Notes under the pieces: generated by a model
What the model saw: only the letters and a program-made list of their open reading frames with translations
Database searches by the model: none
What the model was told of the DNA's origin: nothing
Assembly: GCA_037134195.1 (NCBI GenBank)
Contig: JBAXMR010000008.1
Span: forward strand, 1,141 to 65,140
Length of the DNA stretch: 64,000 nucleotides
Source of the DNA: Paludibacter sp.
GTDB lineage: Bacteria; Bacteroidota; Bacteroidia; Bacteroidales; Paludibacteraceae
Direction: 5' to 3'
Shown here: in pieces, positions 1-64,000 of the stretch
Layout: each line of letters begins with the position of its first letter
How positions within the stretch are numbered: the first letter of the stretch is position 1
Made by a program: the position numbers and the translations under genes

Positions 1-404
1 ATCATTTGATCCCGAATTGGTTCAAATCTATCCGGAACATTCGTATTGCCCAGCACTCTGGCCATTTCACTTTCTTTAAAAAACGCCGGAAGCGGTTTCT
101 TTGTTTTTGGCAGAATGATTTTTAACGTAGGATTTTTTGTTACATAATCACGTCGGAGCAGGAAATGCCAGAATGATTTGAGAGTCGAAATTTTACGGGA
201 CAGGGAACGTGCAGATAGTTTGTCGTTCATCAACGAAAGAACCCACTGCTGAATTTGCAGGGCAGTTATTTCTTTCGGGTTGATTTGTTCGGGGGTTGTC
301 TGAAGGAAATCGCAGAATTGAAGTAAGTCTGTACGATACGACAAGACAGTATGAGTCGAATAATTCTTCTCATACTGTAAATATTGCAGGAATTCGTTCA
401 TCAT
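1..404 (-). CDS. Tyrosine recombinase, XerC/XerD-like, N-terminal part (gene runs off the left edge)
   Basis: Absent from the ORF track because no stop lies in the window. Reverse translation from ATGATG at 404-399 gives MMNEFLQYLQYEKNYSTHTVLSYRTDLLQFCDFL...LSARSLSRKISTLKSFWHFLLRR. This looks like the SAM-like core-binding domain of Xer/phage-integrase recombinases. Confidence 0.7.
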   Translation of the reverse strand, partial: MMNEFLQYLQYEKNYSTHTVLSYRTDLLQFCDFLQTTPEQINPKEITALQIQQWVLSLMNDKLSARSLSRKISTLKSFWHFLLRRDYVTKNPTLKIILPKTKKPLPAFFKESEMARVLGNTNVPDRFEPIRDQM

Positions 405-476
405 GACCGTGTGCTCAAATCTGCAACGAAAATAATAGAAATAAATCAGGAAAACAAGTTTTCCATTAAAAAAATA

Positions 477-668
477 CTATTCTTCGCCTAATTGCAATTT
501 TTGCACGTAAACCGCGTGAACTTTCTCTTCGCGTTTTACTACTGAAGGTTTGTCGAAACACTGACGACGACGTAATTCTTTTACAACGCCTGTTTTTTCA
601 AATTTACGTTTGAATTTTTTCAATGCTCTTTCAATGTTTTCGCCTTCTTTTACGGGTACTACGATCAT
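477..668 (-). CDS. rpsU: 30S ribosomal protein S21
   Basis: 63 aa, MIVVPVKEGENIERALKKFKRKFEKTGVVKELRRRQ.. is a typical S21 sequence. Confidence 0.95.
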   Translation of the reverse strand: MIVVPVKEGENIERALKKFKRKFEKTGVVKELRRRQCFDKPSVVKREEKVHAVYVQKLQLGEE

Positions 669-716
669 AATTACTTGTTATTTAATTCGTTTGTTTGTTA
701 TAAAATTTTCGGACTG

Positions 717-746
717 CAAAGATAGAGAATGATTTTTAATTGACAA
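717..746 (-). promoter_or_regulatory. Putative rpsU promoter (Bacteroidota -7 TAnnTTTG plus -33 TTG)
   Basis: The minus strand reads TTG (746-744), 19 nt, then TATCTTTG (724-717), about 50 nt upstream of the rpsU ATG. Confidence 0.5.
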
Positions 747-974
747 TAAGAAATGATAAAATATTTTGAGTTTGTGAGAAGTTTGTTCTGTAAGCTCTGG
801 TATTGGTAACAATTAAAAAAATCCCAAAAACTTTTATTTAACGTCTAAAGGGATTTTTTTATTGCAAAACAAACTGATGGTTACCTGTTATTTGATTAAA
901 TCAGTTTCACATTCACCGAGTTCGATTCCTCTATACTCTTTTGTTTTTCCTGTTTTGCCACAATACTATAAATA

Positions 975-2400
975 AACACTTTTGTCCGGTAAATGAAAAA
1001 ATAAGGAGAGGCAAAATCCGAAGAAATTGCCTCTAATGAATTAATTTTGTAATTGCAACACAAAATTAAATTCATGAGCAAAGATACAAATTTTATCGGA
1101 CAGCCGATATTCGGACAGTTATTAAATTTTCTAGATAAAGGATTCATAAAACGTGCATCTAAAGAGTTAGAAGCAGATAAATATGTAAAGAAGTTCACGA
1201 GTTACAAGCACGTAGTAGTTATGTTATTCGCGGTTTTTGAAGGTTATCATTCTATACGTGATACTGTTTTGGGACTATTGTCTCATGCTAATAAGCTTCA
1301 ATATTTGGGTTTAGATTACATTGTCAGGCGTTCCACTTTATCCGATGCCAATATTCGACGTCCGAATGAACTGTTCGCCAAAGTGTACTATGACACCTAC
1401 AAGCGACATAAGGATATTTTATCGGACAGCAGCTTGAGCAAAACAGACATGATTCGTTTGTATATCATGGATTCGACCACCATAAGCTTGTTTAAGGAGA
1501 TTCTAAAGGGTGTTGGCAGAAAGCCTGAGAATGGGAAAAAGAAAGGCGGAATAAAAGCACATACAATTATTGATTCGCAGGATAACATGCCCTGCTTTAT
1601 ACGATATACAGAGACAGCAAAGCACGACCACGTACTTTTAAAAGATGTAGATTTGCCTGAGAACTCATTTATTTGCTTTGACAAAGGATACATTACGAAC
1701 AATATGAAGCCTTTACCACAAAAAAGATATGGTATGTGACTCGATTAAAGGATAATGCGCTTTATAAGGCTAAGCAAGAGTTCGATATACCAGATGGTGC
1801 ACATCCAGGCGTCCTGAAAGATGAAGAAATAGAACTTTCGTACGGTAAAAACAAAGAATTAAAGCACAAAGCCAGAAGAATAGCATTTTGGGATGATGAA
1901 AAATGGGCGAGTTTTCGAGTTTATAACCAATAATTTTGATTTGTCAGCAGAAGAAATTGCATTGATTTATAAGAAAAGATGGCAAATAGAGCTTCTTTTC
2001 AAACAATTAAAACAGAATTTTCCATTGAAATACTTCTTGGGCGATAATGAGAATGCAATAATCATTCAAATATGGGCGGCAATGATAGCAAATCTGCTTT
2101 TGACTATACTCAGAAGCAAAATCAAAAAACAATGGGCATTTTCAAACATGATGTCAATTATAAGACACCAATTAATGAGCTATATAAACGTATATACTTT
2201 CTTTGAAGACCCTGAAAGGAGTTGGCGGAAAGTAATAGAAGAGCACAATGAACGAGAACGTTTACTTAAAAACAACCCTCAAACTACACTTTTTCCGGTT
2301 TAGGGGGCTTATATTTGAAAAAAAAGCAAAAGTATGGCTCTAAAGCCATGAAAATAGCATTTAAAATAATATTCCTACATTACCGGACAACAATGATTGT
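975..2400 (+). mobile_element. IS4-family insertion sequence, decayed; ends approximate
   Basis: An inverted-repeat core TTGTCCGGTAA at 982-992 pairs with TTACCGGACAA at 2380-2390. These bracket a DDE transposase reading frame. The outer few bp of the ends are uncertain. Confidence 0.65.
1053..2303 (+). pseudogene. IS4-family DDE transposase (DUF4372 N-terminus) broken by two 1-nt frameshifts
   Basis: Three consecutive ORFs (1053-1739, 1736-1933, 1893-2303) read as one transposase. Frame 2 gives ..GY / YEQYEAFTTKKIWYVTRLKDNALY.. after an indel near 1692-1695. FWDDEK / NGRVFEFITNNFD follows an indel in the A5 run at 1899-1903. Confidence 0.8.
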
Positions 2401-2424
2401 CATTATATTATTCAACCCGCATTT

Positions 2425-2470
2425 GTTAAAAAATAAACTGCCTGATAGATGTAGAATTTTGATTTTTCAT
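2425..2470 (-). pseudogene. 5-prime remnant of a stalk-type T9SS cargo gene, truncated next to the IS4 right end
   Basis: The minus strand reads ATGAAAAATCAAAATTCTACATCTATCAGGCAGTTT = MKNQNSTSIRQF. Compare MNNQNSTLTSCLSSSIRQF at the start of 13650..15830. The spacer 2471-2509 also resembles 15831-15872. Confidence 0.45.
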
Positions 2471-2509
2471 AAATTTAAATTTTAAAGTTGAATAAAAGAT
2501 TTTTAGTGA

Positions 2510-4447
2510 TTATGGTAAGATTATTTTTCTTGAATATGTTGATTGATTGTATTTTATAGAAACTATGTAAATTCCTTTCTTTAACATAGAAAGTGTAGTT
2601 CTTTCAGCGTTGGAAATCTTTTTGTTGAATAACATGCTGCCCGGCAAGTCAAAAACATAGAGTTGAGCTGTTTCTCCATTTTGTATTTCTGAAATTGAAA
2701 TAGTTCCATTTTTATTAATGTATATAGAGTTCTCCTGATTTAGTTTAGTTTCTTGAATATCGGTGTTAGGAGTTGTAAAATTCACAGTATTTATTTTCCA
2801 AAAATCATTTGTATTTGTTACTCCGAAATAGCTTCCATGCGTACGAATCATTGTGAGGTCGGGTTTAATAGTGTTATTGTAATAATTGACCCCATCAATT
2901 GAGGTAAGTACCACACAAGGGCGTGGACAACCATCGATAATATTATCGTGTATATTATAGCTTTTCAAGCCTCCTGCAGGAGAGAATCCATTTTGAGGTG
3001 CTTTTGATACAACTACCAATGCACCAGCTTGAGATTGAGTAGTCATACTAGCATTATACATACAATTTTGAATGGAATTATTCCCAATTTCAATATTGCT
3101 GGGACAGCCACCTTCCATCCAATAAAATTCAGGTGCAAGTGCAATCCCACTCATAGCGCTTCCAACAACAGTATTCCCATTGATAATTCCATTCGAAGAT
3201 TTTATCAAAATAGCCCGTGAGCGATTATGGCCTACCTGATTATTGATAACTTTAAATCCGGCACCACTTCTATTCATAGAGTAGAAAATATCCGAAATTG
3301 CCATTCCTGTCACCCAATTATCGATGGTAATAACCATACCATTTGTCCACTGATTCCGCTGTGAACCAAGCTTGGCATAACAGGCAGTTAATTGAGCTGT
3401 GGTTGGTGCTGTTAAAGCTGTAGTTACTGACTTAGCCACTCCCTTTCCACGAATAGAGCCATCATTGTTAACACAAACAATGCTGTCGCCCACACTCATT
3501 TTAAAATCGCTCAAATTGCTCGAGGAACATAGCAAATAAATACTTTTACTGGTGGCATTAATATCATATACAGGATAAAAATTACCATTAATAGCAATGC
3601 AGTCATCTCCATTGAATTCAACTTTACATTCTTCGATAATAGGACCGATTTTAGCAAATTTGCTATGAATTCCATCGGCACTCCCAGCACGCAAACGCTG
3701 AATTGTGTATTTTGAATCGTATGGTTTTCTGGTTACATTGCAGCGATAATAATGCGTTTTTTCACAATCATATTCATAAAATGAAAAACAGTTCGAATCG
3801 TATATGGTAATGCTATCCAGCAACATATTTTTACAAGCATTTAGTATAATGCCGTGAGCTGGTATATTTGTTCCGGTTGCAACAACATCCAATACTACAT
3901 AATCTCCGATTTGAACCACGCTGTTTTTGTCGGACACCCCCGTGAGCTGGAAAGTTCTTGTTCCGGTTTTTGTAACAGTTGCACCATAAATGTCACCAAA
4001 ATTCTTTACTAATTCCAGAGTTGATTGTCCAAATACCTGGACTTTAGTTCCTTTTACACTGTCAACGGGGTAACCATCGTGAATGGTAATATCCCAGGTT
4101 TTTCTGTCTGATGATATGGTATTAATGGTGACTTGCGTACAACATGGTGGATCATATTCGATGTAAAAATTATTAAACACCACGTTTTCACAACTTGTAA
4201 ACGAAAAACACAGCTTCTGCCTATTACATATAATTGTAGAGCCATTTCCGTTAATTGTTATATTCTTTTTATTACTGAAAGAATATGCTCCATTGGAAAT
4301 TAAATCAAGCGAATAAGTGCCCTTTGTAACATTGATTACCGAATTACCGCTCTGACTATTCAGAATAGTTCGCAAATCGGGGTAAGTTGTACCATATAAA
4401 GAATAAACTACAAGTATAATTAGAAACAATAAAATAGTCCTTTTCAC
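2510..4447 (-). CDS. Secreted GH110-like right-handed beta-helix enzyme with T9SS C-terminal sorting domain (copy A)
   Basis: 645 aa with a signal peptide. Motifs are IEYDPPCCTQ, SADGIHSK-x17-GDDCIAING and HNRSRAILIKSSNG. The C-terminal ~70 aa (..LYVFDLPGSMLF..GIYIVSIKYNQSTYSRKIILP) look like a Por/T9SS CTD. About 9 of 10 residues match 15873..17816 by eye. It appears to start at GTG. Confidence 0.8.
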   Translation of the reverse strand: MKRTILLFLIILVVYSLYGTTYPDLRTILNSQSGNSVINVTKGTYSLDLISNGAYSFSNKKNITINGNGSTIICNRQKLCFSFTSCENVVFNNFYIEYDPPCCTQVTINTISSDRKTWDITIHDGYPVDSVKGTKVQVFGQSTLELVKNFGDIYGATVTKTGTRTFQLTGVSDKNSVVQIGDYVVLDVVATGTNIPAHGIILNACKNMLLDSITIYDSNCFSFYEYDCEKTHYYRCNVTRKPYDSKYTIQRLRAGSADGIHSKFAKIGPIIEECKVEFNGDDCIAINGNFYPVYDINATSKSIYLLCSSSNLSDFKMSVGDSIVCVNNDGSIRGKGVAKSVTTALTAPTTAQLTACYAKLGSQRNQWTNGMVITIDNWVTGMAISDIFYSMNRSGAGFKVINNQVGHNRSRAILIKSSNGIINGNTVVGSAMSGIALAPEFYWMEGGCPSNIEIGNNSIQNCMYNASMTTQSQAGALVVVSKAPQNGFSPAGGLKSYNIHDNIIDGCPRPCVVLTSIDGVNYYNNTIKPDLTMIRTHGSYFGVTNTNDFWKINTVNFTTPNTDIQETKLNQENSIYINKNGTISISEIQNGETAQLYVFDLPGSMLFNKKISNAERTTLSMLKKGIYIVSIKYNQSTYSRKIILP

Positions 4448-4655
4448 AGTTTTTAATTTGAATTTTTTTGATAAAAAAGATTATAAGTAGTTGGAATTAT
4501 TAATGTCCTAAATTAAAGCTAATTCTATTTCCTAAACGCAAAGGAGCAAAGTAAATATGACGCAAAGTAAATATTATCTTTGCGGCTTCGTGTCTTAGCA
4601 ACTCAGCGTTCAAAATACGATATTGTATTGTTCTCATTACTTATAAGTTAGTTTA

Positions 4656-5355
4656 TTATTGATATTTTAGTTTGAAATTAGATAAGCCACAAGCGAGTAC
4701 CATAACTAAATCAAGGAAATCATCTATATAAGATCTGATTTCCTCTTTGACAATTCTGAATACTTTGCAGTTTCTAATTGTATTTTCGACTTTAACTCGA
4801 GTACTGGAAATTTGTTGATTCGATTTTTTTTAAATGTCAGTCAACTCTTCCTTTAGCTTTCTTTTTAGGGCAATTGATCTCGGCATTCTCAGGATTGAAT
4901 CCTTAGAAGCCAGAATCAAGCCAAATTCTAATTTTTTTAGAGAACTTAAGTTCTTCCATATCGCACATCATTTTGTCGTGCATTTTTCCTTCCCACGTTT
5001 TGGAGGTATATAAAATATTGTTATTCAATCCACTAACAATCAAAATTTTAATCGTGTGTTTTTTTGTCACTATAAAACTCTTTTTGAACATCAGGATCGC
5101 CAGGTCGAAGTATAGGACGTTCTTTTCCGTCGATAAGAACATCTTCTTCAGCAAGCAAATTATTTTAAGCATCTACTGTTCTACATGAAATGAATTCGCT
5201 TTTTCCAACGTAGTATTAAGTATTTTCTTTAGCAAATGAATCCATAGATTCGCCTGAGGTTGATTCATGTTGAATGAAGCTGCGTGAGCTTGTTGCAATG
5301 GATTATTCTTTATGTAAGAAAGAATAAATATCAACTTAGATCTACTTTGACACAT
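4656..5355 (-). pseudogene. IS5-superfamily (DDE_Tnp_4 / HTH_Tnp_4 type) transposase remnant, 5-prime truncated, multiple frameshifts
   Basis: Track ORFs 5173-5355 and 4903-5172 are supplemented by my own reading of 4656-4900. That reading gives ..PKKKAKG.., ISSTRVKVENTIRNCKVFRIVKEEIRSYIDDFLDLVMVLACGLSNF in shifted frames. This is the typical C-terminus of that transposase type. Confidence 0.6.
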
Positions 5356-5542
5356 TAGAAATTTTAAAATTAATTTCGTCCCTACGGGACTTTGTATATA
5401 GGACTTGTTTATGTTTTTACCATAATTACAGCTCTACGAGGTTAAAAAAAGTGACGTAGTCACGAAAATATGGTAAAAGCATGAATATAAATAACCCTTA
5501 AAGTCCCGTAGGGACGACATATAATTAATGTGTCAAAGTAGA
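5341..5542. repeat. 202-bp nested inverted-repeat element (MITE-like or structured RNA)
   Basis: A perfect 17-bp outer IR, TCTACTTTGACACATTA (5341-5357), pairs with TAATGTGTCAAAGTAGA (5526-5542). A perfect 18-bp inner IR, TCGTCCCTACGGGACTTT (5376-5393), pairs with AAAGTCCCGTAGGGACGA (5500-5517). A central palindrome GTGACGTAGTCAC lies at 5451-5463. Confidence 0.6.
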
Positions 5543-5579
5543 ATTAGATTGCAGAATGATTAATTTACTTTTCAAGCCC

Positions 5580-5602
5580 CATTACTCAAAAATTGAGTAA
5601 TG
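5580..5602 (-). terminator. Candidate terminator hairpin downstream of 5652..9212
   Basis: A perfect 10-bp stem CATTACTCAA / TTGAGTAATG with a 3-nt loop sits about 50 nt past the stop codon. There is no clear U-tract. Confidence 0.4.
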
Positions 5603-5651
5603 AGACCTGAATTTTGTAAACTTAACAACAACTTTTCTTAGCTATAAAAAA

Positions 5652-8600
5652 TCAATTAATTATTATTTTTCTGATTATGCTCTTACCTTCATTTGTCAGT
5701 TTTACTAAATAAGCACCAACCGATAAATTGTTATTTTCCTGAATATTTGTTCCTGACAAATCTCTTGAAATTACTTTCTGGCCTACAGCATTGAATATTT
5801 CAAGCTTTGCTCTATTTACTGTACCATTCACAACAATCTGTCCATTACGGGTTGAAATCCAAACATTTCCATTATTTTCAGGATTAATTCCTGTTGTTGT
5901 TGAAGGAGCTTTGAAAGTCAGTGCGAAACGACTTGTATTAGCAGTTGTTATTTCTGAATAAAAATTATAAGCAGTAGTTGTCAAATAAGTAATTACCGGA
6001 TTCAGCGGATCAATATTATCTTTCAGTAAAATCTGTGTTCCTTCAGCAAAATTACTCATAAGAGAAGCGTTGATAGTAAAATCACCGGATTTTCCAGTTG
6101 TAAATCCAAGAGCTATTTCAGTATCGTAAGGTATGCTGTTCATAGTATTTATGGCAAGCTGTGAACCATCAACAACGGTAAATAACTCAGGTATATTTAC
6201 ATTGCCATTCGACATTTTACCGGAATCGTAAGCATCCAGATTATTAGTTGCTCCGGAATAAAACTTAATTATTGTTTCATCGCCTGTAATTCCATTGAAC
6301 ACATTCAAACCTAATAAACCATAGGTTTCGTTCTTTAAAGTAGGTGTTTTCAGTGGAGTGGTAGGCACAGTTCCAGTAATATCTGGCATTGTTACGGTTG
6401 TTGTATGCGAACGATTTGAATTAGACAAAGCGATGGACTGGTTGTTTAATTTTGTTCTCACCCAGAATCCCTGCATAGGCGGAATATATCCTGTTACCCG
6501 ACCGGTTAAGCTGGAATTGGTACCAAAACCGTCAGTAGAATTTACCGTTTCGCAATGGTAATAACCGGCTGCATCGCGGGTACGATACCATACCGTTGGC
6601 TCTATACCGGCTGAATTTGCACTGATGGATGGCAATACATTCAGATACGAAGGATATGGATTTCCAATCAGGTTAAATCCGTGTTTTGGATTAGCTGAAG
6701 TATAAGACAGACCGCTGATAGTTTGATCACCCGTATTTAAACCGGTACCGCTAAATGTAACCGTTGATGTTGCTACACTTGGTTTTACAATATAACCAGC
6801 TCCAAAAGCCATAGTTGTGGCTCCGCTTACCGTATTCCATACTGCGCCGGCTGCATATCCATTCGCACCGGTTGACTGATTTGTATCACTTTCGGGGTAG
6901 GAATAGAAAGTTAATGAACCTCCATCGACTCCTGGTAATGATGATGCACCTGATACCGGAGAACTCATATACCAGTTGCGGGATGAGCTAAGATATTGTT
7001 TTACAGTAGCTGAGGTTACTGAAGTTGTTCCTCCATAATCATTATAAGTTCCGGTACCATTTGTGCCATCACTGTTTATACTTATAGCAGAAGCTATTAA
7101 TGAGCTTGTATTCGTAACCTTACCACCACCTGCAATAGTAAGGCTGTTTATGTTCGTTGGTGCGTTTATTGTCAATAATGCAGCATTTCCTACTATTACA
7201 TCACTAACCGGTGTCAAGGTCAAAGAACCTATTGAAGTAGAAGATGAAACGTTGATATTATTTGCTGTTGCAGATGGTGTAACGGAACTTGAAGTTGTGC
7301 CCGAACCGGTTCCTCTGATATTCGTGGCAGTTGCAGTAAAGGTGTAGGCAGTTCCATTGGTTAAACCTATTACCTTAAGCGGACTTGTCGAACCTGTAGC
7401 AGTGAATCCACCCGGTGATGATGTGACAGTATAGGAAGTTATATCAGCACCACCATCACTAGCCGGAGCTGCAAAGGCTATAGATGCTTGCGCATTACCT
7501 GCGGTTGCCACTACTGATGTAGGTGCTCCCGGAACTGATGGATAATATTTTGCTGCTTCGTTGGTTGTTGTTGATTCATATAGCCAGCCTCTTGGCATAG
7601 AAGTACTGCTGAATGGTCCTGTTTTTGAAGTTTGAGAATAACCTAATACTAGATAATTGTTTACTGCCGGTGTGTATGAAGTATAATCTGCTGTAACTGT
7701 CAATGAGGCATTGGTTACATCAAGTTCTGTACACGAAATTTTATCGAAATCAGTTCCTGCAGTTGTTTTACCTTTGATTTGCATCAATACACTTCCATAA
7801 AGTGGGAATTTAGTACCGGCAGCCGATGGGGTTAACACGATTGTTCCAATTCCGCTCGTACCTCCGGTATAGTCGCCTGGCGAAAGTGTACTACCTGTAG
7901 CTGTTACCAAAGTGCTTGCTGCAAAGGTACAAGAACCATTGATGGTTGCACCATTGTTATTATTCAAAACAACCACTGAAGTCGCGGCAGTAGAACCACC
8001 TGAAACACCATAATTAAAGTTTATCACACCACCCGAATTGTTATTCAGTATTGGATAAGTGCTTGTTGTTCCTGATGTACCTGAACTCGTAATAGAACCT
8101 TTCGTTATGTTAATAGTTCCGGTATTTGTGAATGTCTGATTTGCAGCCTTAGTACTTAACTTTATAGCATTGGTGTAACCGTATAAATTCAATATTCCAC
8201 TATTTGTAAAAATATAGGGCATTGAAGAAGCTACATATATACCTAAAGCACTTGACACATCTTTTGAGTTAATAGTGGCAGTACCCGTATTTATAAACTT
8301 ACCATATCCAACAGTACTAGGAGCTGCTCCTCCAAAAACAGTGGGTTGTTCAAATCCACTTATAGATAGTGTCCCATTATTAGTAAATGAACAAAAAACA
8401 GATTCTGTGGTTTGCCACATATTAATAGCATGCAATGCAGTTCCTGATGTACTAGTACCAGCAGTGATATATATTGAGCCGTTATTAATTATTGAAGCTG
8501 AATTGGCCAAATAGAACGCATTTCGACCAGATCCAATATTAAGATTCAAGGTAGTACCGCTATTGATGGTTATTGTTGAGCCTGCAGTTGTTATATTAAA

Positions 8601-9212
8601 AGGAGTAAAGGCTAAAGAGCCTGTAGCATCTCCCATTGTGAAACCCGCTCCTCCAATCGTACCTGCCGCATTTTCCGCTGCTGTAAAGAAAGATGTAGAA
8701 GCTTTTCCAACTAAGCTGTTTATTCCATTAAAAGTTAAAGTATTACCAGTACCATTTATAGAAACACCATAATTTACTGTTGATGCATTTGCAGTAGTAA
8801 TGGACAATGTGCCTTGATTAACAAAAGTATTTGTACCAGCCAGATACATTGCACCAGTTGTAGCTCCAGCAGTATTTAGGCCGGGGGCAATTGTGAGCGT
8901 ACCATTGTTTGTTAAGCTCGCTCCAGCGCTAAATGAGATTTTTTCCACATTCACGGTAGTTCCAACTGCAATAACTACCGATTTGCCAGCATTAATTGTA
9001 ACAATATCAGCTGCAGTCGGAACTGCTGAACTAACTGATGCAGTGGTGCTACTTGTACTCCAGTTAGAAATAGTAGCCCAATCGGTATTGGTTGTACCAA
9101 AGAAGTAGAGCGGCGTTGCATAAGCTCCGGAAGAATAAACCAAGCCAATAAAAAGCAAGGCGATAAATTTATAAACGCTCCGATAATTGAAAGAAATTGA
9201 TTGATTTTTCAT
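5652..9212 (-). CDS. Giant T9SS cargo: beta-strand stalk module, Fn3, ~450-aa unknown domain, T9SS CTD (type B)
   Basis: 1186 aa with a signal peptide. The stalk (TDWATISNWS..NNGTLTI.. repeats, ..LSPGDYTGGTSGIGTIVL..GTDFDKISCTELDV..) is homologous to the N-termini of 13650..15830 and 9396..13424. The Fn3 reads APTSVVATAGNAQASIAFAAP..YTFTATATN. The CTD reads ..KLEIFNAVGQKV..GAYLVKLTNEGKSIIRKIIIN. Confidence 0.8.
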   Translation of the reverse strand: MKNQSISFNYRSVYKFIALLFIGLVYSSGAYATPLYFFGTTNTDWATISNWSTSSTTASVSSAVPTAADIVTINAGKSVVIAVGTTVNVEKISFSAGASLTNNGTLTIAPGLNTAGATTGAMYLAGTNTFVNQGTLSITTANASTVNYGVSINGTGNTLTFNGINSLVGKASTSFFTAAENAAGTIGGAGFTMGDATGSLAFTPFNITTAGSTITINSGTTLNLNIGSGRNAFYLANSASIINNGSIYITAGTSTSGTALHAINMWQTTESVFCSFTNNGTLSISGFEQPTVFGGAAPSTVGYGKFINTGTATINSKDVSSALGIYVASSMPYIFTNSGILNLYGYTNAIKLSTKAANQTFTNTGTINITKGSITSSGTSGTTSTYPILNNNSGGVINFNYGVSGGSTAATSVVVLNNNNGATINGSCTFAASTLVTATGSTLSPGDYTGGTSGIGTIVLTPSAAGTKFPLYGSVLMQIKGKTTAGTDFDKISCTELDVTNASLTVTADYTSYTPAVNNYLVLGYSQTSKTGPFSSTSMPRGWLYESTTTNEAAKYYPSVPGAPTSVVATAGNAQASIAFAAPASDGGADITSYTVTSSPGGFTATGSTSPLKVIGLTNGTAYTFTATATNIRGTGSGTTSSSVTPSATANNINVSSSTSIGSLTLTPVSDVIVGNAALLTINAPTNINSLTIAGGGKVTNTSSLIASAISINSDGTNGTGTYNDYGGTTSVTSATVKQYLSSSRNWYMSSPVSGASSLPGVDGGSLTFYSYPESDTNQSTGANGYAAGAVWNTVSGATTMAFGAGYIVKPSVATSTVTFSGTGLNTGDQTISGLSYTSANPKHGFNLIGNPYPSYLNVLPSISANSAGIEPTVWYRTRDAAGYYHCETVNSTDGFGTNSSLTGRVTGYIPPMQGFWVRTKLNNQSIALSNSNRSHTTTVTMPDITGTVPTTPLKTPTLKNETYGLLGLNVFNGITGDETIIKFYSGATNNLDAYDSGKMSNGNVNIPELFTVVDGSQLAINTMNSIPYDTEIALGFTTGKSGDFTINASLMSNFAEGTQILLKDNIDPLNPVITYLTTTAYNFYSEITTANTSRFALTFKAPSTTTGINPENNGNVWISTRNGQIVVNGTVNRAKLEIFNAVGQKVISRDLSGTNIQENNNLSVGAYLVKLTNEGKSIIRKIIIN

Positions 9213-9241
9213 GATTTAATTTAATTATGATTATTATGATG

Positions 9242-9307
9242 CAAAAGTATTTTGATTTAGAATTTAAGATAATCTCAAAAATCTCAAAAACATTCAAATT
9301 TGTAACA
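9242..9307 (-). promoter_or_regulatory. 66-bp conserved promoter module, copy 1 (upstream of 5652..9212)
   Basis: The minus strand reads TGTTACAAAT, N7, TTTTTGAG ATT TTTGAGATTAT, N19, TACTTTTG. The -7 box is TAnnTTTG at 9249-9242 and the ATG is at 9212. Confidence 0.65.
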
Positions 9308-9395
9308 TTATATTCGTTTTTTTATAAGAAAAACTAGACTTACTGGTTTTATCCATTAAGCCAGGCTTTAGTAAACAATCAAATTTTTGTTCAAC

Positions 9396-12300
9396 TTAAA
9401 TCACAATTTTACGGTTAAGTAATATTCCTTCAGTGCTAATCTGAATGATATAAACGCCATGAGGATAGTTATTTAATTCTATATTTGTTTGTTTTGTAAA
9501 AGCAGTCGTTTGTAAAAGCAGTCCATTTACATTAAAAAGTTGTAATTTAAGCAGTTTTGCTTCCTTGTATTCAACAGAAAGTGAATTTGAATTGAAATAA
9601 AATGTAAAATTATCATCCTTTAAATCAATTTTGTTGGTTACAACAGATTGCAATCCCGAAAGATTCGAAGTCCATACATCATCAGTATTTGTTATTCCAT
9701 AATTTTTGCCATGTTGTCTCACCATTGTCAAATCCGGAGTAAGCTGATTGTTGTAGTAACTGTATCCATTTATTGACGTTAACACAACATTCGGTTTTGG
9801 ACATCCCGTGATAATATTGTCGTGGATAGAAATGTTAGTAAATCCACCTGCAGCTGAAATAGCCTTTGATCCATTAAAAGAAATTACTGTCAATGGAGCG
9901 GCTTGACTTTGCCCCCAACTGCTTGCTTCAAACATACACTTTGAAATCAGATTATTACTGATTTCCACATTGCTGGAACAACCGGCTTCCATCCAATAGA
10001 ACTCGGGAGCTAAAACTATACCTGCTTCCATGCTTCCTCTTACATAATTATTTTTAATGGTACCATTCGATGCTTTTACCAATATGCCACGAGAACGGTT
10101 GTAACCCACTGTGTCGTTTTCTATTTTAAAGTTATTACCTGTTCGTGCCTTTGAGTAAATTAAATCGCCAATACTCAATCCTGTGTACCAGGCTGGTATG
10201 CTAATTCTAAATCCATATATAAAAGATGTTGGACTTGACATACCACCAGTATATAACGCGATACAATTGGAAATTTCAGTGGTAGTAGGTGCAGATGTAG
10301 TTAATGTCAATGCTTTGCTGTTTCCAATAATAGTGCCGTTATTATCTACCAATACAATACTGTCGCTATTTTGCACTTTAGGGGTAGTTGAACTTGACAG
10401 CAGATACAAATAACCGTTGGCCTGATCTACATTATAAACTGGATAAAAATTACCGTTCACCGCAATACAGTCATCACTGTTATACTCCACTCTGCAATTG
10501 GTTATAGTAGGACCAACAGTGGCGTGTTTACTATGAATTCCATCGGCATTTCCGGATCTTAATCTGGGCACTGATACATTCTGGTCATCGGTTTTTCGTG
10601 TCACTTTACAACGGTTGTAGGTACTGTTTTCGCAATCTGATTCATAAAAAGAGAAACAATTGGAGCCATACATAGTTACATTATCCATGATTAGATTTTT
10701 ACTGCCAGATATATATATGCCATGTGTTTCAGTGTTGACCGGTTTTACATCGAACACTGCATAATCACCCACTGCTTCACTGTAAGGTGAAGTAGCCGAT
10801 GTTTTTGTAATTGTAAGCACATCCGAAGATTGAATGTACGTAAAACCTGAGTAAATTGTCCAATAGTTTTCCTTTAACGTCAGGGTGTTTTTATCAAAGA
10901 GTTCCAGTTTATTGGTTGAAATATCAGTCAATGGATAACCGTTGCAAATTTTCACTGTCCAAGTAAGGTGATCGGATGAAACGGCTGTTATTATACCTTG
11001 CGTAAAGCAAAGCGGATCATAATCGACACTCAGATTGGACATCTTAAAATTAGTACAATTAATAACTCTGAATGCCAGCGACTGCTTGTCACAAATTATC
11101 TCCGAACCGTTTCCTTCCACCGTTACATTGCTCAATCCGCTGAATTGGTAAGCTCCCGAAGCCAAGGTAAGTGAATAAGATCCCTTTGGTATGTTTATTG
11201 AAGAACTTCCTGATTGAGCATCCAATACCGTTCTTAAATCGTTCAATGCAGGTGTTATTGCATTTGATGCTGCACTTGAACTACTTGTGCCGTTTTGATT
11301 TGTGGCTGTAACGGTAAACGTATAACTTGTACCATTGGTTAAACCATTAACCGTAATGGGACTGGTAGTACCTGTTGCAGTTATTCCACCCGGGTTGGAA
11401 GTAACTGTATAGCCTGTAATTGCACTAATTCCAGCATTACCGGGCGCAGTAAATGAAACGGTAGCTTTTTTATTCCACCCCACTGCTGTTCCTATTGTAG
11501 GTGCAAAAGGCAAAGAAGTATCGTATTTTATAGCCACATTGGTTGCTGATGAAGCATCTACAATCCAACCGTTGGCTATCGAGGCAGTTAGAAAAGAGCC
11601 AGTTTTAGAAACGGTTGAATATGTTAATGGTATATAATCCAAATTTGACGGAGTATAATTTACTGTTGCGCTTAATGTTGAGTTTGTAAGGTCTAATTCT
11701 GAACATTGTAATTGGTCATAATCCGTACCAGCAGTTGTTTTGTTGTTCACAAGCATATTCAAACTTCCTGCAAGTGGAAACTTTGTTCCTGTGGCTGAAG
11801 GTATTAAAACCATAATACCGATTCCACTGATTTTATTTACCGTATCGTAATCACCCGGCGACAGCGTACTTCCGGCATTTGTTGAAAGAGTTGAAGCAGG
11901 GAAAGTACACGAACCATTTATTGTTGCACCGCTATTGTTATTAATTGTTACTGCATTGGCAGCATTCGTTGTACTTGATGGTATGCCATAATTAAAGTTG
12001 ATTATTCCACCCGAATTATTATCAATGGTTTGATACGTGCTTGCAGTTCCTACCGTTCCACCACTGGTAATGTTTCCTTTTGTAATGTTTATCGTCCCTG
12101 TATTCGTAAATGACCCGCCATAGCTTTTTGCATTCAGCGAAATTGCTCTGTAGCTTACATTTATATTTAGCGTTCCGCTGTTGATAAAAACATTTGGTAG
12201 GTTGCTTAACGAAAATATCCCCAGCGATGAACCAGATGTTCCGGTGTAGTTGATGGTTGTAGTGCTGTTTACTTTGTTCTCAAATTTACAATATCCTGTT

Positions 12301-13424
12301 GAACCCGTGTTAGACCCACCAAATACGGTTGGTTGTTCAAATCCAGACATTAGGAATGTTCCGTTGTTGGTAAAAGTTGAGTTTAGACCAGCAGTAGTTT
12401 CCCATATTTGAAGTGCATGCAGACTTGTTCCGGTTGTAGTGGTATAGGTGTTGATAGTTCCATTGTTAGTTATCGAAGCACTGCTCGACAAATAAAAAGC
12501 ATTATTGGCATTAATATACGCTGACAAAGTAGTACCCGCAGAAATAATAATGGCAGCATTAGTAGATGTGGCGGTAACTAAACTATAATTAACCTGAGCA
12601 CCAGAGCTACCAATTGTAAACCCACTTCCGGAAATTGTAGTTGTAGAACTGCCGCTTGCCGAAATGACTGACTTGGAAGCTCCTGCAACAATATTGACAG
12701 TACCGTTAAATATCAAACTTGCTGTACCACCCGTACCGATTACATTATTGAATCCGGCACTTGTATTGAGTGTAAGTGTTCCTTCGTTATCGAAGTAGGC
12801 GGTGGTAGCTGATGAAAAGGCAATTGCATTGTCGCTGTTTTGGGTTACGACATTCAACGTTCCATTATTGGTAAGTTTTCCTGTTCCGGCAATTGTAATG
12901 CTATTCACCGAGATTGTTGAACCTACTGCAATGACTACCGTCTTGCCTGTTGGAATTGAAACTTTGTTATTGATACCAGGAAGAACGCCACCAGTCCAGT
13001 TCGAAGCTGTAGCCCAATTGGTACTTGTACTGCCAGACCAAGTGATTGTACTTATTGTTTTAGGAGTAATGCTGTTGGATGCTGTGCTTGTAAAATCGCC
13101 ACCACCATCGCCCACAGCCCGAACGGTAAAAGTGTAAGCCGTCCCAGAAGTCAAGCCGCTGACTGTTATTCCGGTAGCTGTTCCAGTAGCCGTTACATTT
13201 CCCGGACTAGATGTCACTGTATAGTTTATTGTACCGGTTCCGCTGTAAGTTGGTACAATAAAATTCACTTTTGCTGATGTAGAACTAGCTACCGAAGCCG
13301 AAACATAAGTAGGTGCATTGGAAATTACTATTAATCCAAAAGAACTGACTGAATAACATAAGCAGAAAAAAACAAGGATAAATGTTTTAGGAGCAAAGAA
13401 AATTTGAAATGTAGAAGTTTTCAT
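9396..13424 (-). CDS. Giant T9SS cargo fusion: Fn3, stalk module, Fn3, GH110-like beta-helix enzyme, T9SS CTD (type C)
   Basis: 1342 aa. The N-terminal Fn3 (..GTAYTFTVRAVG) precedes a stalk homologous to the type-B proteins. A second Fn3 reads ..GTSYTFTVTATNQNG. From about nt 11250 downward lies an enzyme module homologous to 2510..4447 (DYDPLCFTQG, NADGIHSK-x17-SDDCIAVNG, YNRSRGILVKASNG). The CTD reads ..LQLFNVNGLLL..GVYIIQISTEGILLNRKIVI. Confidence 0.8.
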   Translation of the reverse strand: MKTSTFQIFFAPKTFILVFFCLCYSVSSFGLIVISNAPTYVSASVASSTSAKVNFIVPTYSGTGTINYTVTSSPGNVTATGTATGITVSGLTSGTAYTFTVRAVGDGGGDFTSTASNSITPKTISTITWSGSTSTNWATASNWTGGVLPGINNKVSIPTGKTVVIAVGSTISVNSITIAGTGKLTNNGTLNVVTQNSDNAIAFSSATTAYFDNEGTLTLNTSAGFNNVIGTGGTASLIFNGTVNIVAGASKSVISASGSSTTTISGSGFTIGSSGAQVNYSLVTATSTNAAIIISAGTTLSAYINANNAFYLSSSASITNNGTINTYTTTTGTSLHALQIWETTAGLNSTFTNNGTFLMSGFEQPTVFGGSNTGSTGYCKFENKVNSTTTINYTGTSGSSLGIFSLSNLPNVFINSGTLNINVSYRAISLNAKSYGGSFTNTGTINITKGNITSGGTVGTASTYQTIDNNSGGIINFNYGIPSSTTNAANAVTINNNSGATINGSCTFPASTLSTNAGSTLSPGDYDTVNKISGIGIMVLIPSATGTKFPLAGSLNMLVNNKTTAGTDYDQLQCSELDLTNSTLSATVNYTPSNLDYIPLTYSTVSKTGSFLTASIANGWIVDASSATNVAIKYDTSLPFAPTIGTAVGWNKKATVSFTAPGNAGISAITGYTVTSNPGGITATGTTSPITVNGLTNGTSYTFTVTATNQNGTSSSSAASNAITPALNDLRTVLDAQSGSSSINIPKGSYSLTLASGAYQFSGLSNVTVEGNGSEIICDKQSLAFRVINCTNFKMSNLSVDYDPLCFTQGIITAVSSDHLTWTVKICNGYPLTDISTNKLELFDKNTLTLKENYWTIYSGFTYIQSSDVLTITKTSATSPYSEAVGDYAVFDVKPVNTETHGIYISGSKNLIMDNVTMYGSNCFSFYESDCENSTYNRCKVTRKTDDQNVSVPRLRSGNADGIHSKHATVGPTITNCRVEYNSDDCIAVNGNFYPVYNVDQANGYLYLLSSSTTPKVQNSDSIVLVDNNGTIIGNSKALTLTTSAPTTTEISNCIALYTGGMSSPTSFIYGFRISIPAWYTGLSIGDLIYSKARTGNNFKIENDTVGYNRSRGILVKASNGTIKNNYVRGSMEAGIVLAPEFYWMEAGCSSNVEISNNLISKCMFEASSWGQSQAAPLTVISFNGSKAISAAGGFTNISIHDNIITGCPKPNVVLTSINGYSYYNNQLTPDLTMVRQHGKNYGITNTDDVWTSNLSGLQSVVTNKIDLKDDNFTFYFNSNSLSVEYKEAKLLKLQLFNVNGLLLQTTAFTKQTNIELNNYPHGVYIIQISTEGILLNRKIVI

Positions 13425-13451
13425 TTGATTGAATTATTTTAAAATTTATTG

Positions 13452-13517
13452 CAAAGGTATTTCTATATGCTTTATTATATAATCTCAAAACGCTCAAATA
13501 ACTTCATGTTTGTAACA
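13452..13517 (-). promoter_or_regulatory. 66-bp conserved promoter module, copy 2 (upstream of 9396..13424)
   Basis: The minus strand reads TGTTACAAAC, N7, TATTTGAG CGT TTTGAGATTAT, N19, TACCTTTG. Spacing is identical to copy 1. Confidence 0.65.
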
Positions 13518-13583
13518 GAAAGCTATTTGAAAATTGAAATTGATAGTTGAAATCCTGCCAAACCGTACAAAATGTAACATTTT

Positions 13584-13622
13584 TGCAAAAAAAATAACGG
13601 ATAGTGAATTTCACTACCCGTT
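13584..13622 (-). terminator. Rho-independent terminator after 13650..15830
   Basis: The minus strand has a 13-bp stem AACGGGTAGTGAA / TTCACTATCCGTT with one G-T pair. It is followed by ATTTTTTTTGC. Confidence 0.7.
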
Positions 13623-13649
13623 ACGAGCCGCTATCTGTTATTTATTCAA

Positions 13650-15830
13650 TTAGTTAACTAACACTTTCTGAACTTTTATACCTTGAGCCGTTTCGAGTTT
13701 TATTAAATATATTCCTTTGCTTTTCATTTCAATGTTTCGATTCGATGTCTTTTCGGAAAGAACCAAACCTCCAACACTATTGAATACATTTACCATGCCA
13801 ATTGCTCCATGTAAATTGAGTGTACGTCCTTCAACTGTAATCATTATTTTATCAGCACTTTGATTTACAATAGCAGTATTTACACTTGGTGTAACTGAGT
13901 TAGAAGCAGCACTTGCCACACTTGTTCCTCTGATGTTTGTCGCAGTTACAGTGAAAGTATAAGCAGTTTCATTAGTTAGCCCTGTTACTACAATAGGACT
14001 TGCTGTGCCTGTAGCAGTTATACCATCGTTGGATGTAACTGTATATAATGTAATATCAGCACCACCATCACTCGCTGGTGCGGAAAAAGCCACAGAAGCC
14101 TGAGCATTGCCTGTAGTTGCTACTACCGATGTAGCCATACTTGGTACAGATGGATAATATTTTGCTGCTTCGTTGGTAGTGGTTGATTCATATAGCCAAC
14201 CTCTTGGCATAGAAGTACTGCTAAATGGACCGGTTTTGGAAGTTCCTGAATAAATTAGTACCAGATAATCGTTTACAGCAGGGGTATATGAAGTGTAATC
14301 CGCTGTAACGGTCAATGTAGCGTTGGTTACATCAAGTTCGGTACACGAAATTTTATCGAAATCTGTTCCAGGGGTTGTTTTTCCTTTAATTTGCATCAAT
14401 ACGCTACCAGAAAGAGGAAATTTAGTTCCTGCAACAGATGGTTTTAAAACGATTGTTCCAATACCGCTTACGCCAGCTGTATAATCTCCGGGTGAAAGTG
14501 TGCTTCCCACTGCTGTAACCAACGTATATTGAGGAAAAGTACATGAGCCATTGATAGTTGCACCGCTATTGTTGTTTATGATCACTCTATCTGTCGCTAC
14601 AGAAGTTCCTGCAGAAACACCATAGTTAAAGTTAATAACACCTCCAGAATTATTGTCGATGGCTTGATAAGTAGTTGAAGTGCCTAATGTACCACCACAC
14701 TGAATACTCCCTTTTGTTATGTTGATAGTTCCTGTATTGGTAAATGAACCACCATAGGTTTTTGCAGATAAAGCAATTGCTCTATAGCTAGCATTTAAAT
14801 TCATCGTACCACTATTGATAAAGATATTCGGCAAATTTCCTGCGGAGGATATTCCAATTGTACCTGATGATGTACCTGATGATATACCCGGATAGGTAGA
14901 AGTTACAATTCCTGTTGATTTATTTTCGAATTTACTATAAGAAGTGCCACCAGATCCACTAAACGAAGTGGGTTGTTCAAAACCCGACATCAATAATGTA
15001 CCATAATTTGTAAAAGTAGCAACATATCCATTAGCGGATGTTTGCCAAACACTTATAGCACGAGGATTTGTTCCTGTATCTTTAGTATAGATATTTAATG
15101 TTCCGTTATTGATTATTGAAACTGAGCTAGCCAAATAAAAACCAACCTTCCCTGTTGAACTACCAATATATAAATTTATAGTAGTATTGGTATCAATGGT
15201 AATAGTAGCCCCAGTAGAGGTTATAGAAAATGGTATAAATGTCGCTCCGATAGTTGAACTTCCAATTGTAAACCCAGTTCCACTTATTGTTGTAGAAGAG
15301 CTACCACCTGCAGCAAATACATTATTACTTCCTGCTTTAGCAGCTAAGTTATTTGTTCCATTAAAAGTTAGTGTATTGCCTGTTCCATTAAGACTTATGG
15401 CATTAGAAACTGAAGTTTGATTGGCTGAAGTAATTGTCAATGTACCTTCATTATCAAAAGTATTTGTACCTGAGATGGTAAGTGCTGAACCAGTTGTAGC
15501 ACCTGCTGTATTTAATCCAGGGGCAATTGTCAGTGTTCCATTGTTGGTCAAACTTGCACCTGCATTTAGTGTTATTTTTTCCACGCTCACAGTAGTTCCA
15601 TTTGCAATTACTACAGATTTACTCGTGGCAATAACTACCACATCGGCCGAAGTTGGAACTGTTCCTAAATCCCAATTTGTGGCTGTTGCCCAATCTGTAT
15701 CCGTTGTGCCATTAAACGTAACAGTTACTGCATAAGCTTCCACAGTAAAGAACATACAACAAAGAAATAATGCAAATTGCCTAATTGAAGACGATAAGCA
15801 AGAAGTTAAAGTAGAATTTTGATTGTTCAT
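13650..15830 (-). CDS. T9SS cargo: stalk module, Fn3, T9SS CTD (type B-prime, no extra domain)
   Basis: 726 aa. The stalk and Fn3 are close to 5652..9212. One shared block is identical or nearly so: GPFSSTSMPRGWLYESTTTNEAAKYYPSVP. The CTD reads ..MVNVFNSVGGLV..GIYLIKLETAQGIKVQKVLVN. Confidence 0.8.
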   Translation of the reverse strand: MNNQNSTLTSCLSSSIRQFALFLCCMFFTVEAYAVTVTFNGTTDTDWATATNWDLGTVPTSADVVVIATSKSVVIANGTTVSVEKITLNAGASLTNNGTLTIAPGLNTAGATTGSALTISGTNTFDNEGTLTITSANQTSVSNAISLNGTGNTLTFNGTNNLAAKAGSNNVFAAGGSSSTTISGTGFTIGSSTIGATFIPFSITSTGATITIDTNTTINLYIGSSTGKVGFYLASSVSIINNGTLNIYTKDTGTNPRAISVWQTSANGYVATFTNYGTLLMSGFEQPTSFSGSGGTSYSKFENKSTGIVTSTYPGISSGTSSGTIGISSAGNLPNIFINSGTMNLNASYRAIALSAKTYGGSFTNTGTINITKGSIQCGGTLGTSTTYQAIDNNSGGVINFNYGVSAGTSVATDRVIINNNSGATINGSCTFPQYTLVTAVGSTLSPGDYTAGVSGIGTIVLKPSVAGTKFPLSGSVLMQIKGKTTPGTDFDKISCTELDVTNATLTVTADYTSYTPAVNDYLVLIYSGTSKTGPFSSTSMPRGWLYESTTTNEAAKYYPSVPSMATSVVATTGNAQASVAFSAPASDGGADITLYTVTSNDGITATGTASPIVVTGLTNETAYTFTVTATNIRGTSVASAASNSVTPSVNTAIVNQSADKIMITVEGRTLNLHGAIGMVNVFNSVGGLVLSEKTSNRNIEMKSKGIYLIKLETAQGIKVQKVLVN

Positions 15831-15872
15831 AAAATTGAATTTTAGAAGATGAATAATAGATTTATTTAGATA

Positions 15873-17816
15873 TTATGGTAAAATTATTTTTCTTGAATAC
15901 GTTGATTGATTGTATTTTAAAGAAACTATATAGACTCCTTTATTAAATTGAGAAAGGTTTGTTTTATCAGTGTTTGAAATCTTTTTGTTGAGTAACATTC
16001 TGCCAGGCAGGTCAAAAATAAAGAGTTGAGCAGTTTCCCCATCTTCCATACCAATTATTGATATATTGCCATTCTTATCAATTGAAATTAAGTTTTCAGG
16101 ATTTAATTTAGTTTCGTGAACATCGGTATTTATAGACGTAAAATTTACAACATTTATTTTCCAGAAGTCTTTCGTATTTAACACTCCCAAACTACTTCCA
16201 TGTGTACGAATCATTGTCAGGTCAGTCGTGGTGGTGTTATTGTAATAATTTACTCCATCAATAGAAGTAAGCACCACACATGGGCGAGGGCAACCATCGA
16301 TTACATTATCGTGAATATTGTAATTTTTCAGGCCACCAGCGGGTGAAAAACCACCTTGTGGAGCTGAAGATACTACCACTAATGCACCAGCCTGTGATTG
16401 TCCGGTCATGCTGGCATTATACATACAATTCCGAATGGTATTGTTGCTAATTTCTATATTGCTGGGACATCCTGCTTCCATCCAATAAAACTCGGGTGCA
16501 ACGGCAATTCCACTCATGGCACTACCTACAACGGTATTTCCAGAAATAATTCCATTCGATGATTTTATTAAAATTGCCCTTGAACGGTTATGACCTACCT
16601 GATTGTTGATGACTTTAAATCCGGCACCACTTCTGTTCATAGAGTAGAAAATATCCGAAATCGCCATTCCGGCAATCCAATTATCGATGGTTACTACAAA
16701 GCCGTTTGCAAACTGATTCCTCTGATTACCAAGCTTGGCATAACAGGTTGTTAACTGAGCTGTAGTTGGTGCTGTTAATGCTGCTGAAATTGATTTTGCC
16801 ACTCCTTTCCCCCGTATTGAACCATCATTATTTACACAAACGATGCTGTCGCCCACACTTATTTTAAAATCACTCAGATTGCTTGATGAACAAAGCATAT
16901 AAATACTTTTACTTGTGGCATTTATGTCATATACCGGATAAAAATTTCCATTTACAGCGATACAATCATCTCCATTATATTCAACTTTACATTCTTCGAT
17001 AATGGGACCAATTTTAGCAAATTTGCTATGAATTCCATCGGCACTACCGGCACGTAAACGCTGAATGGTATATTTAGAATCGTATGGTTTTCTGGTCACA
17101 CCGCAACGGTAGTAATGCGTTTTTTCACAGTCGTATTCGTAAAATGAAAAACAGTTTGAATCATACATGGTAATACTATCCAACGACATATTCTTGCAAG
17201 CATTCAGTATAATGCCGTGTGCGGGTATATTTGTACCGGTAGCAGCCACATCCAATACCACGTAATCTCCTAGTTGAACCACACTGTTTTTGTCGGACAT
17301 GCCGGTTAGTCGAAACGTTCTTGTACCAGTTTTAGAAACCGTTATACCATAAATATCACCAAAATTCTTTACTAATTCTAAAGTTGATTGCCCGAATACC
17401 TGAACTTTAGTCCCTTCTAAGCTGTCAACCGGATACCCATCATGAATGGTAATATCCCATGTTTTTTTATCTGATGATATGGCATTAATGGTTCCTTGGG
17501 TGCAACATGGAGGATCGTATTCGATATAAAAATTATTGAACACTACATTTTCACAACTTGTAAATGAAAAACATTGTTTTTGCCTGTTACATATAATTGT
17601 AGAACCATTACCGTTAATGGTCACATTTTTTTTATTGATAAACGAATATGCGCCGCTGGATATTAAATCAAGCGTGTAAGTACCTTTAGGAACATCAATT
17701 ACCGAGTTGCTGCTCTGATTATTCAGAACAGTGCGTAAATCGGGATATGTCGCTCCATATAAAATAGAAACTACAAGTACATTTAGAAACAGTAAAATTG
17801 TTTTTTTGATTTTCAT
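15873..17816 (-). CDS. Secreted GH110-like beta-helix enzyme with T9SS CTD (copy A-prime)
   Basis: 647 aa, near-duplicate of 2510..4447 with the same motifs. It lies 42 bp upstream of 13650..15830 on the same strand, so the two are probably co-transcribed. Confidence 0.8.
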   Translation of the reverse strand: MKIKKTILLFLNVLVVSILYGATYPDLRTVLNNQSSNSVIDVPKGTYTLDLISSGAYSFINKKNVTINGNGSTIICNRQKQCFSFTSCENVVFNNFYIEYDPPCCTQGTINAISSDKKTWDITIHDGYPVDSLEGTKVQVFGQSTLELVKNFGDIYGITVSKTGTRTFRLTGMSDKNSVVQLGDYVVLDVAATGTNIPAHGIILNACKNMSLDSITMYDSNCFSFYEYDCEKTHYYRCGVTRKPYDSKYTIQRLRAGSADGIHSKFAKIGPIIEECKVEYNGDDCIAVNGNFYPVYDINATSKSIYMLCSSSNLSDFKISVGDSIVCVNNDGSIRGKGVAKSISAALTAPTTAQLTTCYAKLGNQRNQFANGFVVTIDNWIAGMAISDIFYSMNRSGAGFKVINNQVGHNRSRAILIKSSNGIISGNTVVGSAMSGIAVAPEFYWMEAGCPSNIEISNNTIRNCMYNASMTGQSQAGALVVVSSAPQGGFSPAGGLKNYNIHDNVIDGCPRPCVVLTSIDGVNYYNNTTTTDLTMIRTHGSSLGVLNTKDFWKINVVNFTSINTDVHETKLNPENLISIDKNGNISIIGMEDGETAQLFIFDLPGRMLLNKKISNTDKTNLSQFNKGVYIVSLKYNQSTYSRKIILP

Positions 17817-17854
17817 TTTGAATTTAGATTATAGGATTTTTCCTAAAATAGTTT

Positions 17855-17901
17855 CAATATCCTTTATTGCCAATACATTGGAAGGCAATAGAAGGATATT
17901 G
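17855..17901 (-). terminator. Candidate terminator (nested hairpin) after 17922..19706
   Basis: An outer stem CAATATCCTT (17855-17864) pairs with AAGGATATTG (17892-17901). An inner stem ATTGCC (17866-17871) pairs with GGCAAT (17884-17889). Confidence 0.5.
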
Positions 17902-17921
17902 ATGTTGCTTTATTCTGTCAA

Positions 17922-19706
17922 TTATTTCTGCATTTTTTGGATAATTACCGTACCATCGTAATTAACTACCTGTACGATGTATAAACCTGTTTGCAAATTT
18001 GAAGTGTTTAATTTTGAGACATTAGCCTGAACATACTGTCTAACTCCTGCCAAGTCAAATACAGAAATGCTCTTGACTAAATTCGGCAAATAAATCATGT
18101 CAGTAAACGGATTTGGATAAGCAAAAGTTGAATTTTTCAGTATTTCGTTAACTGCAGTAGGGCCATCATATTCATAAGCACCTGCATCTTTGCTTGCTCC
18201 TATTTTGGCTATTCCTCTAATATCCAATGCTGGAACCAGATTCAACCCGTTTAACAAAAATTCAGCTTTTCCAAATTCGATGGCCAACGAACCTTGGTTT
18301 AATTTGAGATAGGGAACTCCTGTTGCAGGTACAGTTAAGACGGAATCCAGTTTTACGATGTTATTTAATTTACCTACTGAATCTGTGGTAAGATGAACAG
18401 CAGTACTAAGCGAACCTCCAAACCCATCAAAAACACTTCCGGTAATGTTCAAAGATTTATAAAGTTGTGTTGGTTTTGTTAAGTTAACAACTAACCCGTA
18501 ACCCCAGTATTTTAGTAAAGTTGGATCCCACACTCTATCCTGTACAATATTATTGATAAAGCTAAAATCAACGCCTAGGTCATTGAAAAACAAACTAGAT
18601 TTTGCAGCAGTAGGATTGCTGGGTCCATTTTTAAAAAATGTGTTGTTGATAAAACTGATAGTTCCGTTTAATCCATTTTCACTCCCGCCTGTAATTATAA
18701 AAGCTGTACCATGTGTAGCATTGCAATAGTTTGCATAAAAAGTATTATTTACAAACTGTAAATTCACTTTACCTGCAGTAGTTGCAAAACTACCTACTTT
18801 GTCAATCAAAATTGCACCACCAGATCCATACGCATAATTTTTACTAAAAGTGGAGTTGGTTATTTTCAGTTTTGCATCACAACCTGCATAAAGTCTGAAA
18901 GCGATTGCACCGCCTGCAGGTGATTTTGTATTCAAAGTCATATCATCGTTGGATGTATTTGAATCAAAATAGCATTTATTGATGGTTACATTGGCAGTTT
19001 GAGATTCGACTTTCAATGCACCACCAAATTTATAGTCGTGCGTTCCATCTTGTGTACTGTTTGCTTTAAATGTACAACTTTCAAAATTAGCAATACCTGT
19101 TCCCTGAACACATACTGCTGCGCCATGTGACGAAATACAATTTTGGAATAAAACATTTGTACAATTTAATGTACCAGTTGAGTAAATTGCACCGCCTCCA
19201 CGTAAAGCCAAGTTTGCGTTTTCTACATTTACATTCTCAAGTGTAAGTGTTGCAGTAGAACTTACATTAAACATACCTCCCCAATAGTCTGTTTTACCAG
19301 TTGCAAATGCATATTGACTATTCCGAATGGTCATATTCTTTATGGAAAGACTTCCTGTTCCGGTAATAGCAAAAAATTGAGGAGTCTCTGAACCTCTGGC
19401 AATATCATCGGCAGTTAAACCTTCAATAATTACATTGTCTTTGGTTGATCCGGCAGTTCCCTGAAGCGTTACATTGACAGTTACGGTTGCCTTTGCTAAA
19501 ACTGCATGGGTAGTGGCTGCTAAAACTACGGTGCAACCATCTGTCCATTTAGTAGCATTGAGTGACATCCATGGAGATGATGAACTGGTTCCTTCATTTG
19601 CATCATTTGCATTAGTAGAATTTGGGTCAACATAAAATGTTGTTTGAGATTGTATTGACAACACGGGTATCAATACCATTAACAGAAGGTAAAATTTTTG
19701 TTTCAT
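17922..19706 (-). CDS. Pmp-like (GGAI / FxxN repeat) beta-helix surface protein with T9SS CTD
   Basis: 594 aa with a signal peptide. Repeated GGA(I/L) units occur (GGAIYSTG, GGALKVES, GGAIAFRL, GGAILID). FxxN units also recur (FKAN, FDSN, FSKN, FVNN, FYAN, FINN, FFKN). The CTD reads AYPNPFTDMIYL..ISVFDLAGV..GLYIVQVVNYDGTVIIQKMQK. Confidence 0.75.
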   Translation of the reverse strand: MKQKFYLLLMVLIPVLSIQSQTTFYVDPNSTNANDANEGTSSSSPWMSLNATKWTDGCTVVLAATTHAVLAKATVTVNVTLQGTAGSTKDNVIIEGLTADDIARGSETPQFFAITGTGSLSIKNMTIRNSQYAFATGKTDYWGGMFNVSSTATLTLENVNVENANLALRGGGAIYSTGTLNCTNVLFQNCISSHGAAVCVQGTGIANFESCTFKANSTQDGTHDYKFGGALKVESQTANVTINKCYFDSNTSNDDMTLNTKSPAGGAIAFRLYAGCDAKLKITNSTFSKNYAYGSGGAILIDKVGSFATTAGKVNLQFVNNTFYANYCNATHGTAFIITGGSENGLNGTISFINNTFFKNGPSNPTAAKSSLFFNDLGVDFSFINNIVQDRVWDPTLLKYWGYGLVVNLTKPTQLYKSLNITGSVFDGFGGSLSTAVHLTTDSVGKLNNIVKLDSVLTVPATGVPYLKLNQGSLAIEFGKAEFLLNGLNLVPALDIRGIAKIGASKDAGAYEYDGPTAVNEILKNSTFAYPNPFTDMIYLPNLVKSISVFDLAGVRQYVQANVSKLNTSNLQTGLYIVQVVNYDGTVIIQKMQK

Positions 19707-19772
19707 ACTGAATTAGAATTAATTATTAATATTATTTGATAGTTCAAAAAAACATTATCTATTTTGACACTG

Positions 19773-19838
19773 CAAAGATATTTTAATGTACTTATTTTAA
19801 TAATCTCAGAATTCCCAAAAAACATATCATTTGTAACA
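19773..19838 (-). promoter_or_regulatory. 66-bp conserved promoter module, copy 3 (upstream of 17922..19706)
   Basis: The minus strand reads TGTTACAAAT, N7, TTTTTGGG AAT TCTGAGATTAT, N19, TATCTTTG. Spacing is identical to copies 1 and 2. Confidence 0.65.
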
Positions 19839-19989
19839 TTACTGGATTATATGATACTCCCTTTTCTTAGGACAGTTTTAGCAGCAAGTTAAGATATTTA
19901 TTTTTGCTGCAAGTTTGGTTTTGCTCGGACAAAACGGGAAATAACTTTTTTGGCCGCCCCTGCGAGCCATGAAAAAAGTTATTCTCGTT

Positions 19990-20850
19990 TTAGGCCGCTA
20001 ATTGATAAACATCTTTGGGTGTTTTATATTCTAAGGATTGATGCAATCTTTCGTTGTTGTAAAAACTAAAATAGTCATTCAATCCTTTCCACAAAGATAA
20101 TCCATTTTCGTATACATTCAAATACACGTTTTCGTACTTTACGCTTCGCCATAATCTTTCTATAAAGATATTGTCCAACGCTCGTCCTTTGCCATCCATT
20201 GATATTTTTATCTCGTTTGATTTCAACTCTTTGATAAATACTTCACTTGTAAATTGGCTGCCCTGATCAGTATTGAAAATCTCTGGTTTTCCATGTAGTT
20301 CTATCGCTTGTTTTAGTACTTCTGTACACCATTCAGCACTCATGGTATTGGATAACGACCAATGAATAACATATCGACTGTGTAAGTCGATAATTGCCGT
20401 GAGATACATAAATCCCTTTTCCATTGGAATGTACGTGATATCCATTGCCCAAACCTGATTGCGTCTTATAATTTTCAATCCTTTTAAAAGATATGGATAC
20501 TTGTAATGAGTTTTGTTGCTGATAGTTGTTCTGGGTTCACGATAAATAGTTTGCCAGTTTACTTTTTTCATCAATCGTCTCACGCGCTTTACACTTACGG
20601 GGTATCCTGCAACTTGCAGCAAAGCAGTCAATCGCAATACACCATAAAATGGAGTGCTGAAATACTGTTCGTCCAACCAGCGCATGATAGCTAAATTTTG
20701 TTCCGATTCGCCAACCGGAACATAATAGAAACTACTTCTGTGTAATGAAAGAAGATTACATTGAACCGTTATACTCAATTGCTTATGATTAGGTTCGATT
20801 AAATCTCTTCGTTCAGTTCTACCTCTTAGAGCAACTTTTTTTTTAGAAAA
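19990..20850 (-). CDS. IS3 transposase orfB (rve integrase core), expressed by -1 frameshift from orfA
   Basis: The track ORF 19990..20778 starts at an internal TTG. The same frame stays open upstream to 20850 and crosses the A9 run (T9 on the plus strand, 20836-20844). Sequence includes ..WAMDITYIPM..YLTAIIDLHSRY..FNTDQGSQFTS.. Confidence 0.85.
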   Translation of the reverse strand, partial: FSKKKVALRGRTERRDLIEPNHKQLSITVQCNLLSLHRSSFYYVPVGESEQNLAIMRWLDEQYFSTPFYGVLRLTALLQVAGYPVSVKRVRRLMKKVNWQTIYREPRTTISNKTHYKYPYLLKGLKIIRRNQVWAMDITYIPMEKGFMYLTAIIDLHSRYVIHWSLSNTMSAEWCTEVLKQAIELHGKPEIFNTDQGSQFTSEVFIKELKSNEIKISMDGKGRALDNIFIERLWRSVKYENVYLNVYENGLSLWKGLNDYFSFYNNERLHQSLEYKTPKDVYQLAA

Positions 20851-21104
20851 TCATTTTCGACTTTCAATTGACCAATTTGAGCATATAAAACCTGAGTCTG
20901 ATTTGCAATCTCCTTATCATCGGCCACTTCATTTGAAAAAACATTGCTGAAATTTTTCAATGCCTGGCTGCGCCACATAGAAATCTGGGTCGGTTGAAGT
21001 TCATACTTTTTGGCTAAACTTTCTAATGTTTCGCGCTCCTTTAATGATTCTAAAACCACTTTCGCTTTAAATTCTTTACTGAATTTTCTCCTTGATGTTG
21101 ACAT
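20826..21104 (-). CDS. IS3 transposase orfA (HTH)
   Basis: 92 aa, MSTSRRKFSKEFKAKVVLESL..., ending ..FLKKKLL* on the slippery TTTCTAAAAAAAAAG. Confidence 0.85.
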   Translation of the reverse strand: MSTSRRKFSKEFKAKVVLESLKERETLESLAKKYELQPTQISMWRSQALKNFSNVFSNEVADDKEIANQTQVLYAQIGQLKVENDFLKKKLL

Positions 21105-21379
21105 AAAATTTTTGGTTTAAAGATAATACAATTATATCTTAGCTTTATGTCCAATTTTTGGGGAGTATCATATTATTCCTCAAAAATAACTAAGATATTT
21201 AAACGAACAGTATTTTTAAGATTGATATTCCTTACCAATTAGAACAATAATATTACAATTTGTATCAAAACTATCAGAATCTCTCATAATTAACAATCTT
21301 AGATTTGAAAAACTCAAAATAATCACTACTTTAGTCGCATAATTCAAAAAAATATATATAATAATAAAATGAAACACGC

Positions 21380-24300
21380 ATGAATCGTCAATTAATGCTT
21401 AAAATCAATTTTGTAATTACATTATTATTGTTTCAACAAACCGGTGTTGCAAAAGACTATAAAATCACCCAACTTTCGAGCAATGAGGGTTTATCGCAAC
21501 AAGATGTAGAATGTATTGTTCAGGATAAACAGGGCTTTATCTGGATAGGTACTTATGATGGTTTGAATAGATACGACGGAAACAATATATTGGTATACAG
21601 ACATATACCTAATGACAGCACTACAATAAGTGATAATCGAATTTTATGTATGGAAGAATGGGCTGAAAGGGGGGAATTATGGATTGGAACCGATGGAGGA
21701 TTAAACTGTTTTGATAAAAAGAGTCGAAAATTTAGATGCTATTTTGACACATACAAAAACAAAAACAGTTTTCCCGACAATCAAATCAATTGTTTAGACC
21801 TTGAAAAGAATAATTTATGGATTGGCACTACAGGAGTAAACAAAATAACATTTAATGCTGAAAACATAGAAAAAATTGAATACTATCCTTTAGAATATGC
21901 TGATAACACTACTTTGCAAAGAATAAATGACATCACACATGATATCAATGGAAACATATTAGTTGGAAGTAATGCTGGTTTATTTGTTAAAACCCATAAC
22001 AGTAATAAGTTTGAACCTGTAAAAGAAATTACCGGGTATATCCGACGATTTATCAAAGACAAGTCCGGAAATTTTTGGATTTTATCCTCTAATGGAATTT
22101 TATATTTCACTTTAGATTTACAAAAAAGATATAATTATCTTTCCAATCCAGAATGGATTAATTTTAAAGAAACTGATGTCAAAGACTTAAAGTACATACT
22201 TCCTATTTCAAATCAGCATTTCCTATCGGCCACATCAAATCAACTTTATTGGATATCCAAAATTGGAAATAACTATGTGTTAACAAATACAACCTTTACA
22301 GATAAAAATTTCTTTCGAAATAATGATATTAAAGCATTAATGCTTGACCGATCAAATAATGTTTGGATTACATCAGGAATGGATGGAATAGCCAAATTTG
22401 ATATTGCTGGCAAATCAATCAACTACTTAGCGCTAAACAATTCCATAGAAAATGACAAAATTCATATTCAAACCATTATAAAAGACTATAAAGAAAGAAT
22501 TTGGATTGGCTCAAACAAAGGTGTTTATATAAAAGATTCAAAGAGTGCCAAAAGCTTGAATTTAAAGAATATAGGCATGGGAGTTTTTGATTTATTGGAG
22601 GATAAAACACACGGTGTTTGGATAACCTCATTAAACGCAATCTCTTACCTACCAAACGGAGACGCCAACAAAATAGTTACTATAACAAAATTACCAAATT
22701 TTCCAAAAGAAGCCATAAACATTGATGGCCCAAATTCATCCTGTGTCGACTCACGGAATATAGTTTGGATAGGATTAAAAAAGGGGCTAATTCAAATTAG
22801 GAGAATAGCACAAAAAAACAATTCATTTGACATAAAGTTATTCAAGATATCACAAACAAATAATAATATCACCAAATTAGTATATGACAATAAAAATAAT
22901 ATTTTATTGATTGGGACAAAAAAACTCGGTTTGTTAAAGGCAACACTTAATAAGAATGGAGATATTGAAAGTATTAGCTCTATTAGCAAACTAAAACCTG
23001 GTAAACCTGAACATGTTTGGTCAATTTTTAAGGCTTATGATGATACATTTTACATTGGCACTGATTCCGGAATAAGAAAACTTATATCGACAAATGGAAA
23101 TCAATCGCTTGAGATAATCAGTTCGGACTATCGATTACAAACCTACAAAATTGCAGGAATTACGGGAGACGACAATAAAAATCTTTGGTTATCAACCAGT
23201 ATGGGATTACTTTGCTACAATTTAAATGACAGTACTGTAAAACAGTATTATAATACTGACGGATTATCAACAAATACGCTTACTGAAGGTTCACTTTATA
23301 ATGGTAATGGATTTTTATATATTGGAAGTATAAAGGGTGTTAATATTATAGATTTATCCACATTAAAGGCAAATAAAGCCGAACCGCAAACCGAACTAAT
23401 ATCGCTAAAAATCAATAACTTATTGACAAATCCTCTGGAAGAGATTAATGGTAGAGTTCTTCTGGATAAATCATTAGAAACAACTGATAAAATTAAATTA
23501 AAATACTTTGAAAATAATTTCACTTTCGAATTTGCCTCATTACATTTTAGCAATCCGGCAAAAAATAAGTATTCTTACCGATTGGTTGGTTTTAGCAACG
23601 ATTGGACAGAGGTGAATAACAGTATTCGTTCGGCCACTTTCACCAATGTGCCACCAGGCAAATATACACTGGAGGTTAAAAGTTCAAATTGCGATGGCGT
23701 TTGGAATGAAACTCCCAAAACTATGATTATTCAAATTAATCCTGCTCCATGGAATACCTTCTGGGCTTACCTTATCTATTTTATAATTGCTGTCTCAATA
23801 ATATATTTTATTTTAAAATATTATTTCGACCGTCAGAAACTAAAAAAAGAATTGCTAGAAGAACATTTTCAACACTCAAAAGACCTGGAAATTGCCGAAG
23901 TAAAACTTAAATATCATACCAATATAACGCATGAACTTCGCACTCCACTTTCACTCATTTCGGCTCCAACCGAAGAGCTTATTGCTAAATCATACAACGA
24001 TGATTTTTTAAATTCTCGACTTCAAATTATAAAAAGTAATGCTGACAGGCTTTTGCAACTAATAGGTCAGTTTCTCGATTTCCGAAAAGTAATCAATGAA
24101 AAATACACACTTTCTATTGCCAACAATAATCTGAATGAGTTGCTGTTGAACATCAAAGATAATTTTTCTCCTTCTGCCAAACTAAAACACATCAGCCTTG
24201 AACTATTTTATGATTTGAGCGAAAAGAACTATTGGTTTGATAAAGAAATGGTGAATAAAATATGTTATAATTTGCTTTCAAACGCGATTAAACATACACC

Positions 24301-25402
24301 AACCAAAGGAAAAATCTCCATTTATGCCTCTCAAAGTTCAGATGAAACGCGTGCTTTAATTTCTGTCGAAGATAATGGAGTTGGAATAGCTGAAAATGAA
24401 ATCGGCAAAATTTTTGAGCGGTTTTATCAGGTTCCAGGTTCGGTAGGTGGAACCGGCATTGGTTTAAATTTGTGCAAACACCTTGCTAATCTTCATTTGG
24501 GAGATATTACCGTAAAAAGCAGAGTTGGCGGAGGCACCATTTTTACATTGGAAATACCAATTGCAAAAGAAGCGTATAATGCTGACGTTATTTCTGAAAA
24601 ACATGTAGATACTGAAATCGAAAAACCAGAATTTATTCAGGAAATTGATGAAGAAATTGACACTAAACCGGTTATCCTCGTAATCGAAGATAATTTTGAA
24701 TTGAGAGATTACATTTTTAATTTTCTTTCAGACCATTACAATGTATTAGTGGCTGAAAACGGTGCAGAAGGATTGAAAATGGCCATAGAACACATACCAG
24801 ATATAATTATAAGCGACATCATGATGCCAGTAATGGATGGAATTGAGTTTACAGAAAATTGCAAGAACAATGTTAATACAAGTCATATTCCGGTGATTTT
24901 ACTTACCGCAAAAGCAAGTGAGGAAAGTCAGATTGAGGGACTTTCTTATGGTGCCGATGATTATATTACAAAACCATTTAATCCACAGATACTGAAACTA
25001 AAGGTCAATAATTTAATTAAACTTACCAAAAAAAGAAAGAAAGAAGTAAGTCAAAATATTGATAAACTGAACGAAAGAGAACAGAAGTTCATCAGTACTT
25101 TTGAACAAATTGTATTAGATAACTACTCAACACCTGATTTTGGCATTGACAAAATTTGCAATATGATGTTTATGTCGCGCATGCAATTATATCGTAAGAT
25201 GATGGCTATTGTCAACAAAAAACCATTGCAACTCATCAAAGAAATTAAGATGAAAAAGGCATTGGAATTGATGAAAGAAAAAGGCATGAATATAACCGAG
25301 ACAATGTATGAATTGGAATACACCAATTACACACATTTCACAAAGCAATTTACCGAAGTAAATGGAATTTCACCTCGAAAGGTGCTGGGAATGAAAGAGT
25401 GA
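21380..25402 (+). CDS. Hybrid two-component system sensor/regulator (HTCS)
   Basis: 1340 aa. The periplasmic part carries beta-propeller repeats (WIGT.. motifs) and a Y_Y_Y-type region, followed by a TM segment. Then come HisKA (HELRTPLSLI), HATPase (GTGIGLNL), a receiver (DIIISDIMMPVMDG) and a C-terminal AraC-type HTH. Confidence 0.9.
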   Translation: MNRQLMLKINFVITLLLFQQTGVAKDYKITQLSSNEGLSQQDVECIVQDKQGFIWIGTYDGLNRYDGNNILVYRHIPNDSTTISDNRILCMEEWAERGELWIGTDGGLNCFDKKSRKFRCYFDTYKNKNSFPDNQINCLDLEKNNLWIGTTGVNKITFNAENIEKIEYYPLEYADNTTLQRINDITHDINGNILVGSNAGLFVKTHNSNKFEPVKEITGYIRRFIKDKSGNFWILSSNGILYFTLDLQKRYNYLSNPEWINFKETDVKDLKYILPISNQHFLSATSNQLYWISKIGNNYVLTNTTFTDKNFFRNNDIKALMLDRSNNVWITSGMDGIAKFDIAGKSINYLALNNSIENDKIHIQTIIKDYKERIWIGSNKGVYIKDSKSAKSLNLKNIGMGVFDLLEDKTHGVWITSLNAISYLPNGDANKIVTITKLPNFPKEAINIDGPNSSCVDSRNIVWIGLKKGLIQIRRIAQKNNSFDIKLFKISQTNNNITKLVYDNKNNILLIGTKKLGLLKATLNKNGDIESISSISKLKPGKPEHVWSIFKAYDDTFYIGTDSGIRKLISTNGNQSLEIISSDYRLQTYKIAGITGDDNKNLWLSTSMGLLCYNLNDSTVKQYYNTDGLSTNTLTEGSLYNGNGFLYIGSIKGVNIIDLSTLKANKAEPQTELISLKINNLLTNPLEEINGRVLLDKSLETTDKIKLKYFENNFTFEFASLHFSNPAKNKYSYRLVGFSNDWTEVNNSIRSATFTNVPPGKYTLEVKSSNCDGVWNETPKTMIIQINPAPWNTFWAYLIYFIIAVSIIYFILKYYFDRQKLKKELLEEHFQHSKDLEIAEVKLKYHTNITHELRTPLSLISAPTEELIAKSYNDDFLNSRLQIIKSNADRLLQLIGQFLDFRKVINEKYTLSIANNNLNELLLNIKDNFSPSAKLKHISLELFYDLSEKNYWFDKEMVNKICYNLLSNAIKHTPTKGKISIYASQSSDETRALISVEDNGVGIAENEIGKIFERFYQVPGSVGGTGIGLNLCKHLANLHLGDITVKSRVGGGTIFTLEIPIAKEAYNADVISEKHVDTEIEKPEFIQEIDEEIDTKPVILVIEDNFELRDYIFNFLSDHYNVLVAENGAEGLKMAIEHIPDIIISDIMMPVMDGIEFTENCKNNVNTSHIPVILLTAKASEESQIEGLSYGADDYITKPFNPQILKLKVNNLIKLTKKRKKEVSQNIDKLNEREQKFISTFEQIVLDNYSTPDFGIDKICNMMFMSRMQLYRKMMAIVNKKPLQLIKEIKMKKALELMKEKGMNITETMYELEYTNYTHFTKQFTEVNGISPRKVLGMKE

Positions 25403-25411
25403 AAAAACCTA

Positions 25412-25442
25412 AATATCCCTACAAATAATTTGCAGGGATATT
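25412..25442. terminator. Bidirectional terminator hairpin between convergent HTCS and GH2
   Basis: AATATCCCTACAAA, a TAA loop, then TTTGCAGGGATATT. 13 of 14 positions pair. Confidence 0.55.
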
Positions 25443-25466
25443 CTATTCAAACAATAATAAAACAGT

Positions 25467-27251
25467 TTATTTTGTTTTTAATTTCTTTGCATAATACTCA
25501 TGCATTACAAACCATGCTTTTTTGTATAAACCTTTGTCTGAAATAATTCCTTTCCGGTTCCACTCCTGCTGATTTCGTTGATGAAGACGATAAGGCGATC
25601 TGAAATCAACCATTACCCAAGGCGACACTCCACACAAGTTAGGGATGCCTTCGAACATTTCAATATGATCTTTATAGAGTTTTTCCTGATAGACTTCGCT
25701 CCACGATGAAGCTACATCTGCACTCCCACTTTGACCATAAAGAGCTTCGCAACCAAATTCGGAATAAATAAGCGGTTTATCCAAACACAATTCCCATTTT
25801 ATCGCTTTTGGAGCAACAGGCCATGGAGTGTACCAGCCAAAATACTTATTAATAGAAATTACATCCAATAGTCCAATCAAGGGGTCTGAGAATCTCAAAG
25901 TTTGATTTGAAGCATCGTATTTTGTGTTATCAAAAGCGATTGTTATTAGCCGGGTATTATCAAGCGAACGGCACAACCGAATATAGTCAGAAAGTACCTC
26001 ATTTCGTTGTATAGTTGAAGGTTGAGTTTCATTGGCTACACTCCAAAGAATGATAGCACAACGATTTTTATCACGGGCTATCATTTCATGCAACAGTTGT
26101 TCTCCCAATGATTTAACTTTAGGATTTTTGAATTCAATATTTTGCCATAACGGAATTTCCTCCCAAAGCATAATACCCATTTCTTCTGCCATTTTTACCA
26201 TTATTTCGCTGGCTGGATAATGCGTAAGACGCACAAAATTGCAACCAAGTTTTTTTGCTTCATTTAACAAATAAGCGGCATCACCACTTGAATAGGCACG
26301 TCCTTGTCTTTGTGAAATTTCGTCGTGTACATTTATTCCTGCCAAAAACACCTTCTTTCCATTGAGCAGTATGTCCGATCCCTTAACCTCCACAGTTCTA
26401 AACCCTATTTTCTCTTCTATTTGTTCAACATTTGTAGAAAATATGACTTTATAAAGTTTTGGTATATCAGGTGACCAACGCATCGGTTTTGCAGAAAATT
26501 CGATACTACCAAAACCCGTAGAGTCTGTTGAAATCTGTTGTTTTATGGAAAGTTCCGGTATCTCAACTGTTACTTTTTGCATTTTTAGTTTACCTGACAA
26601 TTGAACTTTTGCAAGAATTTTAGCCTCGTTCTTTTGGGACAATTGAACCGTGTAATCATGAATATATACGGTTGGGGTTTCAACAAGTGACACATCGCGT
26701 GTAATGCCACCATAATTCCACCAATCATAAATTAGCCCGGGAATGTTATCCGATTTGCGTGCACTATTTACTTCAACAACGACAAAATTTATACCCTGTT
26801 TCACTTTATCAGTAATGTCAAATTGAAAGGGAGTAAAACCGCCTTCGTGTTGACCAATTTTCTCACCATTGAGATAAACAGTTGCCAAATAATTTACAGC
26901 ACCAAAATGAATAAAATAACGTTTTTCGGGCAATTTTAGACATTCAAAATCACGTTTGTACCAAACTGTGCTTTCGTAATACTTTAATTCAGGGCTTTGA
27001 GAGTTCCAGTCTCCCGGAACATCCAAGCGCAAGCCATCACCAAAAGAATATTCCTTAAATTGCGTATTTGTTTCCGGTTTTTTATTTTCATATACCCTAT
27101 TCATTTTACCGTATGAATACAAGTCAATAATTGCATCCCATTTACCATTCAATGAAACTTGTTTTCTGCCCGTAATATTTGTCATTGTGGACTGAGCTGA
27201 AATGTAATACGCAAGCAAAAAAAACAATATCGACAAATTATATCTTTTCAT
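25467..27251 (-). CDS. Glycoside hydrolase family 2 (beta-glucuronidase/beta-galactosidase-like)
   Basis: Motifs are NFVRLTHYP, WSVANE and YSEFG. I place the start at MKRYNLSILFF (27251) because the track's longer start overlaps the upstream GH27 gene. Confidence 0.85.
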   Translation of the reverse strand: MKRYNLSILFFLLAYYISAQSTMTNITGRKQVSLNGKWDAIIDLYSYGKMNRVYENKKPETNTQFKEYSFGDGLRLDVPGDWNSQSPELKYYESTVWYKRDFECLKLPEKRYFIHFGAVNYLATVYLNGEKIGQHEGGFTPFQFDITDKVKQGINFVVVEVNSARKSDNIPGLIYDWWNYGGITRDVSLVETPTVYIHDYTVQLSQKNEAKILAKVQLSGKLKMQKVTVEIPELSIKQQISTDSTGFGSIEFSAKPMRWSPDIPKLYKVIFSTNVEQIEEKIGFRTVEVKGSDILLNGKKVFLAGINVHDEISQRQGRAYSSGDAAYLLNEAKKLGCNFVRLTHYPASEIMVKMAEEMGIMLWEEIPLWQNIEFKNPKVKSLGEQLLHEMIARDKNRCAIILWSVANETQPSTIQRNEVLSDYIRLCRSLDNTRLITIAFDNTKYDASNQTLRFSDPLIGLLDVISINKYFGWYTPWPVAPKAIKWELCLDKPLIYSEFGCEALYGQSGSADVASSWSEVYQEKLYKDHIEMFEGIPNLCGVSPWVMVDFRSPYRLHQRNQQEWNRKGIISDKGLYKKAWFVMHEYYAKKLKTK

Positions 27252-27282
27252 AACAAATTGACCATTAATAATAAATGAGTTT

Positions 27283-28500
27283 TTACTTTTTAATCTTAAT
27301 ACAAAAAACATCGCGTGATGGAATTGTAATTTTAATTGGTTTATTAGTTTTTCCCGAATTTTTACTCACCCATACATCTTGATATTTATAAACTATTTTA
27401 CCTGTAGTATCAATTTTTCTTCCCGATAGACTGTCCGTAATATTCACCGTTTTCCAATCTATAGTCACTGCTTTTGGCTGTAAACTACGGTTTAAGACAC
27501 AATATGCCCATTCGTCGTTTAACAAGGGTTTAAGCCATGTTTCAACGCTGTCTGTCGATTGATATTTAAAGCCCTGAATGCCCAATGAATCCTGATCAAT
27601 CGCCAACAACTCTTTGTTTGTCAATATATTTAGTGTTTCGACAGTCATATTTCGTAAATCATTGCCGGCTATAAGTGGAGATGCCAACATACACCACATA
27701 GTAAAATGTGCCCGTTGTTCGTTCAGTGGCATTCCGTTTCCAACTTCCAGCATATCCATATCGTTCCAGTGGTTGGGGCCGGAATACTTTCTCAATCCAT
27801 CCTGCATATCCAAAATTTGCAGAACACCGTAAGTGCGAAACTTTCCGCCGTGATCATCCAAACAATCGAAACAGTTTGTTATGTCTCCTGTTGTGCGCCA
27901 AAGTTGAGCCAGATCTTTTGCCCATGTCCAGGGTTTATTTTTGCCCCATTCACAAATACTCAGAATCATAGGTCTGCCTGCCTGTTTAATCGCTTCGCTC
28001 ATGGTTTGATATGCTCCATTGGCATTTAAGTTTTGAGTGTTACACCAATCTAGTTTCAGAAAATCAACGCCCCATTTCGCATACATCAAAGCATCCTGAT
28101 ATTCATATCCTCTACTACTGGCTCTACCGGCACAGGTTCTGCTACCTGCGCAAGAGTACAGACCAAATTTAAGTCCTTTTGAGTGAACATAATCGGCAAG
28201 TGCTTTCATGCCGGATGGAAATTTCACTTTATCCGAAGTAATAAAACCAAGACTATCACGCTCACCCTGCCAACAGTCATCAATATTTATATAGTTATAT
28301 CCTGCATCTTTCATCCCTGAAGACACCATGGCATCTGCTATTTCACGCACGGTTTGTTCGTCTATTTTACATTCAAATTTATTCCAACTATTCCAGCCCA
28401 TTGGTGGAGTAGGAGCTAAATTGCTGAATTTTTGGGCATTTGCATACGGAGTAAAGAAAACCGATAAAGAAAATAGAAAAACGAATTGAAGAGTTTTCAT
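27283..28500 (-). CDS. Glycoside hydrolase family 27 alpha-galactosidase-like
   Basis: 405 aa with a signal peptide. Typical GH27 sequence: PPMGWNSWNKF..YNYINIDDCWQ..LKFGLY..DFLKLDWC. Confidence 0.85.
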   Translation of the reverse strand: MKTLQFVFLFSLSVFFTPYANAQKFSNLAPTPPMGWNSWNKFECKIDEQTVREIADAMVSSGMKDAGYNYINIDDCWQGERDSLGFITSDKVKFPSGMKALADYVHSKGLKFGLYSCAGSRTCAGRASSRGYEYQDALMYAKWGVDFLKLDWCNTQNLNANGAYQTMSEAIKQAGRPMILSICEWGKNKPWTWAKDLAQLWRTTGDITNCFDCLDDHGGKFRTYGVLQILDMQDGLRKYSGPNHWNDMDMLEVGNGMPLNEQRAHFTMWCMLASPLIAGNDLRNMTVETLNILTNKELLAIDQDSLGIQGFKYQSTDSVETWLKPLLNDEWAYCVLNRSLQPKAVTIDWKTVNITDSLSGRKIDTTGKIVYKYQDVWVSKNSGKTNKPIKITIPSRDVFCIKIKK

Positions 28501-28611
28501 GATTAAATTATATATTTTTGTTGTTCAAATTATCTGTTCGAAAGAGGGAACTGGAAGTCCTGCTGTATTATAAAGGTAACCTTCTGTTTTCGGAAAATCG
28601 AAAAAAGCATA

Positions 28612-31600
28612 TTATAAAATATTGACAATGGTTGATTTTCCGTTTGTTACATTGACAAAAAGCATTTGACCATCTAAATTAATATTAATCGTTTTTGTCA
28701 CACCGTCAGGAGATGCAACAGCTATTTGTTTTGTTTTTTCTGAAATCATTAAAACGCATGGTTGTGATACCATAATTTTATGTCCAGATTGAACTTCCAA
28801 CATACCTGCTTTGTAAAAAATGACACCCAATGTCCCTGTTATTTTATCTTCAACAGCTTGCAGCAATTCGGTATTAGATAAAATACTTACACCACCATTC
28901 TGCATATTCTGATAAGCCTGATGATAGTCAATACCAGGAATAATTATATAACCATAACTGCTGTTTTCGGGATGATTTCCGTGATTAATACTGAGTGAAA
29001 AAACATCAGCCTTTACAATTGAATTGCTCTGATTAACATCGATTTTATTCCAATTACCTTCCTGAGTTTGATTCGAACAATTGATTTTTTGTGAAAAAGG
29101 AAAAAGGTAAGCGATGCTATCATGATAAATCATTTTTGCACCACTTAAATGATGAATACCTGTATTCATTTTTTTTTCAGTACCATACTCATCTACAACT
29201 TTTACTGAACCATTTAGCAGGCATTGATTGAGAGTGGTATTAACTTCTCCACTATTTTTGTCAGTAATACCCGAACCCAAACAAATAATTTTATTGCCCA
29301 TAAAGAACCAGGATTTTTTAGCATTTAAGGTAAGTACTTTCAATTCCATGCATGCAATGCCACTTAATCCGTCCGAAACTCCACCAACAAAAGTTGTACG
29401 GCCTAATCTTGAAACCCTTAACTTATTTCGACCAAATCCTTCCTCTTCCGGGTTGATTGATGGAAACCATCCCGAATCGACCAATTCATCCAACGTCGAA
29501 TTATCTAAAGAACTTGAGTTTACAGTTGTTCCCGGAACTTTTGTCCAGTCCCAAACCGGGAAGATATTCTCATACTCGTTGCCTCTCACAATGATGTAAT
29601 TCGTACCTTCCCCAAGATGATGTCCCAACCGATTTTGCCCGTTGCAAACTTCCGTATTGAGCGTACGGTTCGACGACATACGAACTGAAGAATAATAGTT
29701 TGTTCTACTATGTGTCATGAAATCACTCATATAAAACATTTTGTTACCAACTAAAGCAGGGGCTTTCCCGAGAAACCGCTGACTAACAGCAGCTAATTCA
29801 TTCGAGCGTGATGTTCCCAACGTTTGCAGGTAGTGAGCACCAAGTGTCATATAATTAAATTCTTCTCTGGGACTTGCTGTTAGCATTACAGATTTTACAT
29901 TTTCCTTTGGAGTTACAATTGATCTTCCCATTGCTGAGTAATCCAAAAATTGACCTCTTGCCATCCAAACACAACCATCCAAAAGAAAATTGGAAATGAA
30001 GTCAACAGCTTGTGGTTTAACTTTAATTCCAACCTCATTTGCATAATATAATAATCGACTGGCCTCACCTATCAGAAGTGATCCATAGCCATGATTGAAA
30101 AGAAGATTCCCATGTTCCCACTCGCTGAAATCTTCTTTAATACCTGAACCAATTGGAGGAGTAATTTTGCTTTCTTCATAAATCATACTATTAAACATTC
30201 TGCTAACCAATTCATTATCATCCACCATTAAACCGTAGTACAATGCAGCACGGCAGTCAAAAATCAAATTACCTCCGGTTCTCCATTTACGCTTATCTTT
30301 CAGATCACATCTGGAAAGTATTTTTCGACATTTTTCCATTTGTTCTGCATCCAGTTCATCACGCATACAAAGCAATACAGGTCCAAGATTGTAAGCAGGC
30401 ATTCCAATGGATTGATACCACCAGTTAGGATTTTGAAAATCATTGTTTAACCAATAATCAATAGCAGCAATAATTTTTTTCTTCAATTTAGCATCTCTAT
30501 AAAGAGGCGCCCCTGGTAATGAATAGGCTACAACAAGATCGTGTAAATGATCGCTGAAATGTAGAACTGCAGGCCAGTTTTGTCTTGGTGTTGATTTATA
30601 ATCAACATCCGGCCACGAACCATCTTCACGTTGCTCAGACATTAAGCTGCGTATGTGGTCAATATTGAAAAATGCCTTGTTTGATGGATATGCATCGAAG
30701 AATTTATTTTGTGAATCTGCCAACCAGTTAGTGGTAAAAGAAGGCGAATTCAACCAATCCTGAATCACTACTTTCCGAATCTTTTGCATAGTATCAGATG
30801 TAAGTATGCCATCTGTTGAAGAATTATCAGGATGTGCTTTCAGATATTTGTAAATTTCGCTTCCTGCCAGCAGAAAAGCACCAACTCCATATACTTCTGT
30901 TGACTCAGCTGTAACTTTATCCGGGGCACCGCCAATGGGTTGTACCCAGCCAAGTTTGCCATCAGGAAGTACATTCCCAGTCAAAGCCAACCAGGATTTT
31001 TCCACCATTGGCCAATATATTTTTGAATCTAATATTCCCTGATTGATACCCCATGCAAGACCATAACAGAAAAAAGCTGAACCACTTGTTTCCCCATGAG
31101 GTATTTGCAATGAATCAAGCAAACTTGGACGCCACAAACCATCGTTTTGCCGGGTTTTGACAACGGCTGCTGTCATTTCTTTATACAATTGAACATAGCG
31201 TGATCGGCCGGGATAATCGGAAGGCAAATAATTAAGCACTCTTGTAATGCCGGCATAAACCCATCCATTTCCTCTTCCCCAGAAAATCTTTTTATTGTTT
31301 GGAGTTCGTTGATTGAAAAATCGACTATCACGGTAAAACAGCCCTTCTTCTTTATCATATAAATACGCAGTTGTTGTCCACCATTCTTTATCTAAAAACT
31401 CCAGATATCGTTTATCTTTTGTAACCGCATATAAACCTGCCCAAACTGGTGGCGCCATAAATAATGCATCACACCATGCCCAACGGCTTGACCAGTTTTC
31501 AAATTCGGATGATTTTTCAAATTCTGACGTTGAAGATTTTATCGAGGGCCATTCCAGATTACGGGTTTTGGGATGAGTCAATATACTGTCGAATTGCTTT

Positions 31601-31998
31601 TTGGTGGGATTGATTATATCATTATTTTTGGTTATTTGATATAGCTCAATATAGGTTTGACAAACGGTATGGTCATCGGCAAAATAAGATCGTGGTCCCG
31701 GTTTCCAATTGTTTTTCTGACCCATTTCCAACATTGCATTCAGGTACTTTTTATTCTCCGATGTCTTGTAAAGTGACATAATACCGGTGTAAAGCGCACC
31801 TTGTGTCCATTCAGTTGATCCATGCTCTTTCAATTGACTTGGATTGGCTAATTGCCAATCGGCGACTTTTTCACAGATTGACTTTACTGAATTAACGTTC
31901 AATTTTTCATTGTTTATGGCAGCATAAAGATTTGAATAATTGATAGTTGTTATTGCCAATAAAATGAATACTACTGATTTTCTACTCAAGTTTTGCAT
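28612..31998 (-). CDS. Fusion of GH88/GH105-type unsaturated uronyl hydrolase (N-terminal) and PL8-type polysaccharide lyase (C-terminal)
   Basis: 1128 aa. The first ~390 aa are GH88/105-like: WAWCDALFMAPPVWA, GRGNGWVYAG, ETSGSAFFCYGL. The remainder is PL8-like: NWWYQSIGMP, FNHGYGSL, NGQNRLGHHLGEG..GNEYENIFPVWDWTKVPGTT. Confidence 0.75.
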   Translation of the reverse strand: MQNLSRKSVVFILLAITTINYSNLYAAINNEKLNVNSVKSICEKVADWQLANPSQLKEHGSTEWTQGALYTGIMSLYKTSENKKYLNAMLEMGQKNNWKPGPRSYFADDHTVCQTYIELYQITKNNDIINPTKKQFDSILTHPKTRNLEWPSIKSSTSEFEKSSEFENWSSRWAWCDALFMAPPVWAGLYAVTKDKRYLEFLDKEWWTTTAYLYDKEEGLFYRDSRFFNQRTPNNKKIFWGRGNGWVYAGITRVLNYLPSDYPGRSRYVQLYKEMTAAVVKTRQNDGLWRPSLLDSLQIPHGETSGSAFFCYGLAWGINQGILDSKIYWPMVEKSWLALTGNVLPDGKLGWVQPIGGAPDKVTAESTEVYGVGAFLLAGSEIYKYLKAHPDNSSTDGILTSDTMQKIRKVVIQDWLNSPSFTTNWLADSQNKFFDAYPSNKAFFNIDHIRSLMSEQREDGSWPDVDYKSTPRQNWPAVLHFSDHLHDLVVAYSLPGAPLYRDAKLKKKIIAAIDYWLNNDFQNPNWWYQSIGMPAYNLGPVLLCMRDELDAEQMEKCRKILSRCDLKDKRKWRTGGNLIFDCRAALYYGLMVDDNELVSRMFNSMIYEESKITPPIGSGIKEDFSEWEHGNLLFNHGYGSLLIGEASRLLYYANEVGIKVKPQAVDFISNFLLDGCVWMARGQFLDYSAMGRSIVTPKENVKSVMLTASPREEFNYMTLGAHYLQTLGTSRSNELAAVSQRFLGKAPALVGNKMFYMSDFMTHSRTNYYSSVRMSSNRTLNTEVCNGQNRLGHHLGEGTNYIIVRGNEYENIFPVWDWTKVPGTTVNSSSLDNSTLDELVDSGWFPSINPEEEGFGRNKLRVSRLGRTTFVGGVSDGLSGIACMELKVLTLNAKKSWFFMGNKIICLGSGITDKNSGEVNTTLNQCLLNGSVKVVDEYGTEKKMNTGIHHLSGAKMIYHDSIAYLFPFSQKINCSNQTQEGNWNKIDVNQSNSIVKADVFSLSINHGNHPENSSYGYIIIPGIDYHQAYQNMQNGGVSILSNTELLQAVEDKITGTLGVIFYKAGMLEVQSGHKIMVSQPCVLMISEKTKQIAVASPDGVTKTININLDGQMLFVNVTNGKSTIVNIL

Positions 31999-32012
31999 AT
32001 AAGATGGATTAT

Positions 32013-33692
32013 TTAAAAATCTGACTTTATATTCTCACAATTAATCACCATCGCATTCGTTGAGTTTTGAACGTTCTGGATGGATATAGCAGGTTTTGTG
32101 ATTTTATTTCCGGTGATATTTCCATTTTTTGTTGACGCCACATAAATTACAGGAGAGAAACAATTTGTGAATTCGTTGTTTGTAATATTGATATTGTTGT
32201 GTAATCCTGCCGGAGCCGTTTCACCGTCGAAACCTTCACCGGTAATTTGAATTGCTTTATCCTGTTTATTATCAAGAATAATGTTATTACTTACTTCAAT
32301 ATTATCAGAACAGCCCGATTCGAGCCACCATGCTTCAGGCGAAATTAACACTGATGTCATCCAGTTGCCCTGAAGCGTATTTCCAATTACACTGCCGTTA
32401 CTTGCTTTTATAAGTATTCCTCTTGAACGATTGTACGAAAAATTGCAATTTTTCACCAGAAATCCATTGCCCATTTTATTTACATCAGCAATTACAGTTC
32501 CAAAACCAAATGTAAGTTCTTTATCTACAATGAGTTTTAAAATTTTATTTTGAGGGTTGGACAATCTGCGTTTGTTGTTCTCATTTTGCTTTAAATTAAG
32601 AACGGCTTCAATTTCTTTGTTCGATATAAGTCCGTCATCCTCAATTTTCAATATTTTTGCAACAGGCATTCTTTTTCCATCCATAGTGAGTATTTCGAGT
32701 GAAGTACCTATTGATAAGTCACAAGTTTGAGGAACAATCAACCGAATCACATTTCCAACAGCGCCAGTAGAGAGATAGTATTTACCACAAATGTTGACAC
32801 CATCATCGCCCTGAAATCTGGCCGAGCATTCAATTATTTGGGGTCCAATTGTTGCAAATTTGCTGTGAAACGCGTCTGCATCATTGGAACGTATTCGTTT
32901 ACTACGAACATACATATCTGTTTCAGGTGGACGACGGTCAATAACGCATTTCAGATAGGTGTTTTTTGTTCCATTCGTTTCAAAAAAACCAAAGCAATTG
33001 CCCGAATAAAGGGTAATATTCTCTAACCAGAGATTCACACATTCGTCACTAAAAACAGCATGGAGTTTATTCCCATGTGGTGTAAAGTCGTTATTTGTTA
33101 CTAAAATATCGCCCACTTCCTCTGTATCAATTGTGGGTTTAAACTTATATTTATTGCCTTTGGTAACCCGATAGCTTCTTTCGGCAATCTTTTCAAATTT
33201 AGTCCAACCATAATGGCTCGACCGTTTCAACAGATTTGTTTTTGCATCAAAAATTTCGATACGTTCCACTAAATTGTCGGGGTAATTATCGTCTAATTTA
33301 AATTCAATAATCGATTTATCAGCAGATAGTTTGGTAATTTTGCCCTGAGAGAAACACAAGGGGTCGTAATCAATCACAAGACCTCTTATAGTTACGTTTG
33401 TGCATTTTTCAAACGTTATAGCCCGTGTAGTTTCCGTACAAATCATTTCCACGTTGTTCGCGACTATGGTAATGTCTTTGAGATTTTTAAAACTTAAATG
33501 TTCACTATTCTGTGGCTTTACACGATAAGTGCCTTCAGGAACAATAATTGTTTTTTTACCCGAAGAAATTTCTTTGTCAATGAAGCCCTGTAAATCAAAG
33601 TCTCTTCCTTTATTCGGCATTCCGGATAAAGAGAATGAACTAAAGGTCAGAATAACTACCAAATAGATATGTATTATTGACTTGTTTTTCAT
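32013..33692 (-). CDS. GH110-like beta-helix enzyme, PUL-internal copy without T9SS CTD
   Basis: 559 aa with a signal peptide. Motifs are IDYDPLCFSQG, DADAFHSK-x17-GDDGVNICG, YNRSRGILIKASNG and SPEAWWLESGCSDNIEVSNN. It ends without a sorting domain. Confidence 0.75.
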   Translation of the reverse strand: MKNKSIIHIYLVVILTFSSFSLSGMPNKGRDFDLQGFIDKEISSGKKTIIVPEGTYRVKPQNSEHLSFKNLKDITIVANNVEMICTETTRAITFEKCTNVTIRGLVIDYDPLCFSQGKITKLSADKSIIEFKLDDNYPDNLVERIEIFDAKTNLLKRSSHYGWTKFEKIAERSYRVTKGNKYKFKPTIDTEEVGDILVTNNDFTPHGNKLHAVFSDECVNLWLENITLYSGNCFGFFETNGTKNTYLKCVIDRRPPETDMYVRSKRIRSNDADAFHSKFATIGPQIIECSARFQGDDGVNICGKYYLSTGAVGNVIRLIVPQTCDLSIGTSLEILTMDGKRMPVAKILKIEDDGLISNKEIEAVLNLKQNENNKRRLSNPQNKILKLIVDKELTFGFGTVIADVNKMGNGFLVKNCNFSYNRSRGILIKASNGSVIGNTLQGNWMTSVLISPEAWWLESGCSDNIEVSNNIILDNKQDKAIQITGEGFDGETAPAGLHNNINITNNEFTNCFSPVIYVASTKNGNITGNKITKPAISIQNVQNSTNAMVINCENIKSDF

Positions 33693-33703
33693 GTTTTATG
33701 AGT

Positions 33704-35296
33704 TTATTCATTTAATTCATAATCAGTTTTCAAAACCCAACCTGTTGATTCCCAAGGATTTTTCAACTTTCCACTGACAACATTTTCCCAAAAATTCCAG
33801 GCTTCTTTTTCCCTGTCGTTGTATGGATAGTTGTCGAAAACATCTCCATTTCCAAGCATTCGCGGATCTTTCTGCAACTTTAGTTGAGCAAACAATTCTG
33901 TTTTTAGCTCATTCATTTTATTTTTGAACTGTTCATTCGATGCCAAATTATGAATACAAAATTTATCGTTGGTCAAATCGTAAAGTTCATCTTGCGTTCG
34001 AATGCCAAAACTTAAATTCCAGAAAGTTGAATCAATTTTTTGTCGCCTCATGTTCAGAATAACGCTTTTAGTAGGTGAACCATCGCAATCTAAATAACCG
34101 GTTTCCGGATTTCCTGCCGGATAGAGATTTGGCTTTAAATTACAAATATAAAGTAAATTATCTTTGATTATTGACCGAATAGGATAACCCTGATTTTGAG
34201 GTCTGCCATAATCATCCCGTTCACGACCAGAAATTGTAAAGTTTCTTTTTGCTTCAACTTTTCCTTCTTTATCTGATTTAAAAATAGGTGTAAGGGAATT
34301 TCCTGCAGGAGTTTCCAATCCCGATTCTTTTACAGACTGACCACTCACATCGAGGAAAGTTGGAGTAAAATCAACAAAATTGATATAATCCGTCACAGTA
34401 CGTCCGGGGTTTAAAATACCTTTTTTCCACATGATAGCCAATGGCATATGTGCAGAGTATTCATAATTATTGGCTTTTGAACGAGGAAACGGCATTCCAT
34501 TATCGGAAGTGATAATTATAATCGTATTATCAAGTATTTCACGCTTTTCCAATTCATTCATCAATCGCCCTATTTGGGAATCAAAATACTCAATTTCAAA
34601 ACCATAATCGAGCATATCGGTACGAACAGAATCATTGTCAGGCCAAAACGAAGGAAATTCGTCAATCATTTTCTTTGTTTTCCTACCAATCGTTTCTCCG
34701 GAACCATATTCGTAGTTGCGGTGTGGCTCTCTTGAACCAAACCAAAAAAACCATGGTTTTTCTCCATTATTGTGATTCAAGAAATCTGAAAAATTGGCAG
34801 CATAATCATTAATGTCTATTCCGGTTGTAGGTGGAAGTAGCGTTTTGCTTTGATAGGATTTCCCAGTTAATTCACGCGGTTTACCAGCAGGATTTTTCCC
34901 CGGATTGCCCGGCGCCCAACCTTTTCCGGTATATGCCACATCGTATCCACTTTCTTCTAAAGCTTCTGTAACTACCTTTAAATCTGCAGGGAAGTTACAA
35001 TTATGATTTCCTGCCTCGCGCGATTGCCAGGAATAAAGACCCGTTAATATACTTGCTCTTGAAGGTGCCGACTTTGGATTTGCCGTATAGCAATTTGAAA
35101 ATAAAATACCCTGTTTTGCCACATTGTCAAAAACAGGAGTGTTTACCCATCTACAACCATTGGCACTAAAATGATAGTAAGATGCATCATCAGCCAGACA
35201 AAACAATATATTTGGTCTGGCTGATTTGGCATTGCCTGCTTGAGAAACAAAAAGTTCTGTTAGAGCTAAAGCAGTAATTGATAGTTTGAAATTCAT
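33704..35296 (-). CDS. Sulfatase (S1 family), Ser-type active-site motif
   Basis: 530 aa. Sequence ..LFCLADDAS..NPKSAPSRASILTG.. contains a formylglycine motif that reads S-A-P-S-R. Confidence 0.85.
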   Translation of the reverse strand: MNFKLSITALALTELFVSQAGNAKSARPNILFCLADDASYYHFSANGCRWVNTPVFDNVAKQGILFSNCYTANPKSAPSRASILTGLYSWQSREAGNHNCNFPADLKVVTEALEESGYDVAYTGKGWAPGNPGKNPAGKPRELTGKSYQSKTLLPPTTGIDINDYAANFSDFLNHNNGEKPWFFWFGSREPHRNYEYGSGETIGRKTKKMIDEFPSFWPDNDSVRTDMLDYGFEIEYFDSQIGRLMNELEKREILDNTIIIITSDNGMPFPRSKANNYEYSAHMPLAIMWKKGILNPGRTVTDYINFVDFTPTFLDVSGQSVKESGLETPAGNSLTPIFKSDKEGKVEAKRNFTISGRERDDYGRPQNQGYPIRSIIKDNLLYICNLKPNLYPAGNPETGYLDCDGSPTKSVILNMRRQKIDSTFWNLSFGIRTQDELYDLTNDKFCIHNLASNEQFKNKMNELKTELFAQLKLQKDPRMLGNGDVFDNYPYNDREKEAWNFWENVVSGKLKNPWESTGWVLKTDYELNE

Positions 35297-35312
35297 TTAG
35301 TTGGGCTCGTTA

Positions 35313-36605
35313 TTATCTAAACAAGAACACCGAATTAATTTTTACTTCTGATTTTGCGGTATTATTAACTACAAAACCGATGGTAACTGTTTGAGCAGAT
35401 TTGAGTTCAAAATTAATCTGATTTGTCGATAATAAAATATCGGTATTCCAGTGATAGCTTGCCAATACATTCTGATTGTTTGGAATAGTTTCAATATTCG
35501 GTATTTCAGTTCCTAAGGCAGCAACAAAATAGCAATCATTTGTTCCCTTAAATCCTGCATTTACGAAGCCTGCTTTATAAATACCTTTTGGTAAAACAAA
35601 TGTACGATAGATTTTTGCATTAACCAATGCCAATGTTGAAAAGAAATCCATTACCGGAACGGCATCAGCATAATATCCTCCATAACCACTTGATGATTGT
35701 ACATTTGAAGTACAACTCCAGTCTTTTAAATTACCCGTTTTTACAGCCCGGTTATCACTTCTGTAAAATGGATTCCCAGGATTTGGGAAATAAGTAGTTG
35801 TAACATTTTTCCAAAGATGAACTATGCTATCAAGCACCACAGTATTACCTGTAACTCCCAGCACTGAAAGTTTTAAGTTGTAAATTCCTAAACTATCGTA
35901 TTTATGAGCCGGAGGTGTTTTATCGGTTGATACTGCAGAACCATCCCCAAAATCCCATTTGTAGCTCACTCCAAACAAAGACGTATTTGTGAAAATAGCT
36001 TTTGTTGAATCTGAGGGATCCACCGTGTAGCTGAAATTAGCTTTTGGGAAAATAAAATTTGTATTAATCACCACAACAGCAGTGCTTAAAAGTGCGTTTG
36101 ATTTGGAATCATTGCTGGAGATTGTTACACCCAAAACATAACGCTTACCCGGATTTGCTAATAGAAAAGGTACATCTATAGCCAATTGCATATCAGCACA
36201 TTCCACCCCATTTTTAAGCTGAATTGATGTTGGTAACGTGTATTTATCAACTGGTAATATTAAATCTGAGGTCAACAAACTGCCTGCTGTTATTAATTTG
36301 TTTACAGTATCATTATTGAGAGCAATATTCACTGTAATATCGCCTTTATTTGAGATACCATAACGGTATACTCCAATTGGAACAATAATTTTGTTATTCA
36401 CATTGTCCATTACGTAACGAAACGGAGCATTCACTGCAGCCACATTATCAATGGTATATATACCTGATTTTGCCGCAGGAATATAAACGCCCTGATCAGG
36501 ATAAACTGCATCGGCAATAGCCTGATACTGACATGATACAAATGTGATGGCAAGTATAGGCAATGCCAGCAAATACTTTATGCTATTTTTAATTCTTCTT
36601 TTCAT
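35313..36605 (-). CDS. Surface lipoprotein in SusE/F position: DUF1735-like N-terminus, PKD domain, unknown C-terminal domain
   Basis: 430 aa with a lipobox (..ITFVSCQ). The PKD-like segment reads ANFSYTVDPSD..YKWDFGDGS..HKYDSLGIYNLKLSV. Confidence 0.65.
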   Translation of the reverse strand: MKRRIKNSIKYLLALPILAITFVSCQYQAIADAVYPDQGVYIPAAKSGIYTIDNVAAVNAPFRYVMDNVNNKIIVPIGVYRYGISNKGDITVNIALNNDTVNKLITAGSLLTSDLILPVDKYTLPTSIQLKNGVECADMQLAIDVPFLLANPGKRYVLGVTISSNDSKSNALLSTAVVVINTNFIFPKANFSYTVDPSDSTKAIFTNTSLFGVSYKWDFGDGSAVSTDKTPPAHKYDSLGIYNLKLSVLGVTGNTVVLDSIVHLWKNVTTTYFPNPGNPFYRSDNRAVKTGNLKDWSCTSNVQSSSGYGGYYADAVPVMDFFSTLALVNAKIYRTFVLPKGIYKAGFVNAGFKGTNDCYFVAALGTEIPNIETIPNNQNVLASYHWNTDILLSTNQINFELKSAQTVTIGFVVNNTAKSEVKINSVFLFR

Positions 36606-36640
36606 AATACTTTAATTTTGAAATATTTAATTACAAAAAA

Positions 36641-38347
36641 TTACCATAGAGGATTTTGAGGCCAATTTACACCATTTGTAAACAAAACTCTTTGAGGAAT
36701 TGGATAAAAGTACATTTTAGGTTCGAATACCCGCTGTTCCACAATTACTTTTTCATACGTATAATCGAATTCTGTTGGAGTTATTTTGACACCATAAAGC
36801 GGTGTACTCAAAACAACAGGAGCAGTCATCCAGCGTCTTACATCCCAAAGCCGATGGTCTTCGAATGCCAGTTCAATGCGACGTTCATTTCTTATTTTAT
36901 CACGCATAACTGGTTGAGATAGCGTGGTTGGAATTGCAGGCATACCAATTCCCGACCGTTGACGGGTTTTGCTTGCGTACAAGGAAATATCGGTGTTTCC
37001 GGGATCGTATTCATTTAGTGCTTCAGCATAATTCAGGTAAATTTCCGAAATACGGAAAACCGGCCATGAATGAACACTTGTTCTTCCTAATGTCAAATCC
37101 AATGTTTCATCAATGAATTTCTTAATGTAGTACCCCGTAGTTGTTGCATTGGCAATTCCATATCCATTTGCTCCGCCTTGAGACATATCAAGGTAAATGG
37201 TCTTAAACTTCGACTGATGATAATAAACAGACAAAGCCAAACGGGGATCTCTGTTGTTATATGGCGATGCTTTATGAGAAGGATTATTCCAGTCAAATTT
37301 AGTTCCATCTTTCATTTCATAATCATCCACGAGGTTTTGAGAAGGTGTAACTCCGCCTTTTCCAACTACATATCCTATCGGGTAATTATTTGTTTCATAG
37401 GTATTATAGGCAGTATTCCGGCGAACCAAAATCAATTCGGGGTCATTATACGTTCGACCAATCAGCCCGTAATTGGAAATTAAAGTATAGGTGGAGCCGA
37501 CTAAATCAATTAAATCTTTAGCAGCTTTGGCAGCAGCTTTCCATTTTTCAGTTCTATCACCGGTAACTGAAATTAATTCAGGATTTGAATAACCGGTTGC
37601 CCAGGATGGAGTATTGAATAAATCGCTTGCAGCATAAAGTAGCATTCTGCTTTTTAATGCCATTGCAGCACCTTTGGTTGCTCTGCCTAAATCCACATCA
37701 AGAGCATAAGTTACTGGCAAAGCACCAACTTTAGAGACTGAATCACACTCACTTACAATAAAGTTGATGCATTCATCCAATGTGTTTCGGTTTATTTTGC
37801 TGAAATCAGTATTTAAGTTCAATACATCATTAATTAATGGTACGCCTCCATAGCGTTTTACCAATTCAAAGTAATAATATGCTCTCAGAAATCTTGCTTC
37901 GTATTTCCAGTTTTTTATCTCTGCCAAACGTGTTTGATAAACAGCCTGAGCCGATGTACTTGGATCATTTTTATAAGCATCCAGGTTTACTGAATCTGAA
38001 CCGGCTAAAAATACATTCACTTTACGAATTGCTTTATAGTATTTATCCCACACATCATCGGGATTTGTAAACGCATTCCACGAACCTGAATTAATTGTTT
38101 GAGCCCCTCCTTTGTAGGTATATTCAGCTTCATCGCTTGCTGATGCCATCATCGCATTACCTAGTGCCAGAAAGCCATCATTCATATCGGCATACAAGCA
38201 TACTTGTTGACTTTTCAGATAATTGTATTGACTGGAAACCTGTTGTTGTGTCAAATAAGGTTCCATTTCCCGAGTCAAATCTCCGCAAGAAGTTAACAAA
38301 ACTATTGTCAACGCACTCAAAAAATATAATTTGTTTTTCATTTTCAT
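36641..38347 (-). CDS. susD: SusD/RagB-family outer-membrane lipoprotein (pair 2)
   Basis: 568 aa with lipobox LLTSCGD. It has typical SusD TPR-like features (..RAYYYFELVKRYGGVPL.., ..YLNYAEALNE..) and sits directly downstream of a SusC-like gene. Confidence 0.9.
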   Translation of the reverse strand: MKMKNKLYFLSALTIVLLTSCGDLTREMEPYLTQQQVSSQYNYLKSQQVCLYADMNDGFLALGNAMMASASDEAEYTYKGGAQTINSGSWNAFTNPDDVWDKYYKAIRKVNVFLAGSDSVNLDAYKNDPSTSAQAVYQTRLAEIKNWKYEARFLRAYYYFELVKRYGGVPLINDVLNLNTDFSKINRNTLDECINFIVSECDSVSKVGALPVTYALDVDLGRATKGAAMALKSRMLLYAASDLFNTPSWATGYSNPELISVTGDRTEKWKAAAKAAKDLIDLVGSTYTLISNYGLIGRTYNDPELILVRRNTAYNTYETNNYPIGYVVGKGGVTPSQNLVDDYEMKDGTKFDWNNPSHKASPYNNRDPRLALSVYYHQSKFKTIYLDMSQGGANGYGIANATTTGYYIKKFIDETLDLTLGRTSVHSWPVFRISEIYLNYAEALNEYDPGNTDISLYASKTRQRSGIGMPAIPTTLSQPVMRDKIRNERRIELAFEDHRLWDVRRWMTAPVVLSTPLYGVKITPTEFDYTYEKVIVEQRVFEPKMYFYPIPQRVLFTNGVNWPQNPLW

Positions 38348-38359
38348 AATAATTTGCCG

Positions 38360-41116
38360 TTAAAACTGAATTTTTGCTCCAACACTAACTGTTTTTACAG
38401 AAGGATACCCTGTCATTGACTCAGGATCAAGCACTTTTAAATAATCAAGCGAAAAAAGATTTGTTCCATTCACGAATACTCTTAAATCGCCTTTCGATGA
38501 ACTGATTAGGTTTTTAAATGTATATCCAAGTTCTACATCCCGCAATTTAATAAAACTGCCATCGCGTTGCCAAAAAGTTGAAGATTGGTAATTATTCAAA
38601 TCGTCTGCGGCCGATAATCTTGGATAGGTAGCAGTTGCAGCAGTTTCAGGCGTCCATCTATTTAAGGCAAAATCAGATATATTCCCTTTCGATTGGAATG
38701 CCTTGAAATAGCTGGCTCCTAAATAAATAGTTCTGTTGGTAACAGCCTGAAAAAAGGCGGAGAAATCGAATCCATAAAACTTGCAACCCAGATTTAGTCC
38801 AAAAGTAACTTCCGGAGTACTGGTTTTACCAATCGGGAAATAATCATTACCATCAATAATTCCATCACCGTTTTGATCTTTATACTTTATGTCACCAGCT
38901 TTTACAACTTGCCAGGTTGGTTTGGCAACTGTAGCATCAACTATTTCAGCATCAGTGTAAAAACCTAAGGCCTGCAATACATAGGGTTGAAATATTTGGC
39001 GTCCTGTTTTATAAAAATAATCTTCCTGTTGTTTTGCTTCCGAATTATACACAATCTTGTTTTGAGCCATCCACGCCTGAGCCTGAATATAATATTGTAC
39101 GTCTTTGTTTACTTCTACATTATAGGTCGCAGAAACTTCAAACCCCTGATTATTTACTTTTCCTACATTTAAGTATGGTAAATCGACTCCTATATAAGAT
39201 GGAATGTCCCGATTTGGAGTTGAAAGAATATCAAAACGATTGTTATTAAAGTATTCAAAAGAAATATCAAGTTTTTTAAACAGTTTTGTATCAAACCCGA
39301 TGTTGAATTTTGCTTCTTTTTCCCAGGTTACATCCGGATTTGCTAATGCTCCCTGAATAATTCCGTTCAACGTTGCATTTGTTGTTCCCAGATAATAATT
39401 GGCGGAATAAATATAGTTTTGTTTATACATAAAACGAGTTCCACCTATATCATCATTTCCGGTTAAACCATACGAAGTACGGAATTTTAAATAGGATACG
39501 ATTGGATTATCTTTAAGAAAGCCCTCTTCGGAAGCAACCCAACTTAATCCACCTGCAGGGAAAAACCCATATTGTTTTCCAATTGCAAAATTCTCTGAAC
39601 CCTGATAACCAAATGAAAAATTAGCATTGTATTTATTATTATAGGTGTATGAAATAAATCCATTCACACCAACATGTCTGTAAGCTTGTTGTCCCCCAAC
39701 CTGATTTTCTTGCTCGTTGCTGTATTTTGTTTCAATATCAACTCTATGATTTTCAAAAGTCCGGTTATAATCAAGATATAATTCCTGAGTTGAATTCCGC
39801 CATTGGCTGGATGAACTTTCGTCACCAACCAATGAGGATTTTTGACCAAATGCCGTTCCGTAAACAGGATTGCCATCCGGTCCTAACGTTATTGGAAATC
39901 GCTCATAAGTCTTTGTTTTATTTGAGTTACCGATATAATAACTATTAAACGAAAGAGCACCTGAAATACTTAAACCTTTTGTAATTACGTCCAACTCTTG
40001 CTTTAATCTGATTGAAGTATTTAAACCGCGTGCATTTGATGTATAATATCCTGTTTGGATTATGTCACCGAGTGGATTTGTAAAATTCCCATTTCCCCCA
40101 AAACTACTATTCGGATTATATACAGGAAATGAGTTCGGATTAATCAACCCCAATAAATTAAACAGGTTCGATGTAGTTTGCGCTCCGGGGTTTGTTTTAT
40201 CTTCAATGTTTAATCCAAGCGTAATTGCAGCTGAGAAACTCTTTGTAATATTTAAATCCAGATTCGACCTTACATTGACACGGTTATAGGATTGATCTTT
40301 AGAATTTGCTGAAAGATTTCCTGTCCTGATTAATAAACCCTCATTACTTAATTCATTAATCATTACATTGTATCTCACTGTTTTATCACCTCCTTTAAAA
40401 TTAAGATTGAACTTTGACAATGGTGATCTTTGTCTTAAAACTTGTTCGTACCAATTTACATCAGGATGATAAAGAGGGTCGCTTCCAGTTTTGTAGGCTT
40501 CTAAATCGGTATCGCTGTATCGCGGATTGGGAACTCCGTTGTTAGCAAGAGCTTCGTTATATAATCTGGCATAATCATACGAACCTAAAAAGTGAGGTAA
40601 TCTGTTAGCCTGCTGAAAACCAACCTGAGTGCTAAAACTCACTTTCAATGGAGAAATCAAGCCTCTTTTAGTTGTAACCAACAATACGCCATTAGCACCT
40701 CTTAATCCATAAATGGCAGTTTCAGCAGCATCTTTCAGTAATTTAATGGACTCAATTTCTTCCGGGATTAATTCCGAGAATGAACTTGCAAATCCATCTT
40801 CAAGTACCAACATTTGCGTTCCACCAGTGTAGGTTGCAATGCCTCTGGATAGTAAAGAATTAGAAACAACTCCCGGTTCGTCTGATCCCTGAGACACTGT
40901 CAGTCCAGGTATTCGTCCCATTAATGAATTCAACAGGTTGGGAACAAACATTTTTTCTAATTCACTACCTGAAATAACAGATAGATTATTGGAAATCAAC
41001 TTTGCAGTCAAAGTATCGTTCTTCATTTTCAGATTTTGAGCTGAAGAATTGTAAAAGACTCCGGAAAGGAGAAAAATGAATAGCAAATATTTTAATTTAT
41101 TTATCATGATTTTCAC
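38360..41116 (-). CDS. susC: SusC/RagA-like TonB-dependent transporter, short form lacking the N-terminal carboxypeptidase-regulatory-like domain (pair 2)
   Basis: 918 aa. After the signal peptide it runs directly into the plug (..LMGRIPGLTVSQGSDEPG..). The C-terminus ends ..SVGAKIQF. Confidence 0.85.
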   Translation of the reverse strand: MKIMINKLKYLLFIFLLSGVFYNSSAQNLKMKNDTLTAKLISNNLSVISGSELEKMFVPNLLNSLMGRIPGLTVSQGSDEPGVVSNSLLSRGIATYTGGTQMLVLEDGFASSFSELIPEEIESIKLLKDAAETAIYGLRGANGVLLVTTKRGLISPLKVSFSTQVGFQQANRLPHFLGSYDYARLYNEALANNGVPNPRYSDTDLEAYKTGSDPLYHPDVNWYEQVLRQRSPLSKFNLNFKGGDKTVRYNVMINELSNEGLLIRTGNLSANSKDQSYNRVNVRSNLDLNITKSFSAAITLGLNIEDKTNPGAQTTSNLFNLLGLINPNSFPVYNPNSSFGGNGNFTNPLGDIIQTGYYTSNARGLNTSIRLKQELDVITKGLSISGALSFNSYYIGNSNKTKTYERFPITLGPDGNPVYGTAFGQKSSLVGDESSSSQWRNSTQELYLDYNRTFENHRVDIETKYSNEQENQVGGQQAYRHVGVNGFISYTYNNKYNANFSFGYQGSENFAIGKQYGFFPAGGLSWVASEEGFLKDNPIVSYLKFRTSYGLTGNDDIGGTRFMYKQNYIYSANYYLGTTNATLNGIIQGALANPDVTWEKEAKFNIGFDTKLFKKLDISFEYFNNNRFDILSTPNRDIPSYIGVDLPYLNVGKVNNQGFEVSATYNVEVNKDVQYYIQAQAWMAQNKIVYNSEAKQQEDYFYKTGRQIFQPYVLQALGFYTDAEIVDATVAKPTWQVVKAGDIKYKDQNGDGIIDGNDYFPIGKTSTPEVTFGLNLGCKFYGFDFSAFFQAVTNRTIYLGASYFKAFQSKGNISDFALNRWTPETAATATYPRLSAADDLNNYQSSTFWQRDGSFIKLRDVELGYTFKNLISSSKGDLRVFVNGTNLFSLDYLKVLDPESMTGYPSVKTVSVGAKIQF

Positions 41117-41143
41117 GTTTTTATTATTAGACTAAAACTACTA

Positions 41144-42904
41144 TTACCACCCCGGGTTTTGAATTAAATACCCTTTGTCAATTTCTCCCTGAGGGAAAGG
41201 ATGACGATACATGGCAGTTTTGAATGTACGTACTTCAAACACATAAGGTTCGTATCTGCATTCGGTGGTAGTTCCTGAAGAGTTAACTATTTTGTATATT
41301 TTAAGACCATACATATTTCCCTTCATTACGCCATCATTTTCAGCAATTTCCCAACGCCGGATATCATACAGTCTGTGACCTTCGTAAGCCAGCTCAACAG
41401 CACGTTCATTTCTAATCTTTGTCCTGAACTGTTCCTGTGTTAAAGTTCTTGGCCAAACCGGCATTCCCGAACGTTTTCTGATAACATCAACAGCATCATA
41501 AGCCTCTGCCGGAGGTGTTGAATAAAATTCATTCAGAGCTTCAGCATAATTCAGATAACATTCAGCCAATCTGAAAACAATACCGTTTGGAATTGCAGAA
41601 CCATTGGTACTTGAAATTGAGTAAGGAACAGGCTTATGAACACTTTCGCCGGTTATGGTTGCATTTCTTCCCAAAATGGAAATATCTCTGCCGGTTGTCA
41701 AATCTCTACCGTTCGAAAAATCTAAAATTGGATAATCCGCATTCCAAGGTTGGTTTTGATAAACAATTGTTTGTCCAAAACGCGGATCTAAAGCCGCATA
41801 TTTGGCAAGCAAATCACTTCCACCATTCATATTCCAGGTTTGTGGTGTTCCATCTGCTTTTTCGTAGAATTGAGTGAAATTAAATGTTGCATTTAAACCT
41901 CCACCAAAACCTCCACAGGATTGAGGAATTGATGAACCCCAAGGAAAATTAGCACGAAGCATAGATCCTTTTGATTTTTCCGCAAGAATTATTTCAGCGT
42001 TATCATTGGTTTCCCACACATACCGATAATTTTTAGTAACACCCTGATCGATAATGATTACATGACCTGCTAATAAAGCCTGGTCTATTGCAATTTTTGC
42101 AGCATCAGCAGCTAATTTCCAACGATTTACATCATAATTTCCATAGCAAATTAATTTGTTGTTTGCTCCAAAATCGATGTATGGTGTGGCTGTATTGAAT
42201 GTTTTGCTTGCAGCATATAATAAGGTTCTTGATTTAAGTGCCATTGCTGCAATTTTCGTAGCTCTACCTCTTAACGAAGTAGGATAATCTTTAAAATTTG
42301 GCAAATCTGCAATAGCATCATCACAGTCTTTCACAATAAAATTAACAACATCTTCAACGGAGCTTCTTGGAATATTAAGGTTTTCGCTCAACGTAAATCG
42401 ATGATCAACAATAGGAACACCCCCGTATTTTCTGAAAAGCTCAAAATTATTTAAGGCTCTGATAAATTTAGCTTCACCTCGCACTTGTTGTTTGTATGCA
42501 TCGTCATTAAACGGTGCATTATCAATGCGTTCAATAATAATATTTGCTCTGCGCAAAGCTGACCAATGAGTTTTGAATCTGTTATCGCGGGTAGTGTTTG
42601 AATTCATATTAGCCGAGTTCCAACCTTGTGCCCAGTACCAACTCTGAACTATTTCAGCTTCGTCGCAAGCAGCTGCATTCGAACAATCACTTTTGTCGCG
42701 GGCATCCCACATCGGAAGGTCTGACATAACACCATAATAATAAGTGCCTGCAACAAAAGTTTCCACTTGTGTTTTTGTCGAAAAAATGGTATCTTCAGTA
42801 ACATCTACCCCCGGAGCTTTTTCCAAAAAATTTATAACACCATCACAGGAGTTGAAAGCACTAATCAGAACTAAAAATATCGGTATATATAGTATCCTTT
42901 TCAT
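41144..42904 (-). CDS. susD: SusD/RagB-family outer-membrane lipoprotein (pair 1)
   Basis: 586 aa with lipobox AFNSCDG. SusD-like sequence ..RALNNFELFRKYGGVPI.., ..YLNYAEALNEF.. Confidence 0.9.
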   Translation of the reverse strand: MKRILYIPIFLVLISAFNSCDGVINFLEKAPGVDVTEDTIFSTKTQVETFVAGTYYYGVMSDLPMWDARDKSDCSNAAACDEAEIVQSWYWAQGWNSANMNSNTTRDNRFKTHWSALRRANIIIERIDNAPFNDDAYKQQVRGEAKFIRALNNFELFRKYGGVPIVDHRFTLSENLNIPRSSVEDVVNFIVKDCDDAIADLPNFKDYPTSLRGRATKIAAMALKSRTLLYAASKTFNTATPYIDFGANNKLICYGNYDVNRWKLAADAAKIAIDQALLAGHVIIIDQGVTKNYRYVWETNDNAEIILAEKSKGSMLRANFPWGSSIPQSCGGFGGGLNATFNFTQFYEKADGTPQTWNMNGGSDLLAKYAALDPRFGQTIVYQNQPWNADYPILDFSNGRDLTTGRDISILGRNATITGESVHKPVPYSISSTNGSAIPNGIVFRLAECYLNYAEALNEFYSTPPAEAYDAVDVIRKRSGMPVWPRTLTQEQFRTKIRNERAVELAYEGHRLYDIRRWEIAENDGVMKGNMYGLKIYKIVNSSGTTTECRYEPYVFEVRTFKTAMYRHPFPQGEIDKGYLIQNPGW

Positions 42905-42915
42905 AAGTATAATTT

Positions 42916-45900
42916 TTAAAATTTCACATTTAAGCCCAAATTCAACGTTCTGACAATTGGATATGGTTCGTAATTCGCATCATTGTAAGTTGGGATTTCG
43001 GGATCTTCTCCGGGAAATAAATTGTCGAATGTCAATAGGTTAGTGCCATTTACAAAAATACGCGCTGAGCTAATTCCTATCGCTTTGATTAGTTTACCTT
43101 CGAAACTATATCCTACTTCAAGATTTTTCAAACGAAGATAGCTTGCATCTCTTATCCATAATGTGGAAGCCTGATAATTACTGGTTTGATTAGCATCAGA
43201 AGACAAATGAGGAAAAGAAATTGGCAATCCCTGTTCATATCGTTCCTGAGTCCAACTCCAATCTTTTAAATAATCAATGGCAGAACCTTCTTCCTGAAAC
43301 CCACGATTGAATTTTTTAGAGGCCTGTAATGAAACATTACTACTACCCTGAAATAATACCGAAAAATCAAAACCCCTATAATCTGCACCAAATGAAAATC
43401 CATACGAAACTTCGGGGAAATCGGAATAACCAATCGGAACCATGTCTTTCGAATCAATTACAGCATCACCGTTTACGTCCTTATATTTTACATCGCCGGG
43501 TTGAATTTTATTGTTCTGATAGGAGTAAACGGGTCTGTTTACATCATTTACTTCTTCCCATGTATTATAAAAACCTTCATCAATAAAACCAAAATATTGA
43601 TTCAGTCGTTGGCCTGTACGTTGAATATACGGATAGGCAGGAGTAACTTCGTCTTTGAAAATGATTTTATTACGTGCAAAAGTATAAATTGCTTTGAACC
43701 AATAATTTAGTTTTCCTACTTTATCCCTAAAATTAAATTCTCCATCAAATCCACCATTTTCCATTTCGCCGAGATTATAGGCAGGTAAATTCGCACCAAC
43801 AATTACCGGAAGCGTTAATTTATTTGCCAAGATATTTCTCCTGTGTTCTTTAAAAATATCGGCAGTTATTTTAATTTTGTCTTTCCACAAAGAAACATCA
43901 AAACCTATGTTCATCTTAACTGAACGCTCCCATGTTAATTCAGGATTACCCATTTTGCCTTCGGTTGAAGTTGTGTTTAATGTATAATTACTTCCAACAG
44001 TTCCATACCAATAAGCAACATTATCATTGTTGTTACCCGAAGCAGTATTGTAAACAAAAGCAGTAGGGCGATATAGAAATCGTTCTCCACCAATTTTGTC
44101 GTTACCCACTTCACCATAAGACCCTCTGATTTTAAGGAATGAAATCGCATCGTTTTTTGGAAAAAACTCCTCTTCGGAAGCAACCCATCCGGCAGAAAAA
44201 GCAGGAAAAAGACCAAAACGTTTACCTGAAACGAAATTTTCAGTACCATTATAACCAATATTCACTTCGGCTAGATACTTGCTTTTAAAGTCATAAGTAG
44301 CCCTACCTACAATTCCCTGATATGAATTTGGGATAAGAAAAGCTAATCCGGGATCGTAATAGCGACTTTGATTATAAAGTAATAATCCACCCACATTATG
44401 ACTACCCAGTTTTCTTGAATAGTCAAAACCGGCTTCTAAATACTCCTTTCTGTTTTTTCCGAAAGATTCTGATACACTATAAGGCCCATCAGTGCCCTGA
44501 GGAATGTAAACAGCTGATGTTCCATCCACTCCTTTAATAGCACTATAGGTAATCATATCTTTCACATATTTTTGATCCACTAGATTGTAGTTTTGATATG
44601 ACATTACCGCATGTGCCGATAGTCCTTTTGTGATTGCGTCAAGCTTCAAGTTAAAACGCAATGAACCGTTTAATTGATTCGTATATTCTCTTAGTTGACC
44701 ATTTCCAACAACCAATAAATACAATGGGTTTCTGATAAAATTATATTGACCCGAAAGGTTCTCAATCAATTTTCCATCAACAATACCTGGACCCGAAATA
44801 GGAGGATGGGCAAATGCGTTTGATAAAATATAGGCACTGCTATTGGACGGACCATTTCGGTTTTCTAATTGATCGGATAGATTCAAAGAGATTGAAAAAG
44901 CTTTGGATATTTGAAAGTCAAAATTAGATCTGAAATTATATCTGTTATATTTTACCTGAGTATCGTATCCATTGATTAAAGATGTATTGTTATACATACC
45001 TTCTTGCGAAAAGTAACCTACCGAAACGAAATATTTTACTTTTTCGGTGCCACCATTGATGTTCAGATTATGTTGTGTTTGAGTTGAATAATCTTTAAAT
45101 ATTAAGTCTATCCAATTTGTGTTCGGATAAAAAATAGGGTCAGAACCAGTTCGATACTTTTCAATCTCAGCATCTGTAAATTTTGGAGTATAGTTACCTG
45201 TTAAATAACCATCATATTTGCGGGTTTCATTGAAAGATCTGGCATAATCATAGCTATTCATCTGTTTTCTAAGATTTGTAAATCCTGCAACTGCAAAGTT
45301 TGACGAGTAACTTAACTGAGGTTTTGAAATACCACCACGTTTGGTCGTAATCAATATTACGCCATTTGCACCGCGTACACCATAAACAGCTGTTGCCGAT
45401 GCATCTTTTAATATGGAAACATTTTCAATCTCATTAGGGTCAATAGCATTATAATTGGCTGTTTCAATTCCATCAACCATAACTAATGGACTTTGCAGGT
45501 CAACATTTGCATCTGTTGCAAATGAGCCAATACCACGAATACGAATTGTAGATTGATCTTTGCCAGGTTCGCCGCTTTTTTGAACAGCAGTTAAACCTGA
45601 CAATCGACCAACCAACGCATTGCTGATATTTGCCTGTGAAGATTGAACCAATTGTTTTGTTCCTACTGATGATACAGCACCAGTAACAGTAGCTTTATTT
45701 TGCTTCCCATAACCGACCACCACAACTTCAGTCATATTAAAAGACTCATCTTCCAAAACAACTTTCAAATTTGTTGTTTTTTCAATCGAAACACTTTGCT
45801 GAACCATTCCTATGAATGAAAAAATAAGATTTCGAACAGTTTTAGGAACATTTAATATGAATCGTCCATCTGATCCAGTTACAGTGCCAATACCTGCTAT

Positions 45901-46128
45901 ATTTTCAGATTTAACTGTAACTCCTGGCATAGGATTTCCTGAAGCATCTTTTACAATGCCATTAACTTGCTTTTTTTCTGTAAGATTTTGATTGTTGTTA
46001 ATCTTAGTTTGAGCATGAAGTGATTCTACCGACGAAAACAGTATAACACTAAAGAAAAGGAAAACACACAAAATAGTCTTATACCTATTTGTTGCTAAAA
46101 ACCAACGAACTGTTTTATCAGTCTGCAT
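42916..46128 (-). CDS. susC: SusC/RagA TonB-dependent transporter, full length (pair 1)
   Basis: 1070 aa. It has a CarboxypepD_reg-like segment (VNGIVKDASGNPMPGVTVK), EVVVVGYGKQ, a plug and a barrel. It ends ..LGLNVKF. Confidence 0.9.
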   Translation of the reverse strand: MQTDKTVRWFLATNRYKTILCVFLFFSVILFSSVESLHAQTKINNNQNLTEKKQVNGIVKDASGNPMPGVTVKSENIAGIGTVTGSDGRFILNVPKTVRNLIFSFIGMVQQSVSIEKTTNLKVVLEDESFNMTEVVVVGYGKQNKATVTGAVSSVGTKQLVQSSQANISNALVGRLSGLTAVQKSGEPGKDQSTIRIRGIGSFATDANVDLQSPLVMVDGIETANYNAIDPNEIENVSILKDASATAVYGVRGANGVILITTKRGGISKPQLSYSSNFAVAGFTNLRKQMNSYDYARSFNETRKYDGYLTGNYTPKFTDAEIEKYRTGSDPIFYPNTNWIDLIFKDYSTQTQHNLNINGGTEKVKYFVSVGYFSQEGMYNNTSLINGYDTQVKYNRYNFRSNFDFQISKAFSISLNLSDQLENRNGPSNSSAYILSNAFAHPPISGPGIVDGKLIENLSGQYNFIRNPLYLLVVGNGQLREYTNQLNGSLRFNLKLDAITKGLSAHAVMSYQNYNLVDQKYVKDMITYSAIKGVDGTSAVYIPQGTDGPYSVSESFGKNRKEYLEAGFDYSRKLGSHNVGGLLLYNQSRYYDPGLAFLIPNSYQGIVGRATYDFKSKYLAEVNIGYNGTENFVSGKRFGLFPAFSAGWVASEEEFFPKNDAISFLKIRGSYGEVGNDKIGGERFLYRPTAFVYNTASGNNNDNVAYWYGTVGSNYTLNTTSTEGKMGNPELTWERSVKMNIGFDVSLWKDKIKITADIFKEHRRNILANKLTLPVIVGANLPAYNLGEMENGGFDGEFNFRDKVGKLNYWFKAIYTFARNKIIFKDEVTPAYPYIQRTGQRLNQYFGFIDEGFYNTWEEVNDVNRPVYSYQNNKIQPGDVKYKDVNGDAVIDSKDMVPIGYSDFPEVSYGFSFGADYRGFDFSVLFQGSSNVSLQASKKFNRGFQEEGSAIDYLKDWSWTQERYEQGLPISFPHLSSDANQTSNYQASTLWIRDASYLRLKNLEVGYSFEGKLIKAIGISSARIFVNGTNLLTFDNLFPGEDPEIPTYNDANYEPYPIVRTLNLGLNVKF

Positions 46129-46253
46129 AATGTGATTAAATTTAGTTTGTACTAGACTTTTAATTTAAAACAAATATATGAATTTACTGAACATGAAAAT
46201 AATTATTTCTAAACTTATTTTCGGTATCATTTAAACTTATAATTGTTTGACTG

Positions 46254-46299
46254 CAAAATTAGAGCAAACAGCGTGATTCTTACCGTTTGTTTTGTAACA
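46254..46299 (-). promoter_or_regulatory. Putative susC operon promoter with the TGTTACAAA palindrome 28 nt from the -7 box
   Basis: The minus strand reads TGTTACAAAA (46299-46290), N28, TAATTTTG (46261-46254). About 125 nt of leader separates it from the ATG at 46128. Confidence 0.5.
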
Positions 46300-46412
46300 A
46301 AAATCATAAAAATCAAAAGAAAAAACACATTTCTTATTTTTCGAAAATCAACAAACGTGCTAATAATTATTGATGAAATGAATTTTATTACTCTTGCTAA
46401 TTTATTCATTTT

Positions 46413-46478
46413 TGTTACAAAGTATATGTTATCTGTTATATTTGGACATAATTATTAATTTCCCAATTTATAATTTTG
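46413..46478 (+). promoter_or_regulatory. 66-bp promoter module, copy 4 (upstream of the GH110-like gene 46560..48332)
   Basis: TGTTACAAAG (46413-46422), N48, TAATTTTG (46471-46478). TATCTG and TTTG sub-blocks sit at the same offsets as the tandem 9-mers of copies 1-3. Confidence 0.55.
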
Positions 46479-46559
46479 TAGCTGATTGTTTTTAGTGTAA
46501 ACCAACTGCATAATAAATCTTATATCAAACTAAGAATTCACAAAATAAAATATAAAACG

Positions 46560-48332
46560 ATGTACAAATTTAGGAATCTAATTATTCTAAGCACAATAAT
46601 AACTATTAATAGTGTTATTGCACAAAAACAGATTGATGTCGCTGATTTTGGTGTTAATCAACAAACAGTCGACTGTACGCCTGGAGTAATAAAAAGTTTA
46701 AAAGCCTGCAAGAATGCTGGTGATGCTGTTCTTATATTTAAAAAAGGTGTTTATCATTTCGATTCGGATTATGGCAAAGATAAATATTGTTTTATCAGCA
46801 ACAATGACGAAGGTTTAAAGCGTATTGTCTTTTTGTTAGAAGACATGAACAACCTCACTATTGATGGTCAAGGATCAATTTTTATTTTTCATGGTTTTTT
46901 AAATCCCTTTGTGATTAACAACTCGAGAAATGTCAAATTGAAAAATTTCTCAATCGATTATACTCGTCCATTTCACAGTGAGGCTATAATAACTGCCAAT
47001 AATGCAGATGGAATTGACATTGAAATACCTAAAACTTTTCCATATCGGATTAACAATGGCACGTTAGTTTTTACAGATGGGGGGAAAGAAGAAGGTCAGA
47101 AAACAACTGTCAGCAAAGAAATTATTTACGAATATGGACACCTACTTGAGTTTGATACAAAAAAACGTGAAACTGCCTTTATGGCAAAAGATTACTATTT
47201 GGGTGGCACACCATTAGTTGCATCAAGTTTGGGAGAGAGAAAAGTGCGGCTTTTCATGAAAACCCTAAAGGGAACAATTGGAAATACAATGGTTTTTGCT
47301 TTTGCCAACCGCAACTATCCGGGGTTTTCTGTTTCAGATTCTCGTGACATCCGCTTTGAAAATGTGACTATATATCATGCAGGGGGCATGGGAATAGTAT
47401 GCCAACGTACCCGAAATATCTCCGTTATATCATGTAACGTTAAACCCTCCAATGGTCGTATGATAAGCACTACGGCTGATGCCACTCACTTTACAAACTG
47501 TACAGGGAAAATTGAATTGGGGAATTGTGTTTTCCAAAATCAAATGGACGATGCAACTAATATTCACGGTATCTATGTTCAAATTGCCGAACGTTTAAGT
47601 CCTACTGAATTTATTGTGCAACTAAAACACAAACAACAATTGGGATTTGACTTTCTAAAAGCCGGTACATTAATTGAATTTGTGCAAGGCAAAAGTCTTA
47701 TTACAAAAGGACAGGCTAAAGTGATTGAATCCAAACGATTAAACAAAGATTTCAGGCGTGTAAAGTTATCATCAGAATTGCCCTGCGGCATTGAGATTGG
47801 CGATGCAATAGGTGAAGTGTGTGATTCGCAGTTTGTATATATACATGATAATTATATTGGTCAGAATCGTGCACGAGGAATGTTGCTAAACTGTTATGGA
47901 AAAACAATTGTTGAAAACAATCGATTTCATTCACCGGGAGCTGCTATTCTTTTTGAGGGCGATGCAAGTTTCTGGTTTGAGCAAGGTGGTGTTACAGATT
48001 GTACCATTCAAAATAATATTTTTGATAATTGTCTTTTCGGGGTTTGGGGAAAAGCCATCATTGATGTTGGTGCCGGAATTAAAGAGAATAGAGATTCAAG
48101 TCGGTATAATAAGAATATCAAAGTATTAAACAACACATTCCGAACTTTCGATGAAGGTTTATTGCTTCAGGCATATTGTGTAGATGGTTTGCTGTGGAAA
48201 GGCAATAAAATTGAGAAAACAACTGATTATCCAGCCACTCGGGTTTCAAGTTCTCTTTTCAAGGTTGAAAGCAGCGACAATATTAATATAGACCAAGATA
48301 CTTCGAATAATAAATACGTTTATGTTAAATAA
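46560..48332 (+). CDS. GH110-like alpha-galactosidase-type beta-helix glycosidase
   Basis: 590 aa with a signal peptide. Sequence reads ..IDVADFGV..KKGVYHF..NLTIDGQGSIFIFHGFLNPFVI..NFSIDYTRPFHSEA... The Asp cluster is TADATHF-x17-MDDATNIHG. PbH1-like repeats follow (QNRARGMLLN..). Confidence 0.7.
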   Translation: MYKFRNLIILSTIITINSVIAQKQIDVADFGVNQQTVDCTPGVIKSLKACKNAGDAVLIFKKGVYHFDSDYGKDKYCFISNNDEGLKRIVFLLEDMNNLTIDGQGSIFIFHGFLNPFVINNSRNVKLKNFSIDYTRPFHSEAIITANNADGIDIEIPKTFPYRINNGTLVFTDGGKEEGQKTTVSKEIIYEYGHLLEFDTKKRETAFMAKDYYLGGTPLVASSLGERKVRLFMKTLKGTIGNTMVFAFANRNYPGFSVSDSRDIRFENVTIYHAGGMGIVCQRTRNISVISCNVKPSNGRMISTTADATHFTNCTGKIELGNCVFQNQMDDATNIHGIYVQIAERLSPTEFIVQLKHKQQLGFDFLKAGTLIEFVQGKSLITKGQAKVIESKRLNKDFRRVKLSSELPCGIEIGDAIGEVCDSQFVYIHDNYIGQNRARGMLLNCYGKTIVENNRFHSPGAAILFEGDASFWFEQGGVTDCTIQNNIFDNCLFGVWGKAIIDVGAGIKENRDSSRYNKNIKVLNNTFRTFDEGLLLQAYCVDGLLWKGNKIEKTTDYPATRVSSSLFKVESSDNINIDQDTSNNKYVYVK

Positions 48333-50961
48333 TTCAAAATCAATTCTTTTTGCTTTTTTTCTAATTTCATTCAGTTTACTCTCACATGCTCAATCAACTA
48401 TAATTAAAGAGCAAATCAACTCAAATTGGAAATTTAGCAATTCCAATGAATCAAACTTCGCATTACCCGAATGTGATGAGTCAACATGGATTTCAGTAAA
48501 TATTCCTCACACATGGAACACGACTGATATTACTGATGAAACAAGAGGCTATCGCCGTGGGATTAGTTGGTATCGTAAGCATTTTATGTTGTCAAAAATT
48601 GAATCGGAACAGAAAATTCTTTTGCAATTTGACGCCGTTTCTATCAAAGCTGATGTTTTTGTAAATGGCAAATTAGCAAAAACACATATTGGAGCATATA
48701 CCGCTTTCACTGTCGACATTACAAATTTGATTCAGGTTGGTGATAATGTTATTGCTGTGAAAGCTGATAATAGTGCATCTTTAGCTGACGAAGTTCCTCC
48801 TGTGGCAGGCGATTTTAGTATGACTGGTGGTATTGGCCGCAGTGTTTATTTAGTGAAGATGAATAAAGTTGGCTTTGATGTGGAAACCTATTCTTCTCCC
48901 GGAGTATTTGTTGAAACACCTTCGGTATCTAAAAAGTCGGCAATTGTACGGGTACATGGAAACATTAAAAATGAGACCGCATCAACTCAAAAGCTACTCG
49001 TTTTGCATGAAATTATGGATAATACTGGTTTAGTTGTCAAAAGAATTCAAAAGAATCTGCAATTGAAACCAAACAGTGTTTCGAGCTTTGATGAAATTTT
49101 TCCTGAAGTCAAAAATCCGAAATTATGGTCGCCGGAAACACCCACCTTATATCAAATCCATTCAACTATTAAAGATGCCAAAACAGGCATAGTTTGGCAT
49201 GAAACCAACAATCCACTGGCTTTCCGTTGGTTTAAGGTTGATAATACCGGATTTTACCTAAATGGCAATAAGGTGAAATTGAGAGGTGCAGCGCGTCATC
49301 AGGATTTTGAAGGAACAGGAATGGCTGTTCCAATCGAAATAAATCGAAAAGACATGGTTCAACTGAAAGCGATGGGTGCAAATTTTGTAAGAGTTAGCCA
49401 TTATCCTCAAGATGAAGCAATATATCGAACTTGTGATGAAATTGGGCTGATTGTCTGGAGCGAAATCCCGATTGTAAATGAAGTCAAAAAGAATGAAACA
49501 TTCTATTACAATGCAAAGGAAATGCTCAAGGAAATGATTTACCAGAATTATAATCATCCAAGTATTGTGATGTGGGGCTATATGAACGAACTTTGGGATT
49601 ATCACGATAAAGCAATCGAACTGGCTGACAGTTTAGAAAATATTGCTCGCAAAATAGACAAAAACAGATTGACAACAGTAGCTTTTCATGCTGTTATGAA
49701 AGATAAGCCATACACTCAGACAAATCGTGAAATGTTTGATATTTCAATGATAAATGGGGTGAATGTGTACGAAGGTTGGTATGTTGGAGATTTTAAATCA
49801 ATGGTCGATATCTTTGATAAATTCAGAGCTCTATCACCTAATCGACCAACTTTTTTGTCAGAATTTGGTGCAGGCTCAGATAATAGGATACACACCTATA
49901 AACCACAAATATTTGATTTTAGCCCCGAATATCAAATCGAATTCAATAAGCATTATATAAATGAAATAGAACGCCGAGATTATTATGTTGGTTATTCAAT
50001 CTGGAATTTTATAGATTTCCATGTGGATGGACGGATAGATGTGCAACCCAATTTAAATAATAAAGGCATTGTTACTTCTGACCGTCAGCCTAAAGACATT
50101 TTTTACTATTTTCAAGCGCGTTGGAGCAAGAAACCAATGGTTCATATTGCTTCAAATTGCTGGACTGAACGTACTGAAGTTTGCGATAGTGCGGTATTAA
50201 TTCGACCAATTTCAGTGTTCAGTAACCAGTCCGAAGTAGAACTTTTTCATAATGGAAAATCTTTAGGCAAAAAAGCAGTTGTTGATGGAGAAGTGAGATT
50301 TGAAATCCCGTTTGTAAATGGAAATAACCAATTGGTTGCTGTTGCAGGAAAAGAAATGAATAATGTGGATGTAAATATGAACTTTATTGCTTCTGATTTA
50401 TCCAAAAATCAATTCATCGAGAATGGATTATGTATTAATCTTGGGCAAGATCATAGTTATTTTTTCGATAAAACATTAAATCAGATGTGGATTCCGGATC
50501 AACCTTATAAGCCCAATAGTTGGGGGTATGTGGATGGAGTCAAGTTTGACTCGTGGCCTGAAAACAAAGCCCATAATGGCGTTCGAAACGGTGTGGCTGC
50601 AAATATCAAAAACACTGATTTAGAACCTGTTTTTCAAACATTCCAGTTGGGAATTTCGGAATACAAACTGGATGTTCCCTATGGAAAATATAAAATTGAC
50701 CTTTATTTCGCTGAACCATTTAGCAAAAACGAAATGAAAAATTCAGAAAGAAGTGGTGTTTCAGAAAATGGTGAACGAATATTTGATGTATTGATTAACA
50801 ATCAATTGCTTGTAGAAAAATTAAATTTAGCCAAAGAATATGGATACCAAACAGCTGTAGTAAAATCTTTTGAAATTTCAACACCAGGTGGCATTTCCAT
50901 TAAATTAAATTCAATAGCTGGAAAAACTGTAATAAGCGGAATAAGGATACAAAAGTTATAG
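48322..50961 (+). CDS. GH2 glycosidase with C-terminal malectin-like carbohydrate-binding domain
   Basis: 879 aa. GH2 motifs are NFVRVSHYPQDE, WGYMNE and LSEFGAGS. The C-terminus (..YKLDVPYGKYKIDLYFAEPF..ERIFDVLINNQL..) resembles malectin. It overlaps the upstream gene by 11 nt. Confidence 0.8.
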   Translation: MLNNSKSILFAFFLISFSLLSHAQSTIIKEQINSNWKFSNSNESNFALPECDESTWISVNIPHTWNTTDITDETRGYRRGISWYRKHFMLSKIESEQKILLQFDAVSIKADVFVNGKLAKTHIGAYTAFTVDITNLIQVGDNVIAVKADNSASLADEVPPVAGDFSMTGGIGRSVYLVKMNKVGFDVETYSSPGVFVETPSVSKKSAIVRVHGNIKNETASTQKLLVLHEIMDNTGLVVKRIQKNLQLKPNSVSSFDEIFPEVKNPKLWSPETPTLYQIHSTIKDAKTGIVWHETNNPLAFRWFKVDNTGFYLNGNKVKLRGAARHQDFEGTGMAVPIEINRKDMVQLKAMGANFVRVSHYPQDEAIYRTCDEIGLIVWSEIPIVNEVKKNETFYYNAKEMLKEMIYQNYNHPSIVMWGYMNELWDYHDKAIELADSLENIARKIDKNRLTTVAFHAVMKDKPYTQTNREMFDISMINGVNVYEGWYVGDFKSMVDIFDKFRALSPNRPTFLSEFGAGSDNRIHTYKPQIFDFSPEYQIEFNKHYINEIERRDYYVGYSIWNFIDFHVDGRIDVQPNLNNKGIVTSDRQPKDIFYYFQARWSKKPMVHIASNCWTERTEVCDSAVLIRPISVFSNQSEVELFHNGKSLGKKAVVDGEVRFEIPFVNGNNQLVAVAGKEMNNVDVNMNFIASDLSKNQFIENGLCINLGQDHSYFFDKTLNQMWIPDQPYKPNSWGYVDGVKFDSWPENKAHNGVRNGVAANIKNTDLEPVFQTFQLGISEYKLDVPYGKYKIDLYFAEPFSKNEMKNSERSGVSENGERIFDVLINNQLLVEKLNLAKEYGYQTAVVKSFEISTPGGISIKLNSIAGKTVISGIRIQKL

Positions 50962-51171
50962 TTAAGTTAAGATTTGATTTTTATGTTTCTTCTAAATGCA
51001 ATTCATTATCAAAATGGATAAGGCTTTAAGTTCTTGAATCATACATATAATCGGCAATGTCCAAGCCATTAAAGCTGTCTGTATCTTTTGCTTCATATTC
51101 AAGTAAGTTTGATACAGTGATTTTACAACTTGTGCCAATATAAAATTCGGTTGGGATTCCAAGAAGAAAAT

Positions 51172-53160
51172 CTACAATTCATTAAAGGGTTTTCGGTAGC
51201 TACAGCCATTTTTCCATTCGCTGCAACCATAAGCCGCATTTCCTTTTATAAGAATACCTTTCCCGCAAAGCGGACAAATCACCTCACCCCCAACCCCTCT
51301 CCCAGAGGAGAGGGGAGTTGATGGTATAGATTTAGAATCACTTTCGGGATTTACTTTCTCCCTCTCCATTTGGAGAGGACCGGGGTGAGGTCTGTTATCA
51401 CTTTTCACGTTAAATACAATTTCAGTAACCATGGCTTTTAGTTCATCCAAAAAATCTTTTGCCTGATATTCACCACGTTCCACTTGTCGGAGTTTTTTCT
51501 CCCAACGACCTGTCAGTTCAGCCGATTTCAGCAAATCTTCCTGAATAATCTGAATAAGTTCCACACCGGTATTAGTTGCAATCAGATTTTTCTTTTCGCG
51601 TCTCACGTAATCCCGTTTGAAAAGCGTTTCGATAATGGCCGCACGCGTGGAAGGTCGACCAATACCGTTTTCTTTTAATGCATCGCGCAGTTCGTCATCA
51701 TCAACCAGTTTTCCGGCTGTTTCCATGGCTCGAAGCAAGGTGGCTTCGGTGTATGGCTTGGGCGGTGAAGTCCATTTTTCAGCCAAAGTTGGTTCATGTA
51801 GACCGTTTTCTCCTTTTACAAAAAGCGGCATCGTCCATTCTTCCTCTTCTTCGCCCTCTTTTTCTTCTTCCTGCACTTTTGCAAAAACCACACGCCAGCC
51901 TTGTTCCAGAATTTGCTTTCCGGTGACTTTAAATTCAACTTTTTCTACCTCTCCAAGTACGGTGGTAGTCGATATTTTACATTCGGGGTAAAAATTGGCA
52001 ATAAATCGTCGGGCTACCAAATCAAAAACCTTTTTCTCCGGGTCGGATAATGCTGTTGGATGCACACCTGTTGGGATTATCGCATGGTGATCAGTTACTT
52101 TTGTATTATCAAAAACCTTTTTCGTCTTCGGAATTTTGCTTTCCAGCAAGGGTTTTGTAAGTAGTTCATAATCCTTAATTCCTTTCAAAATGTCGGGTAT
52201 TTTGGGATAAATATCGTCGCTCAGGTAGGTAGTATCCACACGCGGATAAGTGGTTACCTTTTTTTCGTACAGATTTTGTATGATTTTTAAGGTTTCGTCG
52301 GCCGAATATCCAAATTTCTTATTACATTCCACCTGCAACGAAGTTAAATCGAACAATCGTGGAGCAGATTCAGTACCTTTTTTTGTAGAAATATCGGTGA
52401 CAAAGAAATCGGCATTTTTTACCGTTTCCAGAAATTCAGAACCTTCATCAACACTGGAAAAACGACCTTTCGAAGCCGAAAAAACCGTATCACGGTAAAC
52501 CGTTTTCAACTCCCAATACGCCTCAGGGTTAAAATTTTCAATTTCTAATTGACGGTTTACAATCAAAGCCAGGGTGGGAGTCTGAACGCGACCAATGGAA
52601 AGTACCTGACGGTTTTTGCCATATTTCAATGTGTAAAGCCGGGTTGCATTCATACCAAGTAACCAATCACCGATGGCACGTGAAAGACCCGCCTCGTAAA
52701 GCGACTGGAATTCTTTTTGGTCTTTCAGCTTGGTAAAACCTTCTTTTATAGCTTCTTCGGTTAGCGACGAAATCCACAACCGTTTCACAGGACATTTACA
52801 CAACGCTTTTTGCATTACCCAGCGTTGTATCAACTCTCCTTCCTGCCCTGCATCACCGCAGTTAACTACTTCATCGGCACTTGCCATCAACGTTTCAATC
52901 ACCTTAAACTGCTTTTGAATACCGCTATCGTTCATCACTTTAATTCCAAACCGTTGCGGAATCATTGGCAGCTGACTCAATGCCCACGCTTTCCATTCTG
53001 GAGCATACTCGTGAGGCTCTAACAATCCGCACAAATGTCCGAAAGTCCAGGTAACCTGATATCCGTTTCCTTCCATATAGCCATCTTTACGGGTTTTAGC
53101 ACCCAGAATTTCGGCAATATCACGTGCCACACTGGGCTTTTCGGCAATGCAAACTATCAT
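51172..53160 (-). CDS. topB: DNA topoisomerase III
   Basis: MIVCIAEKPSVARDIA..TWTFGHL.. is the Toprim/TopoIA core. The C-terminal zinc ribbon reads CPLCGKGILIKG..YGCSEWKNGC. I place the start at MIVCIAEKPS (53160) rather than the track's 12-codon extension. Confidence 0.9.
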   Translation of the reverse strand: MIVCIAEKPSVARDIAEILGAKTRKDGYMEGNGYQVTWTFGHLCGLLEPHEYAPEWKAWALSQLPMIPQRFGIKVMNDSGIQKQFKVIETLMASADEVVNCGDAGQEGELIQRWVMQKALCKCPVKRLWISSLTEEAIKEGFTKLKDQKEFQSLYEAGLSRAIGDWLLGMNATRLYTLKYGKNRQVLSIGRVQTPTLALIVNRQLEIENFNPEAYWELKTVYRDTVFSASKGRFSSVDEGSEFLETVKNADFFVTDISTKKGTESAPRLFDLTSLQVECNKKFGYSADETLKIIQNLYEKKVTTYPRVDTTYLSDDIYPKIPDILKGIKDYELLTKPLLESKIPKTKKVFDNTKVTDHHAIIPTGVHPTALSDPEKKVFDLVARRFIANFYPECKISTTTVLGEVEKVEFKVTGKQILEQGWRVVFAKVQEEEKEGEEEEEWTMPLFVKGENGLHEPTLAEKWTSPPKPYTEATLLRAMETAGKLVDDDELRDALKENGIGRPSTRAAIIETLFKRDYVRREKKNLIATNTGVELIQIIQEDLLKSAELTGRWEKKLRQVERGEYQAKDFLDELKAMVTEIVFNVKSDNRPHPGPLQMEREKVNPESDSKSIPSTPLSSGRGVGGEVICPLCGKGILIKGNAAYGCSEWKNGCSYRKPFNEL
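51282..51390. repeat. GC-rich compound palindromic element embedded in frame in topB
   Basis: An outer stem CCTCACCCC (51282-51290) pairs with GGGGTGAGG (51382-51390). It encloses the hairpins CCCCTCTCC-caga-GGAGAGGGG (51294-51315) and CCTCTCCA-tt-TGGAGAGG (51361-51378). Confidence 0.7.
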
Positions 53161-53451
53161 ATTTTTTAGCTGTAAGTGGCAAGCAATAAGCGGCAAGCAA
53201 TTGTTTAATTTGTTGATTTATTTAAAGAGGGACACAAAAATACGGAAAAAACTTTGATTTTTCAGTGGAAATAAACCGAAGTGTATTTAAAAAGCTAATC
53301 TATTATAGAGCAAATCTATTCAGTTATAATAAATATGACTCTAATTTTATTACTGAAAAATTTCCATAATTTTCGTATCTTTGCACACGATAAAAAAAGA
53401 TTGAAATTTTAAGGGTTTTAGGGTATAAACGTTTATTAATTATATTGTTAC

Positions 53452-54669
53452 ATGTTTAAAAATCAAGAAATTACAGAAGGTATTTATTATGTTGGAATAA
53501 ACGATCGTCAGAAACATAAGTTTGAAAATATGATTCCCATACCTGATGGGGTTTCATATAATGCATTTTTAATAGTTGATGAAAAAACTGCACTTGTTGA
53601 CACTGTAGAAGTTCAATTTGGAGATGTCTTTATAAACAAAATACAATCGCAGTTAGCAGATAAAACACTTGATTTTGTAATAATCAACCACATGGAACCC
53701 GATCATTCCGGGTCAATCCGCCTACTTCGTCAGTACTACCCCGATGTAGTTATTGTAGGTAATAGCAAAACACTGAGTATGGTGGAGGGTTTTTATGGTG
53801 TAACTGATAAAACCTTAGAAATTAAGGATGCAGAAGTTCTCTCACTTGGTAAACATCAGCTTCAGTTTTACTTGACACCAATGGTTCATTGGCCGGAAAC
53901 CATGATGACTTACGAAACAACTCAAAAAGTTCTGTTTTCGGGTGATGCATTTGGTGCTTTTGGCACTTTGAACGGCAATGTGATTGATGAAAATATTGAT
54001 ATTGAGCCATTTTGGGATAGCACAGCGTTATATTATTCCAATATTGTAGGAAAGTATGGTAATCCGGTTCAAAAAGCATTATTGAAACTTTCGCCTTTGG
54101 ATATCAAATATATTTGTAGTACTCATGGTCCTGTCTGGAAAAAGTATATTCCGCAGATTATTGATAAATATGACCAATACAGCCTTTATCATGGCGAAGA
54201 TGGTGTGGTAATAGTTTACGGTTCGATGTATGGTAATACGGAGTTGATGGCCGAAATTGTTGCTCAGGGTCTTTCAGAAGCAGGTGTAAATAAAATAATA
54301 ATTCATAATGCTTCTAAATCGGATTCAACCATAATTATTCGTGATATTTTTAAATATAAAGGTTTAATTGTAGGAAGCCCGACTTATTGCAATGAATTAT
54401 ATCCTGATATTGACTCACTACTGCGTAAAATAGAAATTCGAGGTATAAAAAACCGTGTATTTGGAAGTTTCGGGTCATATACTTGGGCAGGTGTAGCCAT
54501 TAAACGATTGACTACTTTTGTTGAAACAATGAAATGGACTGCAGCAGAACTTAATGTTGAAGAAAAACAAGGATTGAAAAAGGATAAATACGAAGAATGT
54601 CTCGAACTTGGTCATCAGGTTGCAGAATTAATGAAAAATCATGTTGACGATCTTCCACATTGTGTATAA
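53452..54669 (+). CDS. FprA-type flavodiiron protein (metallo-beta-lactamase fold plus flavodoxin domain)
   Basis: 405 aa. HMEPDHSG is the di-iron motif. A flavodoxin-like segment follows (VVIVYGSMYGNTE..). Confidence 0.85.
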   Translation: MFKNQEITEGIYYVGINDRQKHKFENMIPIPDGVSYNAFLIVDEKTALVDTVEVQFGDVFINKIQSQLADKTLDFVIINHMEPDHSGSIRLLRQYYPDVVIVGNSKTLSMVEGFYGVTDKTLEIKDAEVLSLGKHQLQFYLTPMVHWPETMMTYETTQKVLFSGDAFGAFGTLNGNVIDENIDIEPFWDSTALYYSNIVGKYGNPVQKALLKLSPLDIKYICSTHGPVWKKYIPQIIDKYDQYSLYHGEDGVVIVYGSMYGNTELMAEIVAQGLSEAGVNKIIIHNASKSDSTIIIRDIFKYKGLIVGSPTYCNELYPDIDSLLRKIEIRGIKNRVFGSFGSYTWAGVAIKRLTTFVETMKWTAAELNVEEKQGLKKDKYEECLELGHQVAELMKNHVDDLPHCV

Positions 54670-54739
54670 ATCAGCTGTAAACGATAAACAGTAAACGGTA
54701 AGAGGTAAATGGTATAAACTCAACAATAAAAATAACCTT

Positions 54740-55104
54740 ATGAATCAGTATTCGGATTATAACGAGAAATTAAGAGATAGGACCAAAAAGTTTGCAGTTT
54801 CAATCATCCTGTTTTATGCTAAATACTGTAAGCAAACTGAAGAATTACGGATTATTGGCAAACAGTTACTTCGTTCAGGAACTTCAGTTGCAGCAAATTT
54901 CAGAGCTTTTACACGAGGTAGATCTGAATCTGAAAAATTTTCAAAACTTTGCATAGTGGTTGAAGAAACAGATGAAACACAATTTTGTTTGAATTAATTG
55001 AAGAAGCTAATCTGTTAGAAATATCAATATTTAAAGATATAAAAATTGAAGCCGATGAGCTTATAAAGATTTTTACTGCCACTAAGTACAAAATGAAGAA
55101 ATAA
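54740..55104 (+). pseudogene. Four-helix-bundle protein (23S rRNA intervening-sequence protein family), frameshifted
   Basis: Track ORF 54740..54997 ends ..EETDETQFCLN*. The reading continues in another frame as ILFELIEEANLLE..IKIFTATKYKMKK* to 55104. This is consistent with a 2-nt insertion in the ACAC at about 54974-54977. Confidence 0.65.
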
Positions 55105-55151
55105 TGGTATTCTATTACCGCTTATTGTTTACTGATTACCGCTATTAATTT

Positions 55152-55550
55152 ATGGAAAAACTAACTCTAATTACACCAACATTCTTATTTTCAGCTGTTT
55201 CACTGATTCTACTGGCTTATACTAATCGGTTTTTATCGTATGCACAGTTGGTACGTACGCTGAAAGACCGCTACATGGAAGACCATTCAGCTTTGACCCA
55301 TGCTCAGATTGTTAATCTCCGGAAAAGACTTCATTTAACCCGAAGTATGCAATTGTTTGGAGTTGCCAGCCTGTTACTTTGCGTTGCTACTATGTTTTTG
55401 ATTTACATAGGATTACAAATTATATCAGCTTATGTTTTCGGAATCGCTTTGATATTTCTGATAATTTCACTTTCTTTGTCGGTGTGGGAAATTCAGATAT
55501 CTGCCAAATCGATTGAAATTTATCTGAGTGATATGGAAAATAAAAAATAG
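55152..55550 (+). CDS. DUF2721-type small membrane protein
   Basis: 132 aa with three hydrophobic segments. The N-terminus reads ..TPTFLFSAVSLILLAYTNRF.. Confidence 0.6.
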   Translation: MEKLTLITPTFLFSAVSLILLAYTNRFLSYAQLVRTLKDRYMEDHSALTHAQIVNLRKRLHLTRSMQLFGVASLLLCVATMFLIYIGLQIISAYVFGIALIFLIISLSLSVWEIQISAKSIEIYLSDMENKK

Positions 55551-55636
55551 TTGGAAAGTTTATAAAGTTCATAAAGTCAAAAGTTACAGATTATTAAACT
55601 TTTCACTTTAAAAACTTTCCACTTTAAAAACTTATT

Positions 55637-57529
55637 ATGAATAACGGATTTGTACGTGTTGCTGCTGCTATACCTGAACTTCGGGTGGCTGATTGTGCTT
55701 TCAATACAGCGCAAATGGCAGAGTTGGTACGCAAAGCTGAAGCGGAAAAAGTGCAGGTAATATGTTTTCCTGAACTTTCAGTGACTGCTTATACTTGCGC
55801 CGATTTGTTTTTCCAGCAACAATTGCTTGATGATACACTCAAAGCTTTAAATGAATTACAGTTACTTAGTTTTACGACCACGGCATTAATTATTGTCGGT
55901 GCACCAATTCGAGTTCAGAATCAATTGTTTAATGCTTCCGTGGTAATACAAGGCGGTCACACACTGGGAGTTGTACCCAAAACTCACCTACCGAATAACA
56001 ACGAATTCTACGAAAAACGCTGGTTTTCCTCTGCAAAATCAAGTGATATTCAGACTGTTTCAATTTCGGGCGAAGATGTTCCATTTGGTACGAATCTGCT
56101 TTTCAGCGATGGAAAATTCTCATTTGCCATCGAACTTTGCGAAGATTTGTGGGTACCTATTCCACCAAGCTCACAACATGCCATTCATGGTGCTGATATT
56201 ATTTTCAATCTCTCTGCCACTAATGAACTGACAGGCAAACATCAATATCTCCGTCAGTTGATTGAGCAGCAATCGGCACGCTGCATTGCCGGATATGTAT
56301 ATGCTTCAGCAGGTGCTGGCGAATCAACAACCGATGTGGTGTATTCAGGGAATGGAATTATTGCCGAAAATGGTAAGATAATAGCCAATTCCGAGCGATT
56401 CTCATTTGATTCGCAATTGATTATAAGCGAAATAGACATTGACAGACTCCGTGCTGATCGGATGCGAAACACGAATTTTTGCAACGATATATCTACCGAA
56501 GTTTACCGAACAATAAAAATTGAAGATGCTCACTTTTGTAAATTTGAGTTGATACGGAGGTTCGATAAACATCCTTTTGTGCCTTCAATAGCCAATCGTG
56601 ATGCGAATTGCGAAGAAATATTCTCTATACAGGTTGGCGGATTGGCAAAACGTTGGAAACACACTCAGGCTCAAACTGTTGTTGTGGGAATTTCTGGCGG
56701 ACTTGATTCTACGTTGGCCTTGTTGGTATGCGTTAAAACGGCTGATAAGCTTGGCTACGACCGCAACCGGATTATTGGCATCACCATGCCGGGATTTGGA
56801 ACTACCGACCGAACTTATAATAATGCTGTGAATTTGATGAAAACGCTTGGTATAAGTCAACTTGAAATTTCGATTAAAGAAGCTTCACTGCTGCATTTCA
56901 AAGACATAAATCACAATCCGAATCAGCATGACGTGACCTACGAAAACACTCAGGCACGTGAACGTACACAAATCTTGATGGATATTGCTAACAAACATAA
57001 CGGACTGGTAATAGGCACAGGCGATTTATCGGAACTGGCTCTCGGATGGGCGACTTATAACGGCGATCACATGTCGATGTACGGAGTAAATTCAGGTGTA
57101 CCCAAAACACTGGTTCGATATCTGGTAGGTTGGGCAGCTCATCAGCTCGATAACAACTCGGAGGAAATACTGAATGATGTGCTTGACACGCCCGTAAGTC
57201 CAGAATTGTTACCTGCTGACGAAAATGGCAATATCGCACAAAAGACGGAAGATATTGTCGGACCTTATGAACTTCATGATTTCTTTTTATATTACTTTGT
57301 ACGTTTCGGTTTTAGTCCCGATAAAATATTTTTCCTCGCCAAAAATGCATTTGGAAACGAATATGATGAGGATACACTAAAAAAATGGTTGAAAATTTTT
57401 ATTAAACGTTTTTTTGCACAACAATTCAAACGCTCATGCATACCCGACGGACCAAAGGTAGGCTCTATAAATCTCTCACCAAGAGGAGATTGGCGCATGC
57501 CGAGCGATGCAGTTGCTTTTGATGTTTAA
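55637..57529 (+). CDS. nadE: Glutamine-dependent NAD+ synthetase
   Basis: 630 aa. The N-terminal CN-hydrolase domain (..ICFPELSVTAY.., ..CEDLW..) is followed by an NAD-synthase domain (VVGISGGLDSTLAL). Confidence 0.9.
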   Translation: MNNGFVRVAAAIPELRVADCAFNTAQMAELVRKAEAEKVQVICFPELSVTAYTCADLFFQQQLLDDTLKALNELQLLSFTTTALIIVGAPIRVQNQLFNASVVIQGGHTLGVVPKTHLPNNNEFYEKRWFSSAKSSDIQTVSISGEDVPFGTNLLFSDGKFSFAIELCEDLWVPIPPSSQHAIHGADIIFNLSATNELTGKHQYLRQLIEQQSARCIAGYVYASAGAGESTTDVVYSGNGIIAENGKIIANSERFSFDSQLIISEIDIDRLRADRMRNTNFCNDISTEVYRTIKIEDAHFCKFELIRRFDKHPFVPSIANRDANCEEIFSIQVGGLAKRWKHTQAQTVVVGISGGLDSTLALLVCVKTADKLGYDRNRIIGITMPGFGTTDRTYNNAVNLMKTLGISQLEISIKEASLLHFKDINHNPNQHDVTYENTQARERTQILMDIANKHNGLVIGTGDLSELALGWATYNGDHMSMYGVNSGVPKTLVRYLVGWAAHQLDNNSEEILNDVLDTPVSPELLPADENGNIAQKTEDIVGPYELHDFFLYYFVRFGFSPDKIFFLAKNAFGNEYDEDTLKKWLKIFIKRFFAQQFKRSCIPDGPKVGSINLSPRGDWRMPSDAVAFDV

Positions 57530-57555
57530 ACTAATTTTTAAGAATCTACTCATTT

Positions 57556-58611
57556 ATGTCTATACTTCAAGATACTTTCTACGGCAATAAAATCAGCGAT
57601 TGGTTGATTTCACTTGGAATTATTTTAGGGGCACTTATTCTAAACAAAATCATAGTGCTACTAAACAAGTATGTGATTCAAAAACTAACCGGAAAAACGA
57701 AAAGCCGATTGGACGACATTCTGTTCCAAATGCTGGAATCGCCTGTATTACTTGGAATAGTTTTGTTTGCCATCTGGGTAGCCGCTAAACGCCTTGATTT
57801 GGGGGTTCATGTGGAAAGCATTATTGCCAAATCGTATAAAATACTGACTGTCATAAATATAACATGGTTTGTTTCACGCTTAGTCAATGCATTGATTGAA
57901 GAATACTGGGTTCCAAAAGCTGATACTGGTAAAAGCAGAATCCTCGATACCCATCTCAATTCTATATTGCGACGTACCATTCTGGCGTTAATCTGGGCAC
58001 TTGGTATAGTTATGGCACTCAACAATGTAGGCGTAAATGTTGGAGCTTTACTAGGAACGCTCGGTATTGGAGGTTTGGCTTTTGCATTGGCAGCTCAGGA
58101 CACCATCAAAAATATATTTGGAGGCGTTACTATCTTTACCGACCGTCCTTTCCGCATTGGCGATCGCATCAAAGTTGATAAATTTGAAGGATTTGTTGAG
58201 GATATTGGCATCCGCAGCACCCGAATTCGAACATTAGAAAAACGATTGGTGACCATTCCAAATTATAAAATGGTAGATGCACCCATTGAAAATATAACTG
58301 AAGAGCCTATGAGAAGGGTTCTGATGAAACTAGGGCTAACTTATCAAACAAGTCCTGAGAAAATGAATGAAGCACTAGCCATTTTGAAAGACATTCCAAA
58401 TCGGGTAAAACACCTTGACCAAAAGGAAATAGTTGCAGCATTTACTGATTTTACAGATTATGCACTTGTAATTACTTTTGTCTATTTTATCAAAAAACAG
58501 GGCGATGTAATGGAAACCCCATCGGAAGTAAATTCGGAGATTCTGAGTGCTTTCAAAAAAGCAAAGATTAATTTTGCCTATCCTACTCAGACTATTTATA
58601 TTGATAAATAG
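57556..58611 (+). CDS. MscS-family mechanosensitive channel
   Basis: 351 aa with N-terminal TM helices. The conserved segment reads ..NIFGGVTIFTDRPFRIGDRIKV..GFVEDIGIRSTRIRT.. Confidence 0.85.
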   Translation: MSILQDTFYGNKISDWLISLGIILGALILNKIIVLLNKYVIQKLTGKTKSRLDDILFQMLESPVLLGIVLFAIWVAAKRLDLGVHVESIIAKSYKILTVINITWFVSRLVNALIEEYWVPKADTGKSRILDTHLNSILRRTILALIWALGIVMALNNVGVNVGALLGTLGIGGLAFALAAQDTIKNIFGGVTIFTDRPFRIGDRIKVDKFEGFVEDIGIRSTRIRTLEKRLVTIPNYKMVDAPIENITEEPMRRVLMKLGLTYQTSPEKMNEALAILKDIPNRVKHLDQKEIVAAFTDFTDYALVITFVYFIKKQGDVMETPSEVNSEILSAFKKAKINFAYPTQTIYIDK

Positions 58612-58684
58612 CAGATTGAATTGAACTTTTGTGCCAGTCTTGATTCTTGATTCCTGATTATTGGTTCTTGCTTCTTGGTTCTAT

Positions 58685-59455
58685 TTACACCCAACCTTCC
58701 TGAATAGTCTTTGCAATCAGCTCTGCAATAGTTGACGTTTGAGTTTTTACCATGATATTGCGTCGGTGATTCAGCACAGTAAACCTACTCAGGAAAAGAA
58801 TTTCAGCTATTTCTTTGCTGTGTCTGCCATGTAAAATATAATACAAAACCTCTTTTTCTCTGCGGGTCAGAAATTCACTTGTGGGGATAAATTTGCTTGA
58901 AAGATCCACGTTTAGATAAGATGGTCTGCCCTCCAGACCCACAAATGATAGTACCGGATTTCCTTCAGTTTTAATATGACTAATATCGGTATGAATGCCT
59001 AAAGTTTTGTTTATTCCTCCGGTTTCGGTAGTCTGCATAGTTACAACCTGTTGCAATACACGAATATAATCGCCCGTATTTTTCCGAATACGGAAATCGA
59101 AGCGTACTTTATACCTGAAAATATCTTTAGGAGCTATCGCATTAAAGAATTCTACCGACTTTTTTCCAAAACCAATAAAGGCAGGTGCATCTTCCGGGTG
59201 AATAATCTGAAAAAAGAATTCCGCAGTAAACTGTTCAGGTTTGTATCCAAGCACTTGGGTGATACTTGGGCTTACAAATTGTATAAGTCCATTTTGTAAA
59301 TCAAAAATATAATAATAAAATGGTCCCACGCTCACAATATTCAACAACTTCCGATAGGCTTCCAAATCAATATTCATATTGATTTCTTTACCCGCTTTAA
59401 TGGCTGCTTGCCATGCTTTTTGGGCCTGAATTATGGGGAGTAAAGTGTTTGGCAT
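58685..59455 (-). CDS. PAS-domain LuxR-family transcriptional regulator (paralog 1)
   Basis: 256 aa with a central PAS-like region. The C-terminal HTH reads LTRREKEVLYYILHGRHSKEIAEILFLSRFTVLNHRRNI. Confidence 0.8.
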   Translation of the reverse strand: MPNTLLPIIQAQKAWQAAIKAGKEINMNIDLEAYRKLLNIVSVGPFYYYIFDLQNGLIQFVSPSITQVLGYKPEQFTAEFFFQIIHPEDAPAFIGFGKKSVEFFNAIAPKDIFRYKVRFDFRIRKNTGDYIRVLQQVVTMQTTETGGINKTLGIHTDISHIKTEGNPVLSFVGLEGRPSYLNVDLSSKFIPTSEFLTRREKEVLYYILHGRHSKEIAEILFLSRFTVLNHRRNIMVKTQTSTIAELIAKTIQEGWV

Positions 59456-59602
59456 AATAGTGACAAGTTAGAGATTAGCTTATGACCTCCAACCCCCAAA
59501 TGGGGACTTAAGACGCAGTATTTTTAAAATTAAAACATATTTTAATGCAATTGAAATAAATCAATACGAATCAAAATCCCTTTTTTGGGGTTTGGGGGCA
59601 AA

Positions 59603-60376
59603 TTACACCCACCCTTCTTGAATCGTTTTCACTGTCAAATCAGCTGTAGATTTAGCTCCTGCTTTTGCCAATATATTACGGCGATGGTTGAGTATTGTAT
59701 GTTTGCTCAGACCAAGTATTTCTGCAATTTCGTTGCTATGTTTTCCGTGGATAATATGAAACAATACCTCTTTTTCTCTTTCTGATAAGAGTGATTTAGT
59801 GGGTATAAACACTTTTTCCACTTCAATATTCAGATAGGATGGCTCACCATTAATACCTATAATCGACATGGACGGAGTGCCTTCAGGTTTTATATCGCTA
59901 ATATCGGTATGAATACCCAATGATTTATTAACTCCTCCTGTCTCGGTAGTCTCCAGGGTTACAACTTGTTGTAATACCCGAATATATTCTCCGCTGGTTT
60001 TTCGCACCCGAAAATCGTATTGTACTTTGTAGTTAAAAATATTTTCAACAGTAAGTTTATTGAAAAACTCAGCCACTTTGTTTTCGAAGTTTACATAATA
60101 TTGTACATCCTCCGGATGAATTACCTGTGTAAAGAAGAATTCGGGAGTAAATTCCTCAGGTGTGTAACCCAGAATATCGGTAATACTGTCACTCACAAAG
60201 GGAAGAGTCATATTCTGAATATCAAAAATATAGTAGTAAAAGTTCCCAACGTGAATAATACTCAGCAGTCTTTTGTGAATATCTAGCTCTAATTCCAGTT
60301 TTATTTCTTTACCATCGCGGATAACATCTTCCCAAATATGACGAGCCTGATCGAATGGAAGTACTCTTTTTGCCAT
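59603..60376 (-). CDS. PAS-domain LuxR-family transcriptional regulator (paralog 2)
   Basis: 257 aa, collinear with the neighbour. Both share ..YIRVLQQVVT.ETTETGG.NK.LGIHTDIS.IK.EG.. and end in TIQEGWV. Confidence 0.8.
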   Translation of the reverse strand: MAKRVLPFDQARHIWEDVIRDGKEIKLELELDIHKRLLSIIHVGNFYYYIFDIQNMTLPFVSDSITDILGYTPEEFTPEFFFTQVIHPEDVQYYVNFENKVAEFFNKLTVENIFNYKVQYDFRVRKTSGEYIRVLQQVVTLETTETGGVNKSLGIHTDISDIKPEGTPSMSIIGINGEPSYLNIEVEKVFIPTKSLLSEREKEVLFHIIHGKHSNEIAEILGLSKHTILNHRRNILAKAGAKSTADLTVKTIQEGWV

Positions 60377-60786
60377 AATATTACAATTGTGTGAATTTTA
60401 TCAAAATCAAAAGTCAATTTGAATGAATAAAATCAAAATAATAACTTAATTAGTCGAAAAGCAGGGAAAAAACCTTGAAAAATGACATAAAGTAGTCATT
60501 GTTTTTTGAGAAATGAGTTCGTATTTTTACCCCCGTAATCTAATATGTCTAATTGGGAAGCTTTCATACTGTATGAAAGACCTTAAAAAGCATATACATT
60601 ATTGACCCAAAAATATAGAATTTTTCTCTTTTTTTACGCTCATATCCTATAAAAGCGATAGTATTTAGGATTATTTAATAGTTAAGCAAAAATAAATATC
60701 TTAGAAAGCTTGTAAAAGAAGGGAAATACATAAAAATGAATGAATTATACAGTGTAATGTTTGAGAATTAACCTGCAATTCATAAA

Positions 60787-61008
60787 ATGATAAAATCGAA
60801 TGACATACAATCAATTATACAGGAGTTTAGAGGGAAAAAGTGCAAACTAAAACTATTGACTGGCGAACTTATTACTGGAACTCTCAGTGAAATACAACAT
60901 ATCAGTTCTTTGTATGAAAGTGTACAAGTGACTGAAACAGTAAATAACGAACTGATAAATGCCAAAACAATCCTTCTATCTCAAATCGATGCATTGGCTC
61001 TGGCATAA
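60787..61008 (+). CDS. Small hypothetical protein (73 aa)
   Basis: ORF only; I recognise no family. The coding status is uncertain. Confidence 0.35.
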   Translation: MIKSNDIQSIIQEFRGKKCKLKLLTGELITGTLSEIQHISSLYESVQVTETVNNELINAKTILLSQIDALALA

Positions 61009-61694
61009 ATTACAAAACGAATCAGGAAAAAATCTATGAGAATAGAATTTGTTTACATTTTTTTTTGCAATAGCAAAAGGCGCAGTTTTAAGGATGCTGC
61101 GCCTGCCTGCTTTTCAAAGTCATAGTGTCAGCCAGCTTATCTGAACGTTAGCCCACCTTGCAGCAAAATTTCCATAAAACACTTGCTATACAACGATTTG
61201 CTACTAATTGAATGTAAAGTGGGTTAAGTTCCTTTTCTACCCGGATATTTTGGCCAAAAATAATGCTTTCGAAAGTGCCTTCAGGAATATATAAAGTAAA
61301 ACAAAAAGTAAGTGATGTGTAAATCCAATACTGTAGCAGATTCTTATTGTTAAATCCAATCTATCACGCAAACTGCTAAAAAGAATAATCAAAATCCTTT
61401 CTTGGAAATACTTGCCGTAGCAAATAACTATTGAAGTTTTTTTGGTACTGAGTAGTTACAATTGTACATATAAATCACCCAAAATCATATTTATGTCTAC
61501 TATTGTTAGTGCTATTATTTGTACAAACTGTATAAAATGCTGTTTTTCAACACAAATCAGTATTAGGTCAGAATGTAAAATTCTGATAATCAATTTAATT
61601 ACTTATTTTGAAACAGAATTATATTTTTATTATTTTGACATTCTAATAATTAATTGGTATTTTTGTTCGTTTTTGAAAAATACAGAACTGCTAA

Positions 61695-62108
61695 TTGGCT
61701 CAAAATATAGAACATACAGGCGTAATTACCGGCATAAATGTAAATGTGGTTCAGGTAACTATTACTCAGCATGAAGCCTGTGAGGAATGTCACGCAAAAA
61801 GTGCATGTGTTGTTGCTGGTAAGAATGAAAAACTGATAGATATTGAATGTAATGCTAACGATTTCAAGCCGGGCGATGAAGTGATAGTGTATGGAAATCA
61901 GTCGGTAGGGTTTCTGGCTGTTTTGTATGCTTTTATTATTCCATTTATGCTTATTCTGATTGTTCTGATTGCTTCGGGGTGGTTTACTTCCAACGAATTG
62001 GTATCGGGCGGAATAGCTGTTTTGGCTCTTGTGCTTTACTATATTGTTCTTTCTTTTTTTGAAAAAAAACTAAAAAACAAACTGAAATTCAATATCCGCA
62101 TGAGTTAA
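61695..62108 (+). CDS. RseC/MucC-family (SoxR-reducing system) membrane protein
   Basis: 137 aa with a TTG start. Sequence reads ..HTGVITGINVNVVQVTITQHEACEECHAKSAC..GDEVIV.. followed by two TM helices. It sits immediately upstream of rnfB. Confidence 0.7.
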   Translation: MAQNIEHTGVITGINVNVVQVTITQHEACEECHAKSACVVAGKNEKLIDIECNANDFKPGDEVIVYGNQSVGFLAVLYAFIIPFMLILIVLIASGWFTSNELVSGGIAVLALVLYYIVLSFFEKKLKNKLKFNIRMS

Positions 62109-62134
62109 TCGTTTGATTGTTTAAATTATCAACT

Positions 62135-62938
62135 ATGAACATTGTTTTTGTTTCGGTATTTATACTGGGTTTATTGGGGGCATTGTCAGCATTGGTTTTG
62201 TACTTCACTGCCAAAAAGTTTAATTTTCCAACTAATCCTCTCATTGCCGAAGTTGAAGCCGTATTACCTGCTGTAAATTGTGGCGGATGCGGACAAGCAA
62301 GTTGTCACGGCTTTGCAGTTGCTTGTGTAAAATCAAATTCGTTGCATAACATGGTTTGCACAGTGGGCGGAAAGTCGATTATGGAAGATGTTGCTTCAAT
62401 ACTCGGGAAAACAGCAAATCCGGTAATACCAACTGTAGCAGTGGTACGCTGCGGAGGAAGTTGTGAACTTCGGCCACACATTAATCAGTTTGGTGGTGCT
62501 TCAAGTTGCGCTGTGGTACATAATCTGTATGGTGGCGAAACAGGTTGCTCGTGGGGCTGTATCGGGTTGGGCGATTGCGTTGAACCTTGCAAGTTTGATG
62601 CCATAAAGATAAACCCCGAAACCTTATTACCCGAAATAAGCGACAACAAATGTACTTCGTGCAATGCATGTGTAACAGCTTGTCCGAAAGGAATTATCGA
62701 GCTTCGCAATTTGGGTGAGCCGGCTCATAAAATTTACGTAAATTGTGTAACAAAAGATTCGGGTGTTGCCGAAAGTTGTGCTGTTGCCTGCAATGGTTGC
62801 GAAAAGTGTGTAGAAGTATGTGAGGATAAGGCTATTAATATGATTGGTCAACTGGCTTATATCGACTCAACAGTTTGCACCCTTTGCGGAAAATGTGTTT
62901 CTGTTTGTCCCACAAATGCAATAGTGGAAAAAAAGTAG
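62135..62938 (+). CDS. rnfB: Rnf electron-transport complex subunit B (Fe-S)
   Basis: An N-terminal TM helix is followed by multiple CxxCxxCxxxCP ferredoxin motifs. I place the start at the ATG at 62135; the track uses TTG at 62117. Confidence 0.85.
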   Translation: MNIVFVSVFILGLLGALSALVLYFTAKKFNFPTNPLIAEVEAVLPAVNCGGCGQASCHGFAVACVKSNSLHNMVCTVGGKSIMEDVASILGKTANPVIPTVAVVRCGGSCELRPHINQFGGASSCAVVHNLYGGETGCSWGCIGLGDCVEPCKFDAIKINPETLLPEISDNKCTSCNACVTACPKGIIELRNLGEPAHKIYVNCVTKDSGVAESCAVACNGCEKCVEVCEDKAINMIGQLAYIDSTVCTLCGKCVSVCPTNAIVEKK

Positions 62939-62946
62939 GGGTATAT

Positions 62947-64000
62947 ATGAAAAGATTTAAAATGGGTGGCGTTCACCCGAAAGAAAATAAATTATCAGCA
63001 GGCAAGCAAATCGTGGAGGCTGCACTTCCCAAACAGGTTGTAATACCCTTGGGGCAATCGCTTGGTGCACCCGGTCAGTCGGTTGTTGCAGTTGGCGATG
63101 CGGTGAAAGTTGGTCAGCTGATAGCCAAAGCCGGAGGATTTGTATCAGCTAATATTCATTCATCAGTTTCAGGAAAAATATCTGCTATCAGTACCACTAT
63201 CGATGCATCGGGTTACAATGTTCCGGCAGTATTTATTGAGGTACAAGGGGATGAATGGCTCGAAACTATTGACAGGACTAATGACCTGAAACGAGAATGT
63301 AATCTTACCCCGGAAGAAATAATCAAAACCATAACCGATGCAGGAATTGTGGGCATGGGTGGTGCAACATTCCCAACCCATGTGAAACTGTCTCCTCCAC
63401 CCGGTAAGAAAGCTGATGTGTTGATAATTAATGCGGTGGAGTGTGAACCATACCTTACCTGCGACCATCAGCTGATGCTGGAAAAACCGCTGGAAATTCT
63501 GGTAGGTGTAACCATTCTGATGAAAGCTGCTAAGGTTGCAAAAGCATATATAGGAATTGAAAACAATAAAAAAGATGCCATTGAACTGCTGAAGCAAACT
63601 GCTAGAAGTTTTACGGGCATTGAAATCGTTCCGCTACGGGTTCAATATCCACAGGGTGGTGAGAAGCAATTGATTGATGCTGTAATCGGTCGTCAGATTC
63701 CAAGCGGTGCTTTACCGGTTGAAGTTGGAGCAGTGGTTCAAAATGTAGCAACAGCTTTTGCCGTGTACGAAGCTATTCATAAACACAAACCATTAATCGA
63801 CAGGGTAATTACTATTACGGGTAAATCCATAAAAAGTCACGGAAATTACCGGGTGCGACTTGGAACTCCAATGAATTCGGTGGTGGAACAGGTTGGCGGA
63901 ATACCCGAAGATACAGGAAAGATTATTGCCGGTGGTCCCATGATGGGAAAAGCGCTGAAAACACTGGAAGTACCTGTGGTAAAAGGAACATCCGGAATTC
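62947..64000 (+). CDS. rnfC: Rnf electron-transport complex subunit C, N-terminal part (runs off the right edge)
   Basis: Absent from the track because no stop lies in the window. My translation from ATG 62947 gives MKRFKMGGVHPKENKLSAGK..GIVGMGGATFPTHVKL..LIINAVECEPYLTCDHQLM..YPQGGEKQLI.., typical of RnfC. Confidence 0.85.
   Translation, partial: MKRFKMGGVHPKENKLSAGKQIVEAALPKQVVIPLGQSLGAPGQSVVAVGDAVKVGQLIAKAGGFVSANIHSSVSGKISAISTTIDASGYNVPAVFIEVQGDEWLETIDRTNDLKRECNLTPEEIIKTITDAGIVGMGGATFPTHVKLSPPPGKKADVLIINAVECEPYLTCDHQLMLEKPLEILVGVTILMKAAKVAKAYIGIENNKKDAIELLKQTARSFTGIEIVPLRVQYPQGGEKQLIDAVIGRQIPSGALPVEVGAVVQNVATAFAVYEAIHKHKPLIDRVITITGKSIKSHGNYRVRLGTPMNSVVEQVGGIPEDTGKIIAGGPMMGKALKTLEVPVVKGTSGI

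Follow-up and report, generated by a model that had tools for sequence, protein, structure and literature searches.

Six T9SS-tailed proteins as a probable outer layer of the neighbouring PUL in a Paludibacter-like bacterium

ChiA of Flavobacterium johnsoniae is reportedly a single GH18-GH18 enzyme that bears a type-C-like CTD and is released. The chitin utilization locus of this organism, as it is cited in two papers (PMC5831590, PMC7426924), is a PUL encoding ChiA for secretion by the T9SS. Operon-like clusters of multi-modular T9SS CAZymes have been described in 'Ca. Paraporphyromonas polyenzymogenes', which is without archetypal PULs (PMC5831590). A preliminary description of the DNA examined here had stated that no system of stalk-displayed T9SS enzymes coupled to a Sus-type locus with this architecture was known. 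In view of these precedents that statement could not be maintained, and the array varies a theme already on record, T9SS-exported PUL enzymes, with several unannotated modules. Among its distinguishing elements are a sister family of GH110 with T9SS tails, a conserved pair of genes E and F, and the unannotated modules S and U.

The window analysed was a stretch of 64,000 nucleotides from a Paludibacter-like gut/sediment bacterium. Six consecutive intact ORFs, all on the minus strand and spanning 2510-19706, were confirmed, and the earlier map of their modules was upheld by pairwise BLAST. Genes A (2510-4447, 645 aa) and E (15873-17816, 647 aa) each encode a GH110-like enzyme, the E module, followed by a T9SS type-A CTD. 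Gene B (5652-9212, 1186 aa) encodes a signal peptide, S, Fn3, U and CTD, and gene C (9396-13424, 1342 aa) combines Fn3 (13044-13319), S (11511-13043), a second Fn3 (11241-11510), E (9630-11240) and CTD (9399-9590). Gene D (13650-15830, 726 aa) contains S (14145-15728), Fn3 (13896-14144) and CTD (13653-13838), and gene F (17922-19706, 594 aa) a predicted right-handed β-helix of Pmp repeats, a choice-of-anchor-Q-like segment and CTD. Full-length identity between products A and E is 86%, and residues 729-1342 of C are 44% identical to both; gene A is best read as a divergent duplicate of gene E. The S and Fn3 regions of B and D share 62% identity, and residues 126-728 of C share 55% with D, the additional N-terminal Fn3 being present in C. 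The architecture of C recurs in P0124-P0129 from other samples. No catalytic module was detected in B or D, and F likewise has no recognisable catalytic domain. The intergenic gaps measure 105 bp between F and E and 42 bp between E and D, and a minus-strand terminator-like hairpin, made up of a stem of 14 bp and then a run of T, lies between D and C (13594-13624), which points to transcription of F-E-D as a single unit.

The proposed T9SS character of the shared tails was borne out when the six C-termini were searched with the type-A sorting domain model TIGR04183 (cut-off 23 bits). Five scored above the cut-off (A 37.3, B 31.3, C 31.0, E 38.1 and F 34.8 bits); D was marginal, slightly below it at 20.0 bits, and the tail of its AF2 model was matched by Foldseek to the RgpB CTD structure 5ag8 at rank 13. 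The CTD of B (residues 1116-1186; 5655-5867, minus strand) matched the CTDs of RgpB and NucA in the AF2 model (8glk_D with TM 0.70; also 7pq4 and 5ag8). Sec-type N-termini were read from the sequences of all six products, and the window contained no T9SS machinery genes, as had been noted. The array proteins share their CTD fold and sequence family with the type-A cargo of P. gingivalis (RgpB, HBP35), and by analogy with that cargo we infer that their CTDs are cleaved and the proteins attached to the surface. The P. gingivalis cargo is proteolytic, whereas that of the array is predicted to be glycan-directed, and the CTD of the former is preceded by a single Ig-like domain where that of B follows the U module of about 470 aa.

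GH110 enzymes are exo-α-galactosidases. The earlier label of 'GH110-like' for the E module was right in the sense of a distant relationship: a profile of 43 E-family sequences matched the GH110 structure 8pvs at 1.2e-27, together with seven further GH110 chains, over almost the full length, but with an identity of only 21-25% across about 470 alignable residues, and E had no match to the GH110-specific barrel models of Pfam. Asp260, Asp283 and Asp284 are invariant in all 43 sequences (codons checked in gene E at 17037-17039 and 16965-16970, minus strand) and are the predicted catalytic residues, the D...DD of the family falling on the D...DD of 8pvs in the HMM alignment. Their D-x22-DD spacing is that of the catalytic residues D321/D344/D345 of PdGH110B (PMC7939477) and D328/D351/D352 of AgaBb (PMC11368712). 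The Trp of the GH110 Trp-x-Glu motif of the -1 subsite is present as W445 in 43/43 sequences, while its Glu (E447) is found in 33 and replaced by Gly in 10. E is a sister family of GH110, as yet uncharacterised, and retains the catalytic Asp triad; A, E and the C-terminal half of C are inverting-glycosidase-like β-helix enzymes of that family. The GH110 α-1,3-galactosidases (PdGH110B, 7jw4; AgaBb, 8yk1-3; AmGH110, 8pvs) share with E an alignable β-helix catalytic domain, with an identical triad spacing and the W-x-E motif largely kept; they differ from the many E-family members that carry a T9SS CTD. The family has two forms, with a tail of about 80 aa in 29 of the 43 sampled members and none in 13.

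The S module of B (residues 31-560; 7533-9122, minus strand) is predicted, via the model of D, to be a Thr/Ser/Gly/Asn-rich β-solenoid with a capping β-sandwich. The composition of S is 18% T, 12% S, 12% G and 9% N, with an NxGT[LI] motif about every 30 residues, and in the AF2 model of D the module winds through about 13-14 rungs of three strands each, where pLDDT lies mostly at 85-97. The S module of B gave no Pfam match at E≤10 and the solenoid has no invariant acidic residue; this absence and the model point to a non-catalytic module. S is reusable, and in other proteins stands N-terminal to CE2/GDSL esterases or to U, or is duplicated. In every S-bearing protein of the array S is N-terminal and the CTD C-terminal. 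Because the CTD anchor is C-terminal, E and U would be cell-proximal and S distal; moreover two of the three E enzymes lack S, so the notion of stalk-displayed enzymes was not retained. The U module of B (residues 646-1115; 5868-7277, minus strand) is predicted to be all-β and multi-domain (AF2 pLDDT 79.7), and had no match among Pfam or NCBIfam models and, for its body, no fold match in the PDB. Homologues of U numbered 2771 cluster representatives at E≤1e-3 and U ended a median of 74 aa from the C-terminus; the module is widespread, unannotated and always placed directly ahead of a T9SS CTD.

Gene F had been called Pmp-like, which is correct at the level of motifs, with GGA[IL] found four times and FxxN nine times; PF02415 scored just below its cut-off (20.4 against 20.6 bits) and the choice-of-anchor-Q-like segment reached 23.8 bits against 25. 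These repeats and the predicted right-handed β-helix are common to chlamydial Pmp and 'choice-of-anchor Q' β-helix proteins, but F lacks an autotransporter barrel and has instead a T9SS CTD for export and a PUL context. TIGR04183 was found in 19 of 20 F-family members, and F is a conserved neighbour of E.

The flanks of the array, rpsU (477-668) and a PUL, were confirmed. A gene for an HTCS regulator (hybrid two-component system; 21380-25402, plus strand) is divergent from the F-E-D array, and its orthologues, 57-72% identical, adjoin E/F in loci L003, L021 and L023. The PUL (25467-50961) includes GH2, GH27, a GH88-PL8 fusion, a sulfatase, a DUF5013 lipoprotein, two SusD/SusC pairs, GH2-malectin and a bona fide GH110 (46560-48332). 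A tail-less paralogue of E (32013-33692; about 30-31% identity over 525 aa, E=2e-71), presumably periplasmic, lies between GH88-PL8 and the sulfatase. Every enzyme of the PUL, whether glycoside hydrolase, lyase fusion or sulfatase, has a non-lipoprotein signal peptide with no lipobox, the lipobox Cys being confined to SusD and DUF5013, and no surface lipoprotein enzyme was found in the PUL. Eight other genome loci pair an E-CTD gene with F, in one copy or two, either beside an orthologous HTCS (L003 from Coprobacter secundus, where the HTCS is 57% identical, L005, L006 and L023) or directly after SusC-SusD as SusC-SusD-E-F-F (L009, L012, L014 and L015, of which only L009 and L012 have the HTCS within the locus sequence). 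GH110 follows the latter arrangement in L012, L014 and L015, and a true GH110 gene also lies beside E-F in L023. The pair in these settings extends over Paludibacteraceae, Coprobacter and Dysgonomonas. The PUL paralogue and the eight loci bear out, and greatly strengthen, the suggested functional link to a Sus-type locus, and E and F are conserved PUL components. The gene order is F-E in the window and in L021, and E-F elsewhere; the SusC/D pairs of the window lie 17-26 kb from the array, beyond the HTCS.

The six genes probably constitute a T9SS-exported outer layer of the adjacent PUL and not an IS-borne island. After Sec export the T9SS would carry the proteins over the outer membrane, where the CTD would be cleaved and the new C-terminus fixed to the cell surface as in other type-A cargo, or else the proteins would be released. 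The C-terminal anchor would place the enzyme or U beside the SusC/D importers, with the roughly 7-nm S solenoid and Fn3 extending away from the cell as an arm for reach or binding that has no catalytic role. The repeat bodies of F, B and D have no conserved charged residues, which makes these proteins probably glycan-binding or adhesive partners; this absence and that of database matches are the grounds for giving F, S and U a non-catalytic role. The surface E enzymes would begin to cut or trim an acidic, sulfated, α-galactose-bearing glycan, whose products would be imported by SusC/D and degraded by the periplasmic E paralogue, GH110, GH27, GH2, GH88-PL8 and the sulfatase, although the exo-α-galactosidase activity of GH110 would be an odd choice for opening the attack outside the cell. 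Control of the F-E-D unit probably lies with the HTCS. Like the ChiA locus, this arrangement has a SusC/SusD-type PUL and a multi-modular outward enzyme with a T9SS signal and no lipoprotein anchor, but in place of a single enzyme it has six proteins with type-A CTDs, of which three are GH110-like enzymes and three apparently non-catalytic partners, together with the E+F pair and the S and U modules. 'Ca. P. polyenzymogenes' is likewise an anaerobic member of the Bacteroidales with consecutive modular CAZyme genes bearing CTDs, hypothetical flanking modules and variously arranged paralogous catalytic domains; these are GH5 cellulases, whereas the array is GH110-like and adjoins, and is paralogous with, a full PUL with HTCS.

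The proteins could instead form an adhesin or surface coat unrelated to nutrient acquisition, in which β-solenoid and Pmp-type proteins serve attachment or biofilm and the E enzymes remodel the cell's own or a neighbour's exopolysaccharide. The three proteins of six without a recognisable catalytic domain would fit such a coat, as would the Pmp-type repeats and PATR-like N-terminal motifs typical of adhesins and the occurrence of the U-CTD cassette on many adhesin-type architectures (YDG, MBG, cadherin-like and InlB-B domains). This reading is nevertheless doubtful, given the conserved synteny with HTCS and SusC/SusD, the E paralogue inside the PUL and the recurrence of true GH110 genes by E-F.

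IS elements stand at both ends of the array and inside it, as had been reported, but the 'IS-bounded island' drawn from them did not stand. A decayed IS4-like element (974-2398, plus strand; DUF4372 and DDE_Tnp_1, inverted repeats 974-992 and 2380-2398), its transposase split over three frames, lies between rpsU and A, and an IS5/harbinger-type transposase relic (4903-5355, minus strand; fragments of HTH_Tnp_4 and DDE_Tnp_4, Pfam 3.6e-7 and 4.8e-6) occupies the 1.2-kb A-B gap. An intact IS3-family element (19846-21176, minus strand; orfA 20826-21104, orfB 19990-20778) with 16-nt inverted repeats (19846-19861 and 21161-21176) is in the HTCS-F spacer. Since the three belong to different families they do not make a composite transposon, and neither tRNA nor integrase was found at the array. 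A mobile, strain-specific island, with horizontally acquired surface proteins and only accidental PUL adjacency, is very unlikely, even though gene A, beyond the internal relic, has E as its closest known homologue and the S modules lift local GC to about 0.40-0.42; the raised GC coincides with S-coding stretches rich in Gly, Ala and Thr. It is already largely refuted by the related locus L021 (Logan SRR32481745, an independent sample), which keeps HTCS-F-E-D-C-B' without IS3 (HTCS, F and E being 72-92% identical at the protein level). The recurrence of the E-F pairing with HTCS or SusC/D over several Bacteroidales families also speaks against it. That L021 has the same gene order also makes chimeric joins through repeated S and E modules scarcely credible, despite the source being a MAG with modules repeated at 70-80% nucleotide identity; repeats of at most 82% identity are too diverged for collapse or mis-joining, none of the six ORFs is broken and the same contig stands in the ENA and NCBI records. 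Under the favoured reading of a PUL outer layer, A, B, C and D would have arisen by gene duplication and module fusion inside the Paludibacter lineage, with the IS elements as later arrivals. In the alignment to the IS-free HTCS-F spacer of L021 the break points are 19848 and 21172, which marks IS3 as a simple insertion into a conserved spacer. The insertion lies 140 bp upstream of F and may have cut the array off from regulation by the HTCS in this strain.

The six consecutive minus-strand reading frames between 2510 and 19706 were recovered with exactly the coordinates of the preliminary description: gene A (2510-4447, 645 aa), gene B (5652-9212, 1186 aa), gene C (9396-13424, 1342 aa), gene D (13650-15830, 726 aa), gene E (15873-17816, 647 aa) and gene F (17922-19706, 594 aa). 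Direct reading of the sequence revealed a Sec-type leader, a basic n-region followed by a hydrophobic h-region, at all six N-termini. The C-termini were searched with TIGR04183, the NCBIfam model of the T9SS type-A sorting domain, which has a curated cut-off of 23 bits. Significant matches were obtained for A (37.3 bits), B (31.3), C (31.0), E (38.1) and F (34.8), and the tail of D fell under the cut-off at 20.0 bits. The Pfam model PF18962 agreed on the tails with lower scores and was present in two D-like homologues (P0114 and P0115). AF2 models were obtained for the C-terminal 541 residues of B (pLDDT 79.7) and for the whole of D (pLDDT 84.1). The last ~70 residues of the B model superposed on NucA bound to the T9SS (8glk_D) with a TM of 0.70, an rmsd of 3.0 Å and a probability of 1.00, and Foldseek also matched this CTD to the RgpB CTD structures 7pq4 and 5ag8 at a probability of 1.00. 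For the D model 5ag8 appeared at rank 13. Both modelled CTDs are of the Ig-like β-sandwich type seen in solved CTDs. The shared T9SS-like tail proposed earlier is therefore real in all six genes, in five by TIGR04183 and in D by the model match to the RgpB CTD. None of PorK/L/M/N, Sov/SprA, PorV or PorU is encoded within the 64-kb window, as had been stated. Cargo proteins of Porphyromonas gingivalis are cleaved, and attached to the surface, at the type-A CTD; by analogy, the products of A-F would be cleaved and attached in the same way.

All-against-all BLAST bore out the map of shuffled modules. The products of A and E were 86% identical end to end, and residues 729-1342 of C shared 44% identity with both, defining the GH110-like E module. 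The repeat part S together with its Fn3 domain was 62% identical between B and D, and residues 126-728 of C were 55% identical to D. A second Fn3 lies at the N-terminus of C, giving the order Fn3-S-Fn3-E-CTD, and B has the order S-Fn3-U-CTD.

The main new result is the link between this array and the neighbouring polysaccharide utilization locus (PUL). The array is divergent from the hybrid two-component regulator (HTCS, 21380-25402), and the PUL comprises this regulator, GH2, GH27, a GH88-PL8 fusion, a β-helix protein, a sulfatase, a DUF5013 lipoprotein, two SusD/SusC pairs, GH110 (46560-48332) and GH2-malectin. The β-helix protein (32013-33692) is a tail-less paralogue of the E module (31% identity over 525 aa, 2e-71). 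Species-representative genomes, which do not include the window's own MAG, were scanned with a 10-sequence alignment of E, giving 18 loci that were annotated by BLAST against the window proteins. An HTCS orthologue (48-57% identity) adjoins an E-CTD gene in Coprobacter secundus (L003) and in two MAGs (L005, L006), and one or two F-like genes come next. The order SusC-SusD-E-F-F was found in Paludibacter, Dysgonomonas and Paludibacteraceae MAGs (L009, L012, L014, L015), with an HTCS upstream of SusC in L009 and L012 and none in the sequenced DNA of the L014 and L015 loci; GH110 follows E-F-F in L012, L014 and L015. A further locus, L023, has the order SusD (79%)-DUF5013 (63%)-GH110-HTCS (60%)-E-F. 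Homologues of E and F thus adjoin the HTCS in L003, L005, L006, L021 and L023, and their linkage to SusC/SusD and/or HTCS is conserved across genomes. The coupling of the array to a Sus-type locus, first suggested by position, is upheld by this synteny and by the E paralogue within the PUL. In the Paludibacter MAG locus L009 an S-bearing gene (1-830, minus strand) lies beside the HTCS of the HTCS-SusC-SusD-E-F-F cluster, so that S proteins associate with this type of PUL outside the lineage of the window.

The IS elements reported at both edges of the array, and the decayed element within it, are present. An IS4-like element (DUF4372/DDE_Tnp_1) with inverted repeats at 974-992 and 2380-2398 and a transposase broken into three frames lies on the left, a DDE_Tnp_4 relic occupies 4903-5355, and an intact IS3 (HTH_Tnp_1/rve; orfA and orfB) with inverted repeats at 19846-19861 and 21161-21176 spans 19846-21176 on the right. 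This arrangement had been read as an IS-bounded island, and a composite transposon would require matching copies at both ends; the three elements belong to three different families. The contig L021 (22.7 kb), which comes from an unrelated sample, keeps the array in the order HTCS (72% identical)-F (88%)-E (92%)-D-like-C-like-B-like, which also argues against a strain-specific locus, and no IS lies between HTCS and F. The HTCS-F spacer of L021 aligns with the window on both sides of the IS3 and loses its match at 19848 and 21172, the IS3 ends. These breaks mark the IS3 as a simple insertion, of recent origin, in a conserved regulatory spacer; it lies 140 bp upstream of F. On the differing families and this comparison of the right-hand junction, an IS-delimited composite transposon or island was rejected. 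In this strain the insertion may uncouple or re-drive expression of F-E-D. A tRNA scan of the window found none. The GC content rises to 0.40-0.42 where S is encoded, in stretches with much Gly, Ala and Thr. No known relative of gene A, which lies past the internal relic, is closer than gene E, and A is best read as a lineage-specific duplicate. For this contig the ENA and NCBI records (L001 and L002) give B products of 1186 and 1185 aa that are 99% identical; the gene is repetitive, and the discrepancy is a minor one of assembly or version.

The gaps between F and E (105 bp) and between E and D (42 bp) are short, and a terminator-like hairpin with a 14-bp stem and a T run follows D at 13594-13624 on the minus strand, between D and C. 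F-E-D therefore plausibly form one unit divergent from the HTCS, with C, B and A standing alone, and the hairpin is predicted to split the array into at least two transcription units. A scan with a sigma-70 model, which is unsuited to Bacteroidota promoters, returned 72 hits against 74.8 expected, equivalent to background.

The relationship of the E module to GH110 was examined at two levels. A single E sequence matched GH110 structures weakly (8pvs at 9e-7) and was 22% identical to the bona fide GH110 of the window. A profile of 43 E-family members matched eight GH110 chain sequences across nearly the whole domain, with 8pvs at 1.2e-27 and further structures between 1e-14 and 1e-24 (9i4f 1.7e-24, 9beh 2.4e-23, 8yk1-3 ~5e-21, 7jw4 8e-16), and the fold of E is predicted from this profile match. 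Residues D260, D283 and D284 of E, for which the codons were checked, are invariant in all 43 sequences and fall on the D...DD of AmGH110 (8pvs) in the HMM alignment, giving a pattern of Asp (base candidate), 22 residues, Asp (acid)-Asp (base candidate). The catalytic residues are D321/D344/D345 in PdGH110B (PMC7939477) and D328/D351/D352 in AgaBb (PMC11368712), with the same D-x22-DD spacing. W445 (43 of 43) and E447 (33 of 43) align with the W-x-E that AgaBb uses at its -1 subsite. E probably works as GH110 enzymes do, as an inverting glycosidase whose -1 site is of the galactose type.

The GH110-specific β-barrel models of Pfam, GLAA-B I and II, gave no match to the E, A or C products even at E≤10, whereas the GH110 of the window matched both (4e-17 and 8e-12). 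E was therefore not filed as GH110 and is treated as an uncharacterised sister family. The earlier term GH110-like holds as a distant relationship. Public names of E relatives are limited to 'T9SS type A sorting domain-containing protein', 'hypothetical' and weak 'GH28', and literature searches for a characterised member turned up nothing specific. A tail of ~80 aa is present in 29 of the 43 sequences and absent from 13, suggesting that the family has both exported and periplasmic forms. Verrucomicrobiota (Rubritalea, Akkermansiaceae) and Planctomycetota (Thermoguttaceae) likewise have E-family genes without the tail (L016, L017, L018); in the two Verrucomicrobiota loci sulfatase homologues lie near the E-family gene, which hints at a sulfated-glycan substrate.

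The sequence of F contains four GGA[IL] and nine FxxN repeats, and its β-helix fold is predicted from these motifs. PF02415 matched at 20.4 bits, just under its cut-off of 20.6, and a choice-of-anchor-Q-like segment scored 23.8 bits where the cut-off is 25. A chlamydial Pmp autotransporter was considered and rejected, as F has no C-terminal autotransporter β-barrel and ends instead in the T9SS CTD; TIGR04183 was found in 19 of 20 F-family members. A phmmer search of the PDB with F returned Fn3/CTD-type matches and no relative, and the F-family profile returned CTD matches together with a 30-residue N-cap match to GH136 lacto-N-biosidase that was dropped as too short. The helix body contains no invariant charged residue. 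With modest confidence, F is read as a non-catalytic partner.

The S module consists of 18% Thr, 12% Ser, 12% Gly and 9% Asn, with an NxGT[LI] motif repeated about every 30 residues. Neither S nor U gave a Pfam match even at E≤10, and a phmmer search of the PDB with B matched Fn3 and CTD only. Residues 36-450 of the D model form ~13-14 rungs of three short strands each, with a pLDDT mostly of 85-97, followed by a β-sandwich (459-558), Fn3 (567-640) and the CTD. As modelled, S is a right-handed β-solenoid about 7 nm long, an assignment that draws on the strand pattern and pLDDT of D. Foldseek of the D model returned no specific relative of the solenoid, tandem-Fn3 and insulin-receptor ectodomain matches prevailing. 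In a 19-sequence alignment the invariant positions were those of the Asn/Gly ladder and no acidic residue of the solenoid was invariant, so S is taken as a structural or binding module and not a catalytic one.

The position of S bears on the suggestion that the enzymes are displayed on stalks. Homologues from other samples carry S fused to a CE2/GDSL esterase and CTD (P0133, P0134) or duplicated in tandem (P0102, P0106, P0110, P0135; S-S-Fn3-U-CTD, up to 1855 aa), and S is N-terminal in every one. With the CTD as a C-terminal anchor, the enzyme or U would lie next to the membrane and S would point away from the cell. Two of the three E enzymes, A and E, have no S at all. The notion of stalk-displayed enzymes is thus not sustained; by analogy with anchored T9SS cargo, S resembles an arm for reach or binding at the distal end, not a pedestal.

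The U module, encoded in B at 5868-7277, is an all-β module of ~470 aa with homologues P0197-P0342. At least 2771 representatives of 50%-identity clusters matched U at E≤1e-3, and 1028 at E≤1e-30. U almost always directly precedes a T9SS CTD, ending ~74 residues before the C-terminus in 39 of the best 40 matches tabulated and in the 30 homologues of the first search. The parts N-terminal to U vary widely: proteases, lyases, esterases and adhesin domains are represented, and the list includes Fn3, InlB-B, YDG/MBG, cadherin-like domains, CBMs, pectinesterase, chondroitinase B and M6 peptidase. U matched no Pfam or NCBIfam model, nor any PDB fold outside the CTD; Foldseek of the B model of U and CTD matched the CTD alone, the U body giving generic β-sandwich noise.

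From the domain identities, paralogy and synteny observed here, a T9SS-exported layer serving the PUL can be proposed, and we consider this mechanism somewhat the better bet. The products of A-F would cross via Sec and then the T9SS, their CTDs would be taken off, and the proteins would be fixed to the surface or released. Near the SusC/D importers, E-type enzymes would begin the cutting or trimming of an acidic, sulfated, α-galactose-bearing glycan, with the polymer bound or held by F, D, B and the S arm of C. Products would be imported by SusC/D and their degradation completed by the periplasmic E paralogue, GH110, GH27, GH2, GH88-PL8 and the sulfatase, and the HTCS would sense a product and control the array.

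In the usual PUL models, lipoprotein enzymes and SGBPs operate at the cell surface. Every enzyme of the PUL in the window (glycoside hydrolases, lyase fusion and sulfatase) has a signal peptide free of a lipobox, the lipobox Cys being confined to SusD and DUF5013, so the T9SS cargo proteins are the only candidates for surface catalysis. ChiA of Flavobacterium johnsoniae is an established T9SS-secreted enzyme encoded in a PUL. In Bacteroidales, operon-like clusters of multi-modular T9SS CAZymes are also established (PMC5831590). The general idea thus has precedents, and the preliminary claim that no such system had been described was overstated; literature searches for T9SS in Paludibacter turned up nothing specific. 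New are the recurrent, conserved pair of T9SS proteins E and F inside HTCS/SusCD loci, a putative GH110-sister family with apparently exported and periplasmic forms, and the modules S and U, both unannotated and one of them found very widely. The occurrence of E and F beside HTCS or SusC/D in Paludibacteraceae, Coprobacter and Dysgonomonas makes them a recurrent, testable T9SS-Sus unit in anaerobes. More tentatively, and with the balance leaning against the two ideas taken jointly, some anaerobic Bacteroidales PULs may have given their whole outward layer to the T9SS, with E and the Pmp-type β-helix F replacing surface lipoproteins, and U may be a dedicated T9SS-linked unit for surface presentation or attachment. 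Four unannotated families become targets for biochemistry: E with its intact catalytic triad, F, the predicted β-solenoid S and the pre-CTD module U, and a model for U alone would annotate thousands of large Bacteroidota surface proteins.

Several further features of the region were noted. The PUL contains two tandem SusD/SusC pairs (36641-46128, minus strand), of which the second SusC (38360-41116) is without an N-terminal CarboxypepD_reg and matched only Plug in Pfam. The GH88-PL8 fusion (28612-31998, minus strand) is 1128 aa long; the close relative L024 has at 1222-2397 a stand-alone 391-aa GH88, 93% identical to the N-terminal part of the fusion, followed by an unrelated 626-aa protein, so that the fusion is either recent or should be verified in the reads. 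Elsewhere in L024 (14309-20999) a B-like gene (77%) ends a GH2/GH88/sulfatase/SASA cluster and is followed by genes of integrative-element type (RteC, Toprim/AAA_25, HipA). Side by side on the minus strand at 58685-60376 lie genes for two paralogous PAS-LuxR (GerE) regulators, 256 and 257 aa long.

Follow-up and report, generated by a model that had tools for sequence, protein, structure and literature searches.

A canonical GH110 glycosidase and four remote GH110-like β-helix proteins in a polysaccharide utilization locus of a Paludibacter-like Bacteroidales MAG

A stretch of 64,000 nt from contig JBAXMR010000008.1 (Paludibacter sp. assembly GCA_037134195.1, described as a Paludibacter-like Bacteroidales MAG), in the following referred to as the window, contains a polysaccharide utilization locus that is split by an IS3-family insertion element. 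Five genes in the window encode β-helix modules that share a cluster of Asp residues: P1 (2510..4447), P2 (9396..13424), P3 (15873..17816), and P4 (32013..33692) on the minus strand, and P5 (46560..48332) on the plus strand. A six-frame scan of the window with both family HMMs recovered exactly these five and no sixth copy. The T9SS cluster with P1, P2, and P3 also includes genes for a 1186-aa T9SS protein (5652..9212, minus strand), a 726-aa protein (13650..15830, minus strand), and a 594-aa T9SS protein with PMP-repeat and choice-of-anchor-Q-like features (17922..19706, minus strand). The 726-aa protein consists of a stalk, 55% identical to that of P2, and a weak T9SS tail, whereas the 1186-aa protein combines a stalk 63% identical to the 726-aa protein with approximately 470 aa lacking a domain match and a sorting domain.

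The IS3 element (19846..21176, minus strand; orfA 20826..21104, orfB/rve 19990..20778, 16-nt terminal inverted repeats) is located between the T9SS cluster and the gene of the hybrid two-component sensor/regulator that belongs to the polysaccharide utilization locus (21380..25402, plus strand). Beyond this sensor, the minus strand encodes a GH2 enzyme (25467..27311), a member of the α-galactosidase family GH27 (27283..28500), a fusion of GH88 and PL8 whose lyase part is chondroitinase-AC-like (28612..31998), P4, a sulfatase (33704..35296), a DUF5013/BT_3987-type surface glycan-binding protein (35313..36605), and two SusD/SusC pairs (SusD 36641..38347 and 41144..42904; SusC 38360..41116 and 42916..46128). 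Directly downstream of P5, with an overlap of 11 nt, the plus strand carries a GH2 gene with a malectin domain (48322..50961).

The five open reading frames had the coordinates, strands, and Asp motifs given in the original prediction, and each protein contained a single D-x22-DD motif at homologous positions, in agreement with the predicted common spacing. The residues concerned are D258, D281, and D282 in P1, D961, D984, and D985 in P2, D260, D283, and D284 in P3, and D273, D296, and D297 in P4, all of them putatively catalytic, and the catalytic D307, D330, and D331 in P5. Additional shared blocks which had been noted before, (I/V)(D/E)YDP..C..Q versus IDYTRPFHSEA, NR(S/A)R(G/A), and W(M/L/F)E.G(G/C), were present as well and were aligned by hhalign. 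P1 and P3 shared 86% amino acid identity and 82% nucleotide identity over 2018 nt, with the similarity confined to the gene, and are recent paralogs. The C-terminal half of P2 was 44% identical to P1 and P3, and P4 was 29–31% identical to P1–P3 (E ~1e-65 to 1e-70). P5 was the most distant member (~22% identity to the other four, 37–55 bits). At the profile level, the P5 type and the divergent group were aligned over 480 columns with E = 2.3e-37 and a probability of 99.94% (hhalign), and the similarity among the five modules reflects homology and not chance.

The original prediction had proposed three export contexts, and these were all found. P1 and P3 are T9SS cargo, P2 is T9SS cargo fused to a stalk, and P4 has a signal peptide only, as does P5. 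For TIGR04183, the sorting domain of type A T9SS cargo, P1, P2, and P3 scored 37.3, 31.0, and 38.1 bits, respectively (cutoff 23), and the N-termini of these proteins are hydrophobic. P3 consists of the module followed by the type A C-terminal sorting domain. P2 is composed of an fn3 domain, a stalk of ~500 aa, a second fn3 domain, the GH110-like module (residues ~729–1266, nt ~9627–11240), and the sorting domain. The sorting domain (TIGR04183/PF18962) is absent from P4 and P5, which by inspection possess an N-terminal hydrophobic signal and no lipobox Cys. P4 is probably periplasmic, and P5 would be a standard GH110 enzyme of the periplasm.

P5 was confirmed as a canonical GH110 enzyme, since it matched the Pfam models of GLAA-B barrel I and II (PF23763 and PF23764) above the cutoff in addition to Beta_helix. 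Its residues 22–578 matched PdGH110B (7jw4) with E = 5.4e-157, and D307/D330/D331 aligned with D321/D344/D345 of that enzyme. All seven residues of the galactose-binding −1 subsite are retained (N81, R251, N334, R439, E466, W472, and E474). P5 is a bona fide member of CAZy family GH110, which comprises the exo-α-1,3-galactosidases GlaA/GlaB.

The assumption that the other four modules form one divergent GH110-related subgroup held with respect to their relationship with GH110, but they fall into two subgroups, P4 and P1–P3, which are ~30% identical to each other. The P4 type occurs in many phyla and the P1–P3 (T9SS) type in Bacteroidales only. A profile of the divergent family had strong matches in the PDB to GH110 chains only (E = 4e-18 to 7e-15), and single-sequence searches of the PDB matched GH110 with E = 9e-7 for P3 and E = 0.016 for P4. 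AF2 models of P4 and P3 (pLDDT 92.4 and 89.5, respectively) were compared with known structures using Foldseek, and for each model the best 15 PDB matches were all GH110. Known structures of GH110 enzymes include PdGH110B (7jw4/7jwf), PdGH110A (9beh), AmGH110 (8pvs), AgaBb (8yk1), and PpaGal (9i4f). The best E values were 5e-26 for P4 and 3e-28 for P3, as compared to 2e-9 and 2e-7 for the next fold, which thus scored worse by over 15 orders of magnitude. Against full-length GH110 chains, TMq was 0.58–0.73 (0.64–0.73 for P4 alone) over ~580–640 aligned columns at 14–18% identity. The models of both proteins matched the right-handed parallel β-helix with its two inserted β-barrel domains, and the hhalign alignment spans both barrel regions; the fold of P1 and P2 is covered through their homology to P3. 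Our own GH110 HMM recognized P1–P4 with full-sequence E values of 1e-11 to 3e-25 (Z = 1e6), its matches being split into two to three pieces (best-domain E = 2e-14 to 4e-6). None of P1–P4 was matched by the Pfam models of the GLAA-B barrels, even at E ≤ 1. Judged by profiles and predicted structures together, P1–P4 are true but remote GH110 homologs.

In PdGH110B, D344 is the general acid and D321 and D345 form the pair of bases of an inverting mechanism, which GH110 has in common with GH28, GH49, and GH87 (PMC7939477). The alignment of the P5 triad with these residues supports the earlier proposal that the clustered Asp residues serve in catalysis. All three Asp were 100% conserved in samples of ~118 P4-type, ~90 T9SS-type, and ~120 GH110 sequences; in P1–P4, their placement and the shape of the site as a pocket or a cleft are derived from alignment and not from model coordinates. 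The surrounding pocket, in contrast to the triad, is only partly kept. R453 and W486 (PdGH110B numbering) are ~100% conserved in both divergent subgroups, and E488 and R451 are retained in 100/80/100% and 100/86/100%, respectively, of the P4-type/T9SS-type/GH110 sequences. N348 is kept in 100% of the P4 type and replaced by Ala in 77% of the T9SS type, including P3 (A287). The N85 loop is absent from both subgroups. R265 is changed to A/T and E480 to S/A/T/G in the sampled divergent family, and in P1–P4 themselves to T/V and A/S, respectively. P4 retains N300, R422, R424, W456, and E458 and has no equivalents of the N85 loop, R265, and E480. The −1 subsite set (N85, R265, N348, R453, E480, W486, and E488) is consequently incomplete, with four of the seven residues in P4 (N348, R453, W486, E488) and three in P1–P3 (R453, W486, E488). 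The loop deletions of the divergent family correspond to P5 residues 70–83 and 186–192. The family has lost the barrel-I loop beside the +1 site and has invariant residues of its own (R266, R268, K278, K429, and H211). As the galactose pocket is only partly kept, an α-1,3-galactosidase specificity of P1–P4 should not be assumed, and the −1 sugar may not be galactose, since three (P4) or four (P1–P3) of its seven ligands are missing.

The divergent family comprises 1,214 clusters at 50% identity. No family name existed in the sources searched and no paper on the family was found; homologs were named nothing beyond “β-helix repeat protein” or, occasionally, “GH28”. Its members come mostly from Bacteroidales, Verrucomicrobiota, and Planctomycetota of non-marine origin. 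Among 80 species-representative loci, 24 had a canonical GH110 within 10 kb, often together with sulfatases, and at least 15 contained a sulfatase. In Akkermansiaceae and other Verrucomicrobiota, genes for GH110, a sulfatase, and a divergent enzyme form a recurrent cassette. The canonical, P4-type, and T9SS-type enzymes co-occur in one locus in L010 and in L004/L005. The hybrid sensor gene adjoins the T9SS-type enzyme gene in L005, L006, and L007. In other genomes, a gene of the 17922..19706 type is a conserved neighbor of the gene for the T9SS-type GH110-like enzyme (~30% full-length identity to the partners in L007 and L006). The gene neighborhoods are heterogeneous (GH43, GH115, SASA, GH97, PL8/GH88, and sulfatases), and 56 of the 80 loci have no nearby GH110; the family may therefore act on several glycans.

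We consider it likely, with a probability of about 0.7, that P1–P4 are GH110-type inverting glycosidases which are functionally coupled to GH110. The analysis shows homology, fold, residue conservation, export signals, and synteny, and we infer catalysis, inversion, substrate, exo or endo action, and the order of steps. Because the architecture and the three Asp are the same, P1–P4 most likely hydrolyze a pyranoside with an axial (α) linkage through single-displacement inversion, in which the leading Asp of the pair would serve as the acid and its partner, together with the lone Asp, would activate water. In the remodeled pocket, the Trp platform, the Glu, and both Arg residues of NRxRG are retained and Arg-265, the O2/O3 ligand, is lost. 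The specificity would differ from plain α-1,3-galactose.

PdGH110A offers a precedent for such a change. It is an exo-6-sulfo-α-D-galactosidase of the λ-carrageenan cascade, and a switch between E480 and R460 governs the acceptance of galactose-6-sulfate in GH110, with E480 blocking the 6-sulfate in GH110B (PMC12549532). A change at the E480 position can thus open the pocket to 6-sulfate, and PdGH110A acts in a cycle together with GH2, GH110B, and sulfatases, enzyme classes that are also encoded next to the divergent family. However, PdGH110A is a regular GH110 with Arg at this position and an otherwise intact −1 site, whereas the divergent family has Ser/Ala and further changes, and its hosts are mostly non-marine. 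Most likely, P1–P4 and GH110 act together on a glycan that is sulfated and acidic and contains galactose, and the target of P1–P4 is a decorated (e.g. sulfated) or internal α-galactosyl linkage in an anionic glycan. The substrate is less certain than the glycosidase assignment, and the suggestion of sulfate draws on one position (E480) and the neighboring sulfatases. The T9SS forms (P1, P3, and the stalk-mounted P2) would first attack the polymer outside the cell, SusC/D would then bring the fragments in, and P4, P5, GH2, GH27, the sulfatase, and GH88-PL8 would complete the breakdown in the periplasm.

A more far-reaching and tentative extension is that P1–P4 represent a new GH family of clan GH-N, a sister of GH110 whose specificity does not occur in GH110 itself (candidates are an endo-acting or sulfate-tolerant α-galactanase/galactosidase). 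Together with GH110, GH2, and sulfatases, this family could form a widespread undescribed pathway for sulfated, uronic-acid-containing galactan. Such a pathway would be at work in Bacteroidales, Verrucomicrobiota, and Planctomycetota of freshwater, sediment, and gut, and the T9SS forms would start it outside the cell.

Alternatively, P1–P4 could be very divergent GH110 α-1,3-galactosidases with the specificity of P5, i.e. redundant isozymes of a GH110 subfamily that differ only in location. The shared architecture, the identical triad, and the conserved Trp platform, Arg, and Glu in the −1 site are consistent with this view, as are the full-sequence matches to our GH110 HMM and the co-location with GH110 and GH2 as in α/β-galactan cascades. 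We nevertheless consider it unlikely, given the 14–18% identity to GH110 structures, the fragmented HMM matches, the failure of the Pfam barrel models, and the loss of the N85 loop, R265, and E480 in both subgroups (and of N348 in the T9SS type). Moreover, a canonical GH110 systematically accompanies them in the same operon, which speaks for activities that complement and do not duplicate each other. In a general comparison, P1–P4 have in common with GH110 the colinearity over ~480 columns, the identical spacing of the triad, the DAxH and NRxRG motifs, and the Glu of WxE, and they differ from it in the missing barrel-I loop, the extra invariant His/Arg/Lys, and, in P1–P3, the added sorting domain and the stalk of P2. 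That the divergent modules are β-helix lyases, epimerases, or non-catalytic binding/adhesin modules, for example a PL29-like surface glycosaminoglycan lyase, is very improbable: the locus does resemble chondroitin-type loci (chondroitinase-AC-like PL8, GH88, sulfatase, and DUF5013 binding protein), which in Bacteroides carry a surface PL29 lyase, and AlgE4, RbmB, and K1 lyase appear far down the Foldseek lists, but GH110 is the sole strong structural and sequence relative, separated by more than 15 orders of magnitude in E from any lyase or epimerase, a clan GH-N-type acidic triad that is 100% conserved in ~200 family members would be needless in a binding module, PL8/GH88 are missing from most family loci, and no Bacteroides PL29-named protein was among the homologs. 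The relationship with GH110 alone indirectly disfavors a PL29 (BT3328-type) function.

In practice, GH110 enzymes are of interest because red cells of blood group B can be turned into type O cells with them, and in ecology because of the turnover of carrageenan. With at least 1,200 clusters in many phyla, intact catalytic residues, a rebuilt pocket, and a genetic tie to GH110 and sulfatases, the sister family formed by the P1–P4 homologs is therefore a concrete target in the search for a new specificity and perhaps for a new CAZy family, and it may help to identify the sulfated glycan harvested by non-marine Verrucomicrobiota, Planctomycetota, and Bacteroidales. With its T9SS-exported and stalk-mounted versions, the family also offers a natural set of constructs to compare what one putatively catalytic module does at the surface and in the periplasm. 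Clan GH-N-type hydrolases such as GH28, GH49, and GH87 have three acidic residues in the same arrangement on a β-helix and an inverting mechanism (PMC7939477), but in our comparisons they were matched with Foldseek E values of 1e-6 to 1e-5 and TM ≤0.4 only and have no inserted barrels. Some members of the divergent family carry weak precomputed matches to the GH28 model PF00295.

The original prediction had proposed that a GH110-type module occurs in five copies in the window. The five open reading frames P1 (2510..4447, minus strand), P2 (9396..13424, minus strand, C-terminal half), P3 (15873..17816, minus strand), P4 (32013..33692, minus strand) and P5 (46560..48332, plus strand) were all present, and their translations carry the motifs quoted in that prediction. 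A regular-expression scan for D-x22-DD returned exactly one match per protein, with the lone Asp and the Asp pair at D258 and D281/282 (P1), D961 and D984/985 (P2), D260 and D283/284 (P3), D273 and D296/297 (P4), and D307 and D330/331 (P5). Scanned in all six frames with HMMs of GH110 and of the divergent family, the window yielded the same five copies and no sixth one. The proposed deployment of one module in three export formats (T9SS cargo, T9SS cargo behind a stalk in P2, and signal peptide only in P4 and P5) was also supported. In an all-against-all BLASTP comparison, P1 and P3 were 86% identical and the C-terminal 614 residues of P2 were 44% identical to P1 and P3, whereas P4 shared 29–31% identity with P1–P3 (E about 1e-65 to 1e-70) and P5 only ~22% with the other four (37–55 bits). 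Thus, four copies indeed diverge from canonical GH110, but they form two subgroups, P4 and P1–P3, rather than the single one assumed before.

P5 was confirmed as the canonical GH110 member. Its Pfam matches comprise Beta_helix and both GLAA-B beta-barrel models (I and II), and it aligns with the crystallised PdGH110B (7jw4) across residues 22–578 (E = 5.4e-157). Its residues D307, D330 and D331 align to Asp-321, Asp-344 and Asp-345 of PdGH110B (chain number = P5 number + 14), as expected if the Asp cluster represents catalytic acids of the GH28/GH110 type. PdGH110B uses an inverting mechanism with Asp-344 as general acid and Asp-321/Asp-345 as bases, and GH28, GH49 and GH87 share this catalytic machinery (PMC7939477). 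The galactose −1 subsite of PdGH110B consists of N85, R265, N348, R453, E480, W486 and E488 (PMC7939477), all seven of which are found in P5 according to the alignment. At the +1 subsite, Lys-207/Arg-208 of PdGH110B face the sulfated side of lambda-carrageenan. The corresponding residues of P5 in the 7jw4 alignment are G192/H193, and P5 is therefore probably not tuned to lambda-carrageenan.

Profile comparisons and predicted structures show that P1–P4 are genuine, though remote, homologs of GH110. In single-sequence searches of the PDB, P3 (8pvs, E = 9e-7, in an alignment that pairs the Asp motifs) and P4 (weakly, E = 0.016) matched GH110 chains only. Searched with a profile built from 25 divergent-family sequences, the PDB likewise gave strong matches to GH110 chains only (E = 4e-18 to 7e-15), and `ADAfHSK` was placed over `ADATHF` and `gDDcvnicG` over `kDDatnihG`. 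When this profile was compared with one of 15 aligned GH110 sequences, the match had a probability of 99.94% (E = 2.3e-37) over 480 aligned columns, which run from residue 26 to the C-terminus and thus include both barrel inserts. The AlphaFold2 models of P4 (pLDDT 92.4, pTM 0.90) and P3 (pLDDT 89.5, pTM 0.81) were compared with the PDB by Foldseek, and the top 15 matches of each were all GH110 (P4: E = 5e-26 to 3e-22, TMq 0.64–0.73, 14–16% identity; P3: E = 3e-28 to 2e-22, TMt up to 0.72, 14–18% identity). The next fold was the AlgE4 epimerase (2e-9 for P4 and 2e-7 for P3, TM about 0.4), and GH87, GH28, tailspikes and beta-helix lyases ranked lower, at 1e-6 or worse. By family models, P1–P4 fall outside the core of GH110: none of them was matched by the Pfam GLAA-B barrel models at E ≤ 1, and a custom GH110 HMM matched them in two to three fragments only (best-domain E = 2e-14 to 4e-6). 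A reading of P4 as a PL29 lyase, prompted by its chondroitin-like locus, was set aside because GH110 was the only strong relative in the profile and Foldseek searches against the PDB.

Residue conservation was assessed across 334 aligned sequences (about 118 P4-type, about 90 T9SS-type and about 120 GH110 sequences plus the five window proteins; PdGH110B numbering). The catalytic D321, D344 and D345 were 100% conserved in each of the three groups, in line with an intact Asp triad in all five copies. Conservation in P4-type, T9SS-type and GH110 sequences, respectively, was 100, 98 and 100% for the His of DAxH, 100, 100 and 99% for R453, 99, 100 and 100% for W486, 100, 80 and 100% for E488, and 100, 86 and 100% for R451. 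N348 was invariant (100%) in the P4 type and GH110, and was Ala in 77% of the T9SS type. The remaining subsite residues N85 (100% in GH110), R265 (100%) and E480 (99%) differed in both divergent groups. Here, the 14-residue loop bearing N85 (P5 70–83) is deleted, R265 is Ala/Thr/Ser in the P4 type and gap/Thr/Glu in the T9SS type, and E480 is Ser/Ala/Thr and Ala/Ser/Gly, respectively. Both groups also lack a barrel I loop (P5 171–174 and 186–192) that adjoins the +1 residues K207/R208 of PdGH110B. Insertions shared by both groups are 7 residues ahead of the first catalytic Asp, 20–22 helical residues in barrel II, and 4 residues that include an invariant His (P4 H211). R266, R268, K278 and K429 (P4 numbering) are invariant in the divergent family, while the aligned P5/PdGH110B residues are not basic. 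Judged from these alignments, the sugar pocket of the four divergent copies is substantially rebuilt. Glu-480 of GH110B blocks a 6-sulfate pocket, and the 6-sulfo-galactosidase GH110A has Arg-460 at this position (PMC12549532). The small residue at the E480 position and the extra basic residues suggest that the divergent-family pocket has room for an anionic substituent.

On sequence grounds, the four divergent copies represent two subgroups of a very large, uncharacterised GH110 sister family. A word-indexed search found at least 915 relatives of P4, all named ‘parallel beta-helix repeat protein’ or ‘hypothetical’, and about 97 of P3, for which every named source organism belongs to Bacteroidales (Paludibacter, Barnesiella viscericola and Dysgonomonas). 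Most P3 relatives carry a T9SS tail and some gave weak GH28 Pfam matches. The best named matches in these searches were from Paludibacter sp. (88–90% identity). An exhaustive profile search of 1.84 billion representatives yielded 1,214 clusters with a cutoff of E ≤ 1e-30, rising to 4,046 with E ≤ 1e-10, among them multidomain proteins of 900–1,650 residues. Relatives are encoded at 167 loci of GTDB species representatives, and the best 80 of these loci are distributed over Bacteroidota, Verrucomicrobiota (Akkermansiaceae, Opitutus, Chthoniobacter, Haloferula rosea and Prosthecobacter), Planctomycetota, Kiritimatiellae, Lentisphaerae, Armatimonadota and others. No published description of the divergent family was found in the literature on GH110-like proteins, on new beta-helix GH families in utilization loci, or on GH110 and sulfatases in Verrucomicrobia. 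In a neighbor-joining tree the P4 type formed one clade, whereas the T9SS-type hit list was paraphyletic, since the members at its far end come close to the P4 type; the two-subgroup split is thus a description rather than a proven clean bifurcation.

Genetic coupling of the divergent enzymes to canonical GH110 and to sulfatases is seen in several phyla. Among the best 80 species-representative loci, a canonical GH110 lies within 10 kb in 24, often adjacent, and is absent nearby in the other 56, so that the linkage is not universal. Sulfatases occur in at least 15 of the 80 loci and a second divergent copy in 10, with the sulfatase and other neighbor counts being lower bounds owing to single-sequence queries. 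Akkermansiaceae and other Verrucomicrobiota repeatedly carry a cassette of GH110, one or two sulfatases and a divergent enzyme, and in Terrimicrobium a P4 relative lies beside GH110, GH2 and a galactose-1-phosphate uridylyltransferase. Other neighbors vary (GH43, GH115, SASA, GH97). In other genomes, the T9SS enzyme is found inside the utilization locus. One contig (loci L005/L004) has the order sensor, T9SS-type, GH110, SusC, SusD, SusC, SusD, P4-type, GH43, GH110, CE2, GH2, and locus L010 encodes, all on one strand, GH110, T9SS-type, sulfatase, SusC, SusD, P4-type, unknown, GH2, GH88, unknown, sulfatase. P1–P4 are most likely inverting glycosidases whose action would complement that of GH110. 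Their putative target is a decorated or internal residue in alpha linkage, most likely within a glycan that is sulfated, acidic and contains galactose, and the T9SS forms would work outside the cell. The original reading of GH110-type modules is supported. Conserved-position proteins without Pfam match (673, 626 and 199 aa; L010 11711–13732 and 17411–19291, L004 9261–9860) occur in the related loci L010 and L004, which combine all three enzyme types, and may provide the missing functions in backbone cleavage or binding.

In the window, the minus-strand genes leading away from the sensor gene encode GH2, GH27, a GH88-PL8 fusion, P4, a sulfatase, a DUF5013 binding protein, SusD, SusC, SusD and SusC, and P5 is followed by GH2 on the plus strand. 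The fusion (28612–31998, minus strand; 1128 aa) is a single ORF with a GH88 unsaturated glucuronyl hydrolase at its N-terminus, followed by a complete, chondroitinase-AC-like PL8 lyase (E = 2e-105, under the equivalog cutoff), so that one polypeptide holds a lyase together with the hydrolase that would act on the lyase product.

Three proteins of the T9SS cluster share a stalk of ~600 aa (G8/Amnionless-like region and fn3; 49–63% identity): a 1186-aa protein (5652–9212, minus strand), P2 with its GH110-like module (9396–13424, minus strand) and a protein consisting of the stalk alone (13650–15830, minus strand). About 470 residues of the 1186-aa protein (roughly 640–1105) had no Pfam, NCBIfam or PDB match, and the T9SS tail was the sole PDB sequence match of its C-terminal half. 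The ~1.2 kb between P1 and this gene (4448–5651) contain no ORF of ≥90 aa on either strand. A further T9SS protein of 594 aa (17922–19706, minus strand) has PMP-type repeats, a weak choice-of-anchor-Q match and no sequence relative in the PDB; for the 594-aa and 1186-aa proteins, the only Pfam and NCBIfam matches were to fn3, the sorting domain and, weakly, choice-of-anchor-Q. In at least two other genomes, the T9SS-type GH110-like gene likewise has the 594-aa protein as a conserved neighbor (~30% identity over the full length), and the Barnesiella loci L007 and L006 have the order T9SS-type, 594-aa partner, sensor. P1 and P3 result from a recent gene-sized duplication (2451–4465 versus 15811–17825, 82% nucleotide identity across 2018 nt). 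The nucleotide similarity breaks off no more than ~60 nt from either end of the ORF, upstream of P1 there is no trace of the partner gene, and no duplication extended beyond the P1/P3 gene itself. Between the sensor gene and the T9SS cluster lies an apparently intact IS3-family element (19846..21176) with a 92-aa orfA, an rve-domain orfB and 16-nt terminal inverted repeats (94% complementary). Its insertion site is the divergent promoter region of the T9SS cluster and the gene for the hybrid two-component sensor, which lie next to each other in related genomes.

Follow-up and report, generated by a model that had tools for sequence, protein, structure and literature searches.

Each of the three 66-nt modules that precede cargo genes in this stretch of DNA is very probably a promoter that depends on a hybrid two-component system (HTCS), namely the one encoded next to them. 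The stretch, which we call the window, is 64 kb long and belongs to an uncultured Paludibacter-like bacterium that is known as a MAG. By analogy, the modules would be ordinary HTCS target sites, built like those known in gut Bacteroides, and they reveal no new regulatory principle; what they provide is a concrete predicted operator (TGTTACAAA, N12, TGRGA, at 58 and 37 nt from the -7 box) and a predicted regulon for the organism. The sole part that is unexplained is a cargo-specific YGRGATTAT block in the -33 region.

The modules, their genes and their conservation

The first-pass annotation had reported three gapless 66-nt copies on the minus strand, with 48 nt between a leading 10-mer and a TAnnTTTG box, and all three copies are present where it placed them, with the same gap and total length in each (Table 1). 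Its written pattern needed one correction: with an N7 spacer after the 10-mer the pattern sums to 65 nt and has zero matches, and the correct spacer is N8. So amended, the first 39 nt match exactly three times (9307-9269, 13517-13479 and 19838-19800), against a chance expectation of 0.00 in 100 dinucleotide shuffles, even with three mismatches allowed. The tandem 9-mer that it described is perfect in the first copy, where TGAGATTTT is followed by TGAGATTAT, and fails in the second and third, where the first unit reads TGAGCGTTT and TGGGAATTC.

Table 1. Coordinates of the modules, related promoters and neighbouring features in the window
Feature	Position	Strand	Parts	Context
Module 1	9307-9242	minus	distal half-site TGTTACAAA 9307-9299; proximal half-site TGAGATTTT 9286-9278; third block TGAGATTAT 9277-9269; -7 box TACTTTTG 9249-9242	promoter of cargo gene 5652-9212
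Module 2	13517-13452	minus	distal TGTTACAAA 13517-13509; proximal TGAGCGTTT 13496-13488; third block TGAGATTAT 13487-13479; -7 box TACCTTTG 13459-13452	promoter of cargo gene 9396-13424
Module 3	19838-19773	minus	distal TGTTACAAA 19838-19830; proximal TGGGAATTC 19817-19809; third block TGAGATTAT 19808-19800; -7 box TATCTTTG 19780-19773	promoter of probable operon 17922-19706 / 15873-17816 / 13650-15830
GH110-like PUL promoter	46413-46478	plus	TGTTACA 46413-46419, N14, TGTTATA 46434-46440; -7 box TAATTTTG 46471-46478	promoter of GH110-like (GLAA-B barrel) PUL gene 46560-48332
susC promoter	46254-46299	minus	single TGTTACAAAA 46299-46290, proximal register; -7 box TAATTTTG 46261-46254	promoter of susC 42916-46128
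Extra phased half-sites	21181-21267	minus	TGATACAAAT 21267-21258; TGTTCTA 21246-21240, 21 nt later; TATTTTTG 21188-21181	HTCS side of IS
HTCS	21380-25402	plus		proposed regulator of the modules
Regulated genes	5652-19706	minus	five proteins	T9SS C-terminal sorting domain in four of five
Intrinsic-terminator-like hairpin	13594-13624	minus	14 pairs and T-run	

The sorting domain is carried by 5652-9212, 9396-13424, 15873-17816 and 17922-19706, while 13650-15830 has fn3 and no Por_Secre_tail match. Domains of the fn3 and beta-helix types also occur in the cargo proteins, and 9396-13424 is in part GH110-like. The terminator-like hairpin would end the upstream operon just before module 2.

Eleven module copies were compared, those of the window and of the loci L051, L053, L054, L055, L058 and L063. 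TGTTACA (1-7), TG (22-23) and TAnnTTTG (59-66) are invariant, the full TGTTACAAA is kept in ten of the eleven, and none of them has an indel. The spacer sequences are randomised, at a mean relative entropy of 0.5-0.7 bits against 1.7-1.8 bits for the blocks. The 66-nt geometry thus recurs upstream of orthologous T9SS-cargo clusters whose proteins are 35-89% identical, which argues that the module is under selection and, as had been proposed, probably a functional cis-regulatory element, more than copies by descent. A leftover of recent duplication or gene conversion without regulatory meaning, or a TGTTACA that is the -35 element of an ECF sigma, is scarcely credible. Two of the three downstream genes are indeed paralogous (BLASTP groups g5652, g9396 and g13650) and the island carries IS elements, but the third is unrelated: the Pmp-like 17922-19706 has no BLASTP similarity to the other five cargo proteins, and the annotation had likewise held that it is not a coding paralog of the other two. 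Moreover, the ortholog comparison already contradicts duplication, since orthologs down to 35% protein identity have saturated spacers and yet keep the blocks, and the same half-sites stand in non-homologous PUL promoters. As for an ECF sigma, positions 10-21 vary among the copies, so that the distance of 16-17 nt after TGTTACA holds no conserved -10-like element, and no ECF sigma or anti-sigma gene is adjacent.

The -33 TTG is missing from the modules, as had been noted: ATTAT occupies the site 19 nt upstream of the -7 box, no TTG lies 19-21 nt upstream of TAnnTTTG, and the nearest TTTG is 26 nt away. The normal promoter claimed for rpsU (477-668, minus strand) is also there, with a TTG, then 19 nt, then TATCTTTG. 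A generic Bacteroidota housekeeping promoter (-33 TTG / -7 TAnnTTTG) was therefore rejected for the modules, whereas rpsU, in the same window, fits this rule. Without a normal -33 element the three promoters do have the activator-dependent look that was suggested for them, and activation is favoured here over repression because that element is missing.

Half-site phasing and register

The palindrome that had been described, with TTGT and ACAA arms, does not exist, since TGTTACAAA is preceded by A in copies 1 and 3 and by C in copy 2. Self-complementarity extends over just the 7 bp of TGT-T-ACA, no inverted-repeat symmetry of at least 14 bp is conserved across the copies, and positions 10-21 hold no conserved partner arm; a palindromic operator, whether CRP/FNR-like or another dimeric HTH site, was rejected. 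Instead, TGTTACAAA reads as the distal one of two half-sites repeated directly at a period of 21 bp: TGTTACA at position 1 is followed at position 22 by TGRGA in the ten closer copies and by TGATACC in that of L055. Judged by its sequence, the first of the supposed 9-mers is the degenerate proximal half-site, 21 bp downstream; it is weak in the cargo modules, where TGRGAnn shares with TGTTACA the TG and usually the A at position 5. Across 212 kb of the lineage, pairs of TG[AT]TA[CT]A occur nine times at exactly 21 bp, against 0.14 expected (block shuffles, mean 0.14, maximum 2), and twice at 42 bp, and no spacing other than 21 bp gave more than two. Further phased half-sites lie near the HTCS gene (Table 1), and their TGATACA is kept in L051, L053, L054 and L055.

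The half-sites also hold a fixed register: in every cargo module they precede the TA of the -7 box by 58 and 37 nt. The plus-strand promoter at 46413 has these same two registers, and its orthologs before GH110-like PUL genes in L069, L070 and L071 have two to three phased half-sites each; over four genomes, PUL half-sites stand 79, 58 and 37 nt before that TA. In the susC promoter, at 46299 on the minus strand, there is one clear half-site only, at 38 rather than 37 nt, and it is kept in L071. Specificity of the motif for T9SS-cargo promoters is therefore not supported, since these PUL promoters and their orthologs have the same half-sites in nearly the same registers. Within the window, a perfect half-site stands at the registers of five of the 116 TAnnTTTG boxes, namely the three cargo and two PUL promoters, and is missing at the other 111.

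The adjacent HTCS and published operators

The HTCS gene has the full architecture (Reg_prop, Y_Y_Y, HisKA, HATPase_c, Response_reg and an AraC-type HTH_18, with a SHIP latch motif at residue 1168) and lies beside its putative targets. Orthologs adjoin the module in L051, L052, L053, L054, L055 and L056, the last being cut at the contig end, and L058 has one on the same contig as the module; an orthologous AraC-type HTCS is beside the cargo cluster in every locus whose upstream flank is shown, and the L059 homolog has neither an HTCS nearby nor a module. The orthologs are 47-79% identical to that of the window overall and 61-88% in the DNA-binding domain, with nearly identical recognition helices. 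Among the candidates named by the first-pass annotation, motif and synteny thus point best to the adjacent HTCS.

We propose that the AraC-type domains of this HTCS act as a dimer, joined via the kinase domains, that would bind two tandem half-sites 21 bp apart, a spacing of two helical turns that places them on the same face of the DNA. The distal half-site (positions 1-9) would lie at about -71 to -63 and the degenerate proximal one (positions 22-28) at about -50 to -44, where it would abut a promoter with a good Bacteroidota -7 box but without a -33 TTG, so that transcription would depend on recruitment of RNA polymerase by the activated regulator. Such an arrangement would resemble class II activation of the AraC/XylS style. 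In class II promoters of that family (AraC at araBAD, XylS at Pm, RhaS) the sites are direct repeats, the proximal one overlaps or abuts the -35 region, and the -35 element is poor. AraC, XylS and RhaS, however, are soluble one-component regulators that work at sigma-70 -35/-10 promoters, whereas in the window a membrane sensor kinase/response-regulator fusion carries the domain at its C-terminus and the promoter is of the Bacteroidota -33/-7 type. The neighbouring PUL, whose promoters have these half-sites at almost identical registers, would be driven by this HTCS as well, so that one sensed glycan could switch on uptake, by SusC/D and periplasmic enzymes, together with T9SS-secreted beta-helix and GH110-like enzymes. 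One glycan sensor would then be tied to both the PUL (GH110-like, GH2, GH27, GH88-PL8 and sulfatase genes) and the secreted beta-helix battery, and the regulon may be wider than the neighbourhood of the HTCS.

Recognition of TGTTACA by another regulator, such as a global carbohydrate regulator, a SusR-like protein or the PAS-LuxR pair at 58685-60376, is highly improbable. In favour of such a regulator, long-spaced direct repeats are predicted for SusR-like proteins too, and similar TGTTACA-N14-TGAGACA promoters precede GH3 and GH8-like/esterase genes on other Bacteroidales contigs with no HTCS in the examined flanks. Against this, the HTCS is the sole regulator syntenic with the motif (adjacent in six loci, on the same contig in a seventh), the TGnnACA(AA) form and the register equal those predicted for Bacteroides HTCSs, and the motif is absent from all those other -7 boxes of the window. 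The PAS-LuxR proteins, also named as candidates by the annotation, fare poorly: their genes are about 39 kb away, beyond the topoisomerase and NAD synthase housekeeping genes, and are syntenic in no relative.

The proposed HTCS control also agrees with published operators, and the novelty implied for the architecture does not stand, since it matches HTCS sites already described (PMC3878776, PMC13292587). For 16 B. thetaiotaomicron HTCSs, Ravcheev et al. 2013 predicted sites that are direct repeats with a spacing of about 21 bp, and in their alignments these lie 19-25 nt upstream of TAnnTTTG (PMC3878776). As in the window, the operator of HTCS_Fru BT1754 at BT1763 consists of two half-sites repeated directly every 21 bp, and Bacteroides operators have half-sites of the form TGnnACA(AA), abut the -33 region of a TAnnTTTG promoter and have the regulator gene adjoining the targets (PMC3878776). 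In BT1763 and BACCELL_05510, the B. cellulosilyticus ortholog, which reads TGTTACAAAT...TGAAACA, the ACA cores are 61 and 40 nt from the -7 G, identical to the window; the distances are 62/41 in BT4114 and BT4116 and 63/42 in BT4675. The window operator abuts the -33 region with the geometry of these four B. thetaiotaomicron promoters within 0-2 nt. HTCS promoter geometry appears nearly fixed across Bacteroidales, which could sharpen regulon prediction in metagenomes. The window differs in lineage and HTCS ortholog group, in that its targets are mostly T9SS-secreted proteins rather than susC/D operons, and in its degenerate proximal half-site followed by a conserved YGRGATTAT that is unseen in Bacteroides sites.

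In DNase footprints BT4124, the HTCS of PUL75, likewise occupies tandem half-sites at a spacing of 21-22 bp, and an AraC/MarA-like domain with two recognition helices binds each of them (PMC13292587). Like the window HTCS, BT4124 has a SHIP-type latch motif in its receiver domain, but its half-sites are AACAAAnAnTAC-like, and it acts as a repressor (PMC13292587). Activation by the window HTCS is therefore not guaranteed, although the missing -33 element argues for it.

The YGRGATTAT block

YGRGATTAT, at positions 31-39, is the best-conserved downstream block, and its distance from the distal site is 30 bp instead of 21 bp. The 29-39 stretch is kept in 10 of the 11 cargo modules at 1.33 bits per position, the exception being L055 (35% identity), which has AGTTATCATAT. 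It is missing from the PUL promoters (46413 in the window, -2588 in L054, and those of L069-L071). From its position and its absence there, a simple two-half-site model leaves it unexplained.

Two factors might act here, the HTCS on TGTTACA/TGRGA and a second, cargo-specific factor or a special contact of sigma region 4 on YGRGATTAT, at -43 to -33. Such a division would set the control of secreted enzymes apart from that of the PUL core, and it would refine the HTCS explanation and not exclude it. This is unlikely, although the block is so widely kept in cargo modules, is absent from PUL promoters that carry two strong half-sites, and sits exactly at the site of the -33 element, ending 19 nt before the -7 box. 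That it is a separate control element, either a second-factor site tying secreted-enzyme expression to secretion capacity or part of a three-site HTCS operator, is distinctly unlikely; a three-site operator would give secreted enzymes a different induction threshold from that of uptake genes. No candidate second regulator is syntenic, and a MarA-like domain touches two adjacent major grooves, so the proximal HTCS monomer could simply make its second-groove contact at positions 31-39. The proximal HTCS half-site of BT2818, 28 nt before the -7 box, also falls in the register of the block. L055, which has not kept the block, has a strong proximal half-site (TGATACC), in line with a compensatory role for one and the same protein.

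The promoter module and its conservation

Three gapless copies of a 66-nt promoter module lie upstream of cargo genes (named here by their start, g5652, g9396 and the Pmp-like g17922), and a pattern whose first spacer is N8 matches exactly these three sites, with zero matches in dinucleotide shuffles when 3 mismatches are tolerated. The first-pass annotation had recognized the three copies but wrote this spacer as N7, which gives 0 matches. From the -7 box, TAnnTTTG, the start codon is 29 nt away in g5652 (5652-9212), 27 nt in g9396 (9396-13424) and 66 nt in g17922 (17922-19706), while g15873 (15873-17816) and g13650 (13650-15830) come after g17922 at short gaps without a module of their own, in a unit that ends at a strong terminator-like hairpin (13624-13594). 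The -33 TTG is indeed missing, with ATTAT standing in its place, whereas the promoter of the rpsU gene (477-668, minus) does have one (TTG, 19 nt, TATCTTTG). A sigma-70 consensus scan of 5400-20000 found 47 matches against 52.8 expected, no enrichment, as expected in Bacteroidota. A sigma-54 promoter was rejected because the three copies have no GG 10 nt upstream of TTGC, and the reading of TGTTACA as the -35 element of an ECF sigma factor was rejected because no conserved -10-like element comes after it.

The T9SS C-terminal sorting domain is found in 4/5 of the module-downstream proteins; in g13650 we found fn3 and no sorting-domain match. Segments of fn3 and beta-helix type also occur among these proteins, part of g9396 resembles GH110A structures, and a PDB sequence search with the Pmp-like protein returned no match. 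BLASTP bears out the earlier view that simple paralogy does not explain the copies, as it finds no relationship between the g17922 protein and the rest of the cargo; an N-terminal region is common to g5652, g9396 and g13650.

The window belongs to MAG GCA_964528335.1 (contig CAZGSJ010000001.1), and the nearest named relatives are Paludibacter sp. MAGs. Contigs fetched through homologs of the g17922 protein (32-89% identity) place the module in a wider setting. Its 66-nt spacing is identical in L051/L052 (89%), where each of the same three transcription units is preceded by a copy, as well as in L063 (86%) and in L053, L054 and L058 (51-53%), and it is also kept by the more diverged form of the module in L055/L056 (35%), which have TGTTACATTT and then TGATACC at position 22. 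Across 11 distinct copies TGTTACA (1-7), TG (22-23) and TAnnTTTG (59-66) are invariant, and the consensus of positions 29-39 is tttGAGATTAT, while positions 10-21 and 40-56 are near-random; the blocks have a relative entropy of 1.7-1.8 bits and the spacers one of 0.5-0.7, and none of the eleven copies carries an indel. Conserved blocks, diverged spacers and the lack of indels in orthologs together rule out mere copying by descent. An origin from a MITE or other mobile element was also rejected, since flanking inverted repeats are absent and conservation is block-wise.

Promoter modules, phased half-sites and neighbouring features (window coordinates unless a locus is named; L051-L071 are related or metagenomic loci)
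Feature	Position	Strand	Sequence or content	Context
Module copy 1	9307-9242	minus	TGTTACAAATTTGAATGTTTTTGAGATTTTTGAGATTATCTTAAATTCTAAATCAAAATACTTTTG	
Module copy 2	13517-13452	minus	TGTTACAAACATGAAGTTATTTGAGCGTTTTGAGATTATATAATAAAGCATATAGAAATACCTTTG	
Module copy 3	19838-19773	minus	TGTTACAAATGATATGTTTTTTGGGAATTCTGAGATTATTAAAATAAGTACATTAAAATATCTTTG	
Direct repeat	46413	plus	TGTTACA-N14-TGTTATA	upstream of GLAA-B gene
Direct repeat	L054 -2588		TGTTACA-N14-TGTTACA	upstream of additional cargo gene
Direct repeat	L053 and L054		TGATACA-N14-TGTTACA	HTCS-cargo intergenic, farther upstream
Phased sites	L069, L070, L071		three, three, two	orthologous PUL promoters (via SusC homologs)
TGATACAAAT element	21181-21267	minus		
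TGATACAAAT element	L051 7773-7860; L053 7895-7922; L054 6749-6776; L055 about 7854			
HTCS, 1340 aa	21380-25402		Reg_prop, Y_Y_Y, HisKA, HATPase_c, Response_reg, AraC-type HTH_18	upstream of cargo genes, divergent
Large PUL	25467-50961		two SusC/D pairs, DUF5013/PKD, sulfatase, beta-helix proteins, GH88-PL8, GH27, GH2, GLAA-B-barrel gene	past HTCS
IS3-family element, ~1.3 kb	19846-21176		orfA (HTH_Tnp_1), orfB (rve, 19990-20778)	between HTCS and module 3
IS3 terminal inverted repeats	19846-19861 and 21161-21176		ATTATATGATACTCCC / GGGAGTATCATATTAT	

Direct repeats in a fixed register

The element first annotated as a palindrome is the distal half-site of a direct repeat, and the first of the supposed tandem 9-mers is the proximal half-site rather than a repeat unit, since TGTTACA lies at the 58 register and TGRGAnn at the 37 register in the cargo modules (a register is the distance in nt between the half-site's T and the TA of the -7 box). 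Self-complementarity is limited to TGT-T-ACA because the base preceding TGTTACAAA is A, C and A in copies 1-3, and a CRP-like palindrome was rejected for want of a partner arm. Direct repeats of 21 bp are also the arrangement of TGTTACA-like sites elsewhere in these loci. In 212 kb, pairs of TG[AT]TA[CT]A occur 9 times at 21 bp and 2 times at 42 bp, no spacing other than 21 bp being seen more than twice in the range of 8-70 bp, and in block shuffles the 21-bp spacing averaged 0.14 pairs and never exceeded 2. The registers are constant at 79, 58 and 37 nt, and within the window a perfect half-site at these registers accompanies 5/116 TAnnTTTG boxes on both strands, namely three cargo and two PUL promoters. 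Over this stretch the motif is no general property of promoters. The susC promoter (window 46299, minus; also L071) has one conserved TGTTACAAAA, 38 nt from TA, and 21 nt upstream of it only TCTTTTG/TCTTATT, with no convincing distal half-site.

This arrangement has a known counterpart in the hybrid two-component systems (HTCS) of Bacteroides. The 16 B. thetaiotaomicron HTCS operators predicted by Ravcheev et al. are all direct repeats with two conserved sites about 21 bp apart, their Additional file 2 places sites 19-25 nt upstream of TAnnTTTG boxes, and several half-sites have the form TGnnACA(AA), as in TGCACAAAT...TGAGACAAAA at BT4675, TGCAACA...TGAAACA at BT1763 and TGTTACAAAT...TGAAACA at the B. 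cellulosilyticus ortholog of BT1763 (PMC3878776). Counted on the printed sequences from the ACA core to the G of the -7 box, the distal/proximal distances are 61 / 40 nt at BT1763 and B. cellulosilyticus BACCELL_05510, 62 / 41 nt at BT4114 and BT4116, and 63 / 42 nt at BT4675 (PMC3878776); the GLAA-B promoter of the window has 61 / 40 nt, and cargo module 1 has 61 nt with a proximal half-site that lacks ACA. These distances equal or come near those of Bacteroides HTCS promoters, and therefore what had been singled out as an exactly 66-bp architecture is ordinary HTCS-promoter geometry. The observation is real and, judged from sequence, the module is functional: it is a predicted HTCS operator-promoter of a type already described.

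In a 2026 study, footprinting of BT4124 revealed tandem half-sites 21-22 bp apart, and each AraC domain was modelled as a MarA-like unit whose two recognition helices occupy neighbouring major grooves (PMC13292587). The block YGRGATTAT (positions 31-39), which ends 19 nt ahead of the -7 box, is kept in 10/11 cargo modules, and the PUL promoters lack it. It may be the second-groove contact of the proximal HTCS monomer. It may also be a compensating or alternative proximal site, because the proximal half-site of BT2818 stands at the same 28-nt register and because L055, which has a strong proximal half-site, is without the block, or it may be a site for another factor.

The adjacent regulator and its predicted regulon

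Every fetched contig that extends past the upstream end of a cluster with modules shows an orthologous HTCS: as a divergent, adjacent gene in L051, L052, L053, L054 and L055, truncated by the contig end in L056, and relocated downstream beside an ISL3 transposase in L058. Identity of these orthologs is 47-79% overall and 61-88% in the AraC domain, whose recognition helices hardly differ. In L057 (a 32% relative) the HTCS is more distant and the module is absent, and the L059 homolog has neither an HTCS in view nor a module. Like the C/SHIP latch motif described in the receiver domain of the BT4124 study (PMC13292587), SHIP also occurs in the window HTCS, at residues 1168-1171. The PAS-LuxR genes once offered as candidate regulators do not hold up, being located at 58685-60376, beyond topoisomerase, NAD synthase and MscS, and in none of the related loci.

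Once its glycan is sensed, a dimeric HTCS would occupy the distal half-site with one AraC domain and the proximal half-site with the other, and the proximal domain would probably provide the contact that recruits RNA polymerase, because the promoter is without a -33 element; class II AraC/XylS activation is a model for recruitment of this kind. Its regulon would then take in the PUL operons as well as the three transcription units of T9SS-secreted enzymes, a functionally sensible set because GH110-type domains occur in both. Two useful results are that an operator and a predicted regulon can be defined for an uncultured lineage and that operator-to-promoter geometry appears near-fixed across Bacteroidales.

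The IS3 element sits 8-14 nt ahead of module 3; its insertion splits the HTCS-cargo intergenic region and leaves the module intact; L051 is without it and has an intergenic region of 419 bp. Further transposases are found at window 1053-1739 (DUF4372/DDE_Tnp_1) and L058 4413-5252 (ISL3, beside the relocated HTCS), and IS activity appears to be concentrated in the HTCS-cargo region.

Wider scans and additional sites

A scan of a genome collection for TGTTACAAA-N21-TGAGATTAT returned 48 matches in scattered phyla, none with an inner TTTGRG or a correctly spaced -7 box and several within coding sequence; we dismissed them as chance, and the window's species is absent from that collection. A relaxed module pattern found 9 metagenome loci: L063 alone is a true ortholog, and 7 fall into two promoter families from other Bacteroidales sharing TGTTACA-N14-TGAGACA. 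On higher-GC Bacteroidales contigs, and at the same register, both read TGTTACA-N14-TGAGACA-T[GC]AGAG...TAnnTTTG. Family A (L060, L064, L067, L068) stands ahead of a GH3 gene, and family B (L062, L065, L066) ahead of genes for a GH8-like protein, a carboxylesterase and a glucuronoyl-esterase-like protein. Related regulators of the HTCS type, responding to xylan-type substrates, probably use these sites as operators; the resemblance is suggestive only, because the search pattern forced most of the shared positions.

On the HTCS side of the intergenic region there is a conserved TGATACAAAT element, and a further half-site (TGTTCTA, TGTTTCA or TGTTACA) lies 21 nt downstream of it; in the window and L051 a TATTTTTG box comes after these at the 79/58 registers. 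The element may act as an additional operator farther upstream, belong to a second promoter or let the HTCS regulate its own gene, and in the window the IS3 element now parts it from module 3. An additional TGTTACA (TGTTACATTTTGTAC) lies at 13579-13573 (minus), 62 nt upstream of module 2 and right after the terminator hairpin; it is kept in L051 (14179) and is out of 21-bp phase with the module. The T9SS cargo gene at 2510-4447 (minus), 86% identical to g15873, has repeated TATTTACTTTGC boxes upstream and no module, and is apparently a duplicated copy outside the regulon. Finally, L070 carries at 7363-7713 a stand-alone 116-aa AraC-type HTH_18 ORF, directly upstream of the phased PUL-promoter half-sites, which may be what is left of the C-terminal end of an HTCS, or else a DNA-binding domain that became detached.

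Follow-up and report, generated by a model that had tools for sequence, protein, structure and literature searches.

A conserved direct-repeat element at Sus-type PUL and T9SS-island promoters of a Paludibacter-like bacterium, a candidate operator of the neighboring HTCS

Results

The 9-mer TGTTACAAA, which recurs at promoters of a Sus-type PUL and of a T9SS gene island within a 64,000-nt stretch of Paludibacter sp. DNA (the window), is, judged from its sequence context, a conserved regulatory site, chance being excluded by its occurrence statistics. It is probably an operator half-site for the HTCS encoded at 21380-25402, which would unite the T9SS and PUL genes in one regulon. The HTCS is put forward as the binding protein by association, and it presumably activates rather than represses.

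Gene Content of the Locus

Among named relatives, Paludibacter MAG proteins are the closest to the window proteins, and the host is a Paludibacter-like member of the Bacteroidales. By Pfam, susC (42916-46128, minus strand) is the first gene of an operon of ~20 kb that extends down to 25467 and encodes two sets of SusC/D, a DUF5013 protein, a sulfatase, a beta-helix protein, and GH88-PL8, GH27, and GH2 proteins. On the other side of a 431-bp intergenic region, in which an Rfam scan matched no RNA family, a plus-strand pair of genes (46560-50961) begins with a GH110-like alpha-galactosidase gene (46560-48332; GLAA-B beta-barrel domains and Beta_helix) and ends with a gene encoding GH2 domains. 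The HTCS gene (plus strand; Pfam Reg_prop, Y_Y_Y, HisKA, HATPase_c, Response_reg, and HTH_18) is positioned between the T9SS island and this PUL; no other regulator gene was detected by Pfam within the PUL (25467-50961), and no Crp or GntR gene was present in the window or in the orthologous loci inspected.

The genes downstream of the three island promoters encode T9SS sorting domains and are mosaic paralogues of one another. Another paralogy links island protein 15873-17816 to PUL protein 32013-33692 (31% identity, E 2e-71); the island protein is also a distant relative of GH110 alpha-galactosidases. An IS3-family element with 16-nt terminal inverted repeats (19846-21176), inserted 7 nt upstream of an island half-site, separates the HTCS gene from the island genes in the window, interrupting an adjacency that is kept in the other genomes.

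A Repeated Element at Fixed Distances From Putative -7 Boxes

On the GH110 side, TGTTACAAAG at 46413-46422 (plus strand) is followed after 48 nt by TAATTTTG at 46471-46478, and on the susC side, TGTTACAAAA at 46299-46290 (minus strand) is followed after 28 nt by the same TAATTTTG at 46261-46254; these positions and both spacings, reported in a first-pass annotation, proved exact on direct reading. The 8-mer fits TAnnTTTG, the -7 consensus of the Bacteroidota primary sigma factor as cited in PMC7641319, and is the putative -7 box of the GH110-GH2 operon promoter on the plus strand and of the susC operon promoter on the minus strand. The same annotation equated the 66-bp span of the GH110 promoter with that of three island promoters and reported that the tandem TTTTGAGAT 9-mers are missing from the susC side, and both statements were borne out. 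The span from TGTTACAAA (46413-46421 at the GH110 promoter) through TAnnTTTG is also found, on the minus strand, at island promoter 1 (9307-9242, upstream of 5652-9212), island promoter 2 (13517-13452, upstream of 9396-13424), and island promoter 3 (19838-19773, upstream of 17922-19706), the last of which reads TGTTACAAA-N12-TGGGAATTCTGAGATTAT-N19-TATCTTTG.

Exact TGTTACAAA occurs seven times in the window against 1.75 expected, and five of these copies are intergenic, falling within 7.46 kb of sequence where 0.23 would be expected and where none of 2,000 composition-matched simulations reached five. All five intergenic copies are oriented to the downstream gene, and TGTTACAAA-N49-TAnnTTTG has four matches against 0.09 expected with one mismatch permitted. 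These counts place the pattern well beyond chance. A position weight matrix (PWM) for the single half-site, trained on other genomes, is weakly enriched (52 window matches against 38.6 expected) and too unspecific by itself, so that weight is given only to its highest scores and to the tandem or fixed-distance patterns; the loose tandem TGWTAYA-N14-TGWTAYA, with one mismatch, has three window matches against 0.97 expected, which is not significant alone. A literature search for the 9-mer together with “Bacteroid” returned unrelated primer matches only.

In Bacteroidota sigma-A promoters, a -33 TTTG lies ~19-21 nt upstream of the -7 box, and activator-dependent promoters are often without a canonical upstream hexamer. 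All five promoters of the window are without TTG or TTTG 19-21 nt from the -7 box; at the GH110 and island promoters, the closest TTTG ends 26 nt upstream of the box, and at susC, 3 nt upstream. This missing -33 element is consistent with activator dependence, the TAnnTTTG boxes being taken as active -7 elements.

Conservation in Orthologous Promoters

GH110 homologues were traced to metagenome contigs with the divergent susC/GH110 layout (L006/L007, 90% identity; L008/L009, 86%; L011, 77%), and a metagenome scan supplied further loci (L016-L022, 84-68% GH110 identity). A scan of a genome collection with the GH110 protein gave four loci, among them L002 at 45% and L003 at 28% identity; L001 and L004 were inspected, and synteny was established for none. 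The resulting footprint comprised 10 non-redundant GH110 promoters, at GH110 identities from 90 to 66%, which align gap-free (0 indels) across the 66 bp, the span being fixed in all 10. Three blocks were conserved: positions 1-9 (TGTTAYAAn, 1.54 bits of mean information), 18-33 (TATCTGTTAYATYTGG, nearly invariant, 1.75 bits), and 59-66 (TAAyTTTG, 1.79 bits); the spacers and 5′ flank averaged ~0.7 bits. The block at 18-33, which corresponds to TATCTGTTATATTTGG in the window (46430-46445, plus strand), ranks second in conservation after the -7 box and persists to 66-68% GH110 identity. The GH110 promoter of L100 retains the full 66-bp architecture.

Six susC promoters retain TTTTTAyGaTTTT-TGTTACAA-aAC.AA.GG, seen in the window as the minus-strand block TTTTTAyGaTTTT-TGTTACAAAAC.AA.GG (46283-46312), which holds the copy at 46299-46291. 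The distance from the start of the half-site to the -7 box is 38 nt, or 37 nt in L018; TAnnTTTG is present in 6/6, with variation confined to the nn positions (TAAT, TACT, TAGT, TACA), and the remaining intergenic DNA is unalignable or expanded (1063 bp in L008 vs 431 bp in the window). Island homologues of 17922-19706 were traced to L096/L097 (89% identity), L098 (51%), and L099 (53%), and the island promoters of the window, L096 (promoter 2 orthologue at 12160-12225), L098, L099, and L101 keep TGTTACAAA-N12-TGrGAnnTTyGrGATTAT-N19-TAnnTTTG over exactly 66 bp. Across the susC, GH110, and island orthologues, the spacing of TAnnTTTG is fixed, the sole deviation from the motif being TAACTTCG in L011. 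Since both PUL sites are kept at a fixed distance from kept -7 boxes amid diverged spacers, both are considered conserved cis elements.

Direct Repeat Rather Than Palindrome

The first-pass annotation treated the element as a palindrome, which is true of the two PUL copies: TTTGTnACAAA, an 11-bp palindrome, matches the window at these two places, a count that 11 of 100 shuffles also reach, but the island copies retain TGTnACA only. Symmetry would be expected if TGTnACA served as an inverted repeat for the symmetric dimer of an unlinked transcription factor, either a Crp/Fnr-like global regulator of carbohydrate use of the BT4338/Cur type or a regulator of GntR type, with the HTCS acting elsewhere or via the other conserved blocks. 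The symmetric TGT-T-ACA core agrees with such a factor, as does the lone site at susC, which suits a dimer on a palindrome; the susC copy, TGTT-ACAA-AACA, is moreover similar to the core of TATGTTnTAnAACATA, the Crp-like (BT4338) site predicted for Bacteroides (PMC3878776), and GT-N-AC suits a loose GntR operator formula. The orthologous sites, however, vary asymmetrically and never in a compensatory manner (TGTTATA, TGATACA, TGTTCCA, AGTTACA), the TTT of the left arm is not kept, and dyad symmetry is not upheld among the susC, GH110, and island orthologues; the asymmetric variation and the unconserved left arm indicate that dyad symmetry is not under selection. Against an unlinked factor stand also the loss of the AACA part of the susC site in three of six orthologues (L008, L011, L018), the failure of the other four window sites to match TGTT-N4-AACA, the arrangement of the copies as same-orientation repeats with a 21-bp period, and the proximity of all occurrences found to genes of one HTCS orthogroup, with no Crp or GntR gene in the loci. 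We consider an unlinked dimeric factor unlikely.

As specific motifs, both operator types were tried and set aside, the Crp-like BT4338 site for its misfit with the conserved part of the sites, and the GntR/AusR-type operator because only the trivial GT-N-AC core matches, no GntR gene is present, and the sites are clear of the -7 box. The BT4338 site is like the element in its TGTT and AACA arms and in its location upstream of carbohydrate-utilization operons, but it is a true palindrome of 16-22 bp, and only the susC copy of the window matches its core, a match that is not conserved.

At the GH110 promoter, the core recurs in the same direction, as TGTTACA from position 1 and as TGTTATA from position 22, with a period of 21 bp. 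The repeat can be written TGTTAYAAA-N12-TGTTAYATYTGG; the copy 48 nt before the -7 box is its distal member, and the second copy is literally TGTTACAT in several orthologues. TATCTG and TTTG blocks had been noted earlier at the offsets of the tandem 9-mers, but the second half-site (TATCTGTTATATTTGG) that they mark had escaped recognition. Measured from its start, the proximal GH110 half-site lies 37 nt before the -7 box, approximately where the susC copy sits (38 nt), and the distal slot, 58 nt before the box, is occupied by the 48-nt GH110 copy and by the three island copies. The susC copy is thus really 20 bp closer than the distal GH110 copy (38 vs 58 nt), as first described, but with a second, conserved GH110 copy in the susC-like slot, this difference amounts to one step of the tandem repeat. 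The analogy with class I versus class II activator placement that had been drawn from it was not sustained, since the GH110 promoter carries a near-slot half-site as well and is not a single-site promoter. A sequence inside the proximal half-site, TATATTTG (offset 24), was considered as an alternative -7 box and rejected; it is not TAnnTTTG in the orthologues that have TTACATCTGG, and so it is assigned to the half-site.

The pairing of half-sites is less regular elsewhere. The susC promoter has one clear half-site; in close relatives, the sequence 21 bp upstream of it is degenerate and rich in A and T, and no partner was found by PWM at +/-21 on either strand, the promoter of L018 alone having a good CGTTATATTTG ~20 bp upstream of its half-site. 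The island promoters carry a dissimilar conserved block, TGrGAnnTTyGrGATTAT, in the proximal slot; it has only a T.TG.....TtTG skeleton in common with the PUL proximal half-site.

A Second Tandem and the Neighborhood of the HTCS Gene

A further tandem, TGATACAAATTG-N9-TGTTCTAATTGG (21235-21267, minus strand, 33 bp), lies upstream of the HTCS gene and points toward the island genes. The pattern TGWTACAAA-N12-TGTTNNAWWTGG, written after the sites had been seen, has two matches in the window, this tandem and 46413-46445, with 0 expected, and among 99 loci, it matches only GH110 promoters and HTCS-upstream regions. Across genomes, the tandem takes the form TGATACAAAT-N11-TGTTnnAAWTGG, again with a 21-bp period, and is flanked by the HTCS gene on one side and the island promoter on the other; its distance from the HTCS ATG is 88-136 nt in 4/4 loci measured (window, L096, L098, L099), and variants are present in L100 and L101. 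At least two same-orientation half-sites ~21 bp apart, the arrangement that defines HTCS operators, were accordingly found both at the GH110 promoter (10 orthologues) and upstream of the HTCS gene (6 genomes).

Orthologues of the HTCS, with full-length identities to the window protein of 72% (L096), 59% (L098 and L099), and 54% (L100 and L101), are encoded as divergent neighbors of T9SS island genes in 5/5 other genomes, and the motif was found in all five of these HTCS-bearing loci, a co-occurrence expected of an HTCS operator. Adjacency of the HTCS to the PUL was verified in two of the five: L101 reproduces the window order with three T9SS genes, the HTCS gene, and DUF5013/SusD/SusC/SusD/SusC, and L100 has GH110, a T9SS gene, and the HTCS gene inside 9.4 kb. 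In L096, a GH97 gene is on the PUL-equivalent side of the HTCS gene. Within the orthogroup, the DNA-binding domain is 50-88% identical (59-88% among proteins with at least 47% full-length identity), compared with 25-29% for paralogues, and both recognition helices are nearly invariant. The fetched stretches of L010 and L015 contain no visible orthologous HTCS gene, though they keep the GH110 promoter motif. An AraC fragment beside GH110 in L010 was tried as an HTCS remnant and rejected, being only 28% identical to the window HTCS.

From matching contig sizes, GH110 and HTCS homologues appear to be co-localized on contigs with lengths of 59505, 223824, 24023, and 9376, of which the last (L100) was examined fully and the one of 24023 (L101) in part. 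The size of the L101 contig matches that of the contig of GH110 homologue P0038.

The neighborhood also bears on a reading with two regulators of overlapping half-site preference, in which the HTCS would run the T9SS genes and an out-of-window paralogous HTCS or AraC-type protein the PUL, or the reverse, so that the common TGTTACAAA would reflect related DNA-binding domains and not one regulon. Related Bacteroides HTCS paralogues do have similar predicted motifs (PMC3878776), the proximal blocks differ between the island and PUL promoters, and the adjacency of the HTCS to the island is more complete (5/5) than that to the PUL (2/5, with GH97 in L096). On the other hand, the HTCS-upstream and GH110 tandems conform to a single strict pattern with no other match in the window or the 99 loci, the window PUL is without another regulator gene, the island, HTCS, and susC/D genes stay together in L101 even at 54% HTCS identity, and the island and the PUL contain paralogous enzymes. 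On balance, a division of the two gene sets between two such regulators seems quite improbable.

That the element lacks regulatory meaning, reflecting AT-rich chance, promoter paralogy after gene duplication, or a sigma-70-style GTTACA-17-TATATT, can be dismissed as extremely improbable. Mosaic paralogy among the island genes, the weak enrichment of the single-half-site PWM across the window, and the GTTACA-17-TATATT that a sigma-70 scan reports at 46414-46442 speak for this reading. Against it, chance is ruled out by the occurrence statistics, the spacers have diverged in paralogous and orthologous promoters around fixed blocks, the supposed -10 TATATT is TTACAT in five of 10 orthologues, the scan finds three sites against 4.5 in shuffles, and the Bacteroidota primary sigma factor uses TAnnTTTG, as PMC7641319 cites it.

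Discussion

HTCSs are the main regulators of polysaccharide utilization in Bacteroidota. The candidacy of the window HTCS as the protein that binds TGTTACAAA is supported by the oriented, fixed-distance, non-random copies together with their phylogenetic footprint; by the 21-bp direct repeat at the GH110 promoter and upstream of the HTCS gene, which is like that of published HTCS operators; and by the conserved HTCS neighborhood, the lack of any other PUL regulator gene, and the conserved DNA-binding domain. It is weakened by the single recognizable half-site at susC, by the unlike proximal block of the island promoters, which means that a second factor may act there, and by L010 and L015, in which the motif is kept with no orthologous HTCS visible in the fetched stretch. 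The suggestion of the first-pass annotation that one regulator serves both the T9SS island and the PUL is probably correct, given the conserved element, the HTCS synteny in L100 and L101, and the paralogous enzymes.

Under the HTCS reading, a dimeric HTCS would bind direct-repeat half-sites with the core TG[T/A]TA[C/T]A, whose 21-bp spacing sets them on the same helix face, directly upstream of promoters of sigma-A type and abutting the region where the -33 element normally lies. The promoter-proximal half-site, represented by the susC copy and by TATCTGTTATATTTGG at GH110, would be the one that starts 37-38 nt before the -7 box, and the distal half-site the one at 58 nt, represented by the GH110 copy and the three island copies. 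When its glycan is sensed, the HTCS would turn on the susC and GH110-GH2 operons together with the genes of the T9SS-secreted enzymes, and the tandem at 21235-21267 might allow it to regulate its own gene. In that case, island and PUL would make up one conserved unit, with secreted beta-helix (GH110-like) enzymes acting outside the cell and uptake and finishing enzymes supplied by the PUL, a view that the paralogous enzymes in the two gene sets support. Some HTCSs repress, namely BT4124 and BT2391, so membership in the HTCS family does not settle the sign of regulation.

Published operators provide the closest comparison. Ravcheev et al. (2013, PMC3878776) predicted motifs for 16 HTCSs of B. 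thetaiotaomicron, and these are direct repeats ~21 bp apart; for BT4124, DNase footprinting gave a half-site separation of 21-22 bp (Gao et al., 2026, PMC13292587). The element described here is alike in having direct-repeat half-sites at ~21 bp and in being located upstream of susC-like and enzyme operons beside the HTCS gene, and the proposed regulon resembles those of Bacteroides HTCSs, which include several operons and may take in genes outside the core PUL. It differs in its half-site, TG[T/A]TA[C/T]A, which is unlike the published ones compared, e.g., the BT4124 probe; in its Paludibacter-like host; in that the proposed regulon would take in T9SS-secreted enzymes with a composite promoter; and in the one clear half-site at susC. 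By sequence-level criteria, it fits the HTCS operator and regulon known from Bacteroides.

Two other systems are instructive. E. coli CRP acts from a single site at about -61.5 (class I) or -41.5 (class II). The copies described here are likewise 20 bp (about two helical turns) apart on the same helix face, and the promoters lack a canonical upstream hexamer, but they differ in the number of recognizable half-sites rather than in placement, and the element is an asymmetric direct repeat. The chitin locus of Flavobacterium johnsoniae, with ChiA, is a PUL that includes a T9SS-secreted glycoside hydrolase. There too, enzymes with a C-terminal T9SS sorting domain are found near SusC/D and a sensor-regulator, for the same glycan; in the window, by contrast, the putative enzymes are GH110-like beta-helix and fn3 mosaic proteins, encoded across the regulator gene with an IS element between. 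The inclusion of T9SS-secreted enzymes in PULs is already known, as are HTCS regulons extending past the core PUL, and nothing known is overturned; what appears to be new is the half-site sequence, the Paludibacter-like host, and the T9SS cargo genes in the proposed regulon.

The island promoters may also be hybrid operators, in which the canonical TGTTACAAA is distal and the unlike but equally conserved TGrGAnnTTyGrGATTAT fills both the proximal and the -33 slots, a proposal that we advance tentatively and hold to be rather doubtful. In one variant, the two DNA-binding domains of a single HTCS dimer may read unlike half-sites; in others, the HTCS may cooperate with a second factor, or an alternative sigma factor specific to T9SS cargo genes may be involved. 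If true, such operators would represent a mode of activation not yet described for HTCSs and would offer a sequence-level handle on how the expression of T9SS cargo is linked to glycan sensing.

To our knowledge, very few HTCS operators have been mapped, and the contact of an HTCS with RNA polymerase at -7/-33-type promoters has not been described. The footprinting sharply defines an operator model, with the core TG[T/A]TA[C/T]A, a 21-bp period, and slots at 37-38 and 58 nt, at five promoters in 64 kb, and promoters with two half-sites, one plus a variant, and one form a natural series that could be used to dissect HTCS-dependent activation. If the proposed regulon is real, the genes of the T9SS island would join the Sus-type genes in one unit for the sensing, uptake, and degradation of a glycan.

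Structure of the island promoters

A second conserved element, the block TGrGAnnTTyGrGATTAT, was common to the promoters of the island of T9SS-secreted enzyme genes in the window and at four loci where orthologues of the HTCS sensor-regulator neighbour such genes (L096, L098, L099, and L101). It occupies positions 22-39 of each island promoter, specifically 19817-19800, 13496-13479, and 9286-9269 on the minus strand of the window, includes the tandem 9-mers reported in the first-pass annotation, and ends 19 nt upstream of the -7 box, in the -33 slot. The block and the proximal half-site of the PUL (the susC operon and the GH110-GH2 genes) have only T.TG.....TtTG in common; the block may be a variant half-site or, alternatively, the site of a second factor.

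Additional half-site-like sequences were also found. Island promoter 2 is preceded by one of these, TGTTACATTT (13579-13570, minus strand), 62 nt upstream of its own half-site. In both L098 and L010, the latter a locus that keeps the GH110 promoter motif, further copies of TGTTACA likewise precede the main distal half-site, at distances of 13-21 nt; the operators may contain three or more half-sites. Two more exact copies of TGTTACAAA, at 3969-3977 and 4323-4331 (minus strand), fall within the coding sequence 2510-4447 and look like coding coincidences. The copy at 4331-4323 encodes N-V-T-K, and the paralogue 15873-17816 has V-P-K at that place; thus, the DNA motif is not common to both genes.

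Mosaic genes and mobile elements

The island genes (2510-19706) are mosaic paralogues: gene 9396-13424 joins an N-terminal half like 13650-15830 to a C-terminal half like 15873-17816, gene 5652-9212 has its N-terminal half in common with 13650-15830, and genes 2510-4447 and 15873-17816 are 86% identical, the former being without the TGTTACAAA promoter that its paralogues have. The 15873-type module is GH110-like and a paralogue of the PUL gene 32013-33692. Mobile-element sequences were observed nearby, namely a split DDE transposase (1053-2303) and, upstream of 2510-4447 at 4450-5650, frameshifted transposase remnants with a MITE-like element of nested inverted repeats (5332-5357/5526-5551 and 5373-5393/5500-5520).

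An IS3-family insertion sequence (19846-21176) lies between island promoter 3 and the tandem half-site pair upstream of the HTCS gene (21235-21267, minus strand). Its rve/HTH_21 ORFs span 19990-20778 and about 20800-21106, and its terminal inverted repeats, each of 16 nt, are 94% complementary. The TGTTACAAA half-site of promoter 3 is just 7 nt from the end of this element. In L096, the island promoter and the HTCS gene are contiguous.

Other regulators and additional promoters

Two adjoining paralogous PAS-LuxR (GerE) regulator genes (58685-60376, minus strand) were observed near anaerobe-type genes encoding a flavodiiron protein (53452-54669) and an Fe-S protein (62117-62938); no connection to the half-site motif was found.

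The susC gene may have a second, proximal promoter: a second box of the TAnnTTTG type, TATATTTG (46171-46178, minus strand), precedes its start codon by about 45 nt. Four of six orthologues (the window, L006, L008, and L016) retain this box, and L011 and L018 lack it. In L008, an insertion of ~650 bp (about 2940-3640) separates the conserved promoter block from the susC start codon, by comparison with L016 and the window; the outcome would be either a leader of 800 nt or a displaced promoter.

Another TAnnTTTG box, TATTTTTG (21179-21186, minus strand), lies 58 nt past TGTTCTAAT, the proximal of the two half-sites in the tandem upstream of the HTCS gene. A box occurs at exactly the same distance downstream in L096 (about 5770-5777), and none was seen at this distance in L098 or L099. 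Because this offset is that of the other promoters, the tandem and its box suggest a putative additional promoter directed toward the island.
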